From Pocillopora damicornis (lineage: Eukaryota), in assembly GCF_003704095.1 (NCBI RefSeq), contig NW_020847747.1, forward strand, positions 620,001 through 684,000: DNA of 64,000 nucleotides, in the 5' to 3' direction. A model generated the notes under the pieces. It was not told where the DNA came from and did no database searches. It saw only the letters and a list, made by a program, of their open reading frames with translations. Both the position numbers and the translations under genes were made by a program. Shown here one piece after another: positions 1 through 64,000 of this stretch (position 1 is the stretch's first letter; each line of letters opens with the position of its first letter).

Positions 1-2395
1 AGTAAGGAATGGAACTGAAACTGGAAAGTAATCAAAAACGTTTAAATTGCAGGGAAGTTTCTGCAGAGCGCAGAGTTTTATGTTCTTCAAACGCATCTGT
101 CATCATTAAACCTTTCAGCTTGGCGTGCTCCTGGCCGTATATTAGTTTCTTCTCGTAAAGCGTGAGGTAACTTTCTCTTTGGAAGCACACCAACATTAAT
201 TTAATGACTTTTGTGTGAAATTCCAGTGACTCATTTTACAGGTTCGGCGATTCTACATTTCCGAGAACTTTTCTTGTTAGAATCAATTTTAGAAGAACAC
301 CCTCTCCTCCCTAGAGTTATTCATGTAATATAATGGCGTTCATCTGATAACTGTTAAATTAAAAAGTGGTTTAAAACAGTGGCTTGTTTGGTTTTACTTC
401 AACTCTTTATTTCAATTGAAGTTTGATCGTGTTCTGATCTTAACAAAGCCGTGAAAAACTATTAAAACCCAATCTAGATTTTAAAGTGACATCTTACGAT
501 CAGCTATGACAATTCGTCTACCTGTGTGGTCGATGTCATCTTAATTTCCTCGTGAATGGAACTGAAGCTTTGTGTTGTTTCCGTTCAATTTTTCTCTGTT
601 CCAGTCGTAGTAAAGTCATTTGTACAGTTTACTTTGGTTTTACAGACGTAAAGGACCAGAGTCCTGTAGTGTTCAGTTTTCTTTTGACGCTCGTGTAAAT
701 CATTTGTACCTCGGCCGTTTGGAGCAGTTTCGATATCAACATCTGTCTCTCTGAACGTCCTCTGCTTTGAGCGAATACAACATATCTCGATTATCTGATT
801 AAAATATTTAAGTGACTCAATGATAATTATCTGTTAACGACCGCAAGAACTTAATTGCAAGCAATTTTGTTCTGAAGGAAAAACAAGGTGTTCCAAAGGT
901 ATTTTTCTTAAAAAAAAAAAAACCTGCTTCTGCCAGACGTGACGAGACTAATAGAGGGAGAACAACAATTGTAATTTGGAAGACCTCAACGTTAGCCACG
1001 AAAGCTGAAACAAAAACATCGAGTCATTAGCAGTAAATTAAGCCATTTATAAGTTCGAGAAGAACTTCGTAATAAGCAAGTATTTATCAAACAAAATCCA
1101 CACGAAACACAAATAGTCACATAACAGGGGGCGCCCTGAGTTCATGATGTCCCGTTGAAAAACCATGATGATGGCGATAGTTACACTACAAACTAAATAT
1201 GATTAGCGTTCATTTATTTTAAATATTGCCAAACTAAACTGATAGTTTTTAGGACAGATCTGTCGTTTTTTCTTGGGTGGTACGCTTGACGTAGAAACAG
1301 TGAAATTTTCGTCAGATATTTTTGATGACTGACTATCGCATGTCTTCTTAATTGCCTGTGGTTTCAATGTTGTGAAGATTAAATACAAATCTTTCAACTT
1401 CGCTTGAAAAACAAGGCGGTACCACACTCGATGAGTATCTCACTTTTTTCTTCATCATTTTAATTTCAAGCCCCAAATGGGAAAAACAACGAAAGCGTTC
1501 TTGAACAAGTATTACTGCAAGACACACTCTGTTTACAAAGGCTCCTAAGTGGCTTTACAATTTTGAAAGTCCATAGTACAATGGAACAGTTGGCTTTAGA
1601 AGCGATGCGGCAAGATTTAGCGGGAGACAATTTATACTTCAACTCTGCGGGAACGCAAAAACGCCGCTCAGCATTGAATTATGACAACTGCTGGTTGCTT
1701 TTTTTTTCAACTGAAACCTCCTGGATTCACTCCGTGAAAATGTGACTCCAGATTATCTCAACCTCGACGCAATTAGCTCGAACTGAAATAAATTACTTTT
1801 ATGATTGAAAAGGATTACACCAGTGGTGTAGCGGTTGTTCTCTCTATCTGTGTGATCAGAGGCGTGAGGCATTTATCAACGGCTTTGACAGCTCTGAAAA
1901 GAACTTAATTAATAAGGAAATAATTTCTCAGCGGGACAATGCGACAATGACTTTTCCTGTGGTAAAATGGAAGCACACGGTATTTTCATTTCCACTGTGC
2001 ACACTCTCAGCTTGAAATTTTACTTTAATAATGTTTGAAATTATTTTCAGTGGTGTTTTGTAGCTCGCGGTATGGGTTCATAACAGGACAAATAAATGAA
2101 TGGTAGGGGGTGAAAGTTTAGCTTTATAAACTGTCACTAATAACGCAAATAATAAAGTTGATTAATCAGTGATGAGCTTTTAATTAACAATCCTTAAGAA
2201 CTAATATCATTGTTTTGCTTGTGTGTTTTATTAACCGTGTCAAAATCCACTGGCTGTATATCTACACAGCGCGTCTGAGAAGTCTTGTGAGGCGAGGATC
2301 TAGTGAACATTTCGCCCAGTCTAAAGTGAGCTGTAATCAGTGTTATTGAGAGCAAGAATGCAACAATTAATTGCATAAGTGGGTATTGATATTCC

Positions 2396-4476
2396 ATGGA
2401 TGGTCTTACTGCTTTTGTGTCCCGGTTCGACAAGGTAAAGCCACAAGATTCATCAGCCACACAAGTTGATGGTGGCCGAGAGCAGGACAATGCTTCATCT
2501 TCTTCGAGCTTGGTGACTCTTCCATTCAGCATTGCGGAAATTTTGAGCGATAAACGAAATGAGCCAAGGAAAAAGGAAACCGAAGACATCAGTATTGAAA
2601 TGAGACGGTATGCTGTGCAAGGTAGGAGAGAAACAACCAAATAACAGAACATTTCGTCTTTGTTCGCCGTAAGGTTGAATGTATTACTATCTCACTGTAG
2701 TTTAAACTACTTTCAGAATAACTATTTCTATTTTCTAGAAATTAATTCCTAAATGCAAAACGGGACATTTTCCTGTGCCATTGTTATAAACATAACTTGA
2801 GACACTACAAGGAAGTCACTGCGTTCCTGAAATTCTCATCAAAAAGGTTAACGTCTGAAATAATTTATAAATTTGTCCTTATCAAGTAATCTATGGACCA
2901 AAATATGCCAATATAAACTATAATAATAATTATTTATTAATTGTAGATTAAACAGTTCACTGCAATAGTTTATATTGAAAGTCTCAATTTCTACTCAGTT
3001 GGTATAAAACCATCTTACTCCGAGTAACAAGAAAAACAATTTGACTGATGAACTTTTGGGTCAGTCTTACCTCAAGAATTTTCTTATCGATTCTAACAAG
3101 ACTAAACGTATCAATACTCCAGTATTTATAAAGAAAATTTTCTAAACCTTTTGATTCAGCCACGGAGCGAAGATTAGCGTAAAAGAAATGGGAAACTGCT
3201 TTGAGGTTTGGTAAGCCGAGGGATCACTGGACTCTCGGCAGAGAACATTCACATTGAAGCAAGCTTAACGTTCGTCAATTATAAAGTGAGATTACTTAAA
3301 AGCATGTTGCATCCTAGACAGTGCGTATTAGGTTCAGGAAGAACGTTTGAAATAACAGTCCATATCAAATTCGGATGTCTTTCTAAAATACTGATACGCT
3401 TATTTAATATCTGTGTATTCTTTCGGAAGGTTTTGACGAATCACCCAGACGAACAAACCGGTGCAAACCTCCGCGAAACAGGAAAAATTTTACGAGAGAA
3501 CAATTGCGAGAACTGGAGAAACTGTTTGATCAGACACATTACCCAGATGCCTTGACGCGGGAGACACTGGCGAAGAGGATGGGCCTATCAGAAGCTAGAG
3601 TTCAGGTAACTCGCCGAACAGGGTCTTGTGGGATTGTTTTGAAACAAAGCAAGTTCAAAACTGGTTTGATAAGTTGTGGACAAACAAAAATGAATTCAAT
3701 TGCCATCAACTTTCACTAATTCCCTTGGATAAGCACTTACTCACTAGGCCATAGTGTCAAACAAGCACCCGTCTCGAATAAGCGCCTCCCTTCCTCCCTC
3801 ATCTCTAGTTGCAGGGTAACAGGGAAAAACTGTATCCATCGCCACTTCATTTATAACGTTTTAAGCTTCAGCCAGAAGTGAGTTAGCACAGGAGTCTGCG
3901 CCCTCCTTTTAATGGGTACTCCTTCTTTTAGCCGAGATTTTAACTAAGCATCAGCGCGTTTACTCGAGGAAATACGGTATATCACATCAAGGAAAAAAAA
4001 ACAATTGTTAATGACTTGATTTCATCTCACATTTCCAGTACAAAACACAAAATTGAGAGAGGGTACTTGAAACGAGGGGAGAGGAGTAAGACTGGGGCTA
4101 GGTTAGGTGTTCTGATGAAAAGCATGTCACTGTGACAATCCCGCTGATTTATCCACAGATCTGGTTTCAAAACCGTCGTGCTAAAAGTCGTCGGCAGGAA
4201 GGACCGAGTCAGAGGGGCTTCGTTGTCCCGGCAACCCCGACATACAAACCACCAAATCACGTAACTCAGCTACGCCAAGAAACATCTATCACACCATTTA
4301 CCCATGGTGCTTATAGAACTGGGTGTGTTGAGCATCTGTGCATGTGTAACCACGCCAGTTTTGTTACCAGTGTCAGTCAGGTTGATTATAATCGTCAGTT
4401 TAATCAACAAACAAGCATCGAGGATCTGAGACGTAAAGCTCGGTACCACAACTGGGGGGGGCATAACGTACATTGA
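2396..4476 (+). CDS. SHOX: SHOX/SHOX2-like paired-class (Q50) homeobox transcription factor, 3 exons (2396-2621, 3430-3605, 4159-4476), about 239 aa
   Basis: Exons join in frame via GT-AG introns (phase 1, then phase 0 between homeodomain residues 46/47, the typical PRD-class position). Homeodomain [60 protein letters not shown] carries SHOX-diagnostic residues (NFT, LFDxTHYPDA, GLSEARVQ). N-terminus [15 protein letters not shown] resembles vertebrate SHOX/SHOX2 MEELTAFVSKSFDQK (recalled). C-terminal [13 protein letters not shown] is an OAR motif. Confidence 0.88.
2525..2545 (+). other. eh1/octapeptide Groucho-binding motif (FSIAEIL) in homeobox exon 1
   Basis: Exact match to the FSIxxIL consensus. 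Confidence 0.8.
3713..3979. mobile_element. Degenerate non-autonomous DNA transposon (MITE) in homeobox intron 2
   Basis: Right end ...TTACTCGAGGAAATACGGTA, internal CGAATAAGCGCC sub-terminal motif, and a weakly matching left end (AATTCCCTTGGATAAGC). Resembles TA-flanked Tc1/mariner-pogo type MITE ends (recalled). Confidence 0.4.
4405..4449 (+). other. OAR (aristaless/paired-tail) domain [15 protein letters not shown]
   Basis: Matches the OAR consensus SSIAxLRLKAKxH at the protein C-terminus. Confidence 0.85.
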
Positions 4477-4593
4477 GCCCGCGTTTTCATCTCCTTGGAT
4501 CAGTGGAGAAAGGAATTTAAAAAGGATGTTTCACTGCCTTTTTCCGTGTTCAGGAAACTAAAATCAAAGTTTTCATCATACCAAACTGACCGT

Positions 4594-4666
4594 AATAAAT
4601 TTCTCTCAGATTTCAAAAATAGTTCAATTCGATATTTATTACATTAATAGATATTACTATAATAAA
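4594..4666. terminator. Cluster of candidate polyadenylation signals for two convergent genes
   Basis: AATAAA on + at 4594-4599 and 4661-4666. AATAAA on - at 4640-4635 is the only canonical minus-strand hexamer I found between the two stop codons. Confidence 0.45.
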
Positions 4667-5013
4667 CTGAAATCATGCGCTTCATTCAATACAAAAAAAT
4701 CGCTTTTTCTCTCTAAATTAATGACAAAACATCAAGCTGATTTGGCTCTTATCGATGGACTGTCGAAAAACTAAATCTTACAATTATTTAATAGACTAGA
4801 TGGCTGTATTGCACGGTTTTTTTTGATGAGCCTACACGAAGAAATGGACTGTCTACAACTACGGCTTCACATGTACAAAAATTTATAAAAAATAGCGGTT
4901 TGATCTAAAACTTCGATTCAATGTTTTCAGCCTATTCTAATTAAATATCTTGTATTGCAATCAGTGCAAATAAATAATATTAAAAAAATACAAATGTTAT
5001 AAAAGCACTAAGT

Positions 5014-8000
5014 TTACTTCTTTGTTTTCTTCTTGACTGGTTTTCCTCCCATGGCTGTCTGTAGTTTTCTCTCAGCTTGTTGTTTGCGCTCGTGTTCGGG
5101 TTTGTTCACATGCTGCTCCAGTTGTGCTTGTTTCTCTTCCAACTTTTTCTTGAACAAGTTCAGTCGCTCCAAACAGTTACTCTTCTGCAGATTAATGGAT
5201 TCCAGCGATGCCTTTGCAGTAGTTATCTTGGTGGTTGTTTGTCGAACAGCATTCTTATGCTGAGCATGCTCCGTGCTGCCCTCCGCTGATTCCCTGAAGA
5301 GGTCTGTTTGAGCCAACAGTTCTTGTTCCAGTTCCCTTAGATTTGCAGTGACATCAAGAGACTGCCTGGAGAGCTGAGCGAATTCCTGGTTCAAGCTGTC
5401 TACAGTGTCTTGCATGTCATTAACTTGAACCTGTAATAAAAGTTCACAAAGTCACTACTTATCAGAATCCCAGAGGTAAAGGTGCTCTTGTCTCGTCACG
5501 AATGAGTTTGGTTAGTTCTCAGACCCTATAAAATATTTCCTCTCTATGTTACATACCAGAGCAAGAAAGGATTTCAATAAGTTGATTTATCTTGCATATC
5601 TGTACATAAGTTACTTTGCACCAGCAGTTTTCCTGATCTCAGGAAAGGAGTTCTCTCATTTTCCCGAAATTCCCCTCCTACACATAGACATCCACAATAA
5701 CGTCAAGTATCCTCAAAGGTCAAAACCCATCTTAGATAAAATATCAAAACACGTCAACATACCTCTAAGAAGGTCTTATAGAGGTCCTCGTCCTCTTTAG
5801 GCTGTGCAGATTTCCCAGATATGGGCAAACGAGTGGCATTGCGTGACAGAGCTTGGGCGCGGGAGACCTGTCGAGACACTCCACGCGACAACAAATTCCC
5901 ACGTGACTGAGCGTACCGTGACACTGGTCTCTCCTTAGCTAGTGGTCCTTGTAGCTCGTGTAATCGTTTATCAATAAATTCTTCTGTGCCTTGAAGACGG
6001 GCGTGGGACGCTTTCTCTTCCACAGCACCAAGGAAAGATCTCAACTTGGACTCGACAGCAAAGTTACTGTACTTGGATAAACGTTCCACAATACCTTCAT
6101 GTGTAAAATGCACGCCATCTTTGTTCGCGCCGCGCAAAAGCTTGACATCCAAAAGTCCATCCACCATATTCGCCTTGTCAGCCTCAGTATGAGCATCACC
6201 AAATACAGACTCCAACAGCACACGGCTGGCGCTTTCCAAATCGTCGCTTGCAGGAAGTGAGGACAGAGTGCGCGCAAGCGCAGAGGAACGCCTATATCGT
6301 GCAAAGAACAAGTCATCGCAAATTACAGCTAGGGCGTGATGGAACTCTTTCATAAATCCCGGATGGGAGTCGTCGCGTAAGTCTCCGCAAGCAATGTGCG
6401 CGAGGCAGTGAACCAGAACCAAAATAAACTCTCCAACGTTGTCCATTCGTTCAGTTCGCACGTACAAGATACGATTGTTTGCGTCGTAGAAGAAGGAATT
6501 CCTGTAAGCGTTCCTCTGTAGATGAGAGTTTGGAGGCAGCTTATCGGCTAGCAAGAGTGTGACAGGAAGATGATGACAATGAACGGCGAGTAAATCGACA
6601 ATGAAAGAGCCAAACTTGTATGTGACGAAGGCTCGAGCAGGCAGCGTGTTCAGATCAACTGGGACAAGTTCATCGTCCCCTGTCCACAAAGTGTCATCCT
6701 TGATGTCAATATAACCTTCACCAGGTGCTGAGAAGCAAGTCAACACCAATACGTTACACAACGTCATTTACTGAGTAACCCTTCTGTACATCATCTTACT
6801 GCAGATATAACTTTTGTATCCCATTACTTTAAATCAAAGGACTCAAACCGCATCTAAGAAAGTCAATCCTACTTGCTAATTTGTTTAACTCTAAAAATTT
6901 TCTACCAGGTACTTTAAAATAACACTGTCCACTTGACATTAGTAAAAATATTGATTTCCACTTACCCGAACCGCCAAACTGTCCTCCTTTACCAGCGCCA
7001 CCACTCACTAACGATTTGATGCTCTCGATCTTTTGGTATAGCGGTGACGCCAGCAGCAGCGATGCCAGTTCACCTTCACTCAATGGAGCTGCTAATCGAT
7101 AACTATCCGGCATTAGTCGCGCTTGCTGTATAGGGGGTGAAGCAGCTTCAGATTCGATTGTAGCAGCTACAAGGTTATCGACATGAATGCTTTCCTTCAA
7201 AGCGATCACCTCTTCAGCTTGTGCTCGATCGCGCTCAGATTGAACTTTCTCTTCAAATTCTTTCTTCTCCTCTTCGTTTCGAGTTGTAAGTTCAGTCACC
7301 TTAGCCTGCCGTTTTGCCTCACGTCTTTTCTTCAAACGCTCTTCCAATGAGCTCTGCATTCTCATTCTATCCGCGTCCATTTTGTTCATCAGTTTAGCCA
7401 AGTCTTTGCTGTGTTCTTTCAATATGGCTTCTTGGTCTTCCTTTGAAGCTCCTTGTTTGCTCATTTTGTCCATTTCTTGTTTGACTTTCGCCTTCTTTTC
7501 CTTCAGCAGGGCTTCTTTACGAGTGTTAAGAGCCAAGATTGCCTTTTCGTTCTTTTTCTGTTCTTCCTCTGCTTCTTGTTCCAGCTGTTTGTCGAACGTC
7601 TTAAGTTCCTCTTCTAACTTAAGTTGTTGCTCGGCTTCAAATGCTAAGTGACAAACAGATGCAAATAAGAGAGGTTTAGGGAAAAATTTATTCATTTGAC
7701 TTAAATGAATTATTGCTCTTCATTGAATTTTTTAGTTAAATTGTTACTAACCATCATTTTCTTGTTTGAGTTTCAGTTCATTCTCCGCTCGCTGTTCATC
7801 TAGTTTTTGTTTAACTATTTCCAGTTCCCTCGCGGCTGCCAGCGCCTTCTCAACTGATCGCCTGTGTTCCTCTGCTTGTTCTGGAGTCAACTCATTCAAA
7901 GCATCAGCATATTCCTAGATGAGGAGAGGAGTAGCATAAATAAGATGAAGAGTTAAGCAAAGAGGGAAATTGAAAAGTTAATAAGGAATACCAGAACGAA

Positions 8001-11000
8001 TCTCTTGATGCGACCACAATATTCCTAGAGCAAACATAAAATTAGGACAACTAAAGCTTTTTCCATCCAAACTCACCTGATAGTGCTTCTCCTTAAGCTC
8101 TAACTTGGCGCGCGCAAAGCGCACTTCCCAGTCTGACTGCACACCATGTTGAATTTGTTTCCTTTGATCAGCGTGTTTTTTATCCAGCGCGCTTTGTCGT
8201 AATTGCTGTTGGTTCAATAACTGGGCCCTCTTCTGCTGCAGCTCTTCAGGATTTAATTTTTGTTTTTCCAGTTCTCTTAATTCTTTCTCGTGTTGAGCCC
8301 GAAGTTCATCGTTTTCTTGCGCATGTCTTTCTTCCATCTTGGCCAGTGCTTCATCAACAGCCACTTTACGTTCTTCCTGAAACATACGCTCCAAGTCTTT
8401 CAGCTCCTGACTTTGACGTTTTTCCAGAACCTGTAAACAGAACAGGTTTGTGTTTTTTTTCTTACTTAATCCACTGAAGTAGCTATCATGTAATCAATAG
8501 TTACCATGACAACAGTTAAATCAGACCCTACAGAGGATGTTACCAGCACGAATTCTATCCAGATTAAAAGAGCAACTATGGCTTAGTCTCAACAACATTT
8601 TCAAGACAGCTAAACAACAAGGTAATTAAACGACCTGTATAACTCCACATTTATTACCTTTCTGATGACAAACTCTGCAGCTTCAGAGCCGTTCTCCCTG
8701 ATCCCGTCAATCATAGCTTGCTTCTCTGCCTCTTTTACCTGACAGTGAAAAATGCATTCGTTTAAAACAAATTGGCACGATCTGTGAGTTAAAATCCGCA
8801 AATGAATGTTAATCAAAAATTGATTTCATTTTACACCGTTGAACTCAGAAACTGAAACATCTGAATTAATCTCTAGCAATATAACACACCACAAAAGAAA
8901 AACTTAAAATTTTCCCCTTTCAACTGAGCACGTGCCACTCACGTGTTGTGTGCGCACTTCTTGCAGTTCTCTCTTCTGCTCCAACAATTCCTTAGCCATC
9001 TCTCTTTCTTGTTTACGCTGCTGTGCTTCTTGTTTTCGTTTCTTTCTTTCCAGTAGCTTCTGATGTAAGTTCGCCTGCTGCCTTTGTTTCTCCAAGTCCA
9101 TCTTTTCCATTATTTCTTCCAGTTCTTGTTGATGTGCCGTCAAAAGCTGGTAGGCAATTAAAACAAAAAAATTATTGTGAATGATTATGGAGAGTGAATG
9201 ACTATTGCTTACACGGTGTTTAAGTCTAACTTATACAGTTTCGATCATTTGCATGAGATGACAATGTATTGCGGAATATCGATTACTTCTCTCCTGGGAA
9301 TTCTGAGCTGATTAAAAGAGAGACTCTTGGCGTACCTGTTGCACTTCTTCAGGTGACATGTCCTTAGAGCGTGCCGCTAACTCAGCAGCATGTCTGTCCT
9401 TCAGCTCTCGCAGTCTACGCTCTTTATCAGCCTCAAGATGTTCCATAGCCTGAGCTTCTTCTGCAGCCAGTTCTCGTTCTAGTTTTTCGTTGACTTTCAG
9501 GGTATCTTGTTCATGTCTATCACGCATATCAGCTAAGGTACGCTCCTGTTCGTTTCGTAACGCCTGAAAATAAAGATGTTTACAGAGATCAGATTCACAG
9601 AGATTAGAAAAAATTCATCAACCATTACTTTTTGAGGTTCAATTTTGTCAATAACTAGTTCGTTCTGCACAGTATATCGGAACTCACTTCTTTAGGGCAG
9701 TGTAGTAAAGTTGCACGAACCTGTTCTTCTGAAGTTTCACGTGGTAATATGACTTCGGGTACGATCACGTGGTCTGCGTCGACTGGCTTGTTAGCTGCGA
9801 TGGCTTGGCTCTGCTCCTCTAAGATCCGCTGAGCAGCTGTTTCCTCTGCCTGCCGGCGCGCTTCTTCTTGACGACGCGCTCGACGAGCAGCAAGTTTTGC
9901 CTAAGAGGTAGAAATCAGTGTCAATGCCATTTTCAGTTTGTATGGTCCTACGACAAGTGTCATTGTGTTTTGCCTTAATAACTAACAGTCGCGGTCCCAC
10001 CCTCAAGTGATAAGCATCAATGGTACAGTTGAATAATCCAGTTATTTCGAGGAACCATGTTACCTTGGTGTCCTCCAAGGATTTGAGTTTTCGTTGTTCC
10101 AAGTGTTCTAACAGCGCTTCGTTCTCCTTCCTGAACTGATCCATAATCTGTTGTTGGAGAACCGCGTCCAAATTGTCTTTTGTGGCCTATGTGAAACAAA
10201 AACCAAAATAAAAAAAATAAAAAAAAACAGGATAATCCAATTCAATCTACTGAAGATGACAAAAATGCAAAATAATAACAGATATCCTGTTTGAGATGAC
10301 AACTAATGTTTATGTTTAAGAACCTGTTTGATTTTTAAGCTCACTTTATCAAGAAGTTCTTTGTGGACTTGCTGCACGTTTTGCATATGCGACTCATTGA
10401 GTTTCTTGGTGATCTCTGCAATATCACGCGCCTCCTCTGCCTCAAAGCTTGTTTCCAGAGCAGCTATTTCCTGCTCGTGTTGCTTCAGCAAAGCTGTCAC
10501 ATCACCACCTTCGCTTATAACCTGAAGTGAAAGTCACATGAAACGATAAGGAACAGAAACATTTTACACCAGCGTCCAGTTATCTAAAAGCACCAAAAGT
10601 AGATGACCATCTCCAGCAATGCTCAGTTTACCTTGGCTTTCTCCATCTCCTGTTGTTCCCTGAGTTTCTTCAGTCGTTCTTTCTTTCTCTGGGCCAATTT
10701 CTCCCTAATAAGCGCCGTCTGCCGTGCCTGCTGTTGAGCCAGGTCACGTGACATTTTCTCCTCGAGTTCCATTTGTTCACGTTTAATTTGCTCAGCTTGA
10801 TCAGCGTACAGAGAACCAGATGCAACAAGATCATCCTGAAATAAAACAAGAATTTAAGTTTCTTACCCAGCAGCAAGTACATACACGACAAAACTTTGCG
10901 AAAGAAAACAATTATAAAATTTCAAGTGTATTCTTATATTGACGATTCTCTTACCACCATAGCGCAGAATTTGTCTCCCAACTGGCGTCGGTAAACATTC

Positions 11001-12935
11001 GCCTGTTCGGTGGATTGTTGTTCCTCTGCTCGCGCATGTCCAATAGATTCTTCCTGAACAATCACGTCTTGTACACTTTCTTGCGTCTTCAACACTGTAT
11101 CAATACTGGCCAGAGGTTTCACATCATCCAAATGAATTTTGGACTTCTCGGCCTGTGAAGACAAGGAAAATTGTTAAACATCACTCTTTTTATTGTTATC
11201 TTTTGCCACAAAATTACTCGTACCTCCTCCTTCTGTTTTCTTAAGAGGGCGGCCTCTTTTTCCTCTCTTCTCCTCTTCAGCTTCTCTCTCAATGCTGCCA
11301 TTTGTTTCTCTTTCTCAGATGCCAACATTCCTTCTAACTGGACAACTTGTCTTGCATGATCCTCCATAACCGCTCGCATTTCATCTTCACTGAGATCACC
11401 AGACAATTTGTCTGCTAACTTCTCCGCTAACTTTTTCATTTCGCCCGAACGGATTTCTTCCTGTTAATGAACATATGCTTCCACATTAGAAGCAAAACTC
11501 TCACAAAGTTGATTCTGTTTGTAGTTTGTTTATTAATACCAATTGCAGCCACGAGGCTGGATTACAGGTACAGCTGTTGAAGTTCTAAACCTCACTTTCT
11601 CAGGAACGTAGAATAAGTTACATGGGTGACGAAGTTCATTCGTTTTATTAGCAGTGATGTAACAATCAGGCTTCCAAAAAAGCCAAAAACTGGAACGTGA
11701 ATTCATAACTTTTAACCATTAGGAAAATTACCACAAAATGAACGCTGTTCCTGGACAACGTGAAATGGAACTAAAAAACCTGTCATGTTAACTCCAGTGT
11801 ATCTGGTCCCTTATTAAAAAGGAAAATGTCATGAGGACTCAGAGGAAATGCATGTTAATAAAATATAAGATTCTTTCTTTTTCCTGCTTTAAGCCAAACC
11901 TGTTCTTTCAGAAGCTTGTGTACAGCAGTCTCCTCTTCTCGTCCAGTCTGCTGCTCAAGGTGCATGCGCTCTGCATTCATTTTCCGAAGGAACTCACTAA
12001 CGTCACTCGTTCCTTGGATCTGCCACTGCGGCCCAGCAGCCTCACCAGCGTGTACCTCCACCACAGGATACCCAGAAGCTTGTTGGGTGTAGGTAGTAGT
12101 TATTGTGCTGCTATCTCCACCCATCACAATCATTCCAGGCCCTGGTACTGTTATGCTTGTGCCCGACACCACACCTGTGTGACAAATAAAACGTATTTGT
12201 CACTGGTTTTAGAGACGATGGAGAGGACGAGAGACAATACAACAAGAAGTTAAGTTTGCAATTAGGAAAATTCCATTGAGCCGTGTTACCTGGCATTGAA
12301 AATTGTCCCTTTTCGACTTTCTCCAACAGTAGCTGGAGAGACTGCATCAGCTCCTCTTCTCTCACCTGTCCACCAGCTGTCATACCGTATCTCGTGCCGT
12401 GTTCACCAGCCTCACTTGTTTGCTGCTGTTCAGTGGAGGCCTGCAACCGATCATCATCACTTAACACATAACAATTTCAACCTTCAATAATTGTAAAAAT
12501 TACATAAAAATTATGGTTATCTAAGGTAATTGAGAGCAGGCCACAACCTACATACCTCGCCTTCCTTGACCCTTCCTGCCTCTTTGGTTGCTTTGATAAG
12601 TGCAGAGACGTCCATGCTATCTAACATCCCTTTGAGCTTCTCTGCCTGTTGGCTGATTCTGTCATAAAATGCTCTCAAGTCTGCTTGGTGACGCGCTAGT
12701 TGTGACGAAACGTGTAACGTTTGATCTTCCAATTTGTCATATAGTGTACGAACGTTGAAGTTTTCCAGCTCAAATCTTACACTTGGAGAATCAAACGACG
12801 ACCCTTCTGGTGAACCACGTGGTCCAAGGTCATAAATATGATCATCAATACCTAACATAAAATAAATCAGTAATAACGATGAGTTACAAACTCTTTTGCG
12901 AGCCTCAACAAACAAAACCATAGAAGGATACTTAC
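5014..12935 (-). other. Cytoplasmic tail of the giant protein (about 1,650 aa): long E/K/Q/R-rich coiled coil, a globular domain (exon 6727-5763) and a terminal coiled coil ending KPVKKKTKK
   Basis: Translation of the spliced exons after the TM. The ORF-track fragments at 5014-11439 are these exons. Confidence 0.8.
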
Positions 12936-15563
12936 CAGGGATAGGGACAACAGGGATAGGTGCTCCTAGCGATTTGTACTTGGGCCTCAGTGCTCGTACA
13001 GGGAACCTTCCGATGCTCTTTGGGCGCCATATGATAACAGCAATCACAAGCATAATGATACACACCAGCATGAACACAATCATGCCCCAGATTACTGCCC
13101 AGTCTGGGGACAGGTTTTGAGGCTAAAATTACAAAATGTGAGGAAGTAATATAAATTAGGTCATTCAAACAAGAACTACATTTATCCTTGACAGTCGCCT
13201 CGCTGAACTTTCTCCTTTTTAATTATAACATCGAAACAACATGTAAAAAAAAGTGAGAACCTAAAGATTTCGACTGGAATTGCGGTGTAAAGACTAGCAC
13301 TGCGTGGGAAAAAGTGATGTTGTTTCTTCTTCATCACATCAAAAAGCAATGACAAAATCAACAGTTTCACCCTTTGTAACAAAAAACTTAAATTGTTAGC
13401 ACCAGCTTACCTTTTGGAGGCCGACACCGAGAGAGGTCAAAACTCCCTTTGTTGTCGGTGAAATGGTGACACCTCCGCACGAAACACCAGGAGCAACCAC
13501 ATTCACTATTACCTCTCGGGAAGGCTCTGCGTTGTCATAAAACACAAACGTTCCATTCTGCGTAAAGACATGTACAAAGTAGTCCAGAGAGTCGTTCGAT
13601 TCACGGATAAGAGAGTGAAGTTTTCTAAAGTTTCCATAGTCAAACTTGTCATTTCTGTTCAACAGATGGTTTTTGCGGTATCGTGGATAATGGCTTAGGC
13701 TTCGGTTTTCTGGGTTGATTTCAATTTTGAAAGTCAGTGCCTGCCCATACTGAAAGCAAAATGTTGGATTTGCGATTGTGTTGGTAGAAGGGGCAGTAGT
13801 CGTATTATCACCAACTGCCCTTCGCCGTCTGCGCGTCACGACCGCAGCATCTGGTCTCAACGCATTTTTCACATCATCAATAGAATTTGGCACAAGTGCC
13901 CGCACTGACTGGGTTTTTCGGAAAAACATAATTTCAGTAGGATGTTGCTCGTTGTCGTTATCATTGACTCCGAGCTCTTGGGTGATATTAACAGATTCTG
14001 ATTTTCCTCCACTGTCCACGTACTTCAAAGTTAAAATGCCATCAGAATTTCTTTTTATGTACGTCTTAGTCCTGTTCTCCTCGCATTCAGCATCACAGCT
14101 TACGGTATAAGGGCATAAACAAATGCCATCTTCAGTGGAGAAGGACGCTTCGCTACTATCGCACAGTTCTTGACATTTTACAGTTTCTTCTCCAGGTTTC
14201 ACACATTCTCCCTGAGCAGCTTTTCGAGCTTCACCAGTGCCGCATCGTGGGAATTCCTAGAATTTAAGAGTTTCAGTAACAATGAATAAAAAGTGCTGTA
14301 AGAACTTAAAAACAAGTTTCATTCAAATACAGAGACTCAAATAAAACAACATGCTCATAGCTTGCAGCAACATGAAGGTACGTCTTGCCAGAGGAAAATT
14401 CTTTCTTAAGTAGCACGTGACACAAAGCGAGGACGATAGGCGAGTTAAAAGAGAGAAAAAATTGCAAAAAAACACGTTCGCTTTCAACACGTCACAAAGA
14501 ATGCGATTTCCCGGCAGTAAAAGCTCCATTTGGTTCACATATTAGATACATTCCTGAACATAACAAGGTCCATACCTCAAGCTGACAATTCTTGTCACTG
14601 TTTCCTTCGACCTTCTCATAAGTGACTGGATCAAAAAACACATAACCGGATAAGCATTCACAGGAACCATCCGACACCTGGAAATGTCGGTATTTCCCGA
14701 AACACTCACAAGTTTCCTGACCTTCCGTTGAATCAGCACTGCTTCCGCATTGTTTACAAGCTGTTTTATTTGATTCGTGTTGGTAAGTTTTGGGAGCGCA
14801 GGGCGAACAGTCAGAGGCCGCTGTTGCCATGGAAATAGTTCCACGAGTACCAGGCGGACAAGCTCTTGGCTCTTCAGATTCAAGGGGGCAAAACGCTCCT
14901 TGTGGACACGGATGCACTCTTGGTCCTATGGTACCTCCGGGGCAGAAAAAACCTGCTGGACAGGGATCACATTTAAGACGCTGGGGATGATTACCGTAAG
15001 ACCCCGCACGGCACTTTAGACAGCATCTACTGTGAGAATCACGCTTTCCGCTAGTATTTAAGGCCTCGTAACCAAGATCACAAATAAGCTCTTGAGTACT
15101 ATTTGGTGGGCAGTAATTTGGGTAAGAGCAAGCGATGTCCACCTGCGATCCATTTGGGCAGTAAGAACCTCCTGAGAAAAACAGAAGAAAATCTTAAGTC
15201 CTACACTCTTGGAGCCTATAATCGTAATACATTATAACGAAAAACTTGTATGGCGCATTCTTCATATGACTATGCTCTAAAGTGCTTTAGATTACATTTC
15301 AGGGGGACTTTAGCCGGACTGTATTGAGAAGTTTACAACTTTTTGAAAGCGCATTTTCAGGCGCCCCCGATTTAGGAATGTTTGGAAAAAGGCCAGACCA
15401 CAACACTGGGAGATACGTGATAGAAGAGCGTGGGTTCGCTAACGTCCCTTGCTTAGCAGAACAGAGAAGATGTAGGAGACGTAGCCTACGGTTCTTCGTC
15501 CTCAGTTGTCCGAGAAGACTAAAATGTCTAGCCATTTGCAGATATCATAGCGAACACAACACA

Positions 15564-15598
<35 letters not shown>

Positions 15599-18500
15599 AC
15601 GGCCTAAGGCTTGAACCCTTCATCTCCCGCACGGTAGACCGGCGCTCTACAACATGAGTTGACCAGGTGGCGGATACTACAGGTAGAGCACCTACCTACA
15701 GTTAATAATGATAGAGGGATAAACACATACCGGGACATGGGATGGGTATTGCAGTGGTGGCAGGACAATACGCTCCACCTGGACATAATCTTTCCGCTGA
15801 TGAGCCCTCAGGGCAGTAATACTTGGCTTTGCAAGGTATTCCCTGGATATTGATGGTATCATTAGGACAATAGTGACCACCAGGACAGAAACCACAATCA
15901 TCCCTGCTCCCAGCTCCAGGATTTTCTCGGCGACGGCCTGCTCCGCACAGACTTGGCCCAAGCTGACTTGGACAAAAGTGTCCAATTGGACATTCGCTGT
16001 TATTGTAATTAACCATACCAGTGAGATTACACCAGTAACCGGCTGGACAGGGGAAACAGTCATTCAAGTCTTTGCCGCCAACAATGTCTCGGTATCTGTG
16101 CATAGGGCAGTCAATTGGAGCTTTCCCACGAGGACAGTACTTTCCACGAGGGCATGATAAACCGTATGCCGTTCCTGAACAGAAACACCTCTATTAGAAG
16201 CATGGACAAGATCAATCGCTCCTGACATTTATGTAAATTAATTAAAAATTGTGAAAGTTATTTTTAATTATCCCCTGAACCAACATTACCATTCAAGCAG
16301 AAGCTTCCAGCAGGGCACGGGGTACAGTCTGAAGGTTCCCCATACCCGCCAGTGTAATTCTTCATCGTGTTGTCAGGGCAAGGAATAGGCACGAGCGTGC
16401 CATTAGGACAATAATACCCCATGGCACAAGGACCAGCTTCAACAGGATACCGGTAACCATCTGGGTTTGGATCAGGACTACCAGCTTTACAGTAATAACC
16501 ACCATCACATTTTGCAACCACTTGACCCAGGCGGCAGTAAAAACCAGTGATACATGGCAAACATTGAGATGCATTTGCCAGGCCGCTCATGTTGTCATGG
16601 GTGAATGTTCCATTTGGACATGTCAATGGTACAGTGGTGCCAGCAGGACAGTAGTGCCTTGGGGGACACTTCTCCGGCGTGGCGGTCTTTATTGGACAAT
16701 AATATCCGGCAGGACAGAGGTCACAGCTTTCCTGACCTGCGTTGTGTTGGTTGGAACCTAAAGGAGGAGAAACACTCTTAAATATATAACACCAAAAGTT
16801 GTCAAACATAGTCCTAAGCAAAAAGTGGAACTATATGATATCAAACTAAAATTCATCATGCACCAGCAACAACTTTTTGTCGAAATTGATTGTTTGATGT
16901 TTAGTCGTCAAAAATGACAAACACAAACCTGCACCACACTCCTCTGGATCTGCAGTGCCTCCAGGACAAAAGTGGCCCTCCGGGCACAAATATCCATGGG
17001 GCTGGGATACATTGGCTCTGGAACCTTGGGGACAAAAATACCCTGGTGCACATGGTCCAGTTGGAAACGAGTTATTGTATCCATCACAGAAGAAACCAGG
17101 AGCGCAGTCCAGACAGTCATCGACTGATCGTGCACCTGTGCTGTTGCGGTATGTGCCTGGGGGACACGGAGCTGGTGCTTGCGTTCCTCGGACACAGTAG
17201 TGACCAGTTGGACAAAGGCCGTTTCTTGGATACTCTGGTAATGCTGTGGGGGTGGAGGTGTCAGCTTTTCCTTCGCAGAACCATCCTTCTGTGCACGGGC
17301 CCTTGGGAACTGTTTGTGCATAATCCTATTACGGAAAGACTATATTGGTTATTTTGTACTTGACAGCTTTTCTAGTTCAACACGCATATTTTGTTCCATT
17401 TCAACAATAAGTCGCATGTTGCTTTGCACCAAACGGAAAGATGCCTTTTTCCATACTACTAGATATATTCAGCTTTACAATTTTAAATTTTTTTCAACTA
17501 CTTATGAAGACAGTTTAAAGAGGGCGATGTAATTAACAACACAACATCACCTGACAGAATTGTCCTGAAGGACAGTCCGTGCACATATCAGCAGAGGACA
17601 GCCCAGTGCGATTACCATAGGTTCCTGGAGGACAAGGCACCAAGGTTCCATTTGGACAGTAATAGCCAGCTTTACAAGGTTCAACTGACGACATATTCTG
17701 GAAAGGGCACATGTTCCCTGCTCCACATGGGATACATTCTCCTTGTCCCAAGTTAGGTTGATAAGTTCCAGGAAGGCAGCTTAGTTCAATATGAGTACCT
17801 ACGTATTCAGATGGAAGTTTTAGACAGTTAAAACTGCGATAACTCGCAGTTTCTCTTTTCCCTAACGTTCGTCTGCCATCGTCGAGCGAGGGAGGTTGTA
17901 GGAGCAGACAAAAATGAGGCGATCTACAGAGTTATCTGAGTCCAAAAACGGCTCTCGCCTCTTACAAATAAAAATCTGCGTGATAGCATTGGTGAATCAA
18001 ATTAAATCTCTCTTTTTCCTTCGTCAAACGAGAGCAGTAGTACGAGGAAAGCATATTTTTTCAAATTCTCTGGTGATTTAGGTTCGAGTCTAGTTGATGG
18101 ACACGTGATCTACAAGCTAGAAAATCATGACACCTGGCGAGATTTCAGCAAGTTGTCAGCAAGTTGTGGACGATGTAAATAAAATGGGCTTAATCGGAGC
18201 ATTTACGGTGGAACTAGCCTTTCATTCGTAAATTAGTTGTCGATGTCTGTTTAGACCCCGCTCTCTTAATATCAAGCAAAACCCTACAACTTTGTCGCGG
18301 GCTATAATCAATTACAAAGAAAAAGGTATTTACCAGCAGGGCAAAAGAATCCGCGGGGACAGATGTAACCCATAGATGGGTGAGTTGGCTTTGGTTGGCT
18401 TGACCCTCCAGTGCACACATATCCAGCATCACATGGCGCAGCAACACCACTTAATATACCAGAGCCATTACAATACCTTCCCACAGGACATGGGTTACAC

Positions 18501-21500
18501 TGTGACTTGTTGGAGATACCACCCTCGTTATGGTAAGTACCAGATGGACAGGGCTCAGGATAAGAACCATTGGGACAAAAATGTCCAGGAGGACAAGCAT
18601 CGTTAAGGAATGTGAAAGGGAAGTTCAAATAGTCCGGGTAGTTTATAGCTTGGAGGTCTTTAGCAGGAGCTGGAGACTTGGATGCCTCTGTGCAGTAATG
18701 TCCACCATAACAGTCGCCAGACGGTTGATTAAGGCCTTCTCTACCGCAATACGTTCCCCGTGGACAGTTAGTGCAGTTTTCAATGGCCGTCAAACCTAAT
18801 CTGTCATTATATGTGCCTAGCATCCATCAGGAAGAAAAAGAGGGAAATATTCGTTAATCTAAATTTCAACATCGGGTTGGTCATTTCTATTACCACTACT
18901 TTAGAATGTTGAAAGACACAGAATGTCGAATGACAGTCTCCGCGCACAAAAAATAAGGATACCAACACTACTTACGCTCCGGGCATGGGAAGTCTCGATA
19001 GTCCCCAGTACCAAGCGGGCAATAATGACCAGGAGGACATAATGTTGCATTAACAACGGCCATATTTGTGGCATCGCAGTAGTAACCTTCAGGACAAATC
19101 TCACAAAAACTTTTTCCACGTTCATTTTGGAAGGTACCATTTTCACATCTGACAGGCTGGGCTGTCCCTGCTTTGCAAAAGTGACCTGCTGTGCACAAGT
19201 ATTCTCCGGGTGTTGGTGAACTTTGTCCACCTGGGCAATAATAATCAGCGGCACATTCCTGAGTTGGAGCAAAATTTCCTGTACCAGCACAGTATTTACC
19301 AGGGGTACAATCTCCGCAATTTGCAATTTCTGTGTTCTTTGCTGTATTAGAGAATTTGCCTTCAGGGCAAGGAACTGGGACTCCTGTGCCAGATGGGCAA
19401 TAATGGCCAACCGGACAATCAAACTGGTCTCGCACAGTTGAACTATCATTACAGAAATAACCAGCCGAGCAATTTCCAACAGGTTCAGCCAACGCCACAT
19501 GCGGACAGTACTGACCAAGTTTGCATGGCAACGGTCGTGACGAGCCCCTTGGGCAATAATGACCAGCAGGACAAATGTCACCTGTGAAAAATTAAGTGGA
19601 CTGCTTTAAATACTTCTACGAAGAAAGACGTGTCACGTGACGAGCTTGACTAGCATGGCTGCTACGCTTATCCAGGTTTGGTGAGCAGGATAGAGATACA
19701 CTTTGAAGCTACAGTGTCTCGCCTTAAACCATCACAAAAGATGAGTGCCCAGGGCTTCAGCTCAAACGTTTTGAAGAAAAGTACATCGCTTTAATAACAG
19801 GGCTACTGGGTATGAAATGCCTACGTCAAATAAATCAAATTACGTCTGTATACAATTTAAGTTTTACTTTACCTGTAGTTTTGTTCCATGCTGGACAAAC
19901 ACATTCAAATGCTGTGTAGCAGCTGTCAGCAGGGCTTGTTGCGTTACTGTAACTGGCAACACCAATGTCTCCTGGACGCTTGCTCCAAGATCCGCCAGAG
20001 CAGAAAAAGCCCTCATCACACAAGTCATTGGGCCAAACGCGTGCAGAACCTTCACAGTACTTGCCTGGATCACACAGTTTGCATGACGACTCTGACGCCT
20101 GGTCAGTAACGTTGTTATAAGAGCCTGGTTTGCACGGATATTGTGTGGCAAATTCTGTGCCATTTGGACAAAAATGCCCAGCAGGACATGACGCTGGTGT
20201 GACTGTGGTACCATTACAGTATTTGCCTGAAAATTCCAAAAAAATGAGTATTGATCGAAAGTCTAAACCTTTGCAACAGTAAGTGATAATAAAAAAAACC
20301 AAAAAGAAAGGGACAATAGGTGTTGTTTTGTAGTGATATGGAGTGAGGTTAATAAAATAACGTTAGATTTTGTGATTATAATTTCCAAACCTGCAGGGCA
20401 TGTATCACAAGTTGACATTCCTTCCACAGCTGCATAGTATCCAGGGTCGCATGGATGGAAAGTACTGCTGCCTTCTTGACATTCATGTCCCACGGGGCAC
20501 TGTCCTCCTAAACCCGTGAAATGTTGATCAGGAGCACTAACATTCACACCTGACGTACAGTAGAAACCTACCAACGACGGGAACAACATGAAAAAAGCAA
20601 TGATATTAATCACAGTGCACCATTACACAACCATATTAAGCCACGAGGTTTCCTTCCTAACTCCGTTATTCTCCTTGGTTTCCTGCAGAGAACAACCTAG
20701 GAAGCTTTAAATCAGTGGACAAAAAGAGGGACATACCTCCTTGACATTTTCCAGTGACAGTACTTCGGCCAGCTGTCTCACAGTAGAAGCCACCAGGACA
20801 CTGTGTACATTCAGTTTCATTTGTCAAACCTGTCCTATTACCGATAGTGCCCACCGGACAAGGTTGGGTATCATATCCAGTACCTTCGGGGCAGTAGAAG
20901 CCTGCGGGGCATGGGTCAGGCAAAATTGCACTGATGCATTGATGTCCCGCAGGGCAAACATAACAGGACGAAGCACCTAAAACGCAAAAGAGAGCAGCCT
21001 GAATCGATTTGGTGCAACTCTTGAGGTAAAAGAGTCACTAAATACCAAGAGGGGAGTCTTATTTACTTAAACTTTCCAATTGCAAAACACAGACGCAACA
21101 TAAACTAAGTCAAACCCACGATTTGGTAATTAAGCGAATAACAACCGTGTGGAACACTTTCCATAAGCCAACACCCCTGTTACTGACGTTACTATTATTA
21201 TTTTTTAAGTCCACTACGTATCAAACAGAGAAATCTTGCAAATTAAATACAATTAAAGACCTACCTGTGTGATTCATGTAAGTGCCATTGTAGCATTGCT
21301 GTGGTTTTATCGAACCCTTTACACAGAAGCTTCCAACAGGACAGATGTTGCCCGTTACACCATCTTCTGGATTACTCTTACTAGCATTTCCTTCACAGAA
21401 ATATCCTGCGTCACAATCGCCACTCACACGGAACAACCCAGTTTCACTACAGAACTTCCCTGGATTGCAGCTCACACAATCTTCAAGACGTGCTTTGCGC

Positions 21501-24500
21501 CGCCCAGGCTGGTATGTTCCTTTGGGACACAGAACTGGAGCTGGGGTACCTTCGGGACAATAACTGCCATTTGGGCACTCTGTTCCATATGGTTGATTGA
21601 GTGGCATCTCTTCTGGAGAGCCCCCTCTGCACCAAAACCCCTCTTGACACTTCTTGGTGGGAACCACGTTCCCTATTCCATCACAGTAGTAGCCTGCTGA
21701 ACATGGGAGACATCCTGATTCGTTTTTCAACCCTGTTTCATTGTAAAATGTTCCTAAAAAAGAATATCAAAAGATGATACGTAAAATACTCTCTTGAGTT
21801 ATTAAATTTTAATAACTTATTTGATTATTTAGCAACTTAATTAATTATTCAATTCTGCTAATAACGTAAAACCACCAGTCTACTGATGTCAAATGGTTGA
21901 ATACCGTTTTAAAAACAGAACTTTGTGAAGCTTCCCAGAAATGTTTATCAAACAATTCAAGTCTCTTGCTGCTAAGAACCTTGAATACTTGTTAGGTTTC
22001 CGAGATTTTTCCATTCTAAAGTTTACAATTTATCTGACGCTTGTAACAATTACATCACTGTATAATCTGGTTTCAAACTTATTTTTTCTGGTGAGGCCCT
22101 TACCACTTGGACATCCGATTCCTTCCGATGACCCCTCTAGGCAATATTCACCCAATCTACATGCGTTACCTGTCACGTCATCAGTTGGCGTTGATGAGGA
22201 AGCATTGAGGACACAGTAATGACCTGCAAAGGCAATCAATTTATCAGACACCTGGCCAAGAAACCGTGCGGCAAAACAAACATACAAAAAAGTATTACAT
22301 TGGCGCTTCACCGATCGTTTTCCTCAGCGTAACATAACTTAAATTGAAAGCGGATAATGGTATAGTCAAACAGTTACTCCTTTTTTTTTTCTTTCTTTTT
22401 TTGGCAAAGAAAACTCAGTTATGACACACCTGCTGCACAAGGTCCAGAAGGTTTCGTCAAGCCAGGAGAGCCACAAAAGAGCTTAGGTGGACAGGGCATA
22501 CACTGTAGAGATCTCTCTAGGCCTGTTTCATTACTGTATGTACCAGCAGGACAAGGAAATTGTTTCCCTGTCTTTGTTCCACTTGGACAATAACTTCCAG
22601 CGAGGCATTTGGTTGGATAAATAACACCTGTAAGATTTGTAGCTGGATCGCAGTAATAACCAGCCGGGCAAACCTTACACTGGTATTGTCCTTCTTCATC
22701 CTGATATTCTCCAGGAACACAGTTCTGCGGCTGTCCAACTCCCGTGGGACAACTACTTCCTCTAGGACAAATCACGGTGGAATTATGGGTAGAACCACTT
22801 GGACAGTAATATCCTTGCAAGCATAAAAACAACACTTCTGTTGCACCTGGTAGTGGACAATAGTACCCAGCTGTGCAGTTCAAACAGTCTTCTTCCTTCG
22901 ATTTCCCTACATATGGAGAAAATGTTCCAACTGGACAAGCTACTTCAATTTCAGTTCCTTCCGGACAGTAGTACCCAGCCGTGCAGTTCCTTGGATTGGA
23001 GATAATGTCTCCCCCGCTGCAATAGTAGCCAGCTGTACAGTTACCCTGCGGCTCTGCAAGCCCTTCCTGGCCACAGTAACGGCCTTTGAGGCAACGTTTG
23101 GGTTCGGCAGAACCTTCAGGACAGAAGTGTCCGAGAGGACAAATACCTCCAGTAAAGTTCACAGAATAAAGTGGGCATGTGAAGTCCATTGAGTTGTTAA
23201 AGGTTAAATTCACATTAGGAAGAGGCCTCTTTGAGTATGCTGCTCTTTCACAGTACCATCCTTCATCGCAAGGTCCGTCTGGATCGGTATTACCGTATCC
23301 CTCACAGTACATTCCTGGTGTACATGGAGTGCAGTCAGATGGCTCAGTTGCTCCAGTCTTATTATTGAATGTGCCAGGTGGGCATTTAAATGGTGTAGTT
23401 GTTTCTCTTGGGCAGTAATGTCCTCGGGGACAGACTCCTCCTCCTTGAGATGTGTTAACTGGGTTAGGCCTTATGGCACGGATCTCACAGAAAAATCCAG
23501 GATCACAGGAACCATTTGGAGCTGCTAATCCTTCATGACTACAGTACTTTCCTCCATCACAATCAATACATCCAGAACGGCTTTGCAGCCTTTCATTTGG
23601 TCCATATGTTCCCTCTGGACATGGCTCTGGTCTGTGCGACCCAACAATGCAGAAAGACCCTGCTGGGCAAGGGGCTCCAGTTACAGTATCGTTAGGGGTT
23701 GGAACACTTGCACCTTCGATGCAGTAATAACCTGCATGACATTTGTCAGTTGGATATGTGATACCTGACTTGTGACAGTAGTAACCTTTCGTGCACTTGG
23801 CACATTGGTCCTGCTCCATAAGATTTGTAACATTTCCGAAAGTTCCCACAGGACATGGGAACTGCCTGGCCCATTTAGTACCATTTGGACAGAAATATCC
23901 AGCAGGGCAGTCTAGAGGAGCAATTACTCCACAAGAGACATTTCCTTCACATGACAGGTTCTTTCTTGCTTCATCAGGATCACAATAACTTCCAGCTGGG
24001 CATATGTAACAGAATTCCTGTCTGGAATATGGCTGGTAAGTCCCAGCAGGACATGGATTATGAAGTCCACTTCCTTCAGGACAGAAGTGACCAGGCTGGC
24101 ATTCTTTGTCTGGAGGACTTTGTTGTGTTTCTCCCGCAGGACAGTAAAACCCTTTAGAGCAATTTCCGGGTGGATAGTCAAGTCCATAAGTGGGACAATA
24201 CATACCAGGAATACAAGGCTTACAATTGTTCCTGAACTGGTTGTATTCAGTGTCAGCATAAGTGCCTGGTGGACATGGAGTTGGATAAGAACTCTTCACA
24301 GGACAATAATAGCCTTTTGGACATCTGTCACCATTACTTTGATTGACAGGATGACTATGGACTGTGCTTCCATTGCAATAGTAACCAGCAGAACAAACAC
24401 CAGACTCGCTGTCTAGTTTATCCGTCTCACAATAGTAGCCTGGCGTGCATGGGAGAGGCTCATGAGAACCAACTGGACAGAAGGTACCTTTTTTGCAGAA

Positions 24501-27500
24501 ACCACCAATCTCACCAATCAATGGACAAACAGCCGTCCCATTTGCTATATCACTTATATTAAGAGGCTTCTTTTGCCATGATCCACCAGTGCAAAACCAG
24601 CCTCCTGCACACAAGCCTGAAGGCCGAGACAAACCATTAAATTCACAGTACATGCCAACTGGGCAGGTTTTGCAATCTTCCAGTTTATCACCTAAAGTGT
24701 AGTTTTTGTAGCTTCCTTTAGGACATGGAACAGTGAATGCTGATCCATTGGGGCAATAGTAACCCTCAGGGCAATCAGTGAAGTTGGTTGAAGCATTTGG
24801 ACAAAAATAACCAGGAGGACAGACACGACACTGACTCTGTTTCCACAGGGAATTGTACTTGCCACCAGGACAGGCAAATGGAGACGGTGATCCAACTGGG
24901 CAAAAGTGACCAGGAGGGCAAGGACCTCCAGTATCTGACTGGTTATCTGGATTCCGGTATAGTGCTCCTTCTGTGCAATAATATCCTGCATCACAAGGGC
25001 CAGTAGGCCATGAAAGACCTGCTTCCTCGCAGTACTGTCCCCCAGGACACCTTGAACAACTTCTGAGCGAATCGGCATGCGTTATGTTATTGAAGTGACC
25101 AGCAGGACAAGCTACAGGAGCCTTTGGATCACCTCGCTCACAATAGTGACCACTTGGACAGATTCCAGCATAACCTTTGTGTCCTCCAGAAGGCTGTCTT
25201 TGGTCAGAACCATTGTGACAGAAAAACCCAGCATCACATTCTCCTGTAGTTGTTGTAGCATTAAGGTACGCGCAGAAGTAACCAGGTTCACACGGTTTAC
25301 ATTGGTTCTCCCGGGAAAGGAATTCAACCGGACTATAGGTTCCCCGGGGACAAGGCTGCCAATCATGTCCAGTACCTTCAGGGCAGTACCAACCTGTGAG
25401 GGGATGGCCAGCAATACTTTACAAACTCAACTTTAACACAACTCACTGAATTATCTCACAATACTTACCAGCAGGGCACGGTTCAGGAGACACCCTATTA
25501 ACACAGTAATGTCCTGCAGGACAGGTGTAACATTCTGCAGATTGGGTGTGGTTCATAAATGTTCCTGGGGAACAAGGAATTGGAATGGCTGTGCCGCTGG
25601 GACAGTGATGTCCAATCCAGCAAATGTCACCTGAGGACAAACAATTAAAAAGGAATATACATTTATTAGTTCCTCTTTTTAGCAATATATGATTTTGTTT
25701 GGAATAAAATTATAGAGCAGAACAAAAAGAGTGAGTAACACAAAGTGGCACTTGTTCGATAAGGGAAAGTATTTGTGAGCTTTTTATTAAAAAACAACTA
25801 CTATCAATGAAGGTTCTTAAAGGAATCGCACTCAGTTAGGTTAAGCAAAATGTATCTCACAATACTCACCAGTGATACCGTCAGTTGGTTCATTGACTGA
25901 AGCATTACGTCGACAGAAGAAACCTGCTGAGCAGTTTCCAGACGTTTCATTAAGCCCGTCTTTTGCACAAAATTCTCCTGGTTCACATCCCTTACATTCT
26001 GCTTGAGAGCCAAGCTGTTCAGTTGGCCCATAGGTACCTTTTTCACACGGGATGGTAACATTTGTTCCTCGTGGACAATAATAACTATAGAGAGAAAAAG
26101 GTGAATAAGGATGACCTTTAGTTCTAGCCTTTAAATTATTCCAGCGAGTCACCCTTTGCAAATGATGTTTGTTAGAAGTAGCATATTTACATCCCATCAC
26201 TTTGCATATTAATAGTGAAATATATCCTCCCACGTATACCCATGTTGGCCCCATAATCCTCAGATCTTTAATGTCAAAGCTTTGGAAATTCCTCTACTAC
26301 GGCGGCTTTGACATTCTATGAAAACATTCCACAAATTCCTTACCAACACATCCGTTTCAGGCCTTAGCATTGGAGAAAATATAAAAATTTGGTGAAGCCT
26401 AGAAGAGGAAACTCAAAAGTTTTATTCTTCAAAAGTCAGATAATGGGCCTGTACTTGCATTGTTTCTTTTGGTAACACTTCACTTGCGGCTTTGTTCTTT
26501 TGCTTAGTTTTACACAGATCAACAATCAAATTAATACAACAATACAATAATGATAATGAAAAATACTACAAATAATACCAGCAATTTTTAATAGGCCGTG
26601 GCCTTTGAAAGAGCCTAAAAAGGAGAGCTGGAGCAATTACTTTTTCATTGAGATCTTATTTAAAGAGAACATACTTTTAACTACTTAATGCCAAAATGCG
26701 CCTCACCCTTTGGGGCAAATAATGCCTGTGACACCATCATTAGGAGAGCTGTTGTCAGCTCGATTGATACAATAAAAACCAACTGAACAGTCATTTGTTG
26801 GATAGTCATTCCCTTCACCCTCGCAGTACTTCCCTGCTGGACAGTCAGTACATTCCTCAACTCTTTTTCTATGTGTTTTATCATTGTACGTTCCTAACAA
26901 GGAAATAAAATAAAGTTCAATTCATGTCATTTTTTCATATTTACTCATTAAAATCTATTTTTTTTTTTTGCATTGACCACATGAAAATCTACCAGAGCAA
27001 CGATGTCGAAAAACCAAAGCAATAGCACAAAGTCAGTTGCCGAAAATTAATTATAATTTAAGAGAGAGCGATGACAATGTGCGATATCGGTGGTTGTCAT
27101 AATGACAAGTGGTTAACGTTGTAAGAAAAATAGTTTCAATGACAAATCCTAATAATTGCTTCTCACCTGGCGGACATTTATGTTCCTGAGCGAATTTAGT
27201 TCCATTCAAGCAGTAGTGCCCAGTAATACAAGGCTCTGGAAACTGGACTCCATGTTCACAGTGTGTGGCATTGAGAATGGTTCCATCACAGAAGTAACCT
27301 TCAGGGCAGATTTTACAAGTTGCCTGCTGATGTTCATCTTGATAGGTACCAGAGTCACAAGCCTGTTCACTGACACTACCAGAAGGACAGCTATGCCCTG
27401 GGGTGCAGACATATTCTGCAGGTCTCTTTGTTTTCTGTCCACCAGGACAGAAAAATCCAGGATCACATTCTCCAGATGGTAGCTCAAGACCTTTACTATC

Positions 27501-30500
27501 ACAGTATTGGCCAGGTAGACACGATTGACAATCAGATATATTTTTATTGAAAGTAGAATTGGAATATGTTCCTTCAGGACATTTTTCTGGATCGTAAGTT
27601 CCACCAGGGCAATAATGGCCTTTGGGACAAATTCCGCCAGTGATATTATCAGTAGGATCTGCAACTTTAGCCCCCTGGAGGCAGAAATAGCCTGCATCAC
27701 AGAGGCCAGTGACTTTGGATAGTTCAGCTTCCTCACAATAATTTCCTGAGATAAAATGGATTTGATAATCATAAACCCGTTTACTATTTGAGTGATGGGC
27801 TCCATGGCGCCAACCTAATTATTCACGACCTCCATTAGGTCGTCTCGTACTCAGTAGGACAAAATGAGATAACATATTGGCAATAGTTTGTGGAACCAGT
27901 TATCAAAACTATATAATGAACAGATTTTCTTACCTCTTGAGCAAGGAGTAGGCTCACGTGACCCATTTGGGCAGAAAAAGCCTGGCTGACAGGCTCCTCC
28001 TGTTGTGGTGTTTGGGCAAAAGCAACCGTCTGTACCATTACAGTATCCAACAACACCAACATCAATTGGTTTATCGGACCAAGCTCCCCGTATGCAGTAC
28101 CAGCCACCTGCACAGTCTCCACTTGGTTCTGCAAGGCCTTCTTTGCCACAAAATTTGCCAGGGAGACATGGTGTGCACCCACTGTCAAGTGAAGAGATTC
28201 AAATATTTGTCGTTTAAAATATTAATTGGTTGCTTTTGTTTTAAATGTTAGAGAATTATTAAAGAACTAAATGAATATTTTTACCGAAAAAATAAAAGCA
28301 ATGAAAACTGTTTGCCTCACACAGTTGAAAGCAAGTGTGACTTGATTAATTCAGCAAGTCACACTTTGATAACGTTCCTACTTTTCAAGTTTTAGTTCCT
28401 CAATAAACAAATCAAATCAAAATATTTAAAAAGTCTGAATTTCTGATTGTTTTAAGTTTGATATGATAACATTTTACATCAATCTCGCGGGCCACGATTC
28501 ACATTCATAGTTTTATATTCTAAGCATTTTTTGGAAATAAAATTGATTAAAACTTTGTTTTTCTTTGTTGGTGTATGTTGCAGTTCATCTACGGCATGGC
28601 AGGCTTCTTCAAACGCCAGTTTGTGTGCTAACGACATAACTTTTCACATGGATAGCCAACTGCCACTGTTGTCAGCAAAATACAATGTTTTGCACAGAGG
28701 TTTTAATGGAAGGTGCGTTAAACATTTAATGTATTATGTGGTAACCTGATGCTTTGTTGCATAGTTTCATTATTGAAGAAACCTTTGGGGCATGGATTTT
28801 CATGGGATGTCTTCGTTCCTGGAGGACAGTAAAATCCTTTTGGGCATTCCAAGACGCATGATGTTGAGTTGGATGGACAATAGAAACCTGCACAGCACTG
28901 GGTACAGTTGGACTGGCCAGTACGATCATTGTAAGTTCCAGCCTCACAGCCTAATGGGTACGAAGTTCCTTGCGGGCAATAGTGGCCAACAGGGCATGGA
29001 CCACCCGAATATGTCACATTTGGTGGATTAGGAATTTCGGATCCCTTCAGACAAAAGAATCCAGGATCACATGGCCCAGAAACATTCCTGGCACCAAGCT
29101 GTCCACAATAGTTACCTTCTGTACAGTTTTGACACTCACTTTCTCTTTTTAGGAACTTTACGTTAGAGTAAGTGCCCTTTGGACACTTTTGTGGTTCTCC
29201 TGTACCAACAGGACAGTAGAGGCCCTCAGGACACGGTCCTGAATCCTGATTTGAACTTGGTGTTGCAGACTCTGCATTTCGACGGCAGAAGTAGCCAGCC
29301 TCACACTCTCCACTCACACTTGTAGCATTCTCATGAGCACAGAATTTTCCAGAATCACAAGGACGGCAACCTGAAATGAATTGATAAATCAAATCTTTAT
29401 TTACTACCTCTTCTAAGATAAACTTCGTGACAACATTTTCAAGGGCGATTAGCTAGCAAACTAGTTTCCTAATACTGAGAAAAAAACAGCCAAGTATTTA
29501 AGGGGGAACACAATAAGGTTGATTATAAGAGTATCGATAAAGTAAGGTAGAAAAACGCCTGGGTGAGGAAAAGGAAGTTATTTTTGTTATCGAACAGAAT
29601 TTATAAAATGTTTTAAACAGAGGGATACTTACTGCTTATGTTAGCCAGGCCGGGTGAGTCACCATATGACCCTTTTGGACAGGGTTGCCAATTAAAACCT
29701 GTTCTCACAGGGCAGTAAAATCCTTGGGGGCATGGTTTGGGGTCCTGACTTTTGTCATCCACACAATAAAACCCAGCAGGACAGTCCAAACAGGCATCAG
29801 CAAGAGGATCTTTCATATACGTGCCATCCTAATGAATTTAGGAAAAAAGAGAACAAGAAATATATCTGCAAATTGGAGTTCCCATTTGAATGGAGCATAT
29901 AACTGAAATAAATATTCATGCTAGTAAATTTATGGTCAAGTGCCACGTAACTATTGCTATAAGAAACATTCAATGCATTAGTGCTGCAATTACAAGGAAG
30001 AGATAAGTTTTCCAACTTCTGCATACGAGAATGCTAAATTACCTCACAAGGAATAGGCGCCGGTGTTTTTCCAGGACAATAGTGCCCTGGAGTACAGTTC
30101 CCTCCAGTGTTACCATCCTGTGGTGCTGGATGCTCTGCTTTACCACTACAGTAATAGCGAGGCCAACAGTCACCACTGGGAGCTGTGAGAGCAGTTCCAT
30201 TACAAAACATACCGGGTGTACAATCAGTACAGCTATCAATAATGGTTAATCCTAATGAATTGGAAAATGTTCCAGACGGACAACTCTCAGGTGCCACCGT
30301 GCCACTGACGCAATAGTGACCTTCAGGACACTCCTCACCAGTGTCTCCATCAGTCGGGGTGGGAGTGAATGCACCAAGTCTGCAATAGTAACCTTCCTGA
30401 CATTCTCCTGTGAAAGTAGGAGACGAGCCTACACACATGAAAAAAAGAGTTGGTTTCCAATCATATTATAAGAATAAAAGTTCCTTGAACTTTTTCCTTA

Positions 30501-33500
30501 AAATCATTCACGATAACTCTCGGCGACTGTGCAAGCTAACATGAACATTATATCGATTTAGAAAGCATCATAAAGCCACAAAGATCAAAGAATATTACTA
30601 AGGATATGGACGACAAAAGTTTCATTGTTAACATTATATAATTACCTGCATGGTTTAAAACTAACTAAGAGTGGTTTACATTTATCGAAATCAAAATATG
30701 TTAACCTCTTTTTACAATAAAAAGAGTTAATGAGAGACCACTTACCATAGCAAAATCGTCCAGGGGGACATTTCACACACTGATCTGGATGAAAAAGCTG
30801 GGTTCCATTTCCATGTGTTCCATTTGGACAACCAAACTCTGTAGCATACCTTGTTCCATTAGGGCAATAAAACCCATTAGGACAAATATAACTTGTGAAC
30901 TCACTCAAATCATCCTTGGTGTCACAGTAATAGCCAGCCGGACAAAGTTTACAAGAGTCCTGTTGTGTTTGATCCTGGTAAGTCCCAGAATGACATTTGA
31001 CAGGTTCTGGACTCCCTTCAGGACAAAAATGTCCCTTTGCACACGACTTTTCCTTGTCTCGTCTTTCACCAGGAGGACAGAAATACTTTGCAGAGCAAAG
31101 TGCAGTTGGTTGAATTAATCCTTCAGTTTCGCAGTATGATCCTTCCGTACATAGGGAACAGTTATTCTCATTGCTATTACCAGTATTATTTGAAAATGTA
31201 CCTTGAGGACATAGCCTTGGAGTTTCAGTACCCCTTGGACAATACTTTCCTGCTGGACAAATGTTTCCAGTTGTTCCATCAGAAGGCCTTGGGATCTTTG
31301 CACCACTTGTACAAAACCAACCAGGATCACACTGTGCAGTGACATCTTCCTTTCCTTTACCTTCACAATAAAACCCTCCAGTGCAGGGAGTAGGTTCATC
31401 AGATCCTTCAGGGCAGAAAAAGCCCTCTTGACATTTTCCTCCAGTAGAATTTGCAGGGCAGAGACAATCACCAGATGTAAAGTTGTCATAATCTTGGGGT
31501 TTGTCTGTCCAAGCAGCATTGACACAGAAATAACCCGCAGCACATGGTCCAGTAGGTTCAGAGAGCCCAGATCTGTTGCAGTACTTCCCTCCAGGACAAG
31601 CTCTGCAGTCTGCCAGGCTGACACTATGAGTGGCACCATTATAGTAGCCCTTGGGACAAGGGTATTGAGTTGCATACTCAGTTCCATTTGGGCAAAAATG
31701 GCCCTTTGGACAAGGGAAAGGGTTAAAGTCAGTTGAGTTTTCTGGACAAAAATATCCAGCAGGACAAGTGAAGCAAGCTGCTTCTCCTTCATTTGGATTG
31801 TATGTTCCACGCCTGCAGCCCAGTGGAAATGCTGTACCAAGCTTGCAAAAGTGACCCTTTAAACATGGTCCCCCTATGGCGGATACATTTGCAGGTGTTG
31901 CTGTATCTGAGCCTCTTCTGCAGTAAAAGCCTGGAGCACATTGCCCTGCAAAATAAAAAAAGCACAATTTGTGTTACGGAACTAAATTATGCAACAATGA
32001 AGTATGTGGTTACAATAGACAAGTATCACAGGGTACCTTAGCTGGTCTTCAAGGGTTGAACCAGGTCAAGCATTCTCAAATGATTACATTTATCAATTGA
32101 TCATTCATATTGTGAATTTTTTTTCTGTTGTAAATTGGAATCGAATATAATCCAGTGTTCCTGTAATTATGATCAAGCATCACACATGCAGAAATGCTGA
32201 ATATAATTGGATCATGCCAACTACCACACACAAAGAGCAAATAATTGTTCCATTAAAGGAAAATGTACAGAATCCACCTGACCTGGTTTTAATAAAAACA
32301 ATCTTTCAAAAGATGCTAAAACTAATCTAAGCTGAACCTGAAATCTCAAGGAAATGTCACAAACTTTAGGAGAGAAATTATCATCTCACCTGTTGGCTCA
32401 GTCAGGTTTGTTTGCTCACAGTAATGGCCATCAGAGCACAGAGTACAGTTACTAGCACTCTGCAGCTGCGACACATTTGAAAATGTACCACTTGGACAAC
32501 CAAGAGGTTCAGGGCTTGCCTCAGGACAGTAAGCACCAGGTGGACAAACACCACCTATTCCTGTAAAGTTCTGACTTGGGCGTGGTGTGTTGACACCTTG
32601 CACACAATAAAACCCTGGATCACAGTTTCCAGATATGTCACTTGGAAATGAAACAACACCTGCTCCACTGCAGTACTTGCCAGGCAGACAAGGTTCACAT
32701 TCACTTTCACGAGCAAGACTCAACTTCAGGACAAAAAAGAATACATCAGTTTAGGAGAGTGAATGAAAAGTCACAACTTGAACAGACGTTTAACATGTAT
32801 AATCTGCATGTAGGTAGTCCAAATAAACTCATGTGTCAAGTTATTTTCACTTTTACCCCAACTCATTAAACATACTTGTGGATTGTAAGTTCCAGCTGGA
32901 CACTTTTCTGGTGATTTTCCTGTACCAGCAGGGCAGTAATGACCTCTGGGACAAGGTATTGGGGTTTTACTGTCACCTTCACCACCCTCACAATGGAAGC
33001 GTACTGGACATGTTAAACAGGCAGCAAGACCAGTTATGTTGCTGTGAAAGTAACAAATATAAAAAAGTGTGTAAACCTATGTAATAATGAGGTTTGCACA
33101 TGAGAAAAAAGTATCTGCCTCCAGACACTTTCATGCATTTGTCACTAGTCCATTGTTGGCTACTTAAAAAAGGAAAACAAAACAAAAAATAGAATTTTAT
33201 GCATAACTGGGACACAAACTTTAGCTGAAAAAAGAAAACATAATAGACTCATTCACATCACAGAATATTCTTGTGTGAAATATAACAGTATTACCTTTCT
33301 TATGCTTTCCATACCTTAACACTTCCTTTGGTTTAACTTTTAAAACATGCAAAATAATTCTTAAAAGCTGTGAGAAGATGTTTGTCCTCTCCTAACAAGC
33401 TTGGTTTGATGGGCAGACTGTACAACCAAGTAGCAATGGCACAAGAGGAAATATATATATTAATGGACTAGTCACCTGTAGGTTCCAGGTTCACATTCAG

Positions 33501-36500
33501 TAAAGTTGGCTGTACCATTTGGACATTGAAAGCCTGCAGGACATATATTTCCAGTCACACCATCAAGAGGCATAGGGGTCGTAGCCCCTCTTAAACAGTA
33601 CCAACCAGGGCGGCAGACTCCGTTTGGTTCTCTCAAACCTTCTCCAGTACAGGATCTTCCAGGGTCACAGGGAATGCACTGCTCCTCTCTCTCAAGTCCA
33701 GGGGTGTTACTGTAAGTTCCATTTGGACATGGATATTCAAATGGTCTTTTTGTCCCAACTGGACAGTAGTATCCACGAGGACAGATGCCTCCATATGTAA
33801 TATTTGAAAGGGAACCATTATTCTGCAAAAGAAAATTATGGTTTGAAATGCCTTTTAAATCAATCAATATCACTTTTAAAGAAAGCAAAAGTTTCTTCAT
33901 AAAAGGGGGGATACAAAGGTAGAATCTCAATCCACTTACTGGGGTTGGACTTGGGGAACCTTCTTTACAAAAATATCCAGCATAGCATTTCCCTTCAGTG
34001 GCATTTAGACCTGCCTTTCTGCAATAAAATCCTGCATCACAGAGCTGGCAAAACTCAATTGAGGGTTTTGCAGAACTGGGATTATAAGTGCCCTGAGAAA
34101 ACAAATTAGTTAAAATAGTCAGATTACATTTAATGCCACAAAATCTTATATTAAGTTATTGCAACTTTACATTATAAAATATTCCCTTAGAAAGTGAATA
34201 AAATATCTTAACATCTTAGTAACAATGCAAAACTGGAAAAAGATAAAGTTTCCTATCTTTCAAAGGCATACAAAGTTTATAATCCTTGCAACTTTTAAAC
34301 ATGCAACTTTGATAGGACTACCTTTGTTACATTTCTTTACTTACAGGTGGACAGGCTGTTGGTTTTATGCTGTTTGGAGGACAATAATGCCCAGTTATAC
34401 AAGGCTTTGGAAATTCTAGCCCCATTTCATCACAAAAGTTCTTCTCTGTGCAATTAGTACATTTCTCTGCTCGATCTGTCTCCTGGTAAGTTCCAACTGG
34501 ACACTCTCGTGGAAAAACAGCAGCCTCCTCTGAGAAGTGACCTTTGGGTGTGACATTTTGGGTTGGTACAGATGCCCCCCCTGTGCAGTAATGGCCTGGT
34601 GAGCATGGTCCAGTTGGTTCAGGGTTAGTATCACCTGCACAGTAGTACCTGAATACAAGGCAAAGTATAAGCAAGGTGACTTAAGCTTGCTGGATATTCA
34701 GTTAGGTGCCAGCTGACAATATCACAAATAATTTATTTCATATGTTGCTTTCCATGCTTGAATAAACAGAACAGTAATGCACTTATAGCCATTAGTTTAA
34801 GAGATAGGTTTGCTTTCCAATGGTGCAAGGGGGCATTTGGAGTTTTTAATGTACATGGATGTCTAAGTCTCTGAACCTTCCCCTCAGCAAAAATGATAGC
34901 TATGTTATGTTGAAATACTCGCAGATCAAGATGATTCCAAACTAGTTAAATTGTAATTTTTTTTTGTATAACAACTATGGTAATGTACCTGGAACAAAGA
35001 AGAAAACAAATCAGACTGTATATAGGATCATTTTTGTCGGAATTTCATTTTAATTTACAACATCTTCCTGACAGGTCAAGTGGAGTCATTGTTTTAAATT
35101 TGTTGTACTAAGTTATAGTTATATCATATGCACATCATGAAATGTTTCCAAGCCTGTTCAGGTGCATAATATTAAGAAACACAAAACATCTTGAAAATAA
35201 TTTTTTTGGTTGCCATACCCAGGGTCACATGTAACACAGTCATCTGGTTCTTTATTTCCTTTGGTTCCACTGTACTTCCCTACAGGGCAAGGCTCTGGAG
35301 TTTTGGCACCTTGTGGACAATAACCCCCTTTGGGACAGAGCCCTCCTGTAGGACTTCCTTCAGGTGGTGCCTGATAAATAGAAAAAAACATTTTCACAAA
35401 GGCAGTGAAGAATTACAGCAACTTGACATTAACTTCACAACATCTCCCATCCCTTAATTCAAAACAACCAGACAAGTCTCTCTTATTAATACTTACAGAA
35501 GTGCAAGCTCTTCCACTGCAATAGAAGCCTGCATCACAAGGTCCAGTTGGTTCTTTAAGTCCATAGCCAGCACAGTACTGACCTGCTGGGCAAGGTGTGC
35601 ATTCGTCACTTTTTTTAACACCAGTGGAGTTACCATAGTAACCACAGGGGCATGGAGAAGGAATGGTAGTTCCAGTAGGACAGAAGAAGCCCTGAAATAA
35701 ATCAAGGGAATAATTATTTAGTATCCATATTATACTACTTATTTCTCAACACACTGGACAGCAAGGTTATGTATCAGCACATCTCAGTCACTCAGGTGAT
35801 ATTCTGTTAGCCATGTATATGATTTTCAGTGAAACTTAGACAAAACAAACAGCTATCTAGCTTTAATAGTGCTTAAGGAACACTCTGGCATCATTGCTTT
35901 AGCTTGTATGATACAAATAAAGAGCACATGGGTTGAATGTGAAAACCAGCTTTTGAAGCCATCTTAACCCTTTAACTCCCATAAGTGACCAAGACAGAAT
36001 TTCTCCTTACAGTATCAACACAATATCAAGCAGACAAGTGGTGAGAATAAAGAAATATATCAATTTGGGGATAATTAGTTGATCCAATACTAAATTCTCT
36101 GAACTAACATTATAAGAACTGTATAGTTGACAGTAAGGAGAATGACAAATTTGATCCGGGTGTTAAAGGGTTAAGGTTGTGACTTACTTCTGGACAAACT
36201 TTTGGATCTGCCAAGCCAAGAACATCACAAAAATGTCCAGAGAAACACACACTGCAGTCCTGCACAGACACTGCTGCAGACAGTTTGCGGTAGAATCCAA
36301 CAGGACAGGGATTAGAAAATCTGTATCCTGTTCCCTCTGGACAGTAGTAACCTGGAGGACACACATCAGCCTGAAAAAGGAAAGTTAAGGTAGATGAGCG
36401 GTAAAGTTTAGATTCAACTCATATCTGGTGCAACATAGGTATTTCTTAAATCAAAACAAGATGTCACACGTAGCACAGGTATGCAATTTGGTTATAGCTG

Positions 36501-39500
36501 GAACATGCTCATGTTGTTTGTTATCAGTCCATTATGGTCTATTACATCACAACATCACTAAAATGTTTTGACAAAAAGTAAAATGAAGACATTATGTCTA
36601 ACCACAAATAAGTACCTCATTTTTCAGGCCTTCTGGTTCACAGTAGTAACCCTCTGTGCACTTAAGACATTCACTGACAAGTTTGCGACCTTCATGGGGA
36701 TTAAATGTTCCATTTGGACACTTGATAGGGTAAGGATTCTATTTTAAAGTAAATAAATCATTTCATCATCATCATCATTTCATTTCATTAATTAGCCACT
36801 TAAGATATAATTATATTTATACTGGTTAAGCAGTATGATTGCAGGAGGAGACCTCTAACAAACCACCAGGCTTATGGGGGAGATCACCTTGGTTGTCAAT
36901 ATGTTTGTAACTAAGTTGTGGATGTGTGGTTTGGCTGATTCAGACTCATTTCATAAAGAATTCAATCATCTTTTTTAAGTAAATAAGCTCATCAAAGATA
37001 GTCATGATTGCTAAGTGTTCTTTGGACAAAGACTTTAAACAAAAGAATTTAGTACCAGGTTGCTGCCTCTTATCATGTTTCAGGGAAAACTGACAGAGCA
37101 ACTTGAAAGGAATTACTTACACAGGTCCAGACCAGACATTAATTGTACACTAGTAACATAAACGAGATTTAATGTGACTTAATGAGACACAGTATGTAGA
37201 TTGAAAAAACAAACAAACAAGCAAAATAAATTTGTGTTCCTACTGATAATATTTCCAATACAGCTTATGAATTACTGGTTAATGCCTTGTATCACCTAGA
37301 TGTTTGCTCAGTAAATTCTTATTTTTTGATTGCAAATGGGTATAAAAATGTTAAATTGAAACATTACCTCATCTCCCCTAAGGCAGTAATGTCCTTTCCA
37401 ACAAGCATAAGTACTGTCATGAAGGTCTGGTTTTTCCACTGTGCCTGGAGGACAATGTGTCCCAGCAGGGCAAATTTTGCTACCTATCATTTCTGCCTTG
37501 CTTGTAGTTCTGCTGTCACAATAGTGGCCTGCCTCACATTTTGTACATTCAGATGCACCAGGACCCTGGGGTAGAAATATCATTACCACACCAAGTTTAA
37601 ACAAAGGCTTCATTGCTCAATTAGGCTATCACCTTGAATTTACTCTGTTTAATTACAACACAACAAAGTTTCTACAGTGCATGAAAAACAGACCGTTTAA
37701 TTCATTGGCAAAAATTTATTACAACTTGCAAGAGTTATGTACAAATGCAGTAAGAACATTGGGTTAATCTTACCGAGTAATTTCCTACTTCACATGCAGT
37801 AAGTTCATAATTTGCCAAATTTGGGCAGTAGTATCCAGGAACACACTGTTTGCAACCATCAAGCTGGTTCTGCAGATATGAAGCAAAGAAGTAAAACAGA
37901 TGAAAGGAGAAGAACCAAAGACTTACAATACTTTTCCAAACAAGACCTTTTCATAAGTTCTTCTATTTTAATGATGTTACGACATCCACAGTAGTATTGA
38001 TCTACAATTTATTTTAACAAACCATGAAATATATATATATAAGATAAGTTTTTTTCGGTACCTTTGCTGATAGAACATCGTTAAATGTGCCTCGTGGGCA
38101 TTGTTTGGGATTTGTGGTTCCTTGTGGACAGTAGTGACCAGTTATACAAGGAACACAATCTTCTTTTCTTTCCAGACCTGTTCTGTTGTTGTATGTTCCA
38201 GCAGGGCAGGGAAATTCTGTACCTCTTTTAGTACCTTGAGAGGGAGTAAAAATCATTTAAAACTTTCAAGAAAAATTGATAACAAGCTATCAATTGTTTT
38301 CAGTATGAATATTAATGGTGTTGATCAGTATAAACACTTAGTGACAATAACTTTAAAAATCTATGGGAACAAATAATTGACTCTCACAGAGTGAAAGTTC
38401 TAAATAGTTTTGTGCTAAAAGACACCATTTAGAGTGATGGTAATTAACTAACAGAAAAGCACCATGAGGCAAAAAACATTGATTATGTCTTACATACCTG
38501 GTGGACAGTAGTGTCCAGTGAAACATAGATCTGTGGGTTTGGTAGAACCTCTGAGACAGAAATGACCTTTTGGACACACATAACACTCCTCTTGTGACTT
38601 CAAGTTGGTAAGGTTTGTCCATGTTCCCTCTTCACATGGGAACTGAGTGGGACTCATGGTGCCAAGGGGACAGTAATGCCCTACAAGATTAAATTACAGA
38701 TGAAACTTTGTTTGAAGGTTGTATTCTTCAAAATATTGATTTCACAGACCATTACCCTGGCTAACAAATACATAGACAAACTTCAAACTGCAAACTCTCT
38801 CACTTAAAAACTCTGGCAGTATCTTTGGTACTAGTAGCAGATATCTACTCTGACTCCATTGCTACTTTTATTATTCCCACAGTGTGGAAAGATCTCCATT
38901 AAGAGAGTTGGCCTACGCACAATTTTAACCATGCAATACTCCATACCTTTGGCACATTCCTGAGGTTGTTTTTGTATCCCTCCTGTTCCTGCCTCACATG
39001 ATTGTCTTTCTGGACATTGGGTGCATTCTCTAGCATGCGTCAAGTTGTGATAGTCAGTATAAGTCCCTGCTGGACAAGCATGGATGGTCTCATTTGGAAG
39101 TGAGGACCCAGCAGGGCAGTAATAACCTGCATCACACTTCACAGGTGGCCAAGTTAGCCCAGGCTGGGGGCAGGCCATTCCTGATATACACGAGCGGCAC
39201 TCTGCTAATGAACCTCTGCTGGACAGGGAATTAAATGTACCCTTGGGGCAGGCAACGGGTTCTCGTGCCCCTTCTAAACAGTAGTAACCTGGTGGGCAAT
39301 CCTTGCAGTCTAATTGGCCTATGAAAGTGGAAACATTGAACATTGCTGTGAGTGTGAACATTTCATTTCTTGGCACAATGTTAATACAACAAATTAAAAG
39401 GAATAAAAAACTGTTTATTATATAAACTATGGTGTTATACTAGGATTTCCAGCCCTAGGAAAAGTTGTAACAACACAGGTAAAAAAATAGCATATTTATT

Positions 39501-42500
39501 CATAAAGTGTGTTTGATATCTCCAATCAGCTGCTGACACGTCATTCGCCTTACACGCCACTTGGTCAGGTTAATGAACAAAGGGCAAAGACTTCACCATT
39601 CTCAATCCAGGGTCATTTGTTGTAATTTTTTTGAATTACGGCTGCTAAAACACTGGAAAATCTGTACCACTTACAGATGTTCAAACTTTCCAAGAAGGGG
39701 AAGAAAAGCAAAATACCAAAAGAAAAACGGAAGGTTACGTATTCAGTGGCTTTGGTTATGGCATTTCTCACAGCTGAGAATGAAAATGGACAACTGGAAG
39801 ATTTACCACAGGCTGATTCTAGCCATGTGCCTGAAAGATTTCTACTGTGGGTAAGGACCAAGTCAATAACTGAGAATTTTGAAAATTGAAAATTAGGCCA
39901 TTGTTTGTTTTTGTAGTGATTCAACGCATTTTTACATCTTGAGCCTTGGCACCAATGCACTTTATGGTTTTTATTCAGGGATTATCTATCCCTTTATTTT
40001 CATTCATTAATAAAGTTGACTCTTCTTGTTGTTAAAGGGCTTTTGTGTTGAAAATAATATATGGTTGCTTGTAGATATAAAGTTTCTCTTCTCACATTCA
40101 ACTTGACATCTCACTCGTATGCTGTGCTCAGTCATGAGCTATCATGTTAGACACTTGAAGAGAAATTCCATATCTATGCATGCCCATGTATTATTCTCTA
40201 TTTCTACTTGAAGAAAAGAAAGAGTGATTATGGCACATTGTTTACCTTGTGCTCCTTGTTCTTCAGTGTAAGTCCCAGGAGAGCATGGGTGAGCATTGGG
40301 GTCCCCAGTCTTGTCTGGACAGTAGTGCCCAGCTGGACAGAGTCTGTCAGCATATGCATCACCAGAAGGACAGTAGTATCCAGGTAAACAATCAACACAC
40401 TGGTCTTGTCGTTCAAGACCAATTTCCTTGTTGAAGGTACCTGCTGAACAAGGATGCTCAAACTGTGATTTTGTTCCTTCAGTGCACCAGTGACCAGGGG
40501 GGCATTTCAACCTGCAGATGTAAAATTTCAAGTCAAAATGCAAGGTAATGAAAGCTCTGCCAAACAGACATAACCTTGACTTCAGGTAGATTAAAAGTCA
40601 GTTATTTTTTTACTGCAGTACATTTAAAAGAAGTCACAGCTGATACTTAAAAAAAAGCTTCAGTAGTTCAGTTGGATTAAGAAATCTTGTTATTATACAT
40701 TCACCACACTCTAAAAGTTTGTCTTGCTTACAACCACTTGTAAGCCATTAGGCTAAAACTCAACCAAAAATTCTAATAGGTAATCTAGTGTTAACAACTG
40801 AGTTGAAAATGTAAATTGACCACTGTAAAGAGTTTAAAGGCTGACATTTCAAGCATTAGTCCTTTGCCATAGCAATTGGGGATCACTCTTTACCATGGTC
40901 AATTTATGACTTCAACTCAATTGTTAACACTAAATTACCTGATATACTCTCCCACCTACTGCAGCACTACAGTTTCTTTAGAAACTTACCCCTTTTATTC
41001 AGAAATTCTAATTTTTTTTTCCTTTTCTGGTTGATAAAGGTAATATGAGACTAGCTGGCTGAGGACCTGTTCTTAGGTGGGTTGCTAAAACTCTCCCAGT
41101 TGTGAAGTAATGGACCTAATTCAGAGGGCTTGTCACAGCTAACAATTATTGGTTAACATAAAGTGAATATTCCTGTTAATGTTGTTTGAAACACTAACCT
41201 ATGGGTGGGATAACCTCTTGTTCCTGCAGGGCAGAAAAAACCTGCAGGACAAGGTGGACAGCCCTCAGCTTCACTTGCTGCACCAGTGATATTACCAAAT
41301 GTACCAGCTGGACAGTCCACCTCACGAAGGCCATCTGGACAATAATGACCCAATGGACATAAGCCAGATGGAGGTGTGGGAATTATGTCTGATCCCTTGC
41401 AAGCATAACCAGCACTGCAGTCGGTGCATTCTGTGGCTGACTTGTTGCTGTATTTACCAGCAGGACATGGCATTGGAACTGAGTCTTTCTTGTTAACCTC
41501 ACAGAAATGACCAGCTGGGCACTCTATACAGCTGGTTGCTAAACCCAAACTGTATGATCCATCTGCACATGGAATGGGTGAGGATGTGATATTTGGACAA
41601 AAAGATCCACGTGGGCATTGAGTGCAAACCTAGGGGGAAAGAAATGACAGTTAAAAAAAATTTTCTCATGAGTTACTTTGTGCTGTGAAATGTTTGAAGT
41701 TTATTTAAAACTTGGCCATAAGAATATGAATGAAGACAATTGAACTTGCATAAAATGAAAATTCAAACATTTATAAACCTTCATCCACTTCATTTAAAAG
41801 TCTATTATACATAAGGGTGATAAATCAATTCCAAATTTTCCTCCTCACAAAATTTAACATTCAATGCTCTTTTATTCATAGAATGGATGTCCATCCTGGT
41901 AACCAGCCCTTTACTGATAACAATAATGATAGTGACAATGACCACCATCATGGAATACTGCTTTCACACATCCATCTAACTTGCGTGATGTTTCAAATCA
42001 ATATGAATGCTGCCGATATTATTGTAAAGTTTTGTTTATTATTTGTAAAAGTCTAGCAGTTCAGAAGCTTATGATAAAAGAGATTCCTTCTTCATTACAC
42101 CCTCATAGTAGTAGTAGTGCATGGTAGTAGTAGACTTTATATCAGTCTGGTTAGAGAAAGCAAAAAATAAGTAGCATCATGCAATTCTTATACCATCTGT
42201 TACACAAAACATCAACTTTTGACATTGTTTTATCAATCAGTTACTTGCTGTTAATCTGAAGCAATTCTAAATTTAGAACCAATCAAAACAATATATGTTG
42301 GAGTGCACCTTTGCTTCTTAAATTTGTTATTACTATTAATAGTATTTAATTGTTATGATTTACAGTTAAAGCATGGCTTAAACTTCTATGTTTAGATGCA
42401 GCTTATACTCACACCAGATTTGGCAGAAGGATATGAGCTACCATTTAATTCTCTGCCCCTCTGCTAGCAAAAGATAAAGTTGCATTTATAAAGCATCAGT

Positions 42501-45500
42501 CTACTTTGAAGCTGGTTAATGATGAAGTGTGATAAATTTATGCAGATTGTTTATTTTGGAACACAATTTGCACCAGAAAATTTTTTCTGAAATATCTTAT
42601 TTTTATTTATTTATTATTAACTTTGCCATACAACAACAATCTAAAAAAAACAAAATGAAAGAAAAAAAATGACAAATAATGGTAGGGATACCACAACAGC
42701 GTTGCCAATTACAGCGGGCTCTTAAAGGGGAACCAAAAATACAGCAATTCTCTCCAGTGGTAGGACGAAAGTAAATGAAATTATATATATACTTTAAATC
42801 CTTAAGAACGGGAAATGAATTTATGTATCATTGAAAGAAAGAGTAGTTTTACAACTGTACCATCAAGAACTTGAGGAATTCTATGGCTAACTAACATTAA
42901 AAAGATGAAAATTTGTTTGCACAAGCAATAATTCCACATTTATATCACCTTTATCCATCTTTATTTTAGTAGCAAATTTGTTTTGCCACAGAATTTGTGC
43001 CACATAAGTAAAATTATTGCTGAAGGAATTTATCTGAAACTATTTGGTTCATAAACAAACCTGTTCCCGCCCAAGAGTGTAATAACCTGCAGAGCATTGG
43101 ACTTTAAAGTCGTCTGTTTTGGATGGACAGGCATATCCAGGAGGACACTCAGTACAGTTTTGTTGTCCTCCCTTACTGTATGTTCCATCAGGACACTCTA
43201 TCTCCTTACTCTCTGTGGTGCTTGGACATTTATATCCTGGAGGGCACCATGTACATGACTACAAAATACAGGTTTGACAACATTTAGCAAAAGAGGAAAT
43301 ATGGTAAAGGTAGCTACTTAAAATAAATAGTGTATTATAAGACATAATAGGAAAAGTAATGGTAACAAAGCCCTGTGCAACAACAGAATAATAGAGGATG
43401 ACAACATACTGTTTGTGATCCAACTGAATATGTGCCTGGCAGACATGTAACAGTTTGATTTGTGTCTGTTCTTTGACAAGCCTGGCCAGCTGGACAAGGG
43501 ATGCAGTCTATCTGTCTGCCAATTGAATAAGTGCCCTTGAGTGAAAGAAAAGCAAGAAGAAATCATTGTGACTGGAACAAATTCTCCTCCAATCTAATAT
43601 CTAGCTGATTGATAAAGTTAATTAAAGTTAATTGTAGGCAATTGCTAACTGTAGGTAATCAAGTAGTGATACACTTTACAAATTTGAAATCTCTAGAGAT
43701 TTTGAAATGGCCATCAGCTACCAACAAAGCAATTTTCTGTGCTGATACTGGTTCAATGGTGTATAATGAAATAAATCATAGATACTCGGTTAAAACATAC
43801 TGGTAAGCATTTAACATTTCCTGTTCCATCTTTATTTGGACACATCCATCCACTGGGACATGAGGTACATTGCTCCTGGTTACCCCAAGAATATGTTCCA
43901 TCCTCACAGTTGATTTGTGTTGAGTTATTGGTGAATGGACAAAACTTTCCTACTGGGCAGACAGTACAAAACTGGTCGTTTCCATCAGAATATGATCCTA
44001 AACAAAAAGATAACAATGTTAAATTAAGTTGAGCTCACATGTGAACCAATAAATACTGTGGCTGACTTGTATGACATAAAATTTACAAGTTGATAGTCCA
44101 AAGTCTTTAGCTGAAATCATTCTGAAATACTTATTGACAAATATGCCTCCTGACATTCTACCACATACCACCTAAATCAAACATTAACTGCAATATTCAG
44201 AAAGAGTTCAGCCATTTTGCCAATATAATATTTTGATATCATACATGAGTCCCTTGGAGTACTATTGAGTGCACAATAATTTCTAGGAAAAAAATCAAAG
44301 AACAAACCTGGCTGGCATTGTCTTGTTGGTTTTTGTGAGGTTGAAGGACACTCCATACCTGCCGGACAGTTAGTACAAGACAGGCTGCCAGCAAGACTGT
44401 ACTGTCCAGGAAGACACTCAATGGGGTATGTCTGAGTAAAGAAAACATTCAATTCTCACCAACACTGAGCAATTTTTAGTACAGAATGTATTTGTTAAAG
44501 GATAACCTAATGCAATCAACTACTATGGAGCAAAGAATTTAACTCAGGCATGTCTGAGGGCATGAACACCACATGAACACCACTTGGAATTTGATTTAGT
44601 GCAAGATCTCTCTGTACCAACCTTTGCACAAGATTATTATTTTAAATTATTAGTATTTGGACATTAACTGGTAACAGAATGAATTCCAGTGTAGTGTTGT
44701 TCTAACACAGAAAATTCATTGTTTAATCTATGAAAACTTACATTGGTTGTTGGACACTTGTGACCAGCCGGACATTCCAAACATCGCACTGACTTGCCAA
44801 TGCTGTAAGTTCCATTCATACAAGCTGTTGCATTTGACCTAAAATACACATTTGAAACAAATTCAGAGATATGTCTTTCAACACCTTCTTCCCTTTTTTC
44901 CATCAAAATCTACTCCTTCTTTTAATCAATGTACAAACCAGTTCTACCAAGATTGTTTTACACCTTGAAGAAATACTTGCTTATCTCCTTATTCTTATTG
45001 GTAATGTACTGCACTGTTCAGTAAGACCCACACCTTAATGTTAGTTACTCACTCTGGGTTTGGACACTTAAATCCAGCAGGACAGTCACTACAAATTTCC
45101 TTTCCACTCTCTCCAAATGTTGTGGTGCCAAGTGAACACCGAACAGCCCTCTGCTTGGTGGATGGGCACATGTATCCAATTGGACATACTGTACAGTTTG
45201 CATGTCCTCGCAAGGAGAACTCTCCATTGGAACATGGAGAGGGAGTGGAACTTGGAAATGGGCAGCTATAACCAGCAGGGCAATGTTTGCAAGATGTTGC
45301 ACCCTAACACAAGGCAAAAAGAACACACTCATGATCATGGTTTCCATTTCTTTACAGAACCAACAAGACCATTAAAACAACAACACACTCAGATAAGGAC
45401 TCTACTGAGCTACAGTGTAGGACATCTTTCATCCAAATCCATTGCTGTAGAGCATCTTGTTTCAGCAAGTGCCCTATTCAGTACTTTATTCTTACCAGTG

Positions 45501-48500
45501 CACTTAGGCACAGAAGAGCCAGAGAAATGTTTCTTAAACTAATAGCTACTAACCTTTTGGCTGTAGGTACCAACAGGACAGTGTTTTGGTGCCTGAGCAG
45601 GATCAGTACATGCCTGTCCAGCCTCACACTCTGTACACAATGCATTTCCTTGAAGTGAGTAGTAACCTGGCATACAAGGCACTGGAGGCTGAGTCACATT
45701 AGTACAGCTGTAGCCAGCAGGACATGGAGCACATCGTGGGATCTGTGATGTACAACCAGATAAACAACTTATACAGCAAAACAACATTGCAAAATACACT
45801 ACAGTCACACATGCCCTTCTTAGCACCTAAAACACAAGTATTTAAGTGTTGCAAGAGAATTGTATAACTGATCCTTAATCTCTTGTTGTACCCTAAATCA
45901 AACCCCAACCATTTATTTTGTGTGTGTTGAAAGACATGTAGGAGCCAAAAACCCAGCGATATGTTGGATGAGCTTTTTGTTCCTGTCTTGGCTTTTAAAA
46001 ATTTTAACAGCTTAAGTGATGATACCTCTCCACCGTTGTTCCAGTATTCTGAAGAGGTGCATGCTACTGGAGTCTGGCTGGGATCATTACATGAGTGTCC
46101 TGCAGGACAAGGAGAACAAAATGATGCCCCTGTGTTAGAATAGGTTCCAAGTGGACATGCATGACAAATGCCAACTCCAGGTGGACTATATGTTCCTCGA
46201 TGACACTCTGTTGGAGATATTGGATCAGAACCATTTATACATGACCGTCCTGCTGGGCAGATAAGGCAAGAAGATGCTCCACCAAGGCTGTATCTACCAT
46301 CTGGACATTTCTGTTGGGACACCCAGAAAATATTTCAGCTAACAAATAACAAATATCATGATGTGAGCTTTGCTTAGTACTTCAAAAGTTGGTCTTATTT
46401 AATAAATGACAAACAGTTTTTGGCCCCCTTACAACATAGTTGAGAAACATACTTACAGTACATGTTACTTGTCCAGATATACTGTATTCTCCAGCAGAGC
46501 ATGGAACTGGTGAGTTGGATGGATTTAGGCAGGAATGTCCGGCATCACACACTTTGCAGCTAACTGCTCCTGTTTCATCAGAGTAGGTACCATCAGGACA
46601 GGGTTGAGGAACATTTGTAGGAGATGGACAATAATGGCCAACATTACATGGAATACAGTGAGAGCCATTACTGTAAGTTCCAACCTAGGAAAAAAAATTA
46701 AAATTGTCATCTAAGTGAGGATCTACAGCAGTTGAAGAGAAAACTTTCCCTTTTGTACATGTAGCTCTGCAAACAAATAGCCTTGTGAATCGAAACAGAA
46801 ATTAAAACTTTCTACACTCACACTGCATGTGACTGGTGGGAGTGCAGGATCTGAACAGATTTTCCCAGCTGGGCATGTAAGACATTCTGTAGAGGCCTCT
46901 GGGGAATACTGCAATAAAATCAGCAGTAATAAGCATTGTATTCCACTAGCTGTGTGAAAAAAACCACTAGTAACAGGCACAATACCGCTGGACATCACCA
47001 ATTTTTACCACCTGTGCACCCTGCTACAAGATTTCATGTTATACTAAAAAATCATTTGTCCTTCTTACAACCTTTCCATCTGTGTTCTAATTGTTTTTTT
47101 TAATGATTGTAGGAATGGTGTTATTTAGTTTACAATAAAGATAGGGCTGTGGTGATCAGCCTGACAGAGCTACTGACAGTGGTGTGTGAAAATTCTTCTA
47201 ACCAACATATCAGTGGTGGTGCTATTAAAAACAATGGTATTGATAATGATGAAGAGAAGTCCAAAAGATGGAGGACCAAAATAATGATGATCACTGCAGC
47301 AAAAAGAGCATGAAAGTAACCACTCAAATAAAACATTGTACATACCTGGCCAAAAACACATTGAACTGGTGAGCTGTCTCTCAGGGGACAGCGGCTTCCA
47401 GCAGGACACACCTCACAAGTTGACTGCCCTGTTGTTTCAGAATAGTATCCTGGTGCACACTGTAAGAACAAACACAAAATTAAATTTTTCTCAGCTCAAG
47501 GTGATACAGTTAATAAATCAGCTGCTCAAGGACACTTAATTTTTTTAAAAAGAGATAAAAGCAAACATTAATTTGGGTAACAACACATCACTTCAGAAAA
47601 AAACCTGTGGGCTCCGAGCTAAAAGTCACTGATAGACAATGTACAACATTTCATTCTAGCCAAATGATTTGAGTGTAAGATTACAGGGCAGTTTTTTAAT
47701 ACATTGCAAATATCGTATGTAACTATGCTTATTCAATTACAAGTCTCGTTTTTATTTACCTGAGAACAGGCTGTTTGACCCCTTACTGCACTAAAATAAC
47801 CAGCAGGGCACTCTGTTGGAGACAGACTAGGGTCTGGGCACTTGTGACCTGTTAAGAAAGTCAAAGGTGGATCAATTTTTTTTTTGGACAAATCAAACTG
47901 TAAGAACAGTTTATCTTAATTTATAAGTGAAAGATCTACCAGTAATGATAAAAGTCCAAATCAGTAAGTAAAGTGAAAATTCAGATAAGAACATCAAAAA
48001 AATCAGAGCTAGTGGTCTAACCTGCACTACTACCTGATTTACTCATAAATACTAAAACTAAATGCCAACACATTATTTATTTAAAAAAAACTTGATACCT
48101 CTTTCACATTCCTCACAGCTCTCGGATTTAGTTTCATTTGCATAAAATCCAGAAGGACAAGGTTGTGGACTGGCAGTGATCAAAAGAGGACAATAAAATC
48201 CTACAGGACATACATGACATGACATGCTTGCTTCAGAAGCATAATATCCTCTTCCACATGGCACAGGGGCCTCACTCTTAACAGTGCACCTGATGAAAGT
48301 ATTAAGGATTAAGTCATATAATGATTACATATTACAATTGTACACACTGCTAATATGCAGATGAACTTATTACTGGTAAACAAACAAAAGTAAGTTACGG
48401 TAGCAAGTAAAATGTTAATTAAAAACACAGAATTAAACTTATTTGGGTTTAAATCCTCTGTGAGTCTTTATCTTCTATCCAGGTGTTTGGCAAGAATAGT

Positions 48501-51500
48501 AAATGCTTGAATACTTTGAAGAGACACATTAAAAAACATATACTATAAAACACATAATACTGTACTAGTACTAAGTACAAAGTATCTAAAGTATAACAAG
48601 GACAAACATTTAGAGACAAAAATCTCCAGCATTCTCCTGCACCAACCAGATGAATGAATGAATGAATAAACAATAGGAACCTTGTATAAATGAGCTGTTG
48701 AAAAAATATGATGATATAGCCAGCAGGTGATTCTATTGACTACAGGATGAAACTGATTGGTGTAGAGATCCCAGTGATAAACCCTTAAAAAATCTACCAA
48801 CATCATCTGATGATATGAATGCAGTAAGTAATCAACACATTTACTGGTATCTAGCACTGAGGAGTCAAAATGTAAAGAAGAACATTTACAAATGCATGGA
48901 TGAAGGATTCTTAGACCAGATTGTAGCTTCATCTGTGTACCAACTGGCCATCTCTATCATAAGAATGAAGAATAGGTGAAGATGCCAGTGGAAAGTTAGT
49001 ATCTGTCAACTGTAGATGTTGGTTGTATCCCATGAATGAATGACCAGATCAATGCATGGATTGATGCATGGATTGATTATTGCAATAACCTCACCTATGA
49101 CCCTCTGGACACAAAATACAGTATTGCGCACCAGTTGTGTTACTGTATGTTCCATTAGCACATTCTTCTGGTGCTTCCATTCCAACACTTGGACAATAGA
49201 AGCCACCTGGACACACTTTACAATCACTCAGACTTTCAGCATCTGAGTAAGTTCCATTAGGGCATAGAAAATATGTAGAAAGTCTTTTGGTTGGACATGA
49301 AGCTCCTTTGGGACAAGGTTGACATTCAATGCTCCCTGCTGCAGCATATGAACCAGCTGAACATTCAACAGGGGCTGTTTTATTAGGACAACTAAAACCC
49401 CAAAGATGAACATTATGAGGAAACATAAAAAGAAAAGAGTAAGCCTAATCACCACAGTATTACTGATTAAATGTATAACTAAAGACTGTATACATTACAG
49501 ATTAAAAATTCAATTTTAAGTAAGTTTCACCTTCAATTTAATTCAGGCATTTGGGCAAGAATAACAAATGTTTGAAGAAACATATTGAAAACAAATCACT
49601 GTACTGTTACTGGTATTGAGTGCTGAGCATGAAGCATCTTAAGAGGGACAGATTTTAGAAGATAGAAATCTCCTGCAGGTCCCAGTACCAATCAGATAAA
49701 TGAATGAATGAAAGCATGAATGATGTCAACCTCATATGAATGAACTGTTGGGAAAATATGATGACAAAGTCAGCATGTTCTTGCATTGAATAGTTGATAT
49801 GATTGACCTCTGTATCAATCACATTGATAAACTGCTAAAAAAATCTGCCAATATCATGAAATGATATGATTGTAGTAGCCAACACAGAGAAGTTGAAATG
49901 TAAAGAAGAACAAACAAATGCATGGATGAAGGATTCTTAGACCAGATTGTAGCTTCATCTTTGTACCAACTGGCCATCTCTATCATAAGAGTGAAGAATA
50001 GGTGAAGATGCCAGTGGAAAGTTAGGTGGTATTAGTCAACTGTAGATGTTGGTTGTATCCCATGAATGAGTGACCAGATCAATGCATGGATTGATGCATG
50101 GATTGATTATTGCAATAACCTCACCTATGACCCTCTGGACACAAAATACAGTATTGCACACCAGTTGTGTAACTGTATGTTCCATTAGCACATTCTTCTG
50201 GTGCTTCCATTCCAACACTTGGACAATAGAAGCCAGCTGGACACACTTTACAATCACTCAGACTTTCAGAATCTGAGTAAGTCCCATTAGGGCATAGAAA
50301 ATATGTAGAAAGTCCTTTAGTTGGACATGAAGCTCCTTTGGGACAAGGTTGACATTCAATGCTCCCTGCTATAGCATATGAACCAGTTGAACACTCCACA
50401 GGGGCTGTTTTATTTGGACAACTAAAATCATAAGGAAAAACATTCAAAAATAGAATCGAATGAAGGGAGGATGTTGCTTTATAACTACAGTATTACAGAT
50501 TTATGCATAACAACAACTATAAACATGACAACTAAAAATTCAATTTTAAAAGTCAGTTTCACCTTCTATCCAGGTGTTTGGGTGAGCACAACAATTGCTA
50601 TTAAAGTTTGGAGAGACATATTTACAAATAAAAACATATGACTGTACAATTAATAGAACTGAGTATTTAGCATCTTAACAGGGACAAACTTTTAAAAAGA
50701 CAAATCTCAACCAAATCCTGCTACCAACCAGATGAATGAATGAATGATGTAAAAGTTGTATAAATGAGCTGTTGAAAAAATCTGATGATATAGCCCACAG
50801 GTGATTCCATTGACTAGAGGATAAAATTCATAGGTGTAGAGATCACACTGATGAACTGTTAAAAAATTTGCCAATATCATCAGATGATATGAACGCAGTA
50901 TGTAATCAACACATTTACTGGTATCCAACGCTAAGAAGTCAATGTAGCCAACACAGAGGAGTTGAAATGTAAAGAAGAAAAAACAAATGCATAGATGAAG
51001 GATTCTTTGACCAGATTGTAGCTTCATCTGTGTACCAATTGGCTATCTTTATCATAAGAGTGAAGAATAGATGAAGACGCCAATGGAAAGTTAGGTGGCA
51101 TCTGTCAACTGTACGTGTTGGTTGTATTCCATGAATAAGTGACCACATCAATGCATGGATCAACGCATGGATCAACGCATGGATTGATTGTTGCAATAAC
51201 CTCACCTATGACCCTCTGGACACAAAATACAATATTGTGCACCAGTTGCATAACTGTATGTTCCATTAGCACATTCTTCTGGTGCTTCCATTCCAACACT
51301 TGGACAATAGAAGCCAGCTGGACACACTTTACAATCACTCAGACTTTCAGCATCTGAGTAGGTTCCATTAGAGCATAAAAAATAATTAGAGAGTCCATTG
51401 GTTGGACATGAAGCTCCTTTGGGACAAGGTTGACATTTAATGCTTGCTGCTGCAGCATATGAACCAGCTGAACATTCCACAAGAGCTGTTTTATCTGGAC

Positions 51501-54500
51501 AACTAAAACCCCCAGAAAAAGGCACAAAGAGAAAAATAGAAGAAAAAGAAGAGTTTGGCTGATAACCTGAGTATAATTTACAGATATAATGTATAGCCAT
51601 AAACTAAAATATATTACCAATCAAAAAATTATTTACAAAGTCAGTACAGATTGAATATATAACCAATATGTAAACTATAATAAATAAAACCTGAATGTGC
51701 AAATTCAGATTCACCAGGTTTTCTGGCAAGAATAACAAATTTTGAGATATTTACAAACATTGCTACTAAATCCTGCTACCAACCATATCAATAAACGAAA
51801 ACATGAATGATATGAACATTTCAAAATGAACTGTTGAAAAATCTGATGACATAGCCAGCATATCCTTGTATTGTGTAAGAATATGATTTAATGGTGTAGA
51901 AATCATACTAAGAAACTCACGAAAAACCTACCAATATCAACAGATAATATAAATGCAGTATGCAGTCATCACATTTACTGGAATACAGCACAGAAAAGTC
52001 AAAATGTAAAGAAGAACAAACAAATGCATGGATGAAGGATTCTTAGAGCAGATGGTAACTTCATCTGTTACCAACTGGCCATCTTTATCATAAGAATGAA
52101 GAATAGATGAAGATGCCAATGGAAAGTTAGGTGGTATTAGTCAACTGTAGATGTTGCTTGTATCCCATGAATGAGTGACCAGATCAATGCATGGATTGAT
52201 AAATTGCAATAGCCTCACCTATGACCCTCTGGACACAAAATACAATATCGAGCACCAGTTGTGTTACTGTATGTTCCATTAGCACATTCTTCTGGTGCTT
52301 CCATTCCAACACTTGGACACTGGAAGCCAGCTGGACACACTTTACAATCACTCAGACTTTCAGCATCTGAGTAAGTCCCATTAGAGCATAGAAAATATGT
52401 AGAAAGTCCTTTAGTTGGACATGAAGCTCCCTTGGGACAAGGTTGACATTCAGTGCTCCCTGCTGCAGTATATGAACCAGCTGAACATTCCACAGGAGCT
52501 GTTTTATTCAGACAACTAAAATCACAAGGAATAAACATTAAGAAATAGAATCGAATAAAATGTGGAGTTTGGCTTATAACCACAGCACTACAGATGCATA
52601 ACCAAAAGCTATAAATTTGCAAATGAAAATGTGTTTAATTTTAAAGTGAGTTTCTAAGTGAAGCTGATGGTTTACACTGATCCTTTTCATAAAAGATACA
52701 ATAACCAAATCACATCACAAACAAAACTTTCCAATTATGTTATTAACAGACTAGTGAATAACTGAGTGTCATAACTTTATTCTGAAGCAACAACAAGTGC
52801 ATCCATGGAAGAAACTGTATTCTTTTATAAAAACATGTTCTCTATCTCTTTCCTAATTGTTGACAATAACTAACATGCTTCTTTCGAATATCCCAAATGA
52901 GAAGATGAGATGATGCCCCATATGGATGACAAAAAACATATCTGACTCTCCAGCATGCATGAATATTTACTATGACTGAGAATTATATATAAAAGGTAGG
53001 GTCACTTAAAAGTATTCTGGTGTCCAATCAAAACATGTATACATATATTCTAAATGTTACATACATGACCATGATCAGTTTGGTAAAAGTTAAAATTTGC
53101 CCAATCTCAATGCTACATACATGATTTTTTTTTTTAATAGAGAAATCTTGTGTATAAACAAACCCTCACCTATGACCCTCTGGACACAAAATACAATATC
53201 GAGCACCAGTTGTGTTACTGTATGTTCCATTAGCACATTCTTCTGGTGCTTCCATTCCAACACTTGGACACTGGAAGCCAGCTGGACACACTTTACAATC
53301 ACTCAGACTTTCAGCATCTGAGTAAGTTCCATTTGAACATAGTACATATGTAGAAAGCCCTTTGGTTGGACATGAAGCTCCTTTGGGACATGGTTGACAT
53401 TCAATGCTCCCTGATGCAGCATATGAACCAGCTGAACATTCCACAGGAGCTGTTTTATTTGGGCAACTGAAATGGCCANNNNNNNNNNNNNNNNNNNNNN
53501 NNNNNNNNNNNNNNNNNNNNNNNNNNNNNNNNNNNNNNNNNNNNNNNNNNNNNNNNNNNNNNNNNNNNNNNNNNNNNNGATGATGATGATGATGATGCTG
53601 ATGATGATGATGAGAAAAATAATGACGATGATGAGGACGACAATGACAACGAATCATAAGTTGATAATGTCTTGATGTGGATCAATCACATGAAAGGAAG
53701 TGCTCATTAAAGGCCCAACAGCTCACCTATGACCCTCTGGACACAAAATACAATATCGAGCACCAGTTGTGTTACTGTATGTTCCATCAGCACATTCTTC
53801 TGGTGCTTCCATTCCAACACTTGGACACTGGAAGCCAGCTGGACACACTTTACAATCACTCAGACTGTCAGCATCTGAGTAAGTTCCATTTGAACATAGC
53901 ACATATGTAGAAAGTCCTTTGGTTGGACATGAAGCTCCTTTGGGACAAGGTTGACATTTAATGCTCCCTGCTGCAGCATACAAACCAGCTAAACATTCCT
54001 CTGGAGCTGTTTTATTTGGGCAACTGAAATGGCCAGGTATTGAGATTTGTCATAAAATTGTTTAAAAAAATGTATCTGTGAATTTAGTCAACACTTGCAA
54101 GTGGTGCTTCATTGGTGAAATTAGATGTTTAGTGAGGTGATAGGTTTCTTGGTCATGATCTTCTGTGCCAACACAAAGAATTTGCATGTGGTTCTTTGGT
54201 AGAGGTACATCAGAGATGGTGCCCTGAACTTTACAAAACCATGAGTGCATCTAACTGCCCAATGTTAAAAGCCATCCAAAGAATATAGAAAACTGGATTG
54301 ATTATTGGAAGATTAGTTAAAGGTAACAACCTTATCATAAAGACCAACAAGAATGATGCTAATTAATAACACAGTGGTATGCATTGGTGCTGGTGTGATG
54401 AACTCCACATACTGACATATGTCTCCAAGTGAAAGGTGTATTGTTGTTTTCTGTTCTGAAAAGGTGGCATCTGTGAACTGTATGTGTTGATTGCACCATG

Positions 54501-57500
54501 AATATGTATGAATGACCAGATCAATGCATGGATAAATGCATGGATTGACTATTGCATTAACCTTACCTATGACCCTCTGGACACAAAATACAATATCGAG
54601 CACCAGTTGTGTTACTGTATGTTCCATTAGCACATTCTTCTGGTGCTTCCATTCCAACACTTGGACACTGGAAGCCAGCTGGACACTGTTTACAATCACT
54701 CAGACTTTCAGCATTTGAATAAGTTCCGTTTGTACATAGTACATATGTAGAAAGTCCTTTGGTTGGACATGAAGCTCTTTTGGGACAAGGTTGACATTCA
54801 GTGCTCCCTGTTGCAGCATACGAACCAGCTGAACATTCCACAGGAGCTGTTTTATTTGGGCAACTGAAATGGCCAGGTTTGGGAGTAATAATGAAGTTGT
54901 TCAAACACATGTATTTGTGAACTCAGCCAACAAGTGCCAGTAGTGCTTCACTGATGTAGTTAAAAAAGTATTAAAGTGACATGCTCCTAGATGAAGATGC
55001 TCTGTGCAAGCTGAAGTGTCTTTAAATAACTTGTATGAGGTTAGTTAACAGCTCAGGTGATGATATATTTTGAGGAAGAAAACAAGTGATAGTTAACTGA
55101 AGTTATAAAAACATCTGTGGTGCATTCCACAGCCTTTAAAGTGGTGCTTATTACAGATCTACATGAGAATTCCAACAAGCCACGATAACACTTTACCATT
55201 ACATGAAGGATGAGGTGCAGTTTTACAATGACTTTAATTAATTGTGCCTACAGCAGGTTCTCTAGAGCAATATTAGGATGCTGCAACAGTTATAAGATGC
55301 TGTGCTTTAACACACTAACATAATACGACACAAGTTGCATTTATAAGTTTCTAAACTACTTTGAGTATCATCACACTGTAATGATTAATTAATCAATTAT
55401 TATAACTAGTACGCTCCTACATTGTACAAATAAAATGAAACAAATTTTTCTAGTTCAAGTCATTTTCCGTGTTCCTGTTGAAAAGTAAGAGAGGATGCTA
55501 ATTTTCATTTGCACCTCATAACAGCTAAGAAGCCCTTCATTTGAACTAGCTCCACAGAAACTAAAAGAAGTAACCCCAACCTTCTTACCTGTATCCTGCT
55601 GGACAAATGGTACACTGAGTAGAGCCAGTGAGGCTAAAGGTTCCATTTTCACAAGGGACTGGCGAGACAGCAGGATTTAGGCACTTGAATCCTTCTGGAC
55701 ATTGGCTACATGTATCCTGTCCTTCTGAATCGGCATATGTTCCATTACGGCAAGGAACATGAGTGGATAGTTGAGCTGAAGGGCAATGTGATCCAGCTGG
55801 ACACTGAGAGCAAACAAGACTCCCACTTGGTGCATATGTCTTTGCCTCACATGGAATTGGGTCTGAGCCCTTTTTAGGACACCTGTGGCATGAACACATG
55901 AAAAAGCATATTGAAAATGAATGCTTACTTTAATGCACAAACATTATGCTGCATTCATCTATTCACAACTTTAGTGAAGAAAAACCAGTGCGGACCATGA
56001 GTTCGTATCCCTTAGCACTCTACAAAGGAGACCAAAATCTCAAACTTGATGGAAGCACATTGTTTTCTATGCATCAGTTATTGAAATACAAATGAAACCA
56101 ATACTTAGCAATGCGGACTCTGGTGTTTGTGAACCAACTGACCCTCTGCCCATGCCCCTTAAAATTTTAATGATGGCAGCTAACTATTTGATGTCTCTTT
56201 ACACATCATCAGAACATAGGGTAGCTAACTAGTGAGCACATAATAGGACCTCTTGTTGCAACGATTAGATCCCCCCTGATGAAGGCACTAGACAGGAGTG
56301 TTGAAATGTTTAAAATCTGCCATAGTCTACCTGAATCCTGCTGGACACATGGTACAGTTTGTAGCAGCACCTTTGCTGTAAGTTCCATTTTCACAGGGCA
56401 CTGGGGCTAGAGAAGGATTCTGACAAATGAATCCAGCTGGACATTCTAAACACTTGGTGAGTGATGTAACATTAGCATAAGACCCAGGACCACATGGAAC
56501 ATGTTTCTCTGAGGCATTAGCTGGACAGTGAGACCCCAAAGGACATTCCTGGCACTCAATGCTCCTCGATGGAGCAAAGGATCCTTGATAACATGGAATT
56601 GGGTCAGCTGAATTGTCTGTGCACCTTTAAAAGAAATGCATCAATCAAACTTTTGCTCCTGGTGCATATTCATCTACCAAATACTATTGTTAGGCATAGC
56701 CATCAAATTCATGTTTACCACCATTATTCACTTCTAATACACAATAGTAAATAAATGTAGAAAGCTTATTAAAACTTACCACCAAGGAGATCATTACACT
56801 GATAATGTATTTGCCAGAATATTGATCATGTAATGACTGATTTTCTCCTCCCCTCCCCCCCCCCTTCCCCCCCTCTTGCCTCAGCATGTGCATGCACACC
56901 CAAGCTTAACTCACACAAACAAACCCTGATAATAATGGAATTTCAAGGTGAAAGGGTATTTGACATCCACAAAGAAAGTACTACAATGAATTCCTTACTT
57001 GTGGCCACTTGGACACACTATACAGTGGGTAGCTCCAGCTTTACTGTAAGTTCCATTCTGGCATTCCACTGGTTCTTCAGCAGGATTTGGACATTTAAAA
57101 CCTGGCATACATTCTAAACAGCGTGTAGCATTCTTCACAACCGAATAAGACCCATTCGCACAAGGGAGATGATAAGGAAGCTTCTCGGATGGACAATGTG
57201 AACCAATAGGACAGGAATGACAAAAGATACTATGTGCTGGAGCAAAAGTACCATTTGTGCAAGGGATTGGATCATCTGAGTTCACAGGACATCTAGAAAA
57301 TAAAATTTAGGTAGGAATATTATTCATTCCTATCACAAAGGCTTTTCATTTGTACAGACCCAGAATGACATGGTACATGCATTTGTGATAATCAAATACT
57401 TACTGATGGCCTTCAGGGCAAATGGTACACTCTGTTGCCCCACCCTTACTATATGTCCCATTTGGACAATCCTCAGGTGGCTGAGCAGGATTTGAACATT

Positions 57501-60500
57501 TTTTACCAGCTGGACAGCTCTGACAAATACTTTGATTTACACTGTCTGTGAAAGTGCCATTAACACAAGGGAGATATACTGAAAGGCCTGATGATGGACA
57601 GTGAGATCCCACTGGACAGGACTGACAGTGTAAACTCCCTGATGGAGCATAATTACCAGCTGGACATTCAGATGGATCAGTACTTGGGTCAGCACAACTG
57701 CAATATCACATAAATTGGATAATTCAATAACTTATTAAATACAATGAATTATTGCACTTTGACTTTGGTGACTGGCTATACCTGAACCTTTACACACTAA
57801 ACTACGTATGCAAATTTTCCATGTAGTTCTCTATAAATTTCCTATAGTACTGCAGAGGAGACTGTCTAACAATCAAGGGCTTCTTGAGTTTTCCATCATA
57901 TCATTTATTTTTGTGACCTTTATATGTAATTAAGGGGTAATACTGTTGGATTACTGTTGATACTTCTGGGATAATGAGTAAAGCATTTACTTATCGATGA
58001 TGAAGCTTATTTGTTCAATACATAAAACTTTATTCATCAGAACAAAGCAGACATTGCACTTATTTCAACGATATGACATAACTTACCTGTGTCCACCTGG
58101 ACACTCTGTACAGACAGTTGAGCCATTCTTACTGTATGTTCCATTCTCACAAGGCTGCTCCCCTTGAGAAGCAAAGGGACAAAAATGTCCTGCTGTGCAC
58201 AACTGGCATTGTGTTTGCCCAACAGTGTCTGTGTAGGTACCATTGAAACAAGGCAAAGGACTTGCTAAGGAAACATTTGGACAATAAAATCCTTTATCAC
58301 ATTGTAAACAAGAAGTTTGCCCTGCAGCAGCATATTCTCCAGGATTACATCTAACTGGCACAACTGTTTGGTTGGAACATCTGTTAAAAAAAGCAATATA
58401 AGAGTTACACTTGCTCTCATTTAGCTTCTTTGTATATTAGAGTGGTAACTCTGAAATGGAAAACTTAAATTGCTGTCTGATATGTCTTCATAGATGTACA
58501 TGCAAGTAGGGGACACACACTGTTCACATTTAGGTGTATCCACATTAATGGACATCTATAAATGATATGTACTATCACTTTTGTCCAATTAAGGTTTGTT
58601 ACTTCATCCTTGAAAACATGGACTGATAATTCTCTCTGCTTGAAAAACAGCTATGAACTTGTACTCAAGATATTCTGTCTTACATTGAAGAAGAAGTGCT
58701 ATTCAATGTATTCCTAAATAATTTTGTAGTAATAACAAGACTCACTGATTTCCAGGTGGACAAACAGTACATTCTGCTGCTGCTCCAAGACTATAGCTTC
58801 CACTGGCACATGATTGACAAGATGTACCATTATATGAGAATGTTCCTGGCTCACAGACTGAGCAGTTTGATTGCAAAAGACTTGGTTCATAACCTCCAGG
58901 GCAATACTAAGAAAACAAAAAAAATCACCTAATTTTGCCTACTGATATTATTGTGTGGGAGACAGCACAAGATTTTATACATTCATGTTAACCATGAAAG
59001 TTGTTCCTTATTTTGGATAAGCACAGATGGCATGGAATACATGTCATGGTTAAAATATTACCTTAGATTTATATCTATCTGACAGCACAAGTTTAATTTT
59101 TTCTTTCTCTTTAGGGATTATTAATAATTATACCTTGAACAAAAGAAACTATCAATCAAACTGGTTTGTAAAATTCAACACCAGCTAAAAATTTAAACCA
59201 CAACATGTTCATTCCATAAAAACATATTTTTTTTTTTTAATTTCACTGCTTTTATTTGACTCTGTAAGTTGTACCTTTGGTCAATTGTATATCCAAGAAA
59301 TTAATCATTGACAATAACCTTACTTTGATTTATTAATAATTTAAATGAAATTTAGTCTGTACCTGAGGTTGCTGAGTAGGATCCAAGCACACTCTCCCAG
59401 TAGGACAAGAGTGACAGATTCCTTCTCCATAATTAGAATATGTTCCAACAGGACACAAAGTGATATTTCCAGCTAAAGTACAGTTGTAACCAGCAGGACA
59501 AGGTGTAGTGCATGCTACTGAACCTGCTGTGCTGTTTGTTCCCGATACACAAGCCTATTAAAGACAGCCACATCAGTTTTTCTCATTTCATTAACAAAAT
59601 TTTTTTTAAGGAGGAAGGAGATGAGAAAAGATATCAGTTAAATTGTTTGACAGTTTGCACTAAATTCTCAAGGCTAAAATTATATGAAATGTATGGCAAT
59701 CAGAGTAAAGAATTAACATGCTTTAGGACTGAAACAGTTAATGCTCGAAGCTTAGTTGTCTCTGTCTTCTCCTTCCTGCATTAATTCGATTCATTAGATG
59801 AAGACTACTTTACCATCACCACAGGTATTAATTTCTAATCAGTGACTAGGCCCACATTGAATATAGATGTGGCTGCAAAGTAACTTTAAGTTTGCACGAG
59901 GCTACCTGGTAAAGTCAAATTTCTATGCTGCATGCTTTGAAAAATGGTGAAAATAAAGTTAACAAATAAAGAAACTACAAGGTTGACTTTCCTATTCTAC
60001 TAAAAACCTGATATAATATTACAAAATCCCGATAAAAGAAAGCTGAATGTCTAAACGTACTTTAGCTAATCATCATTTTCTAGGTTCAGTTCATAATTTC
60101 CAACAGTTGGGGTTGCGATGAGAAATGTTTAGGATAAAAGCTTCGAGATGGAAAGAAACCTAAATGATCAAACTTACCGTACAATCGGATGAGTTTTTTG
60201 AACCGGTATTCGGATTTTCGGTTCCCGCTGGACAGGGCTCAGGGGCAGTACTGTTTCCCAGGCAGCTAAAATAAAGTTATAATATCATTAGCTTTAAAGA
60301 AACCTCTTATCCAATTGAGATAAAAACAATATATTCTGCAACCACTTTTAATATCAAAACAACGTGAGATGAAAGTATCCAAGTAAGTGTAACAGAAGGT
60401 TCAAGCCGATAGACAACCCCCAACAGTTAATATAAATTCTGTATGTATAATCTCGAGTCCTTTGGCAAAACATCTGGATCCTGGATATTCCTATGTATCG

Positions 60501-60875
60501 GTACAATAGTGAGTACAGGTCACGGGAAGATTTGTTACTTACAAGTGTCCAGCAGGACAGTCAACACAGTTACTACAGACCCAATATTGTCCAGCAGTAC
60601 AATTGCTTTGACTACAGGAACATTCTGTCCCACAATCACAAGCTGCTCGAGCTAGACCTAAGCAAGAGAACACAAAAGTTAAACATCCAAGATTTCTGTA
60701 AAGTCATTTCCTTAAACGCCACAATAGAAAAGCGCATCTGAAATGATAATGACATGTATGTGATTATGATCTTACCGGTGAAGCTCACAAAAATCAAGCC
60801 AAATATTACGATAAGATTCAACCGCAGTTTCCCGCTCTGAGATGTGTGACATTTTAGCATCGCTAAATTACTCAT
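5014..60875 (-). CDS. Giant type I membrane protein with Cys-rich GCC2/GCC3 (ephrin-receptor-like) repeats, about 87 exons, about 9,100 aa
   Basis: Manual splicing gives a continuous frame with GT-AG boundaries and matching phases. First exons: 60875-60776, 60657-60543, 60265-60178, 59554-59363, 58906-58746. Twelve symmetric exons follow (58380-49095), then many CPxGxYC exons including large ones (31945-30746, 25393-22430), the juxtamembrane exon 14256-13411, the TM exon 13122-12936, coiled-coil exons down to about 6966, exon 6727-5763 and last exon 5430-5014 (TAA). No in-frame stop was met. Confidence 0.85.
13027..13101 (-). other. Single transmembrane helix WAVIWGMIVFMLVCIIMLVIAVIIW
   Basis: 25 hydrophobic residues followed by RPK (positive-inside), consistent with type I topology given the N-terminal signal peptide. 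Confidence 0.9.
13819..13833 (-). other. Polybasic proprotein-convertase (furin-type) site RRRRR
   Basis: VVT-RRRRR-AVGD followed by a Thr-rich linker, about 140 aa N-terminal of the TM. Fits R-X-K/R-R. Confidence 0.65.
15295..15673 (-). mobile_element. tRNA-derived SINE (Nin-domain-like) in an intron
   Basis: Minus strand begins with a tRNA-like head (degenerate A box ...CTCATGTTGTAGAGC, B box GGTTCAAGCC), then CAACACTCAGGGTCTTAAAATAACTGAGGAG and a TCTTCTCGGA...GGACGAAGAACCG core like cnidarian Nin-SINEs (recalled). The 3' end is approximate. Confidence 0.7.
28333..28366. repeat. Perfect 12-bp inverted repeat with 10-nt loop (intronic hairpin)
   Basis: AAGTGTGACTTG (28333-28344) / CAAGTCACACTT (28355-28366). 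Confidence 0.7.
35964..36174. mobile_element. TTAA-flanked MITE (piggyBac-type ends), 203 bp
   Basis: TTAA|CCCTTTAAC...GTTAAAGGG|TTAA: terminal inverted repeats plus TTAA target duplication (35964-35967, 36171-36174). Confidence 0.85.
39410..40198 (+). mobile_element. Probable non-autonomous Crypton-like (tyrosine recombinase) element remnant
   Basis: Decayed coding fragment NTKRK...VALVMAFLTAENENGQLEDLPQADSSHVPERFLLWVRTK resembles the N-terminal core-binding region of Crypton/DUF3504-associated recombinases (recalled). The element ends in an imperfect palindrome of about 150 bp (40050-40198). Confidence 0.5.
40779..41000. mobile_element. Palindromic interspersed repeat with arms of about 55 bp (40779-40833 / 40885-40939) and a decayed minimal-hammerhead-like core
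   Basis: The arms are imperfect reverse complements. The loop on - reads ATGGCAAAGGACTAATGCTTGAAATGTCAG, compatible with CpG-decayed CTGACGAAGGGCTAACGCTCGAAACGTCAG. Confidence 0.55.
53479..53578. other. Assembly gap (100 N) of unknown true size
   Basis: Run of N inside the tandem exon array. Confidence 0.99.
53579..53650 (+). repeat. (GAT)n microsatellite, degenerating to GAC/AAT
   Basis: GATGATGATGAT... directly abutting the gap. Confidence 0.9.
55589..58380 (-). repeat. Five older paralogous 294-nt phase 2-2 exons (58380-58087, 57697-57404, 57292-56999, 56624-56331, 55882-55589)
   Basis: Identical length and Cys spacing, diverged sequence, and no obvious homology between their introns. 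Confidence 0.9.
57783..57946. mobile_element. Degenerate, truncated MITE related to TTAACCCTTT-ended elements
   Basis: Starts AACCTTTACACACTAAAC..GTATGCAAATTTTCCAT and resembles an abundant coral MITE family (recalled). No intact right end. Confidence 0.4.
60640..60875 (-). other. Signal peptide of the giant protein (split by intron 60775-60658)
   Basis: MSNLAMLKCHTSQSGKLRLNLIVIFGLIFVSFT/GLARA-ACDC: basic n-region, hydrophobic core and A-x-A cleavage motif. The start could be ATG 60875 or 60860. Confidence 0.8.
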
Positions 60876-61228
60876 ATTAATGCTTGTTCTGTTGAGTGTT
60901 TTAGGGAGACAGGAACCTCGATGAGCGGTAATATAAATCGGTCACAGAAGTTGCTGTCTGCAGAAATTCCAGCTGCACTCAGTTGAACGTTTGTAAAATG
61001 ACATGTTGAACTCGAAGCATTCGAACAGCGTTCTAAATAAAATAAGAAGTCACCAGACTTCCTCCAAACAATGCGCGGTATCAAACTTCAAAATTCGACG
61101 TTAATAGTGTACCGAAGTCCGAGTATCCGCGATTATGTTATGAAATGTTCCACCGTGATTAGAGAAAAATTCCACAATGTTTTGTCATGAAAATTTGGTT
61201 CTTGCGGAAGATCACGTTGATTACTCTC

Positions 61229-61319
61229 CGTGACGTCACGTCTAAGATGTTGTCATGGAAGCCATCAGTTTGTTTGTGACAAACTTTCCGCAAGTTTCGC
61301 TAGGCTACGTGAGGATTGG
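61229..61319. promoter_or_regulatory. Candidate proximal promoter of the giant gene: CRE, X-box-like site, CCAAT box
   Basis: CGTGACGTCACG palindrome (61229-61240), GTTGTCATGGAAGC (61249-61262) and ATTGG (61315-61319), in a CpG-rich stretch about 350-450 bp upstream of the ATG. Confidence 0.55.
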
Positions 61320-62050
61320 TGGAAAAAGAATAGGCATCGTAAAAGCTCGTTTAGATAATTAACTTTATTGTCTTAAGGACAAAGTAACCCCTAGAGAATT
61401 TTGATTGTTAAGAAACAAACTGCTGAGTTCGCGGTGACTTCGGAATTCTTGACCGATTAAATTTCTTTGCGACGCACTTTTACGCTCTCCAAATCACAAC
61501 ATCTACCTTATGAAGCTCATCGACTTTACTGGTAACCGTCTGTACGAAGGCACTGGAACCTGTTCAGTTTGTTTGTTAAGCTTTCAATTAAGTGTTAGAG
61601 ACCACTGTACTGTCAGCCCTGCTTGGAAATAGCTGATTTAACTAGCTGAAAATATTCTATACAAATTTAAAACAATTATTTTTTGTCTCACTATATCCTT
61701 TTATATTTATGATGAAAAGACATCTCATCCGGAGGATTTTCACCATAAGAAGATCTAGAGGAGGGCGAATCCTTTTCTTCTTTTCAAGGAGTTTTCCTTC
61801 TTTTATATCACAGAGGGTTTTTTTTTCCTGAACGAGAGGTTGGCATGAGCCCAGTTTCGCATTGCAGCGTAAATAAACTTCAGGAAAAAAAAATAGCAGT
61901 GTGTGACCGTATTAAGTGAAAAGTACAAGTGCAAAAAATTTCATTTTTTAACAAACACACGTACATATGTAGTGTGAGAAAATTGAAAGGATAACGCAAA
62001 AATCCTACTTAAGGGAGAAATAGAAGGGAAAACTGGTTACCAAAGAGTTT

Positions 62051-62064
62051 GTTGCCAAGGCAAC
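62051..62064. promoter_or_regulatory. RFX X-box GTTGCCAAGGCAAC
   Basis: Two perfect GTTGCC half sites with a 2-nt spacer (consensus GTTGCCATGGCAAC), just upstream of a putative non-coding first exon with a possible donor near 62134. Confidence 0.75.
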
Positions 62065-62594
62065 CACGATTTGACGCTGGAGAAGACAAATATGGCGACT
62101 TTCATTGTCGCACGAGATATAATTCCTTCGTAGGTTTATTATAGATTTCGGATTACAACACTTAATCAACTGAATGAACAGGGGTTTTGAAATCTCTAGA
62201 GGATGATGAGCTCACAAGATGCATGAAAAGAGGGGCAGTTTAACGTACTATCAATTTCGTATACCCCTCGATCCCGCGCAACAACTACCCAAGAGAAAAG
62301 GTATGGATCACAGCTTGACTGTTCGTGAAAATTTGCTTAATAAACTAGTAGGGAAACGGTTTGCTCTGGTTCTATTTCGCAAATGTCGCTCTTGAATATT
62401 TTTGCTTCTTGTATCTCGACACTTGATCTGCTGATCTGGATTTGCATGAGATACGAGATGTGAAACATCCGCATGGTTAAGAAACGGCTCAGATTGCAAT
62501 TGGTTAAGGTGCTTCATTTTAAACTCTAAATTGTACGCATATTAATCCTTTAAATAAACGTAAACATATATACATATATTTCAAGAGTGAAAAT

Positions 62595-63498
62595 ATGTTT
62601 TTCAAAAACTCTTGTCTCGGATCAGCTGAAAGATTCAAGAAGAGCAGCAGTTCCTGGAACACAGTTGATTCCAGGCCATGCAGTCAGCAAAGTCACAACT
62701 GTGTTTCCATAGAGCAAGATATTCACGACCGGAATTCACAGGTAAGACTCAGTTTGTAGTTCTGCTATCCCTAACAGACTGTTCATGAAATGGGAGAGAT
62801 CAATTAATATTGTTTGTATATCGAACAGCATATTTTGGTTGGATCTGCACTGAGACGACCCCATGCAAGTGAGTATTCTCCACTGGATTACCAAAGTATG
62901 CCAGATGTTGGAAAGTCTCCACGTCAGCCTTTTAGGCCTCAATCTTCATGTACAGTGTACAACTATGCTTCTCGTCCTGTCACTGCAAGGGAACAGTCAT
63001 CGCACCTTGGAAGACATACAAAGTCAAGGTAAATATCAACTCACTGTTATTAATGTGCAATGTTTCTAATGGGAGTCTTGCCTTTGGAACTCTACAAAAC
63101 CCTCTTTGTGTTGGATAAAGTTTACCAATAACTTCCCTTTAATAACTTGCGCATTGACATGAATTGTTCTGTTTTGGTTGGGTAATAATTTGGTACTTGG
63201 ATAGGGTTAGACTAGTATGGGGTTGTACGGAAATCTTTGCACTGGGTGTGATGCAGAAATATGACAAGAAATTGAAAGACTTAATGAACAATTGTAGGTA
63301 TTGTAAAGGAAAAAGCAGATTTTTTTTACATTTATTAGCAGTTTTACCTTAAAACCTGATGCACGTTTTCCTCATCTTCACTCAATTGCAATTTCAGCTT
63401 GCTGAGATGTCAGTCAGCCTCATCAGTTTCCATGAGTTCACATTTATCCCGCTCAAATTTTAAATCAGCAACAAACAAGAAACGTTTATGTGAAATTC
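62595..63498 (+). CDS. 5' exons of an unidentified protein (62595-62741, 62829-63028, 63398-63498); continues beyond the window
   Basis: ATG at 62595. Three exons join in frame through GT-AG introns (phase 0, phase 2, ending phase 1): MFFKNSCLGSAERFKKSSSSWNTVDSRPCSQ...RPQSSC...RPVTARE...RCQSASSVS...KRLCEI. Ser/Arg-rich, with no domain recognised. Confidence 0.65.
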
Positions 63499-64000
63499 GT
63501 AAGTTGACACATTTCTGTGAATATTAATCTCTATTAATATGAATCTAGACATCGATAACTGAGAGGCCTGGGTTCCTTTTCTTTAGATTGAGCAATTTGT
63601 TCAGCATATAAGTCATAAGACTTGGGTAGAGCCAATGGCTATTCACCACACTAATACGTTTTACTTGCAAAATTACTTAAGTAGTACCGCTTAGGTATCT
63701 GTACATGTGTTATTAGTAATCTAGCAAGCAAGCAAGCAACAAGTTTATTTCTAGCTTTAAGAAAGTTTTAGTTTCCCTCCCACCCACACCATTGAAAGTT
63801 TTGATTGTATCTTAACCTCATTCGTGTTTGTAGTTTATTCCTGATTACTGGACGGTTGGTTTAGTGTATTCATTCAATATGTCATAGTCTAGTGTGTTAT
63901 TTACGTAGGATATATACATTTAATAAACTGTCTGGTCCCAAAACAAGTGTCTGTCAGTTGTGGTGTTTAGTTGGTAAATACAGATGTTTATAGGGTTTAC

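What the first reader, a model, noticed from the sequence alone, without database searches (positions are those of the whole stretch)
5014..60875. One giant (about 9,100 aa) single-pass receptor or filament-like protein hidden in dozens of ORF fragments
Seen: all minus-strand fragments splice into one frame: signal peptide, about 7,400 aa ectodomain, furin site, TM, and about 1,650 aa tail. Known: GCC2/GCC3-type Cys repeats occur in SCUBE/ELAPOR/Eph ectodomains, in apicomplexan and ciliate cysteine-repeat modular proteins, and in the algal mastigoneme protein MST1. I know no characterised animal protein with this complete architecture. Inference: together with the RFX motifs upstream, this is a candidate ciliary/flagellar surface filament, tether or mechanosensory antenna anchored by a long cytoplasmic coiled coil. 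It is the best candidate for an undescribed system here, and automated annotation would probably split it.
Basis: partly seen in the sequence, partly recalled or inferred. Interest (0 to 1): 0.85.

Follow-up and report, generated by a model that had tools for sequence, protein, structure and literature searches.

The report
Giant conserved coral surface-filament membrane protein
The minus-strand fragments form one expressed 88-exon coral gene for a protein of about 9,150 residues that crosses the membrane once, and it belongs to an ancient eukaryotic family that nobody has characterised.

Summary
A GT-AG exon chain, constrained by RNA junctions, gives 88 exons and 27,453 coding bases, or 9,150 aa. 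The order is signal peptide, an ectodomain of about 7,380 aa, one transmembrane helix and a 1,704-aa tail. The ectodomain has 807 Cys in about 140 Ephrin_rec_like modules and carries RRRRR 148 residues before the membrane.

RNA contigs from four studies show 13 consecutive GT..AG introns across the weakest part of the chain. A cDNA contig from a related coral covers the last 2,150 residues in one alignment. Homologues from six phyla are colinear with window 36.4-5.0 kb. The N gap lies in an intron, 12 nt before an intact acceptor, inside a recently amplified exon array, so copies may be hidden there.

Homologues with the same layout occur in flagellated protists (Bodo, Percolomonas, Fabomonas, Chromosphaera) and many animals. 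Vertebrates have a short form, si:dkey-103g5.4. Every named homologue is 'uncharacterized'.

Two new points come from structure prediction. The polybasic site sits in a disordered loop inside a cupredoxin-like juxtamembrane domain. The tail domain has a Wss1/minigluzincin-like fold with HxxxH but never the catalytic Glu.

A ciliary role is unproven. The support is one perfect X-box 1.2 kb upstream and a flagellate-only list of named homologues.

The parts
5014..60875 (-). Coding span of the giant gene: 88 exons, 27,453 coding bases, 9,150 codons plus stop
   Evidence: Splice-aware chain with RNA-confirmed junctions fixed; all 87 introns are GT..AG, median 262 nt, maximum 1,431 nt
60776..60875 (-). 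Exon 1: ATG and the start of the signal peptide. The hydrophobic core continues into exon 2 (60657-60543), with an AxA cleavage motif (LARA|A) followed at once by Cys repeats
   Evidence: Read from the sequence and hydropathy of the model. No RNA check of this exon
55589..58380 (-). Five 294-nt exons, phase 2-2, each coding 12 Cys (two modules of about 49 aa); 55-64% identical to one another in DNA
   Evidence: Pfam PF07699 E 5e-10 to 7e-09
49095..54863 (-). Seven 297-nt exons, phase 2-2, 89-96% identical in DNA, some with similar introns: a recent tandem amplification of an exon-intron unit, all copies open
   Evidence: Pfam PF07699 E 9e-10
53479..53578 (.). Assembly gap, inside an intron of the amplified array, directly after a (CAT)n run and 12 nt before the acceptor of exon 53466-53170
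   Evidence: Further repeat units could be hidden here. Any such unit would stay in frame because all units are phase 2-2
40246..47459 (-). Fourteen exons joined by 13 introns seen in RNA contigs of 4 runs from 4 studies
   Evidence: Joints with CT..AC ends on the plus strand. The loose ends at 41196 and 46911 match 40479-40508 and 47349-47378 exactly. One contig is 11,750 nt long
22430..25393 (-). Largest exon, 2,964 nt (988 aa), 10% Cys and 13% Gly
   Evidence: aligns to echinoderm, hemichordate and amphioxus homologues at 36-40% identity
13411..14256 (-). Juxtamembrane exon (282 aa): small Cys-rich part and beta region, then a cupredoxin-like sandwich interrupted by a disordered loop that carries RRRRR (13819-13833)
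   Evidence: AlphaFold2 pLDDT 87.7, pTM 0.84, loop 139-154 below 50. Cupredoxins are the top matches: pseudoazurin Z 7.3 over model residues 106-277; plastocyanin Foldseek probability 1.0. The polybasic motif is kept in invertebrate homologues
13027..13101 (-). The only transmembrane helix (WAVIWGMIVFMLVCIIMLVIAVIIW), followed by the conserved cytoplasmic motif WRPxxxGxxPxxxxxPKYxSLGAP
   Evidence: aligned with 6 homologues from 4 phyla (echinoderm, hemichordate, cephalochordate, annelid)
6966..12425 (-). Exons of the charged helical tail (45-62% E/K/R/Q/D over residues about 7740-8640)
   Evidence: Exons match a related coral's cDNA-derived protein P0174. From 10.8 kb downwards they are the only parts alignable to its genomic locus L001
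5763..6727 (-). Tail-domain exon (321 aa): zincin-like fold with HCLAH (6396-6410) and an invariant Asp; no catalytic Glu
   Evidence: 565 homologues. H106, H110 and D119 are invariant, and the residue after the first His is never Glu in 37 sequences. Wss1 Z 7.5, abylysin 7.5, SPRTN 6.6; selecase and jannalysin by Foldseek
5014..5430 (-). Last exon: C-terminal helical segment with a Lys-rich end, and the stop codon at 5014-5016
   Evidence: The same end is seen in P0174
62051..62064 (.). Perfect palindromic X-box-type site GTTGCCAAGGCAAC, 1.18 kb upstream of the ATG. A weaker site, GCTTCCATGACAAC, lies at 61249-61262 next to a TGACGTCA palindrome
   Evidence: 2 sites in the window against 0.15 matches expected; the other site lies inside a coding exon

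Best explanation
This is one expressed gene for a 9,150-residue type I membrane protein. It belongs to an old, uncharacterised eukaryotic family.

Shown:
- The exon chain, its expression, and the order of the parts.
- The same layout in homologues from protists to animals.

Inferred:
- About 140 six-Cys modules of the Ephrin-receptor/TNFR type form a stiff, glycosylated disulfide-ladder rod. It would project some 0.4-0.5 micrometres from the cell surface if extended.
- A furin-type convertase cuts the exposed RRRRR loop. This loop interrupts a cupredoxin-like sandwich, so strands from both fragments build one domain. The rod would then stay attached without a covalent bond, making a joint that force could pull apart, as in mucin SEA domains, Notch or fibrocystin.
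- Inside the cell, a conserved submembrane motif, about 900 residues of charged helix, and a catalytically dead zincin-like domain (HxxxH plus Asp, no Glu) tie the protein to an unknown partner.

On this reading the protein is a surface filament, tether or force sensor. Which membrane domain it occupies is open.
For: One gene:
- 88 GT..AG exons with no intron longer than 1.43 kb.
- RNA joints across 13 introns in 4 runs from 4 studies, in contigs of at least 11.75 kb.
- RNA runs hold 0.53-0.68 of the words of a stretch whose exon share is about 0.70.
- P0174, from an intron-free 9.2-kb cDNA contig of a related coral, aligns to model residues 7001-9150 in a single HSP at 72% identity.
- Homologues from six phyla are colinear with the window from 36.4 kb to 5.0 kb.
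- DNA similarity to the related coral's locus is confined to the modelled exons.

Layout and family:
- A single TM helix, a signal peptide, 807 Cys and 196 N-glycosylation sequons.
- The same layout (signal peptide where the N-terminus is complete, Cys-rich ectodomain, TM, long tail, tail domain) in Fabomonas, Chromosphaera (two genes), Bodo and unnamed protists. Percolomonas also has a giant homologue of 4,786 aa; its layout was not examined.

Cleavage joint:
- Confident juxtamembrane model with a disordered polybasic loop.
- The cupredoxin match spans both sides of that loop.
- The polybasic motif is kept in cnidarian, annelid, echinoderm, hemichordate and amphioxus homologues.

Rod:
- MST1 modules like the Eph-receptor Cys-rich domain form a disulfide ladder with about 11 Angstrom spacing (PMC10602792).

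Dead zincin.
Against: - No protein-level data exist. Cleavage, extension, glycosylation and partners are all inferred.
- Most invertebrate homologues have xRRRLL, which lacks the P4 Arg of the furin consensus. Vertebrate short forms have no polybasic loop at all.
- The fold matches are middling (Z 6.5-7.5, Foldseek E 0.004-0.08), a range in which unrelated folds also appear.
- The 5' 13 kb of the chain, including the signal-peptide exon, rests on sequence logic alone.
- The RNA contigs also contain chimeric joints between repeats, so the lengths of long contigs must be read with care.
Confidence: 0.5

Rival explanations
1. One reading: the protein sits on cilia or flagella as a surface filament, tether or mechanosensory antenna, is switched on by RFX factors, and dates back to the ciliated ancestor of eukaryotes. 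This refines the location within the best explanation; it does not contradict it.
For: There is a perfect palindromic X-box at 62051-62064 (the pattern is expected 0.15 times per 64 kb) and none in 138 kb of other loci. All named protist homologues come from flagellated organisms: Bodo saltans, Percolomonas, Fabomonas, Diphylleia (that these four are flagellates is general knowledge) and Chromosphaera. Flagellated cells are documented for Chromosphaera in bioRxiv 10.1101/2024.03.25.586530. The Chlamydomonas ciliary hair protein MST1 uses similar Cys modules.
Against: The X-box is 1.18 kb from the ATG, the transcription start is unknown, and the conservation of the site was not tested. The tandem paralogue has no X-box. 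Only a small, unsystematic sample of the 565 homologues could be named. No mammal or bird appeared among the named vertebrates, which a core ciliary part would not predict. The gene is found in ordinary adult coral polyA RNA, which gives no cell type. No ciliary targeting motif is conserved in the tail.
Confidence: 0.25
2. It is a ligand-binding signalling receptor of the Notch type. Binding or pulling removes the ectodomain, further cuts follow, and the long tail or its zincin-like domain is released to act inside the cell.
For: A polybasic cut site lies close to the membrane within a folded domain. The TM helix and submembrane motif are very conserved across phyla, which suggests contacts within the membrane. 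Eph-receptor and TNFR-type modules bind ligands in other proteins.
Against: No known signalling domain or nuclear localisation feature was found in the tail exons. A 7,000-residue ectodomain with recently amplified, near-identical exons looks structural rather than ligand-specific. A 1,700-residue tail made mostly of charged helix is unlike released signalling fragments.
Confidence: 0.12
3. It is a passive surface coat or adhesion protein (glycocalyx, apical matrix, cell-substrate or cell-cell glue) with no force-sensing joint. The basic loop would be a maturation or shedding site only.
For: The ectodomain is huge, glycosylated and repetitive, and its repeat number is changing fast. This fits coat proteins such as membrane mucins. 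Vertebrate members keep the tail but have only about 450 ectodomain residues and no polybasic loop, so the joint is not essential to the family.
Against: A passive coat would not need a 1,700-residue tail whose end domain is conserved from Discoba to animals, nor a TM helix conserved across phyla.
Confidence: 0.15
4. The locus holds two or more genes, or a decaying gene, and the single frame is a product of chaining symmetric exons.
For: Many exons share a phase (2-2, 0-0, 1-1), so they would chain in frame by construction. Exons from 60.9 to 47.5 kb have no RNA check. The gap could hide a rearrangement. The first automatic chain contained a false exon at 42463-42413.
Against: No intron exceeds 1.43 kb, so there is no room for a terminator plus a promoter. 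RNA joins the weakest stretch. Every array exon keeps all 12 Cys and an open frame. Full-length protist homologues have the same layout, with a signal peptide followed directly by Cys modules.
Confidence: 0.06

Closest known systems
Uncharacterised orthologues: LOC117121631 (Anneissia japonica), LOC144439946 (Glandiceps talaboti), LOC117306372 (Asterias rubens), and teleost si:dkey-103g5.4
   Same: They share the juxtamembrane domain, the TM helix, the submembrane motif, the charged helical tail and the tail domain, and they are colinear with the window. The tail domain is 45-60% identical in invertebrates.
   Different: All are only predicted and unnamed. The animal models of 3,985-6,496 aa lack the signal peptide and the N-terminal third seen here. 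The vertebrate form has about 450 ectodomain residues and no polybasic loop.
Fibrocystin (PKHD1) and membrane mucins with SEA domains; Notch S1 cleavage
   Same: These work alike on the proposed reading: a giant single-pass ectodomain is cut near the membrane, and the fragments stay together without a covalent bond. This comparison rests on general knowledge.
   Different: There is no sequence or domain relation. No IPT/TIG, PbH1, SEA, EGF or LNR modules were found in the exons scanned. Here the cut loop lies in a cupredoxin-like domain, and the tail is 1,700 residues long rather than short.
Chlamydomonas mastigoneme protein MST1
   Same: It has tandem Cys-rich modules like the Eph-receptor Cys-rich domain. 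These form a rod with a disulfide ladder on the ciliary surface (PMC10602792).
   Different: The paper's abstract and structure text describe MST1 as Ig-like domains plus a polyproline-II helix that polymerise into a filament; that it has no TM helix of its own is from general knowledge. Here Cys content is 10-12.7% in every 300-residue bin of the ectodomain, so there is no room for a block of Ig domains. This protein also has its own TM helix and tail.
Apicomplexan and ciliate cysteine-repeat modular proteins (CRMPs); ELAPOR1/2, SCUBE, Eph receptors
   Same: They contain Ephrin_rec_like (GCC2/GCC3) modules, Pfam PF07699.
   Different: CRMPs cross the membrane several times (general knowledge), whereas this protein has one TM helix. 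ELAPOR, SCUBE and Eph proteins have a few such modules plus other domains (MRH, CUB/EGF, kinase) that are not seen here, and they are 10-20 times smaller.
Wss1/SprT (SPRTN) proteases and archaeal minigluzincins (selecase, abylysin, jannalysin)
   Same: They have the same minimal zincin fold over tail-domain residues 22-143, and the HxxxH motif lies on the equivalent helix.
   Different: The catalytic Glu of HExxH is absent in all 37 aligned members. There is no sequence-level match to any Pfam family or PDB chain. The domain here is fused to a giant membrane protein.

Membership tests
Proteins with Ephrin_rec_like / GCC2_GCC3 repeats (Pfam PF07699) | Match to PF07699 above the gathering score (23.1 bits) | tested here: met
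   Exons 57403-57705 (35.8 bits), 53726-54049 (38.7), 58087-58379 (39.5), 45702-46334 (27.3), 41156-41629 (24.9) and 30645-31973 (23.2). Many other exons score just below the threshold.
Uncharacterised giant family (si:dkey-103g5.4 / LOC117121631-like) | C-terminal tail domain with invariant H..H..D, plus the conserved juxtamembrane domain and a single TM helix, in that order | tested here: met
   565 hits, 52 below 1e-30; motif; colinear chains to 6 homologues; juxtamembrane and TM alignment.
Cysteine-repeat modular proteins (CRMPs) of Apicomplexa and ciliates | Several transmembrane helices after the Cys-repeat ectodomain | tested here: not met
   Hydropathy of the model finds only the signal peptide and one TM segment.
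Mastigoneme protein MST1 | Block of Ig-like domains and a polyproline-II helix; no TM helix of its own | tested here: not met
   Every 300-residue bin of the ectodomain has 10-12.7% Cys, and one TM helix plus a long tail are present. No Ig family was found in the 20 pieces of the Cys-rich region scanned. Not every exon was scanned.
Eph receptor tyrosine kinases | Ephrin-binding domain, fibronectin III repeats and a cytoplasmic kinase domain | tested here: not met
   No such Pfam hits in the ectodomain or tail exons. The tail is charged helix plus a zincin-like domain.
Zincin metallopeptidases (Wss1/SprT, minigluzincins) | HExxH with the catalytic Glu, plus a third metal ligand | tested here: not met
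   The fold is similar (Z 6.6-7.5). However, the residue after the first His is C, S, T, A, I or V in all 37 sequences. H106, H110 and D119 are invariant. So this is filed as a likely inactive relative, not a protease.
Cupredoxins (blue copper proteins) | Type 1 copper ligands: His, then Cys-x(n)-His-x(n)-Met in the C-terminal loop | tested here: not met
   Fold match: pseudoazurin Z 7.3, plastocyanin Foldseek probability 1.0. The sequence after the last conserved Cys (VSCGGVTISPTTKG) has no His or Met pattern. The two nearly invariant Cys (C167, C260) more likely pair with each other.
Proprotein-convertase substrates | R-x-[K/R]-R in an exposed loop of a secretory-pathway protein | tested here: met
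   TRRRRRAV lies in a loop with pLDDT below 50, and GRRRRRRAV is present in the related coral. Other invertebrates have xRRRLL without the P4 Arg. Actual cleavage is not testable with these tools.
RFX-controlled ciliary genes | X-box close to the transcription start, conserved in orthologues, and expression in ciliated cells | tested here: inconclusive
   A perfect X-box lies 1.18 kb upstream of the ATG. The transcription start is unknown, the orthologous promoters could not be fetched, the paralogue has no X-box, and no cell-type data were available.

The most novel reading that the evidence does not exclude
The family is a lost-from-model-organisms component of the ancestral eukaryotic flagellar surface. 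On this reading it is a half-micrometre disulfide-ladder filament anchored through the ciliary membrane. Its cupredoxin-like, convertase-cut joint acts as a force-sensitive link, and its dead-zincin tail domain docks on the axoneme or transport machinery. The family would have been kept from Discoba to corals and shortened in vertebrates.
Probability: 0.2. Interest if true: 0.85.

Novelty: new variant of a known kind. Interest (0 to 1): 0.6.

Why it matters
Giant single-pass surface proteins that are cut near the membrane, such as mucins, Notch, fibrocystin and adhesion receptors, are central to how cells feel force and contact. This locus belongs to a family of that general kind that reaches from kinetoplastid and heterolobosean flagellates to corals, echinoderms and fish. 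It has no name, no Pfam model for its two signature domains, and no paper that these searches could find. A likely reason is that no insect, nematode, mammal or bird appeared among the homologues that could be named.

The work here provides:
- a full-length, RNA-supported animal model;
- two testable structural ideas, a cut loop inside a cupredoxin-like domain and an inactive zincin fold as the cytoplasmic end piece;
- tractable systems for testing: zebrafish si:dkey-103g5.4, Nematostella and sea urchin.

It also shows that current automated models of the orthologues lack the N-terminal part. If the ciliary reading holds, the family would add an ancestral surface component of the eukaryotic flagellum.

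Tried and rejected
- EVC2/limbin-like tail was my first guess. No Pfam hit in any tail exon, so I dropped it.
- Tandem Repeats Finder found nothing in 44-60 kb because the unit of about 1 kb exceeds its longest period of 500. Pairwise exon comparison was used instead.
- The first automatic gene chain gave 8,752 aa. It placed a false exon at 42463-42413, set wrong ends for two exons, and missed several tail exons. RNA joints and retraining corrected it.
- ESM Atlas: the juxtamembrane exon gave only unnamed eukaryote clusters, and the tail domain gave phage 'hypothetical' clusters at scores of 0.91-0.92 with low shared-feature counts. Neither was used.
- A profile search of the tail domain against PDB sequences and Pfam gave only coiled-coil noise.
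- Paper searches found nothing on this family: GCC2/GCC3 terms, the zebrafish gene name, and the Chromosphaera gene ids in the main text and supplements.
- Earlier findings of the scan: none, by place or by words.
- The X-box pattern is absent from 510-620 kb of the contig, which includes the paralogue.
- RNA contigs show joints inside exons between distant repeats (41251 to 46622, 41229 to 14939, 46642 to 19412). I read these as assembly chimeras, not splicing, because they lack splice-site ends and the one listed in the joint table has only 21 letters on one side.
- No tRNA genes in the window.
- Plus-strand ORFs opposite the exons have no family hits.
- The joined protein model was analysed only in local scripts. 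It was never sent to a search or folding tool; all searches used single exons by reference. The N gap was not filled or looked up.

Full report
WHAT IS THERE

The window is animal-like DNA with 35-45% GC. Stop-free stretches on the minus strand add up to 20,680 aa, against 13,558 aa on the plus strand. From 59.5 kb down to 14.5 kb the minus-strand stretches are 9-13% Cys with the recurring pattern CPxGxYC. Pfam finds Ephrin_rec_like (PF07699), with weaker TNFR-type hits, in exon after exon.

Below 14.3 kb the content changes:
- an exon with RRRRR;
- an exon with one strongly hydrophobic helix;
- many E/K/R/Q-rich exons;
- a 321-aa globular exon;
- a final helical exon.

THE GENE MODEL

I chained exons with a simple splice-aware dynamic program that scored codon log-odds, GT/AG sites and frame continuity. 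The first run gave 8,752 aa. After retraining on the tail exons and fixing the RNA-confirmed junctions, the model has 88 exons, all GT..AG, and 27,453 coding bases. That is 9,150 aa, from ATG 60875 to the stop at 5014-5016. The median intron is 262 nt and the longest is 1,431 nt, so nowhere is there room for a terminator and a new promoter.

The model has only two hydrophobic segments. One is an N-terminal signal peptide...LIFVSFTGLARA|A, followed directly by Cys modules. The other is a TM helix at residues 7422-7446. Other features are as follows:
- The ectodomain holds 807 Cys, at 10-12.7% in every 300-residue bin up to residue 7200, and 196 N-glycosylation sequons.
- RRRRR is at 7274-7278.
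- The tail is 1,704 aa.

The joined model was analysed only in scripts. Every database search and fold prediction used single exons by reference.

THE GAP

The N run at 53479-53578 follows a (CAT)n tract and ends 12 nt before the acceptor tttcag|TTGCCC of exon 53466-53170. It therefore lies in an intron.

It sits inside an array of seven 297-nt exons (54863-49095). These are 89-96% identical in DNA, are all open, and each keeps 12 Cys. Five older 294-nt exons, 55-64% identical, precede them. All twelve exons are phase 2-2. Any unit hidden in the gap would stay in frame, and exon skipping could give shorter isoforms.

IS IT ONE TRANSCRIBED GENE?

Expression. Twelve RNA runs from coral and marine metatranscriptome studies hold 0.53-0.68 of the sampled words of window 22400-32000. 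The exon share of that stretch is about 0.70.

Splice joints. I laid four RNA runs from four studies on 41150-47100, the part with the weakest coding scores and so the likeliest place for a gene boundary. All four runs show most of the same minus-strand GT..AG joints, and each joint is seen in at least three. These link 46908-46822, 46684-46457, 46310-46026, 45742-45554, 45303-45053, 44838-44742, 44431-44308, 43997-43801, 43535-43410, 43258-43061 and 41629-41199. The loose ends at both sides match the next exons exactly, at 47349-47378 and 40479-40508. One contig is 11,750 nt long, and all but its first 1,176 nt lie downstream of the laid stretch.

Related coral. P0174 is a 2,397-aa protein read from an intron-free 9.2-kb cDNA contig (L015). 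It aligns to model residues 7001-9150 in one HSP at 72% identity and ends at the same stop. DNA similarity to that lineage's genomic locus L001 is limited to my exons: 12 of 13 HSPs are at least 91% exonic.

Other phyla. Predicted proteins from crinoids, a sea star, a sea urchin, an acorn worm, amphioxus and an annelid are colinear with the window from 36.4 kb to 5.0 kb.

What remains unchecked by RNA is the joining of exons from 60.9 to 47.5 kb, and the direct joints from 40.2 to 16.2 kb.

Some RNA contigs also jump between distant repeat exons at non-splice positions. I read these as assembly chimeras.

THE FAMILY

A phmmer search of the tail-domain exon against 1.84 billion proteins gave 565 hits, 52 of them below 1e-30. 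The domain was always near the C-terminus, and many of the proteins are giant.

Named members:
- Animals: Anneissia, Antedon, Asterias, Diadema, Glandiceps, Saccoglossus, Branchiostoma, Owenia and Dreissena.
- Vertebrates: teleosts (si:dkey-103g5.4, about 1,750-1,800 aa), a frog, a lungfish, lizards, turtles and a ray.
- Protists: Fabomonas (7,499 aa), Chromosphaera (7,076 and 6,410 aa), Diphylleia, Percolomonas (4,786 aa) and Bodo saltans (7,807 aa).

All carry names such as 'uncharacterized protein', apart from a few evident mis-annotations.

The protist proteins show the full layout: signal peptide, 3,100-5,350 residues at 10-12% Cys, one TM helix, then a Cys-poor tail of 1,500-2,750 residues. 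The animal database models start inside the repeats without a signal peptide, so they are cut short. Vertebrates keep about 450 ectodomain residues plus the tail.

This genome has a second, tandem member about 60 kb downstream on the same strand.

The assembly is 234.35 Mb in 4,393 contigs, and the RNA holders are coral samples. From memory that size fits the Pocillopora damicornis assembly, but I could not verify the species.

THE JUXTAMEMBRANE DOMAIN

AlphaFold2 with a 19-sequence alignment gives a confident single unit (pLDDT 87.7, pTM 0.84). Only residues 139-154, the RRRRR loop, are disordered.

Both fold searches put cupredoxins on top. VIA gives pseudoazurin Z 7.3 (rmsd 2.9, 98 aligned) and plastocyanin Z 6.5. 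Foldseek gives plastocyanin at probability 1.0 and E 0.004. The match runs from model residue 106 to 277, on both sides of the loop. The copper ligand pattern is absent.

A cut in the loop would therefore leave strands of the outer fragment built into a sandwich that belongs mostly to the membrane-bound fragment. The polybasic motif is kept in cnidarian, annelid, echinoderm, hemichordate and amphioxus homologues, mostly as xRRRLL. It is canonical R-R-R-R only in the two corals, and it is missing in vertebrates. The TM helix and the following WRPxxAGIYPMKxWKPKYRxLGAP motif are strikingly conserved.

THE TAIL

Residues about 7740-8640 are 45-62% E/K/R/Q/D, about 20% hydrophobic, and show no clear 3.5-residue periodicity. 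The region is helical and very charged, but coiled coil and single alpha-helix cannot be told apart here.

The tail domain has no Pfam or PDB sequence match. Its model (pLDDT above 90 for residues 11-140) matches minimal zincins:
- Wss1, Z 7.5 in two species;
- abylysin, Z 7.5;
- jannalysin and selecase, Z 7.1;
- SPRTN, Z 6.6.

H106, H110 and D119 are invariant, but the residue after the first His is never Glu in 37 sequences. I read this as a metal-binding or purely structural, catalytically dead zincin fold. The Z values are middling, so the fold assignment is likely rather than certain.

HOW IT PROBABLY WORKS

Each module of about 49 residues has six Cys. In MST1, similar modules form a disulfide ladder with about 11 Angstrom between bonds (PMC10602792). 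By that spacing, about 400 disulfides give a rod of 0.4-0.5 micrometres. This is an inference.

The rod would be cut at the basic loop in the secretory pathway and stay attached through the shared cupredoxin-like sandwich. That joint could give way under load. The tail would then link the membrane stub to an unknown internal partner through the charged helix and the dead zincin domain.

THE CILIARY QUESTION

There is one perfect palindromic X-box, GTTGCCAAGGCAAC, at 62051-62064, 1.18 kb upstream of the ATG. A one-mismatch site lies at 61249-61262 beside a TGACGTCA palindrome. The strict pattern is expected 0.15 times per window and is absent from 138 kb of other loci, including the paralogue's surroundings. 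The second match in the window lies inside a coding exon.

All named protist members are from flagellated lineages (for Chromosphaera). However, the sample of names is small, and no mammal or bird turned up. There are no cell-type data. I put the ciliary location at about one in four.

COMPARISON AND NOVELTY

By function, the nearest known things are fibrocystin, SEA-domain mucins and Notch, which are cut but still tethered giant ectodomains. By module type, they are MST1, the CRMPs, ELAPOR, SCUBE and Eph receptors. Membership in each of these fails on a defining feature; see the membership table.

The protein does belong to a real, wide, unnamed family already present in databases as predictions. 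What is new here:
- the full-length, RNA-supported animal model;
- the tandem amplification;
- the two fold assignments;
- the idea of a cut loop inside a cupredoxin-like domain.

Noticed in passing
G000:C4382:522600-565000 (loci L003, L005-L009), about 60 kb downstream of the window's gene, minus strand: A second giant family member lies in tandem. Its tail domain is at 522.6-523.2 kb (51% identical), its juxtamembrane domain is at 535.6-535.9 kb, and about 5,600 aa of Cys-rich open stretches lie between 535 and 565 kb. No X-box pattern occurs anywhere in 510-620 kb.
   Followed up: partly
window 4132-4476 (+): This is the last exon of a paired-like homeobox gene (homeodomain helix 3, WFQNRRAK, plus an OAR motif). 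It converges on the giant gene and ends about 540 nt from the giant gene's stop codon.
   Followed up: partly
window 49095-54863: Seven 297-nt exons are 89-96% identical in DNA, some with similar introns, so an exon-intron unit has been amplified recently. All are phase 2-2, so copy number could vary between individuals and isoforms. The assembly gap may hide more units.
   Followed up: yes
window 41229, 41251, 46622, 46642 joined to 14939 and 19412 in RNA contigs: RNA contigs of three runs contain joints inside exons between distant Cys-repeat exons. None lies at an exon-intron boundary. The one joint listed in the joints table (41251 to 46622) has AG..GG ends and only 21 letters on one side. 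These are probably assembly chimeras through shared repeat words. Very long exon-skipping events were not excluded.
   Followed up: partly
window 35629-35642: A second perfect X-box-type palindrome (GTTACCATAGTAAC) lies inside coding exon 35691-35497. It is probably a coincidence of coding sequence.
   Followed up: no
window 15424-15631 and L001:9168-9374: This non-exonic stretch is 75% identical to an intronic place in the related coral's locus, but at a non-corresponding position. It is probably a shared repeat element.
   Followed up: no
window 61225-61240: A TGACGTCA (CRE-type) palindrome lies about 360 nt upstream of the ATG, next to the weak X-box-like site.
   Followed up: no
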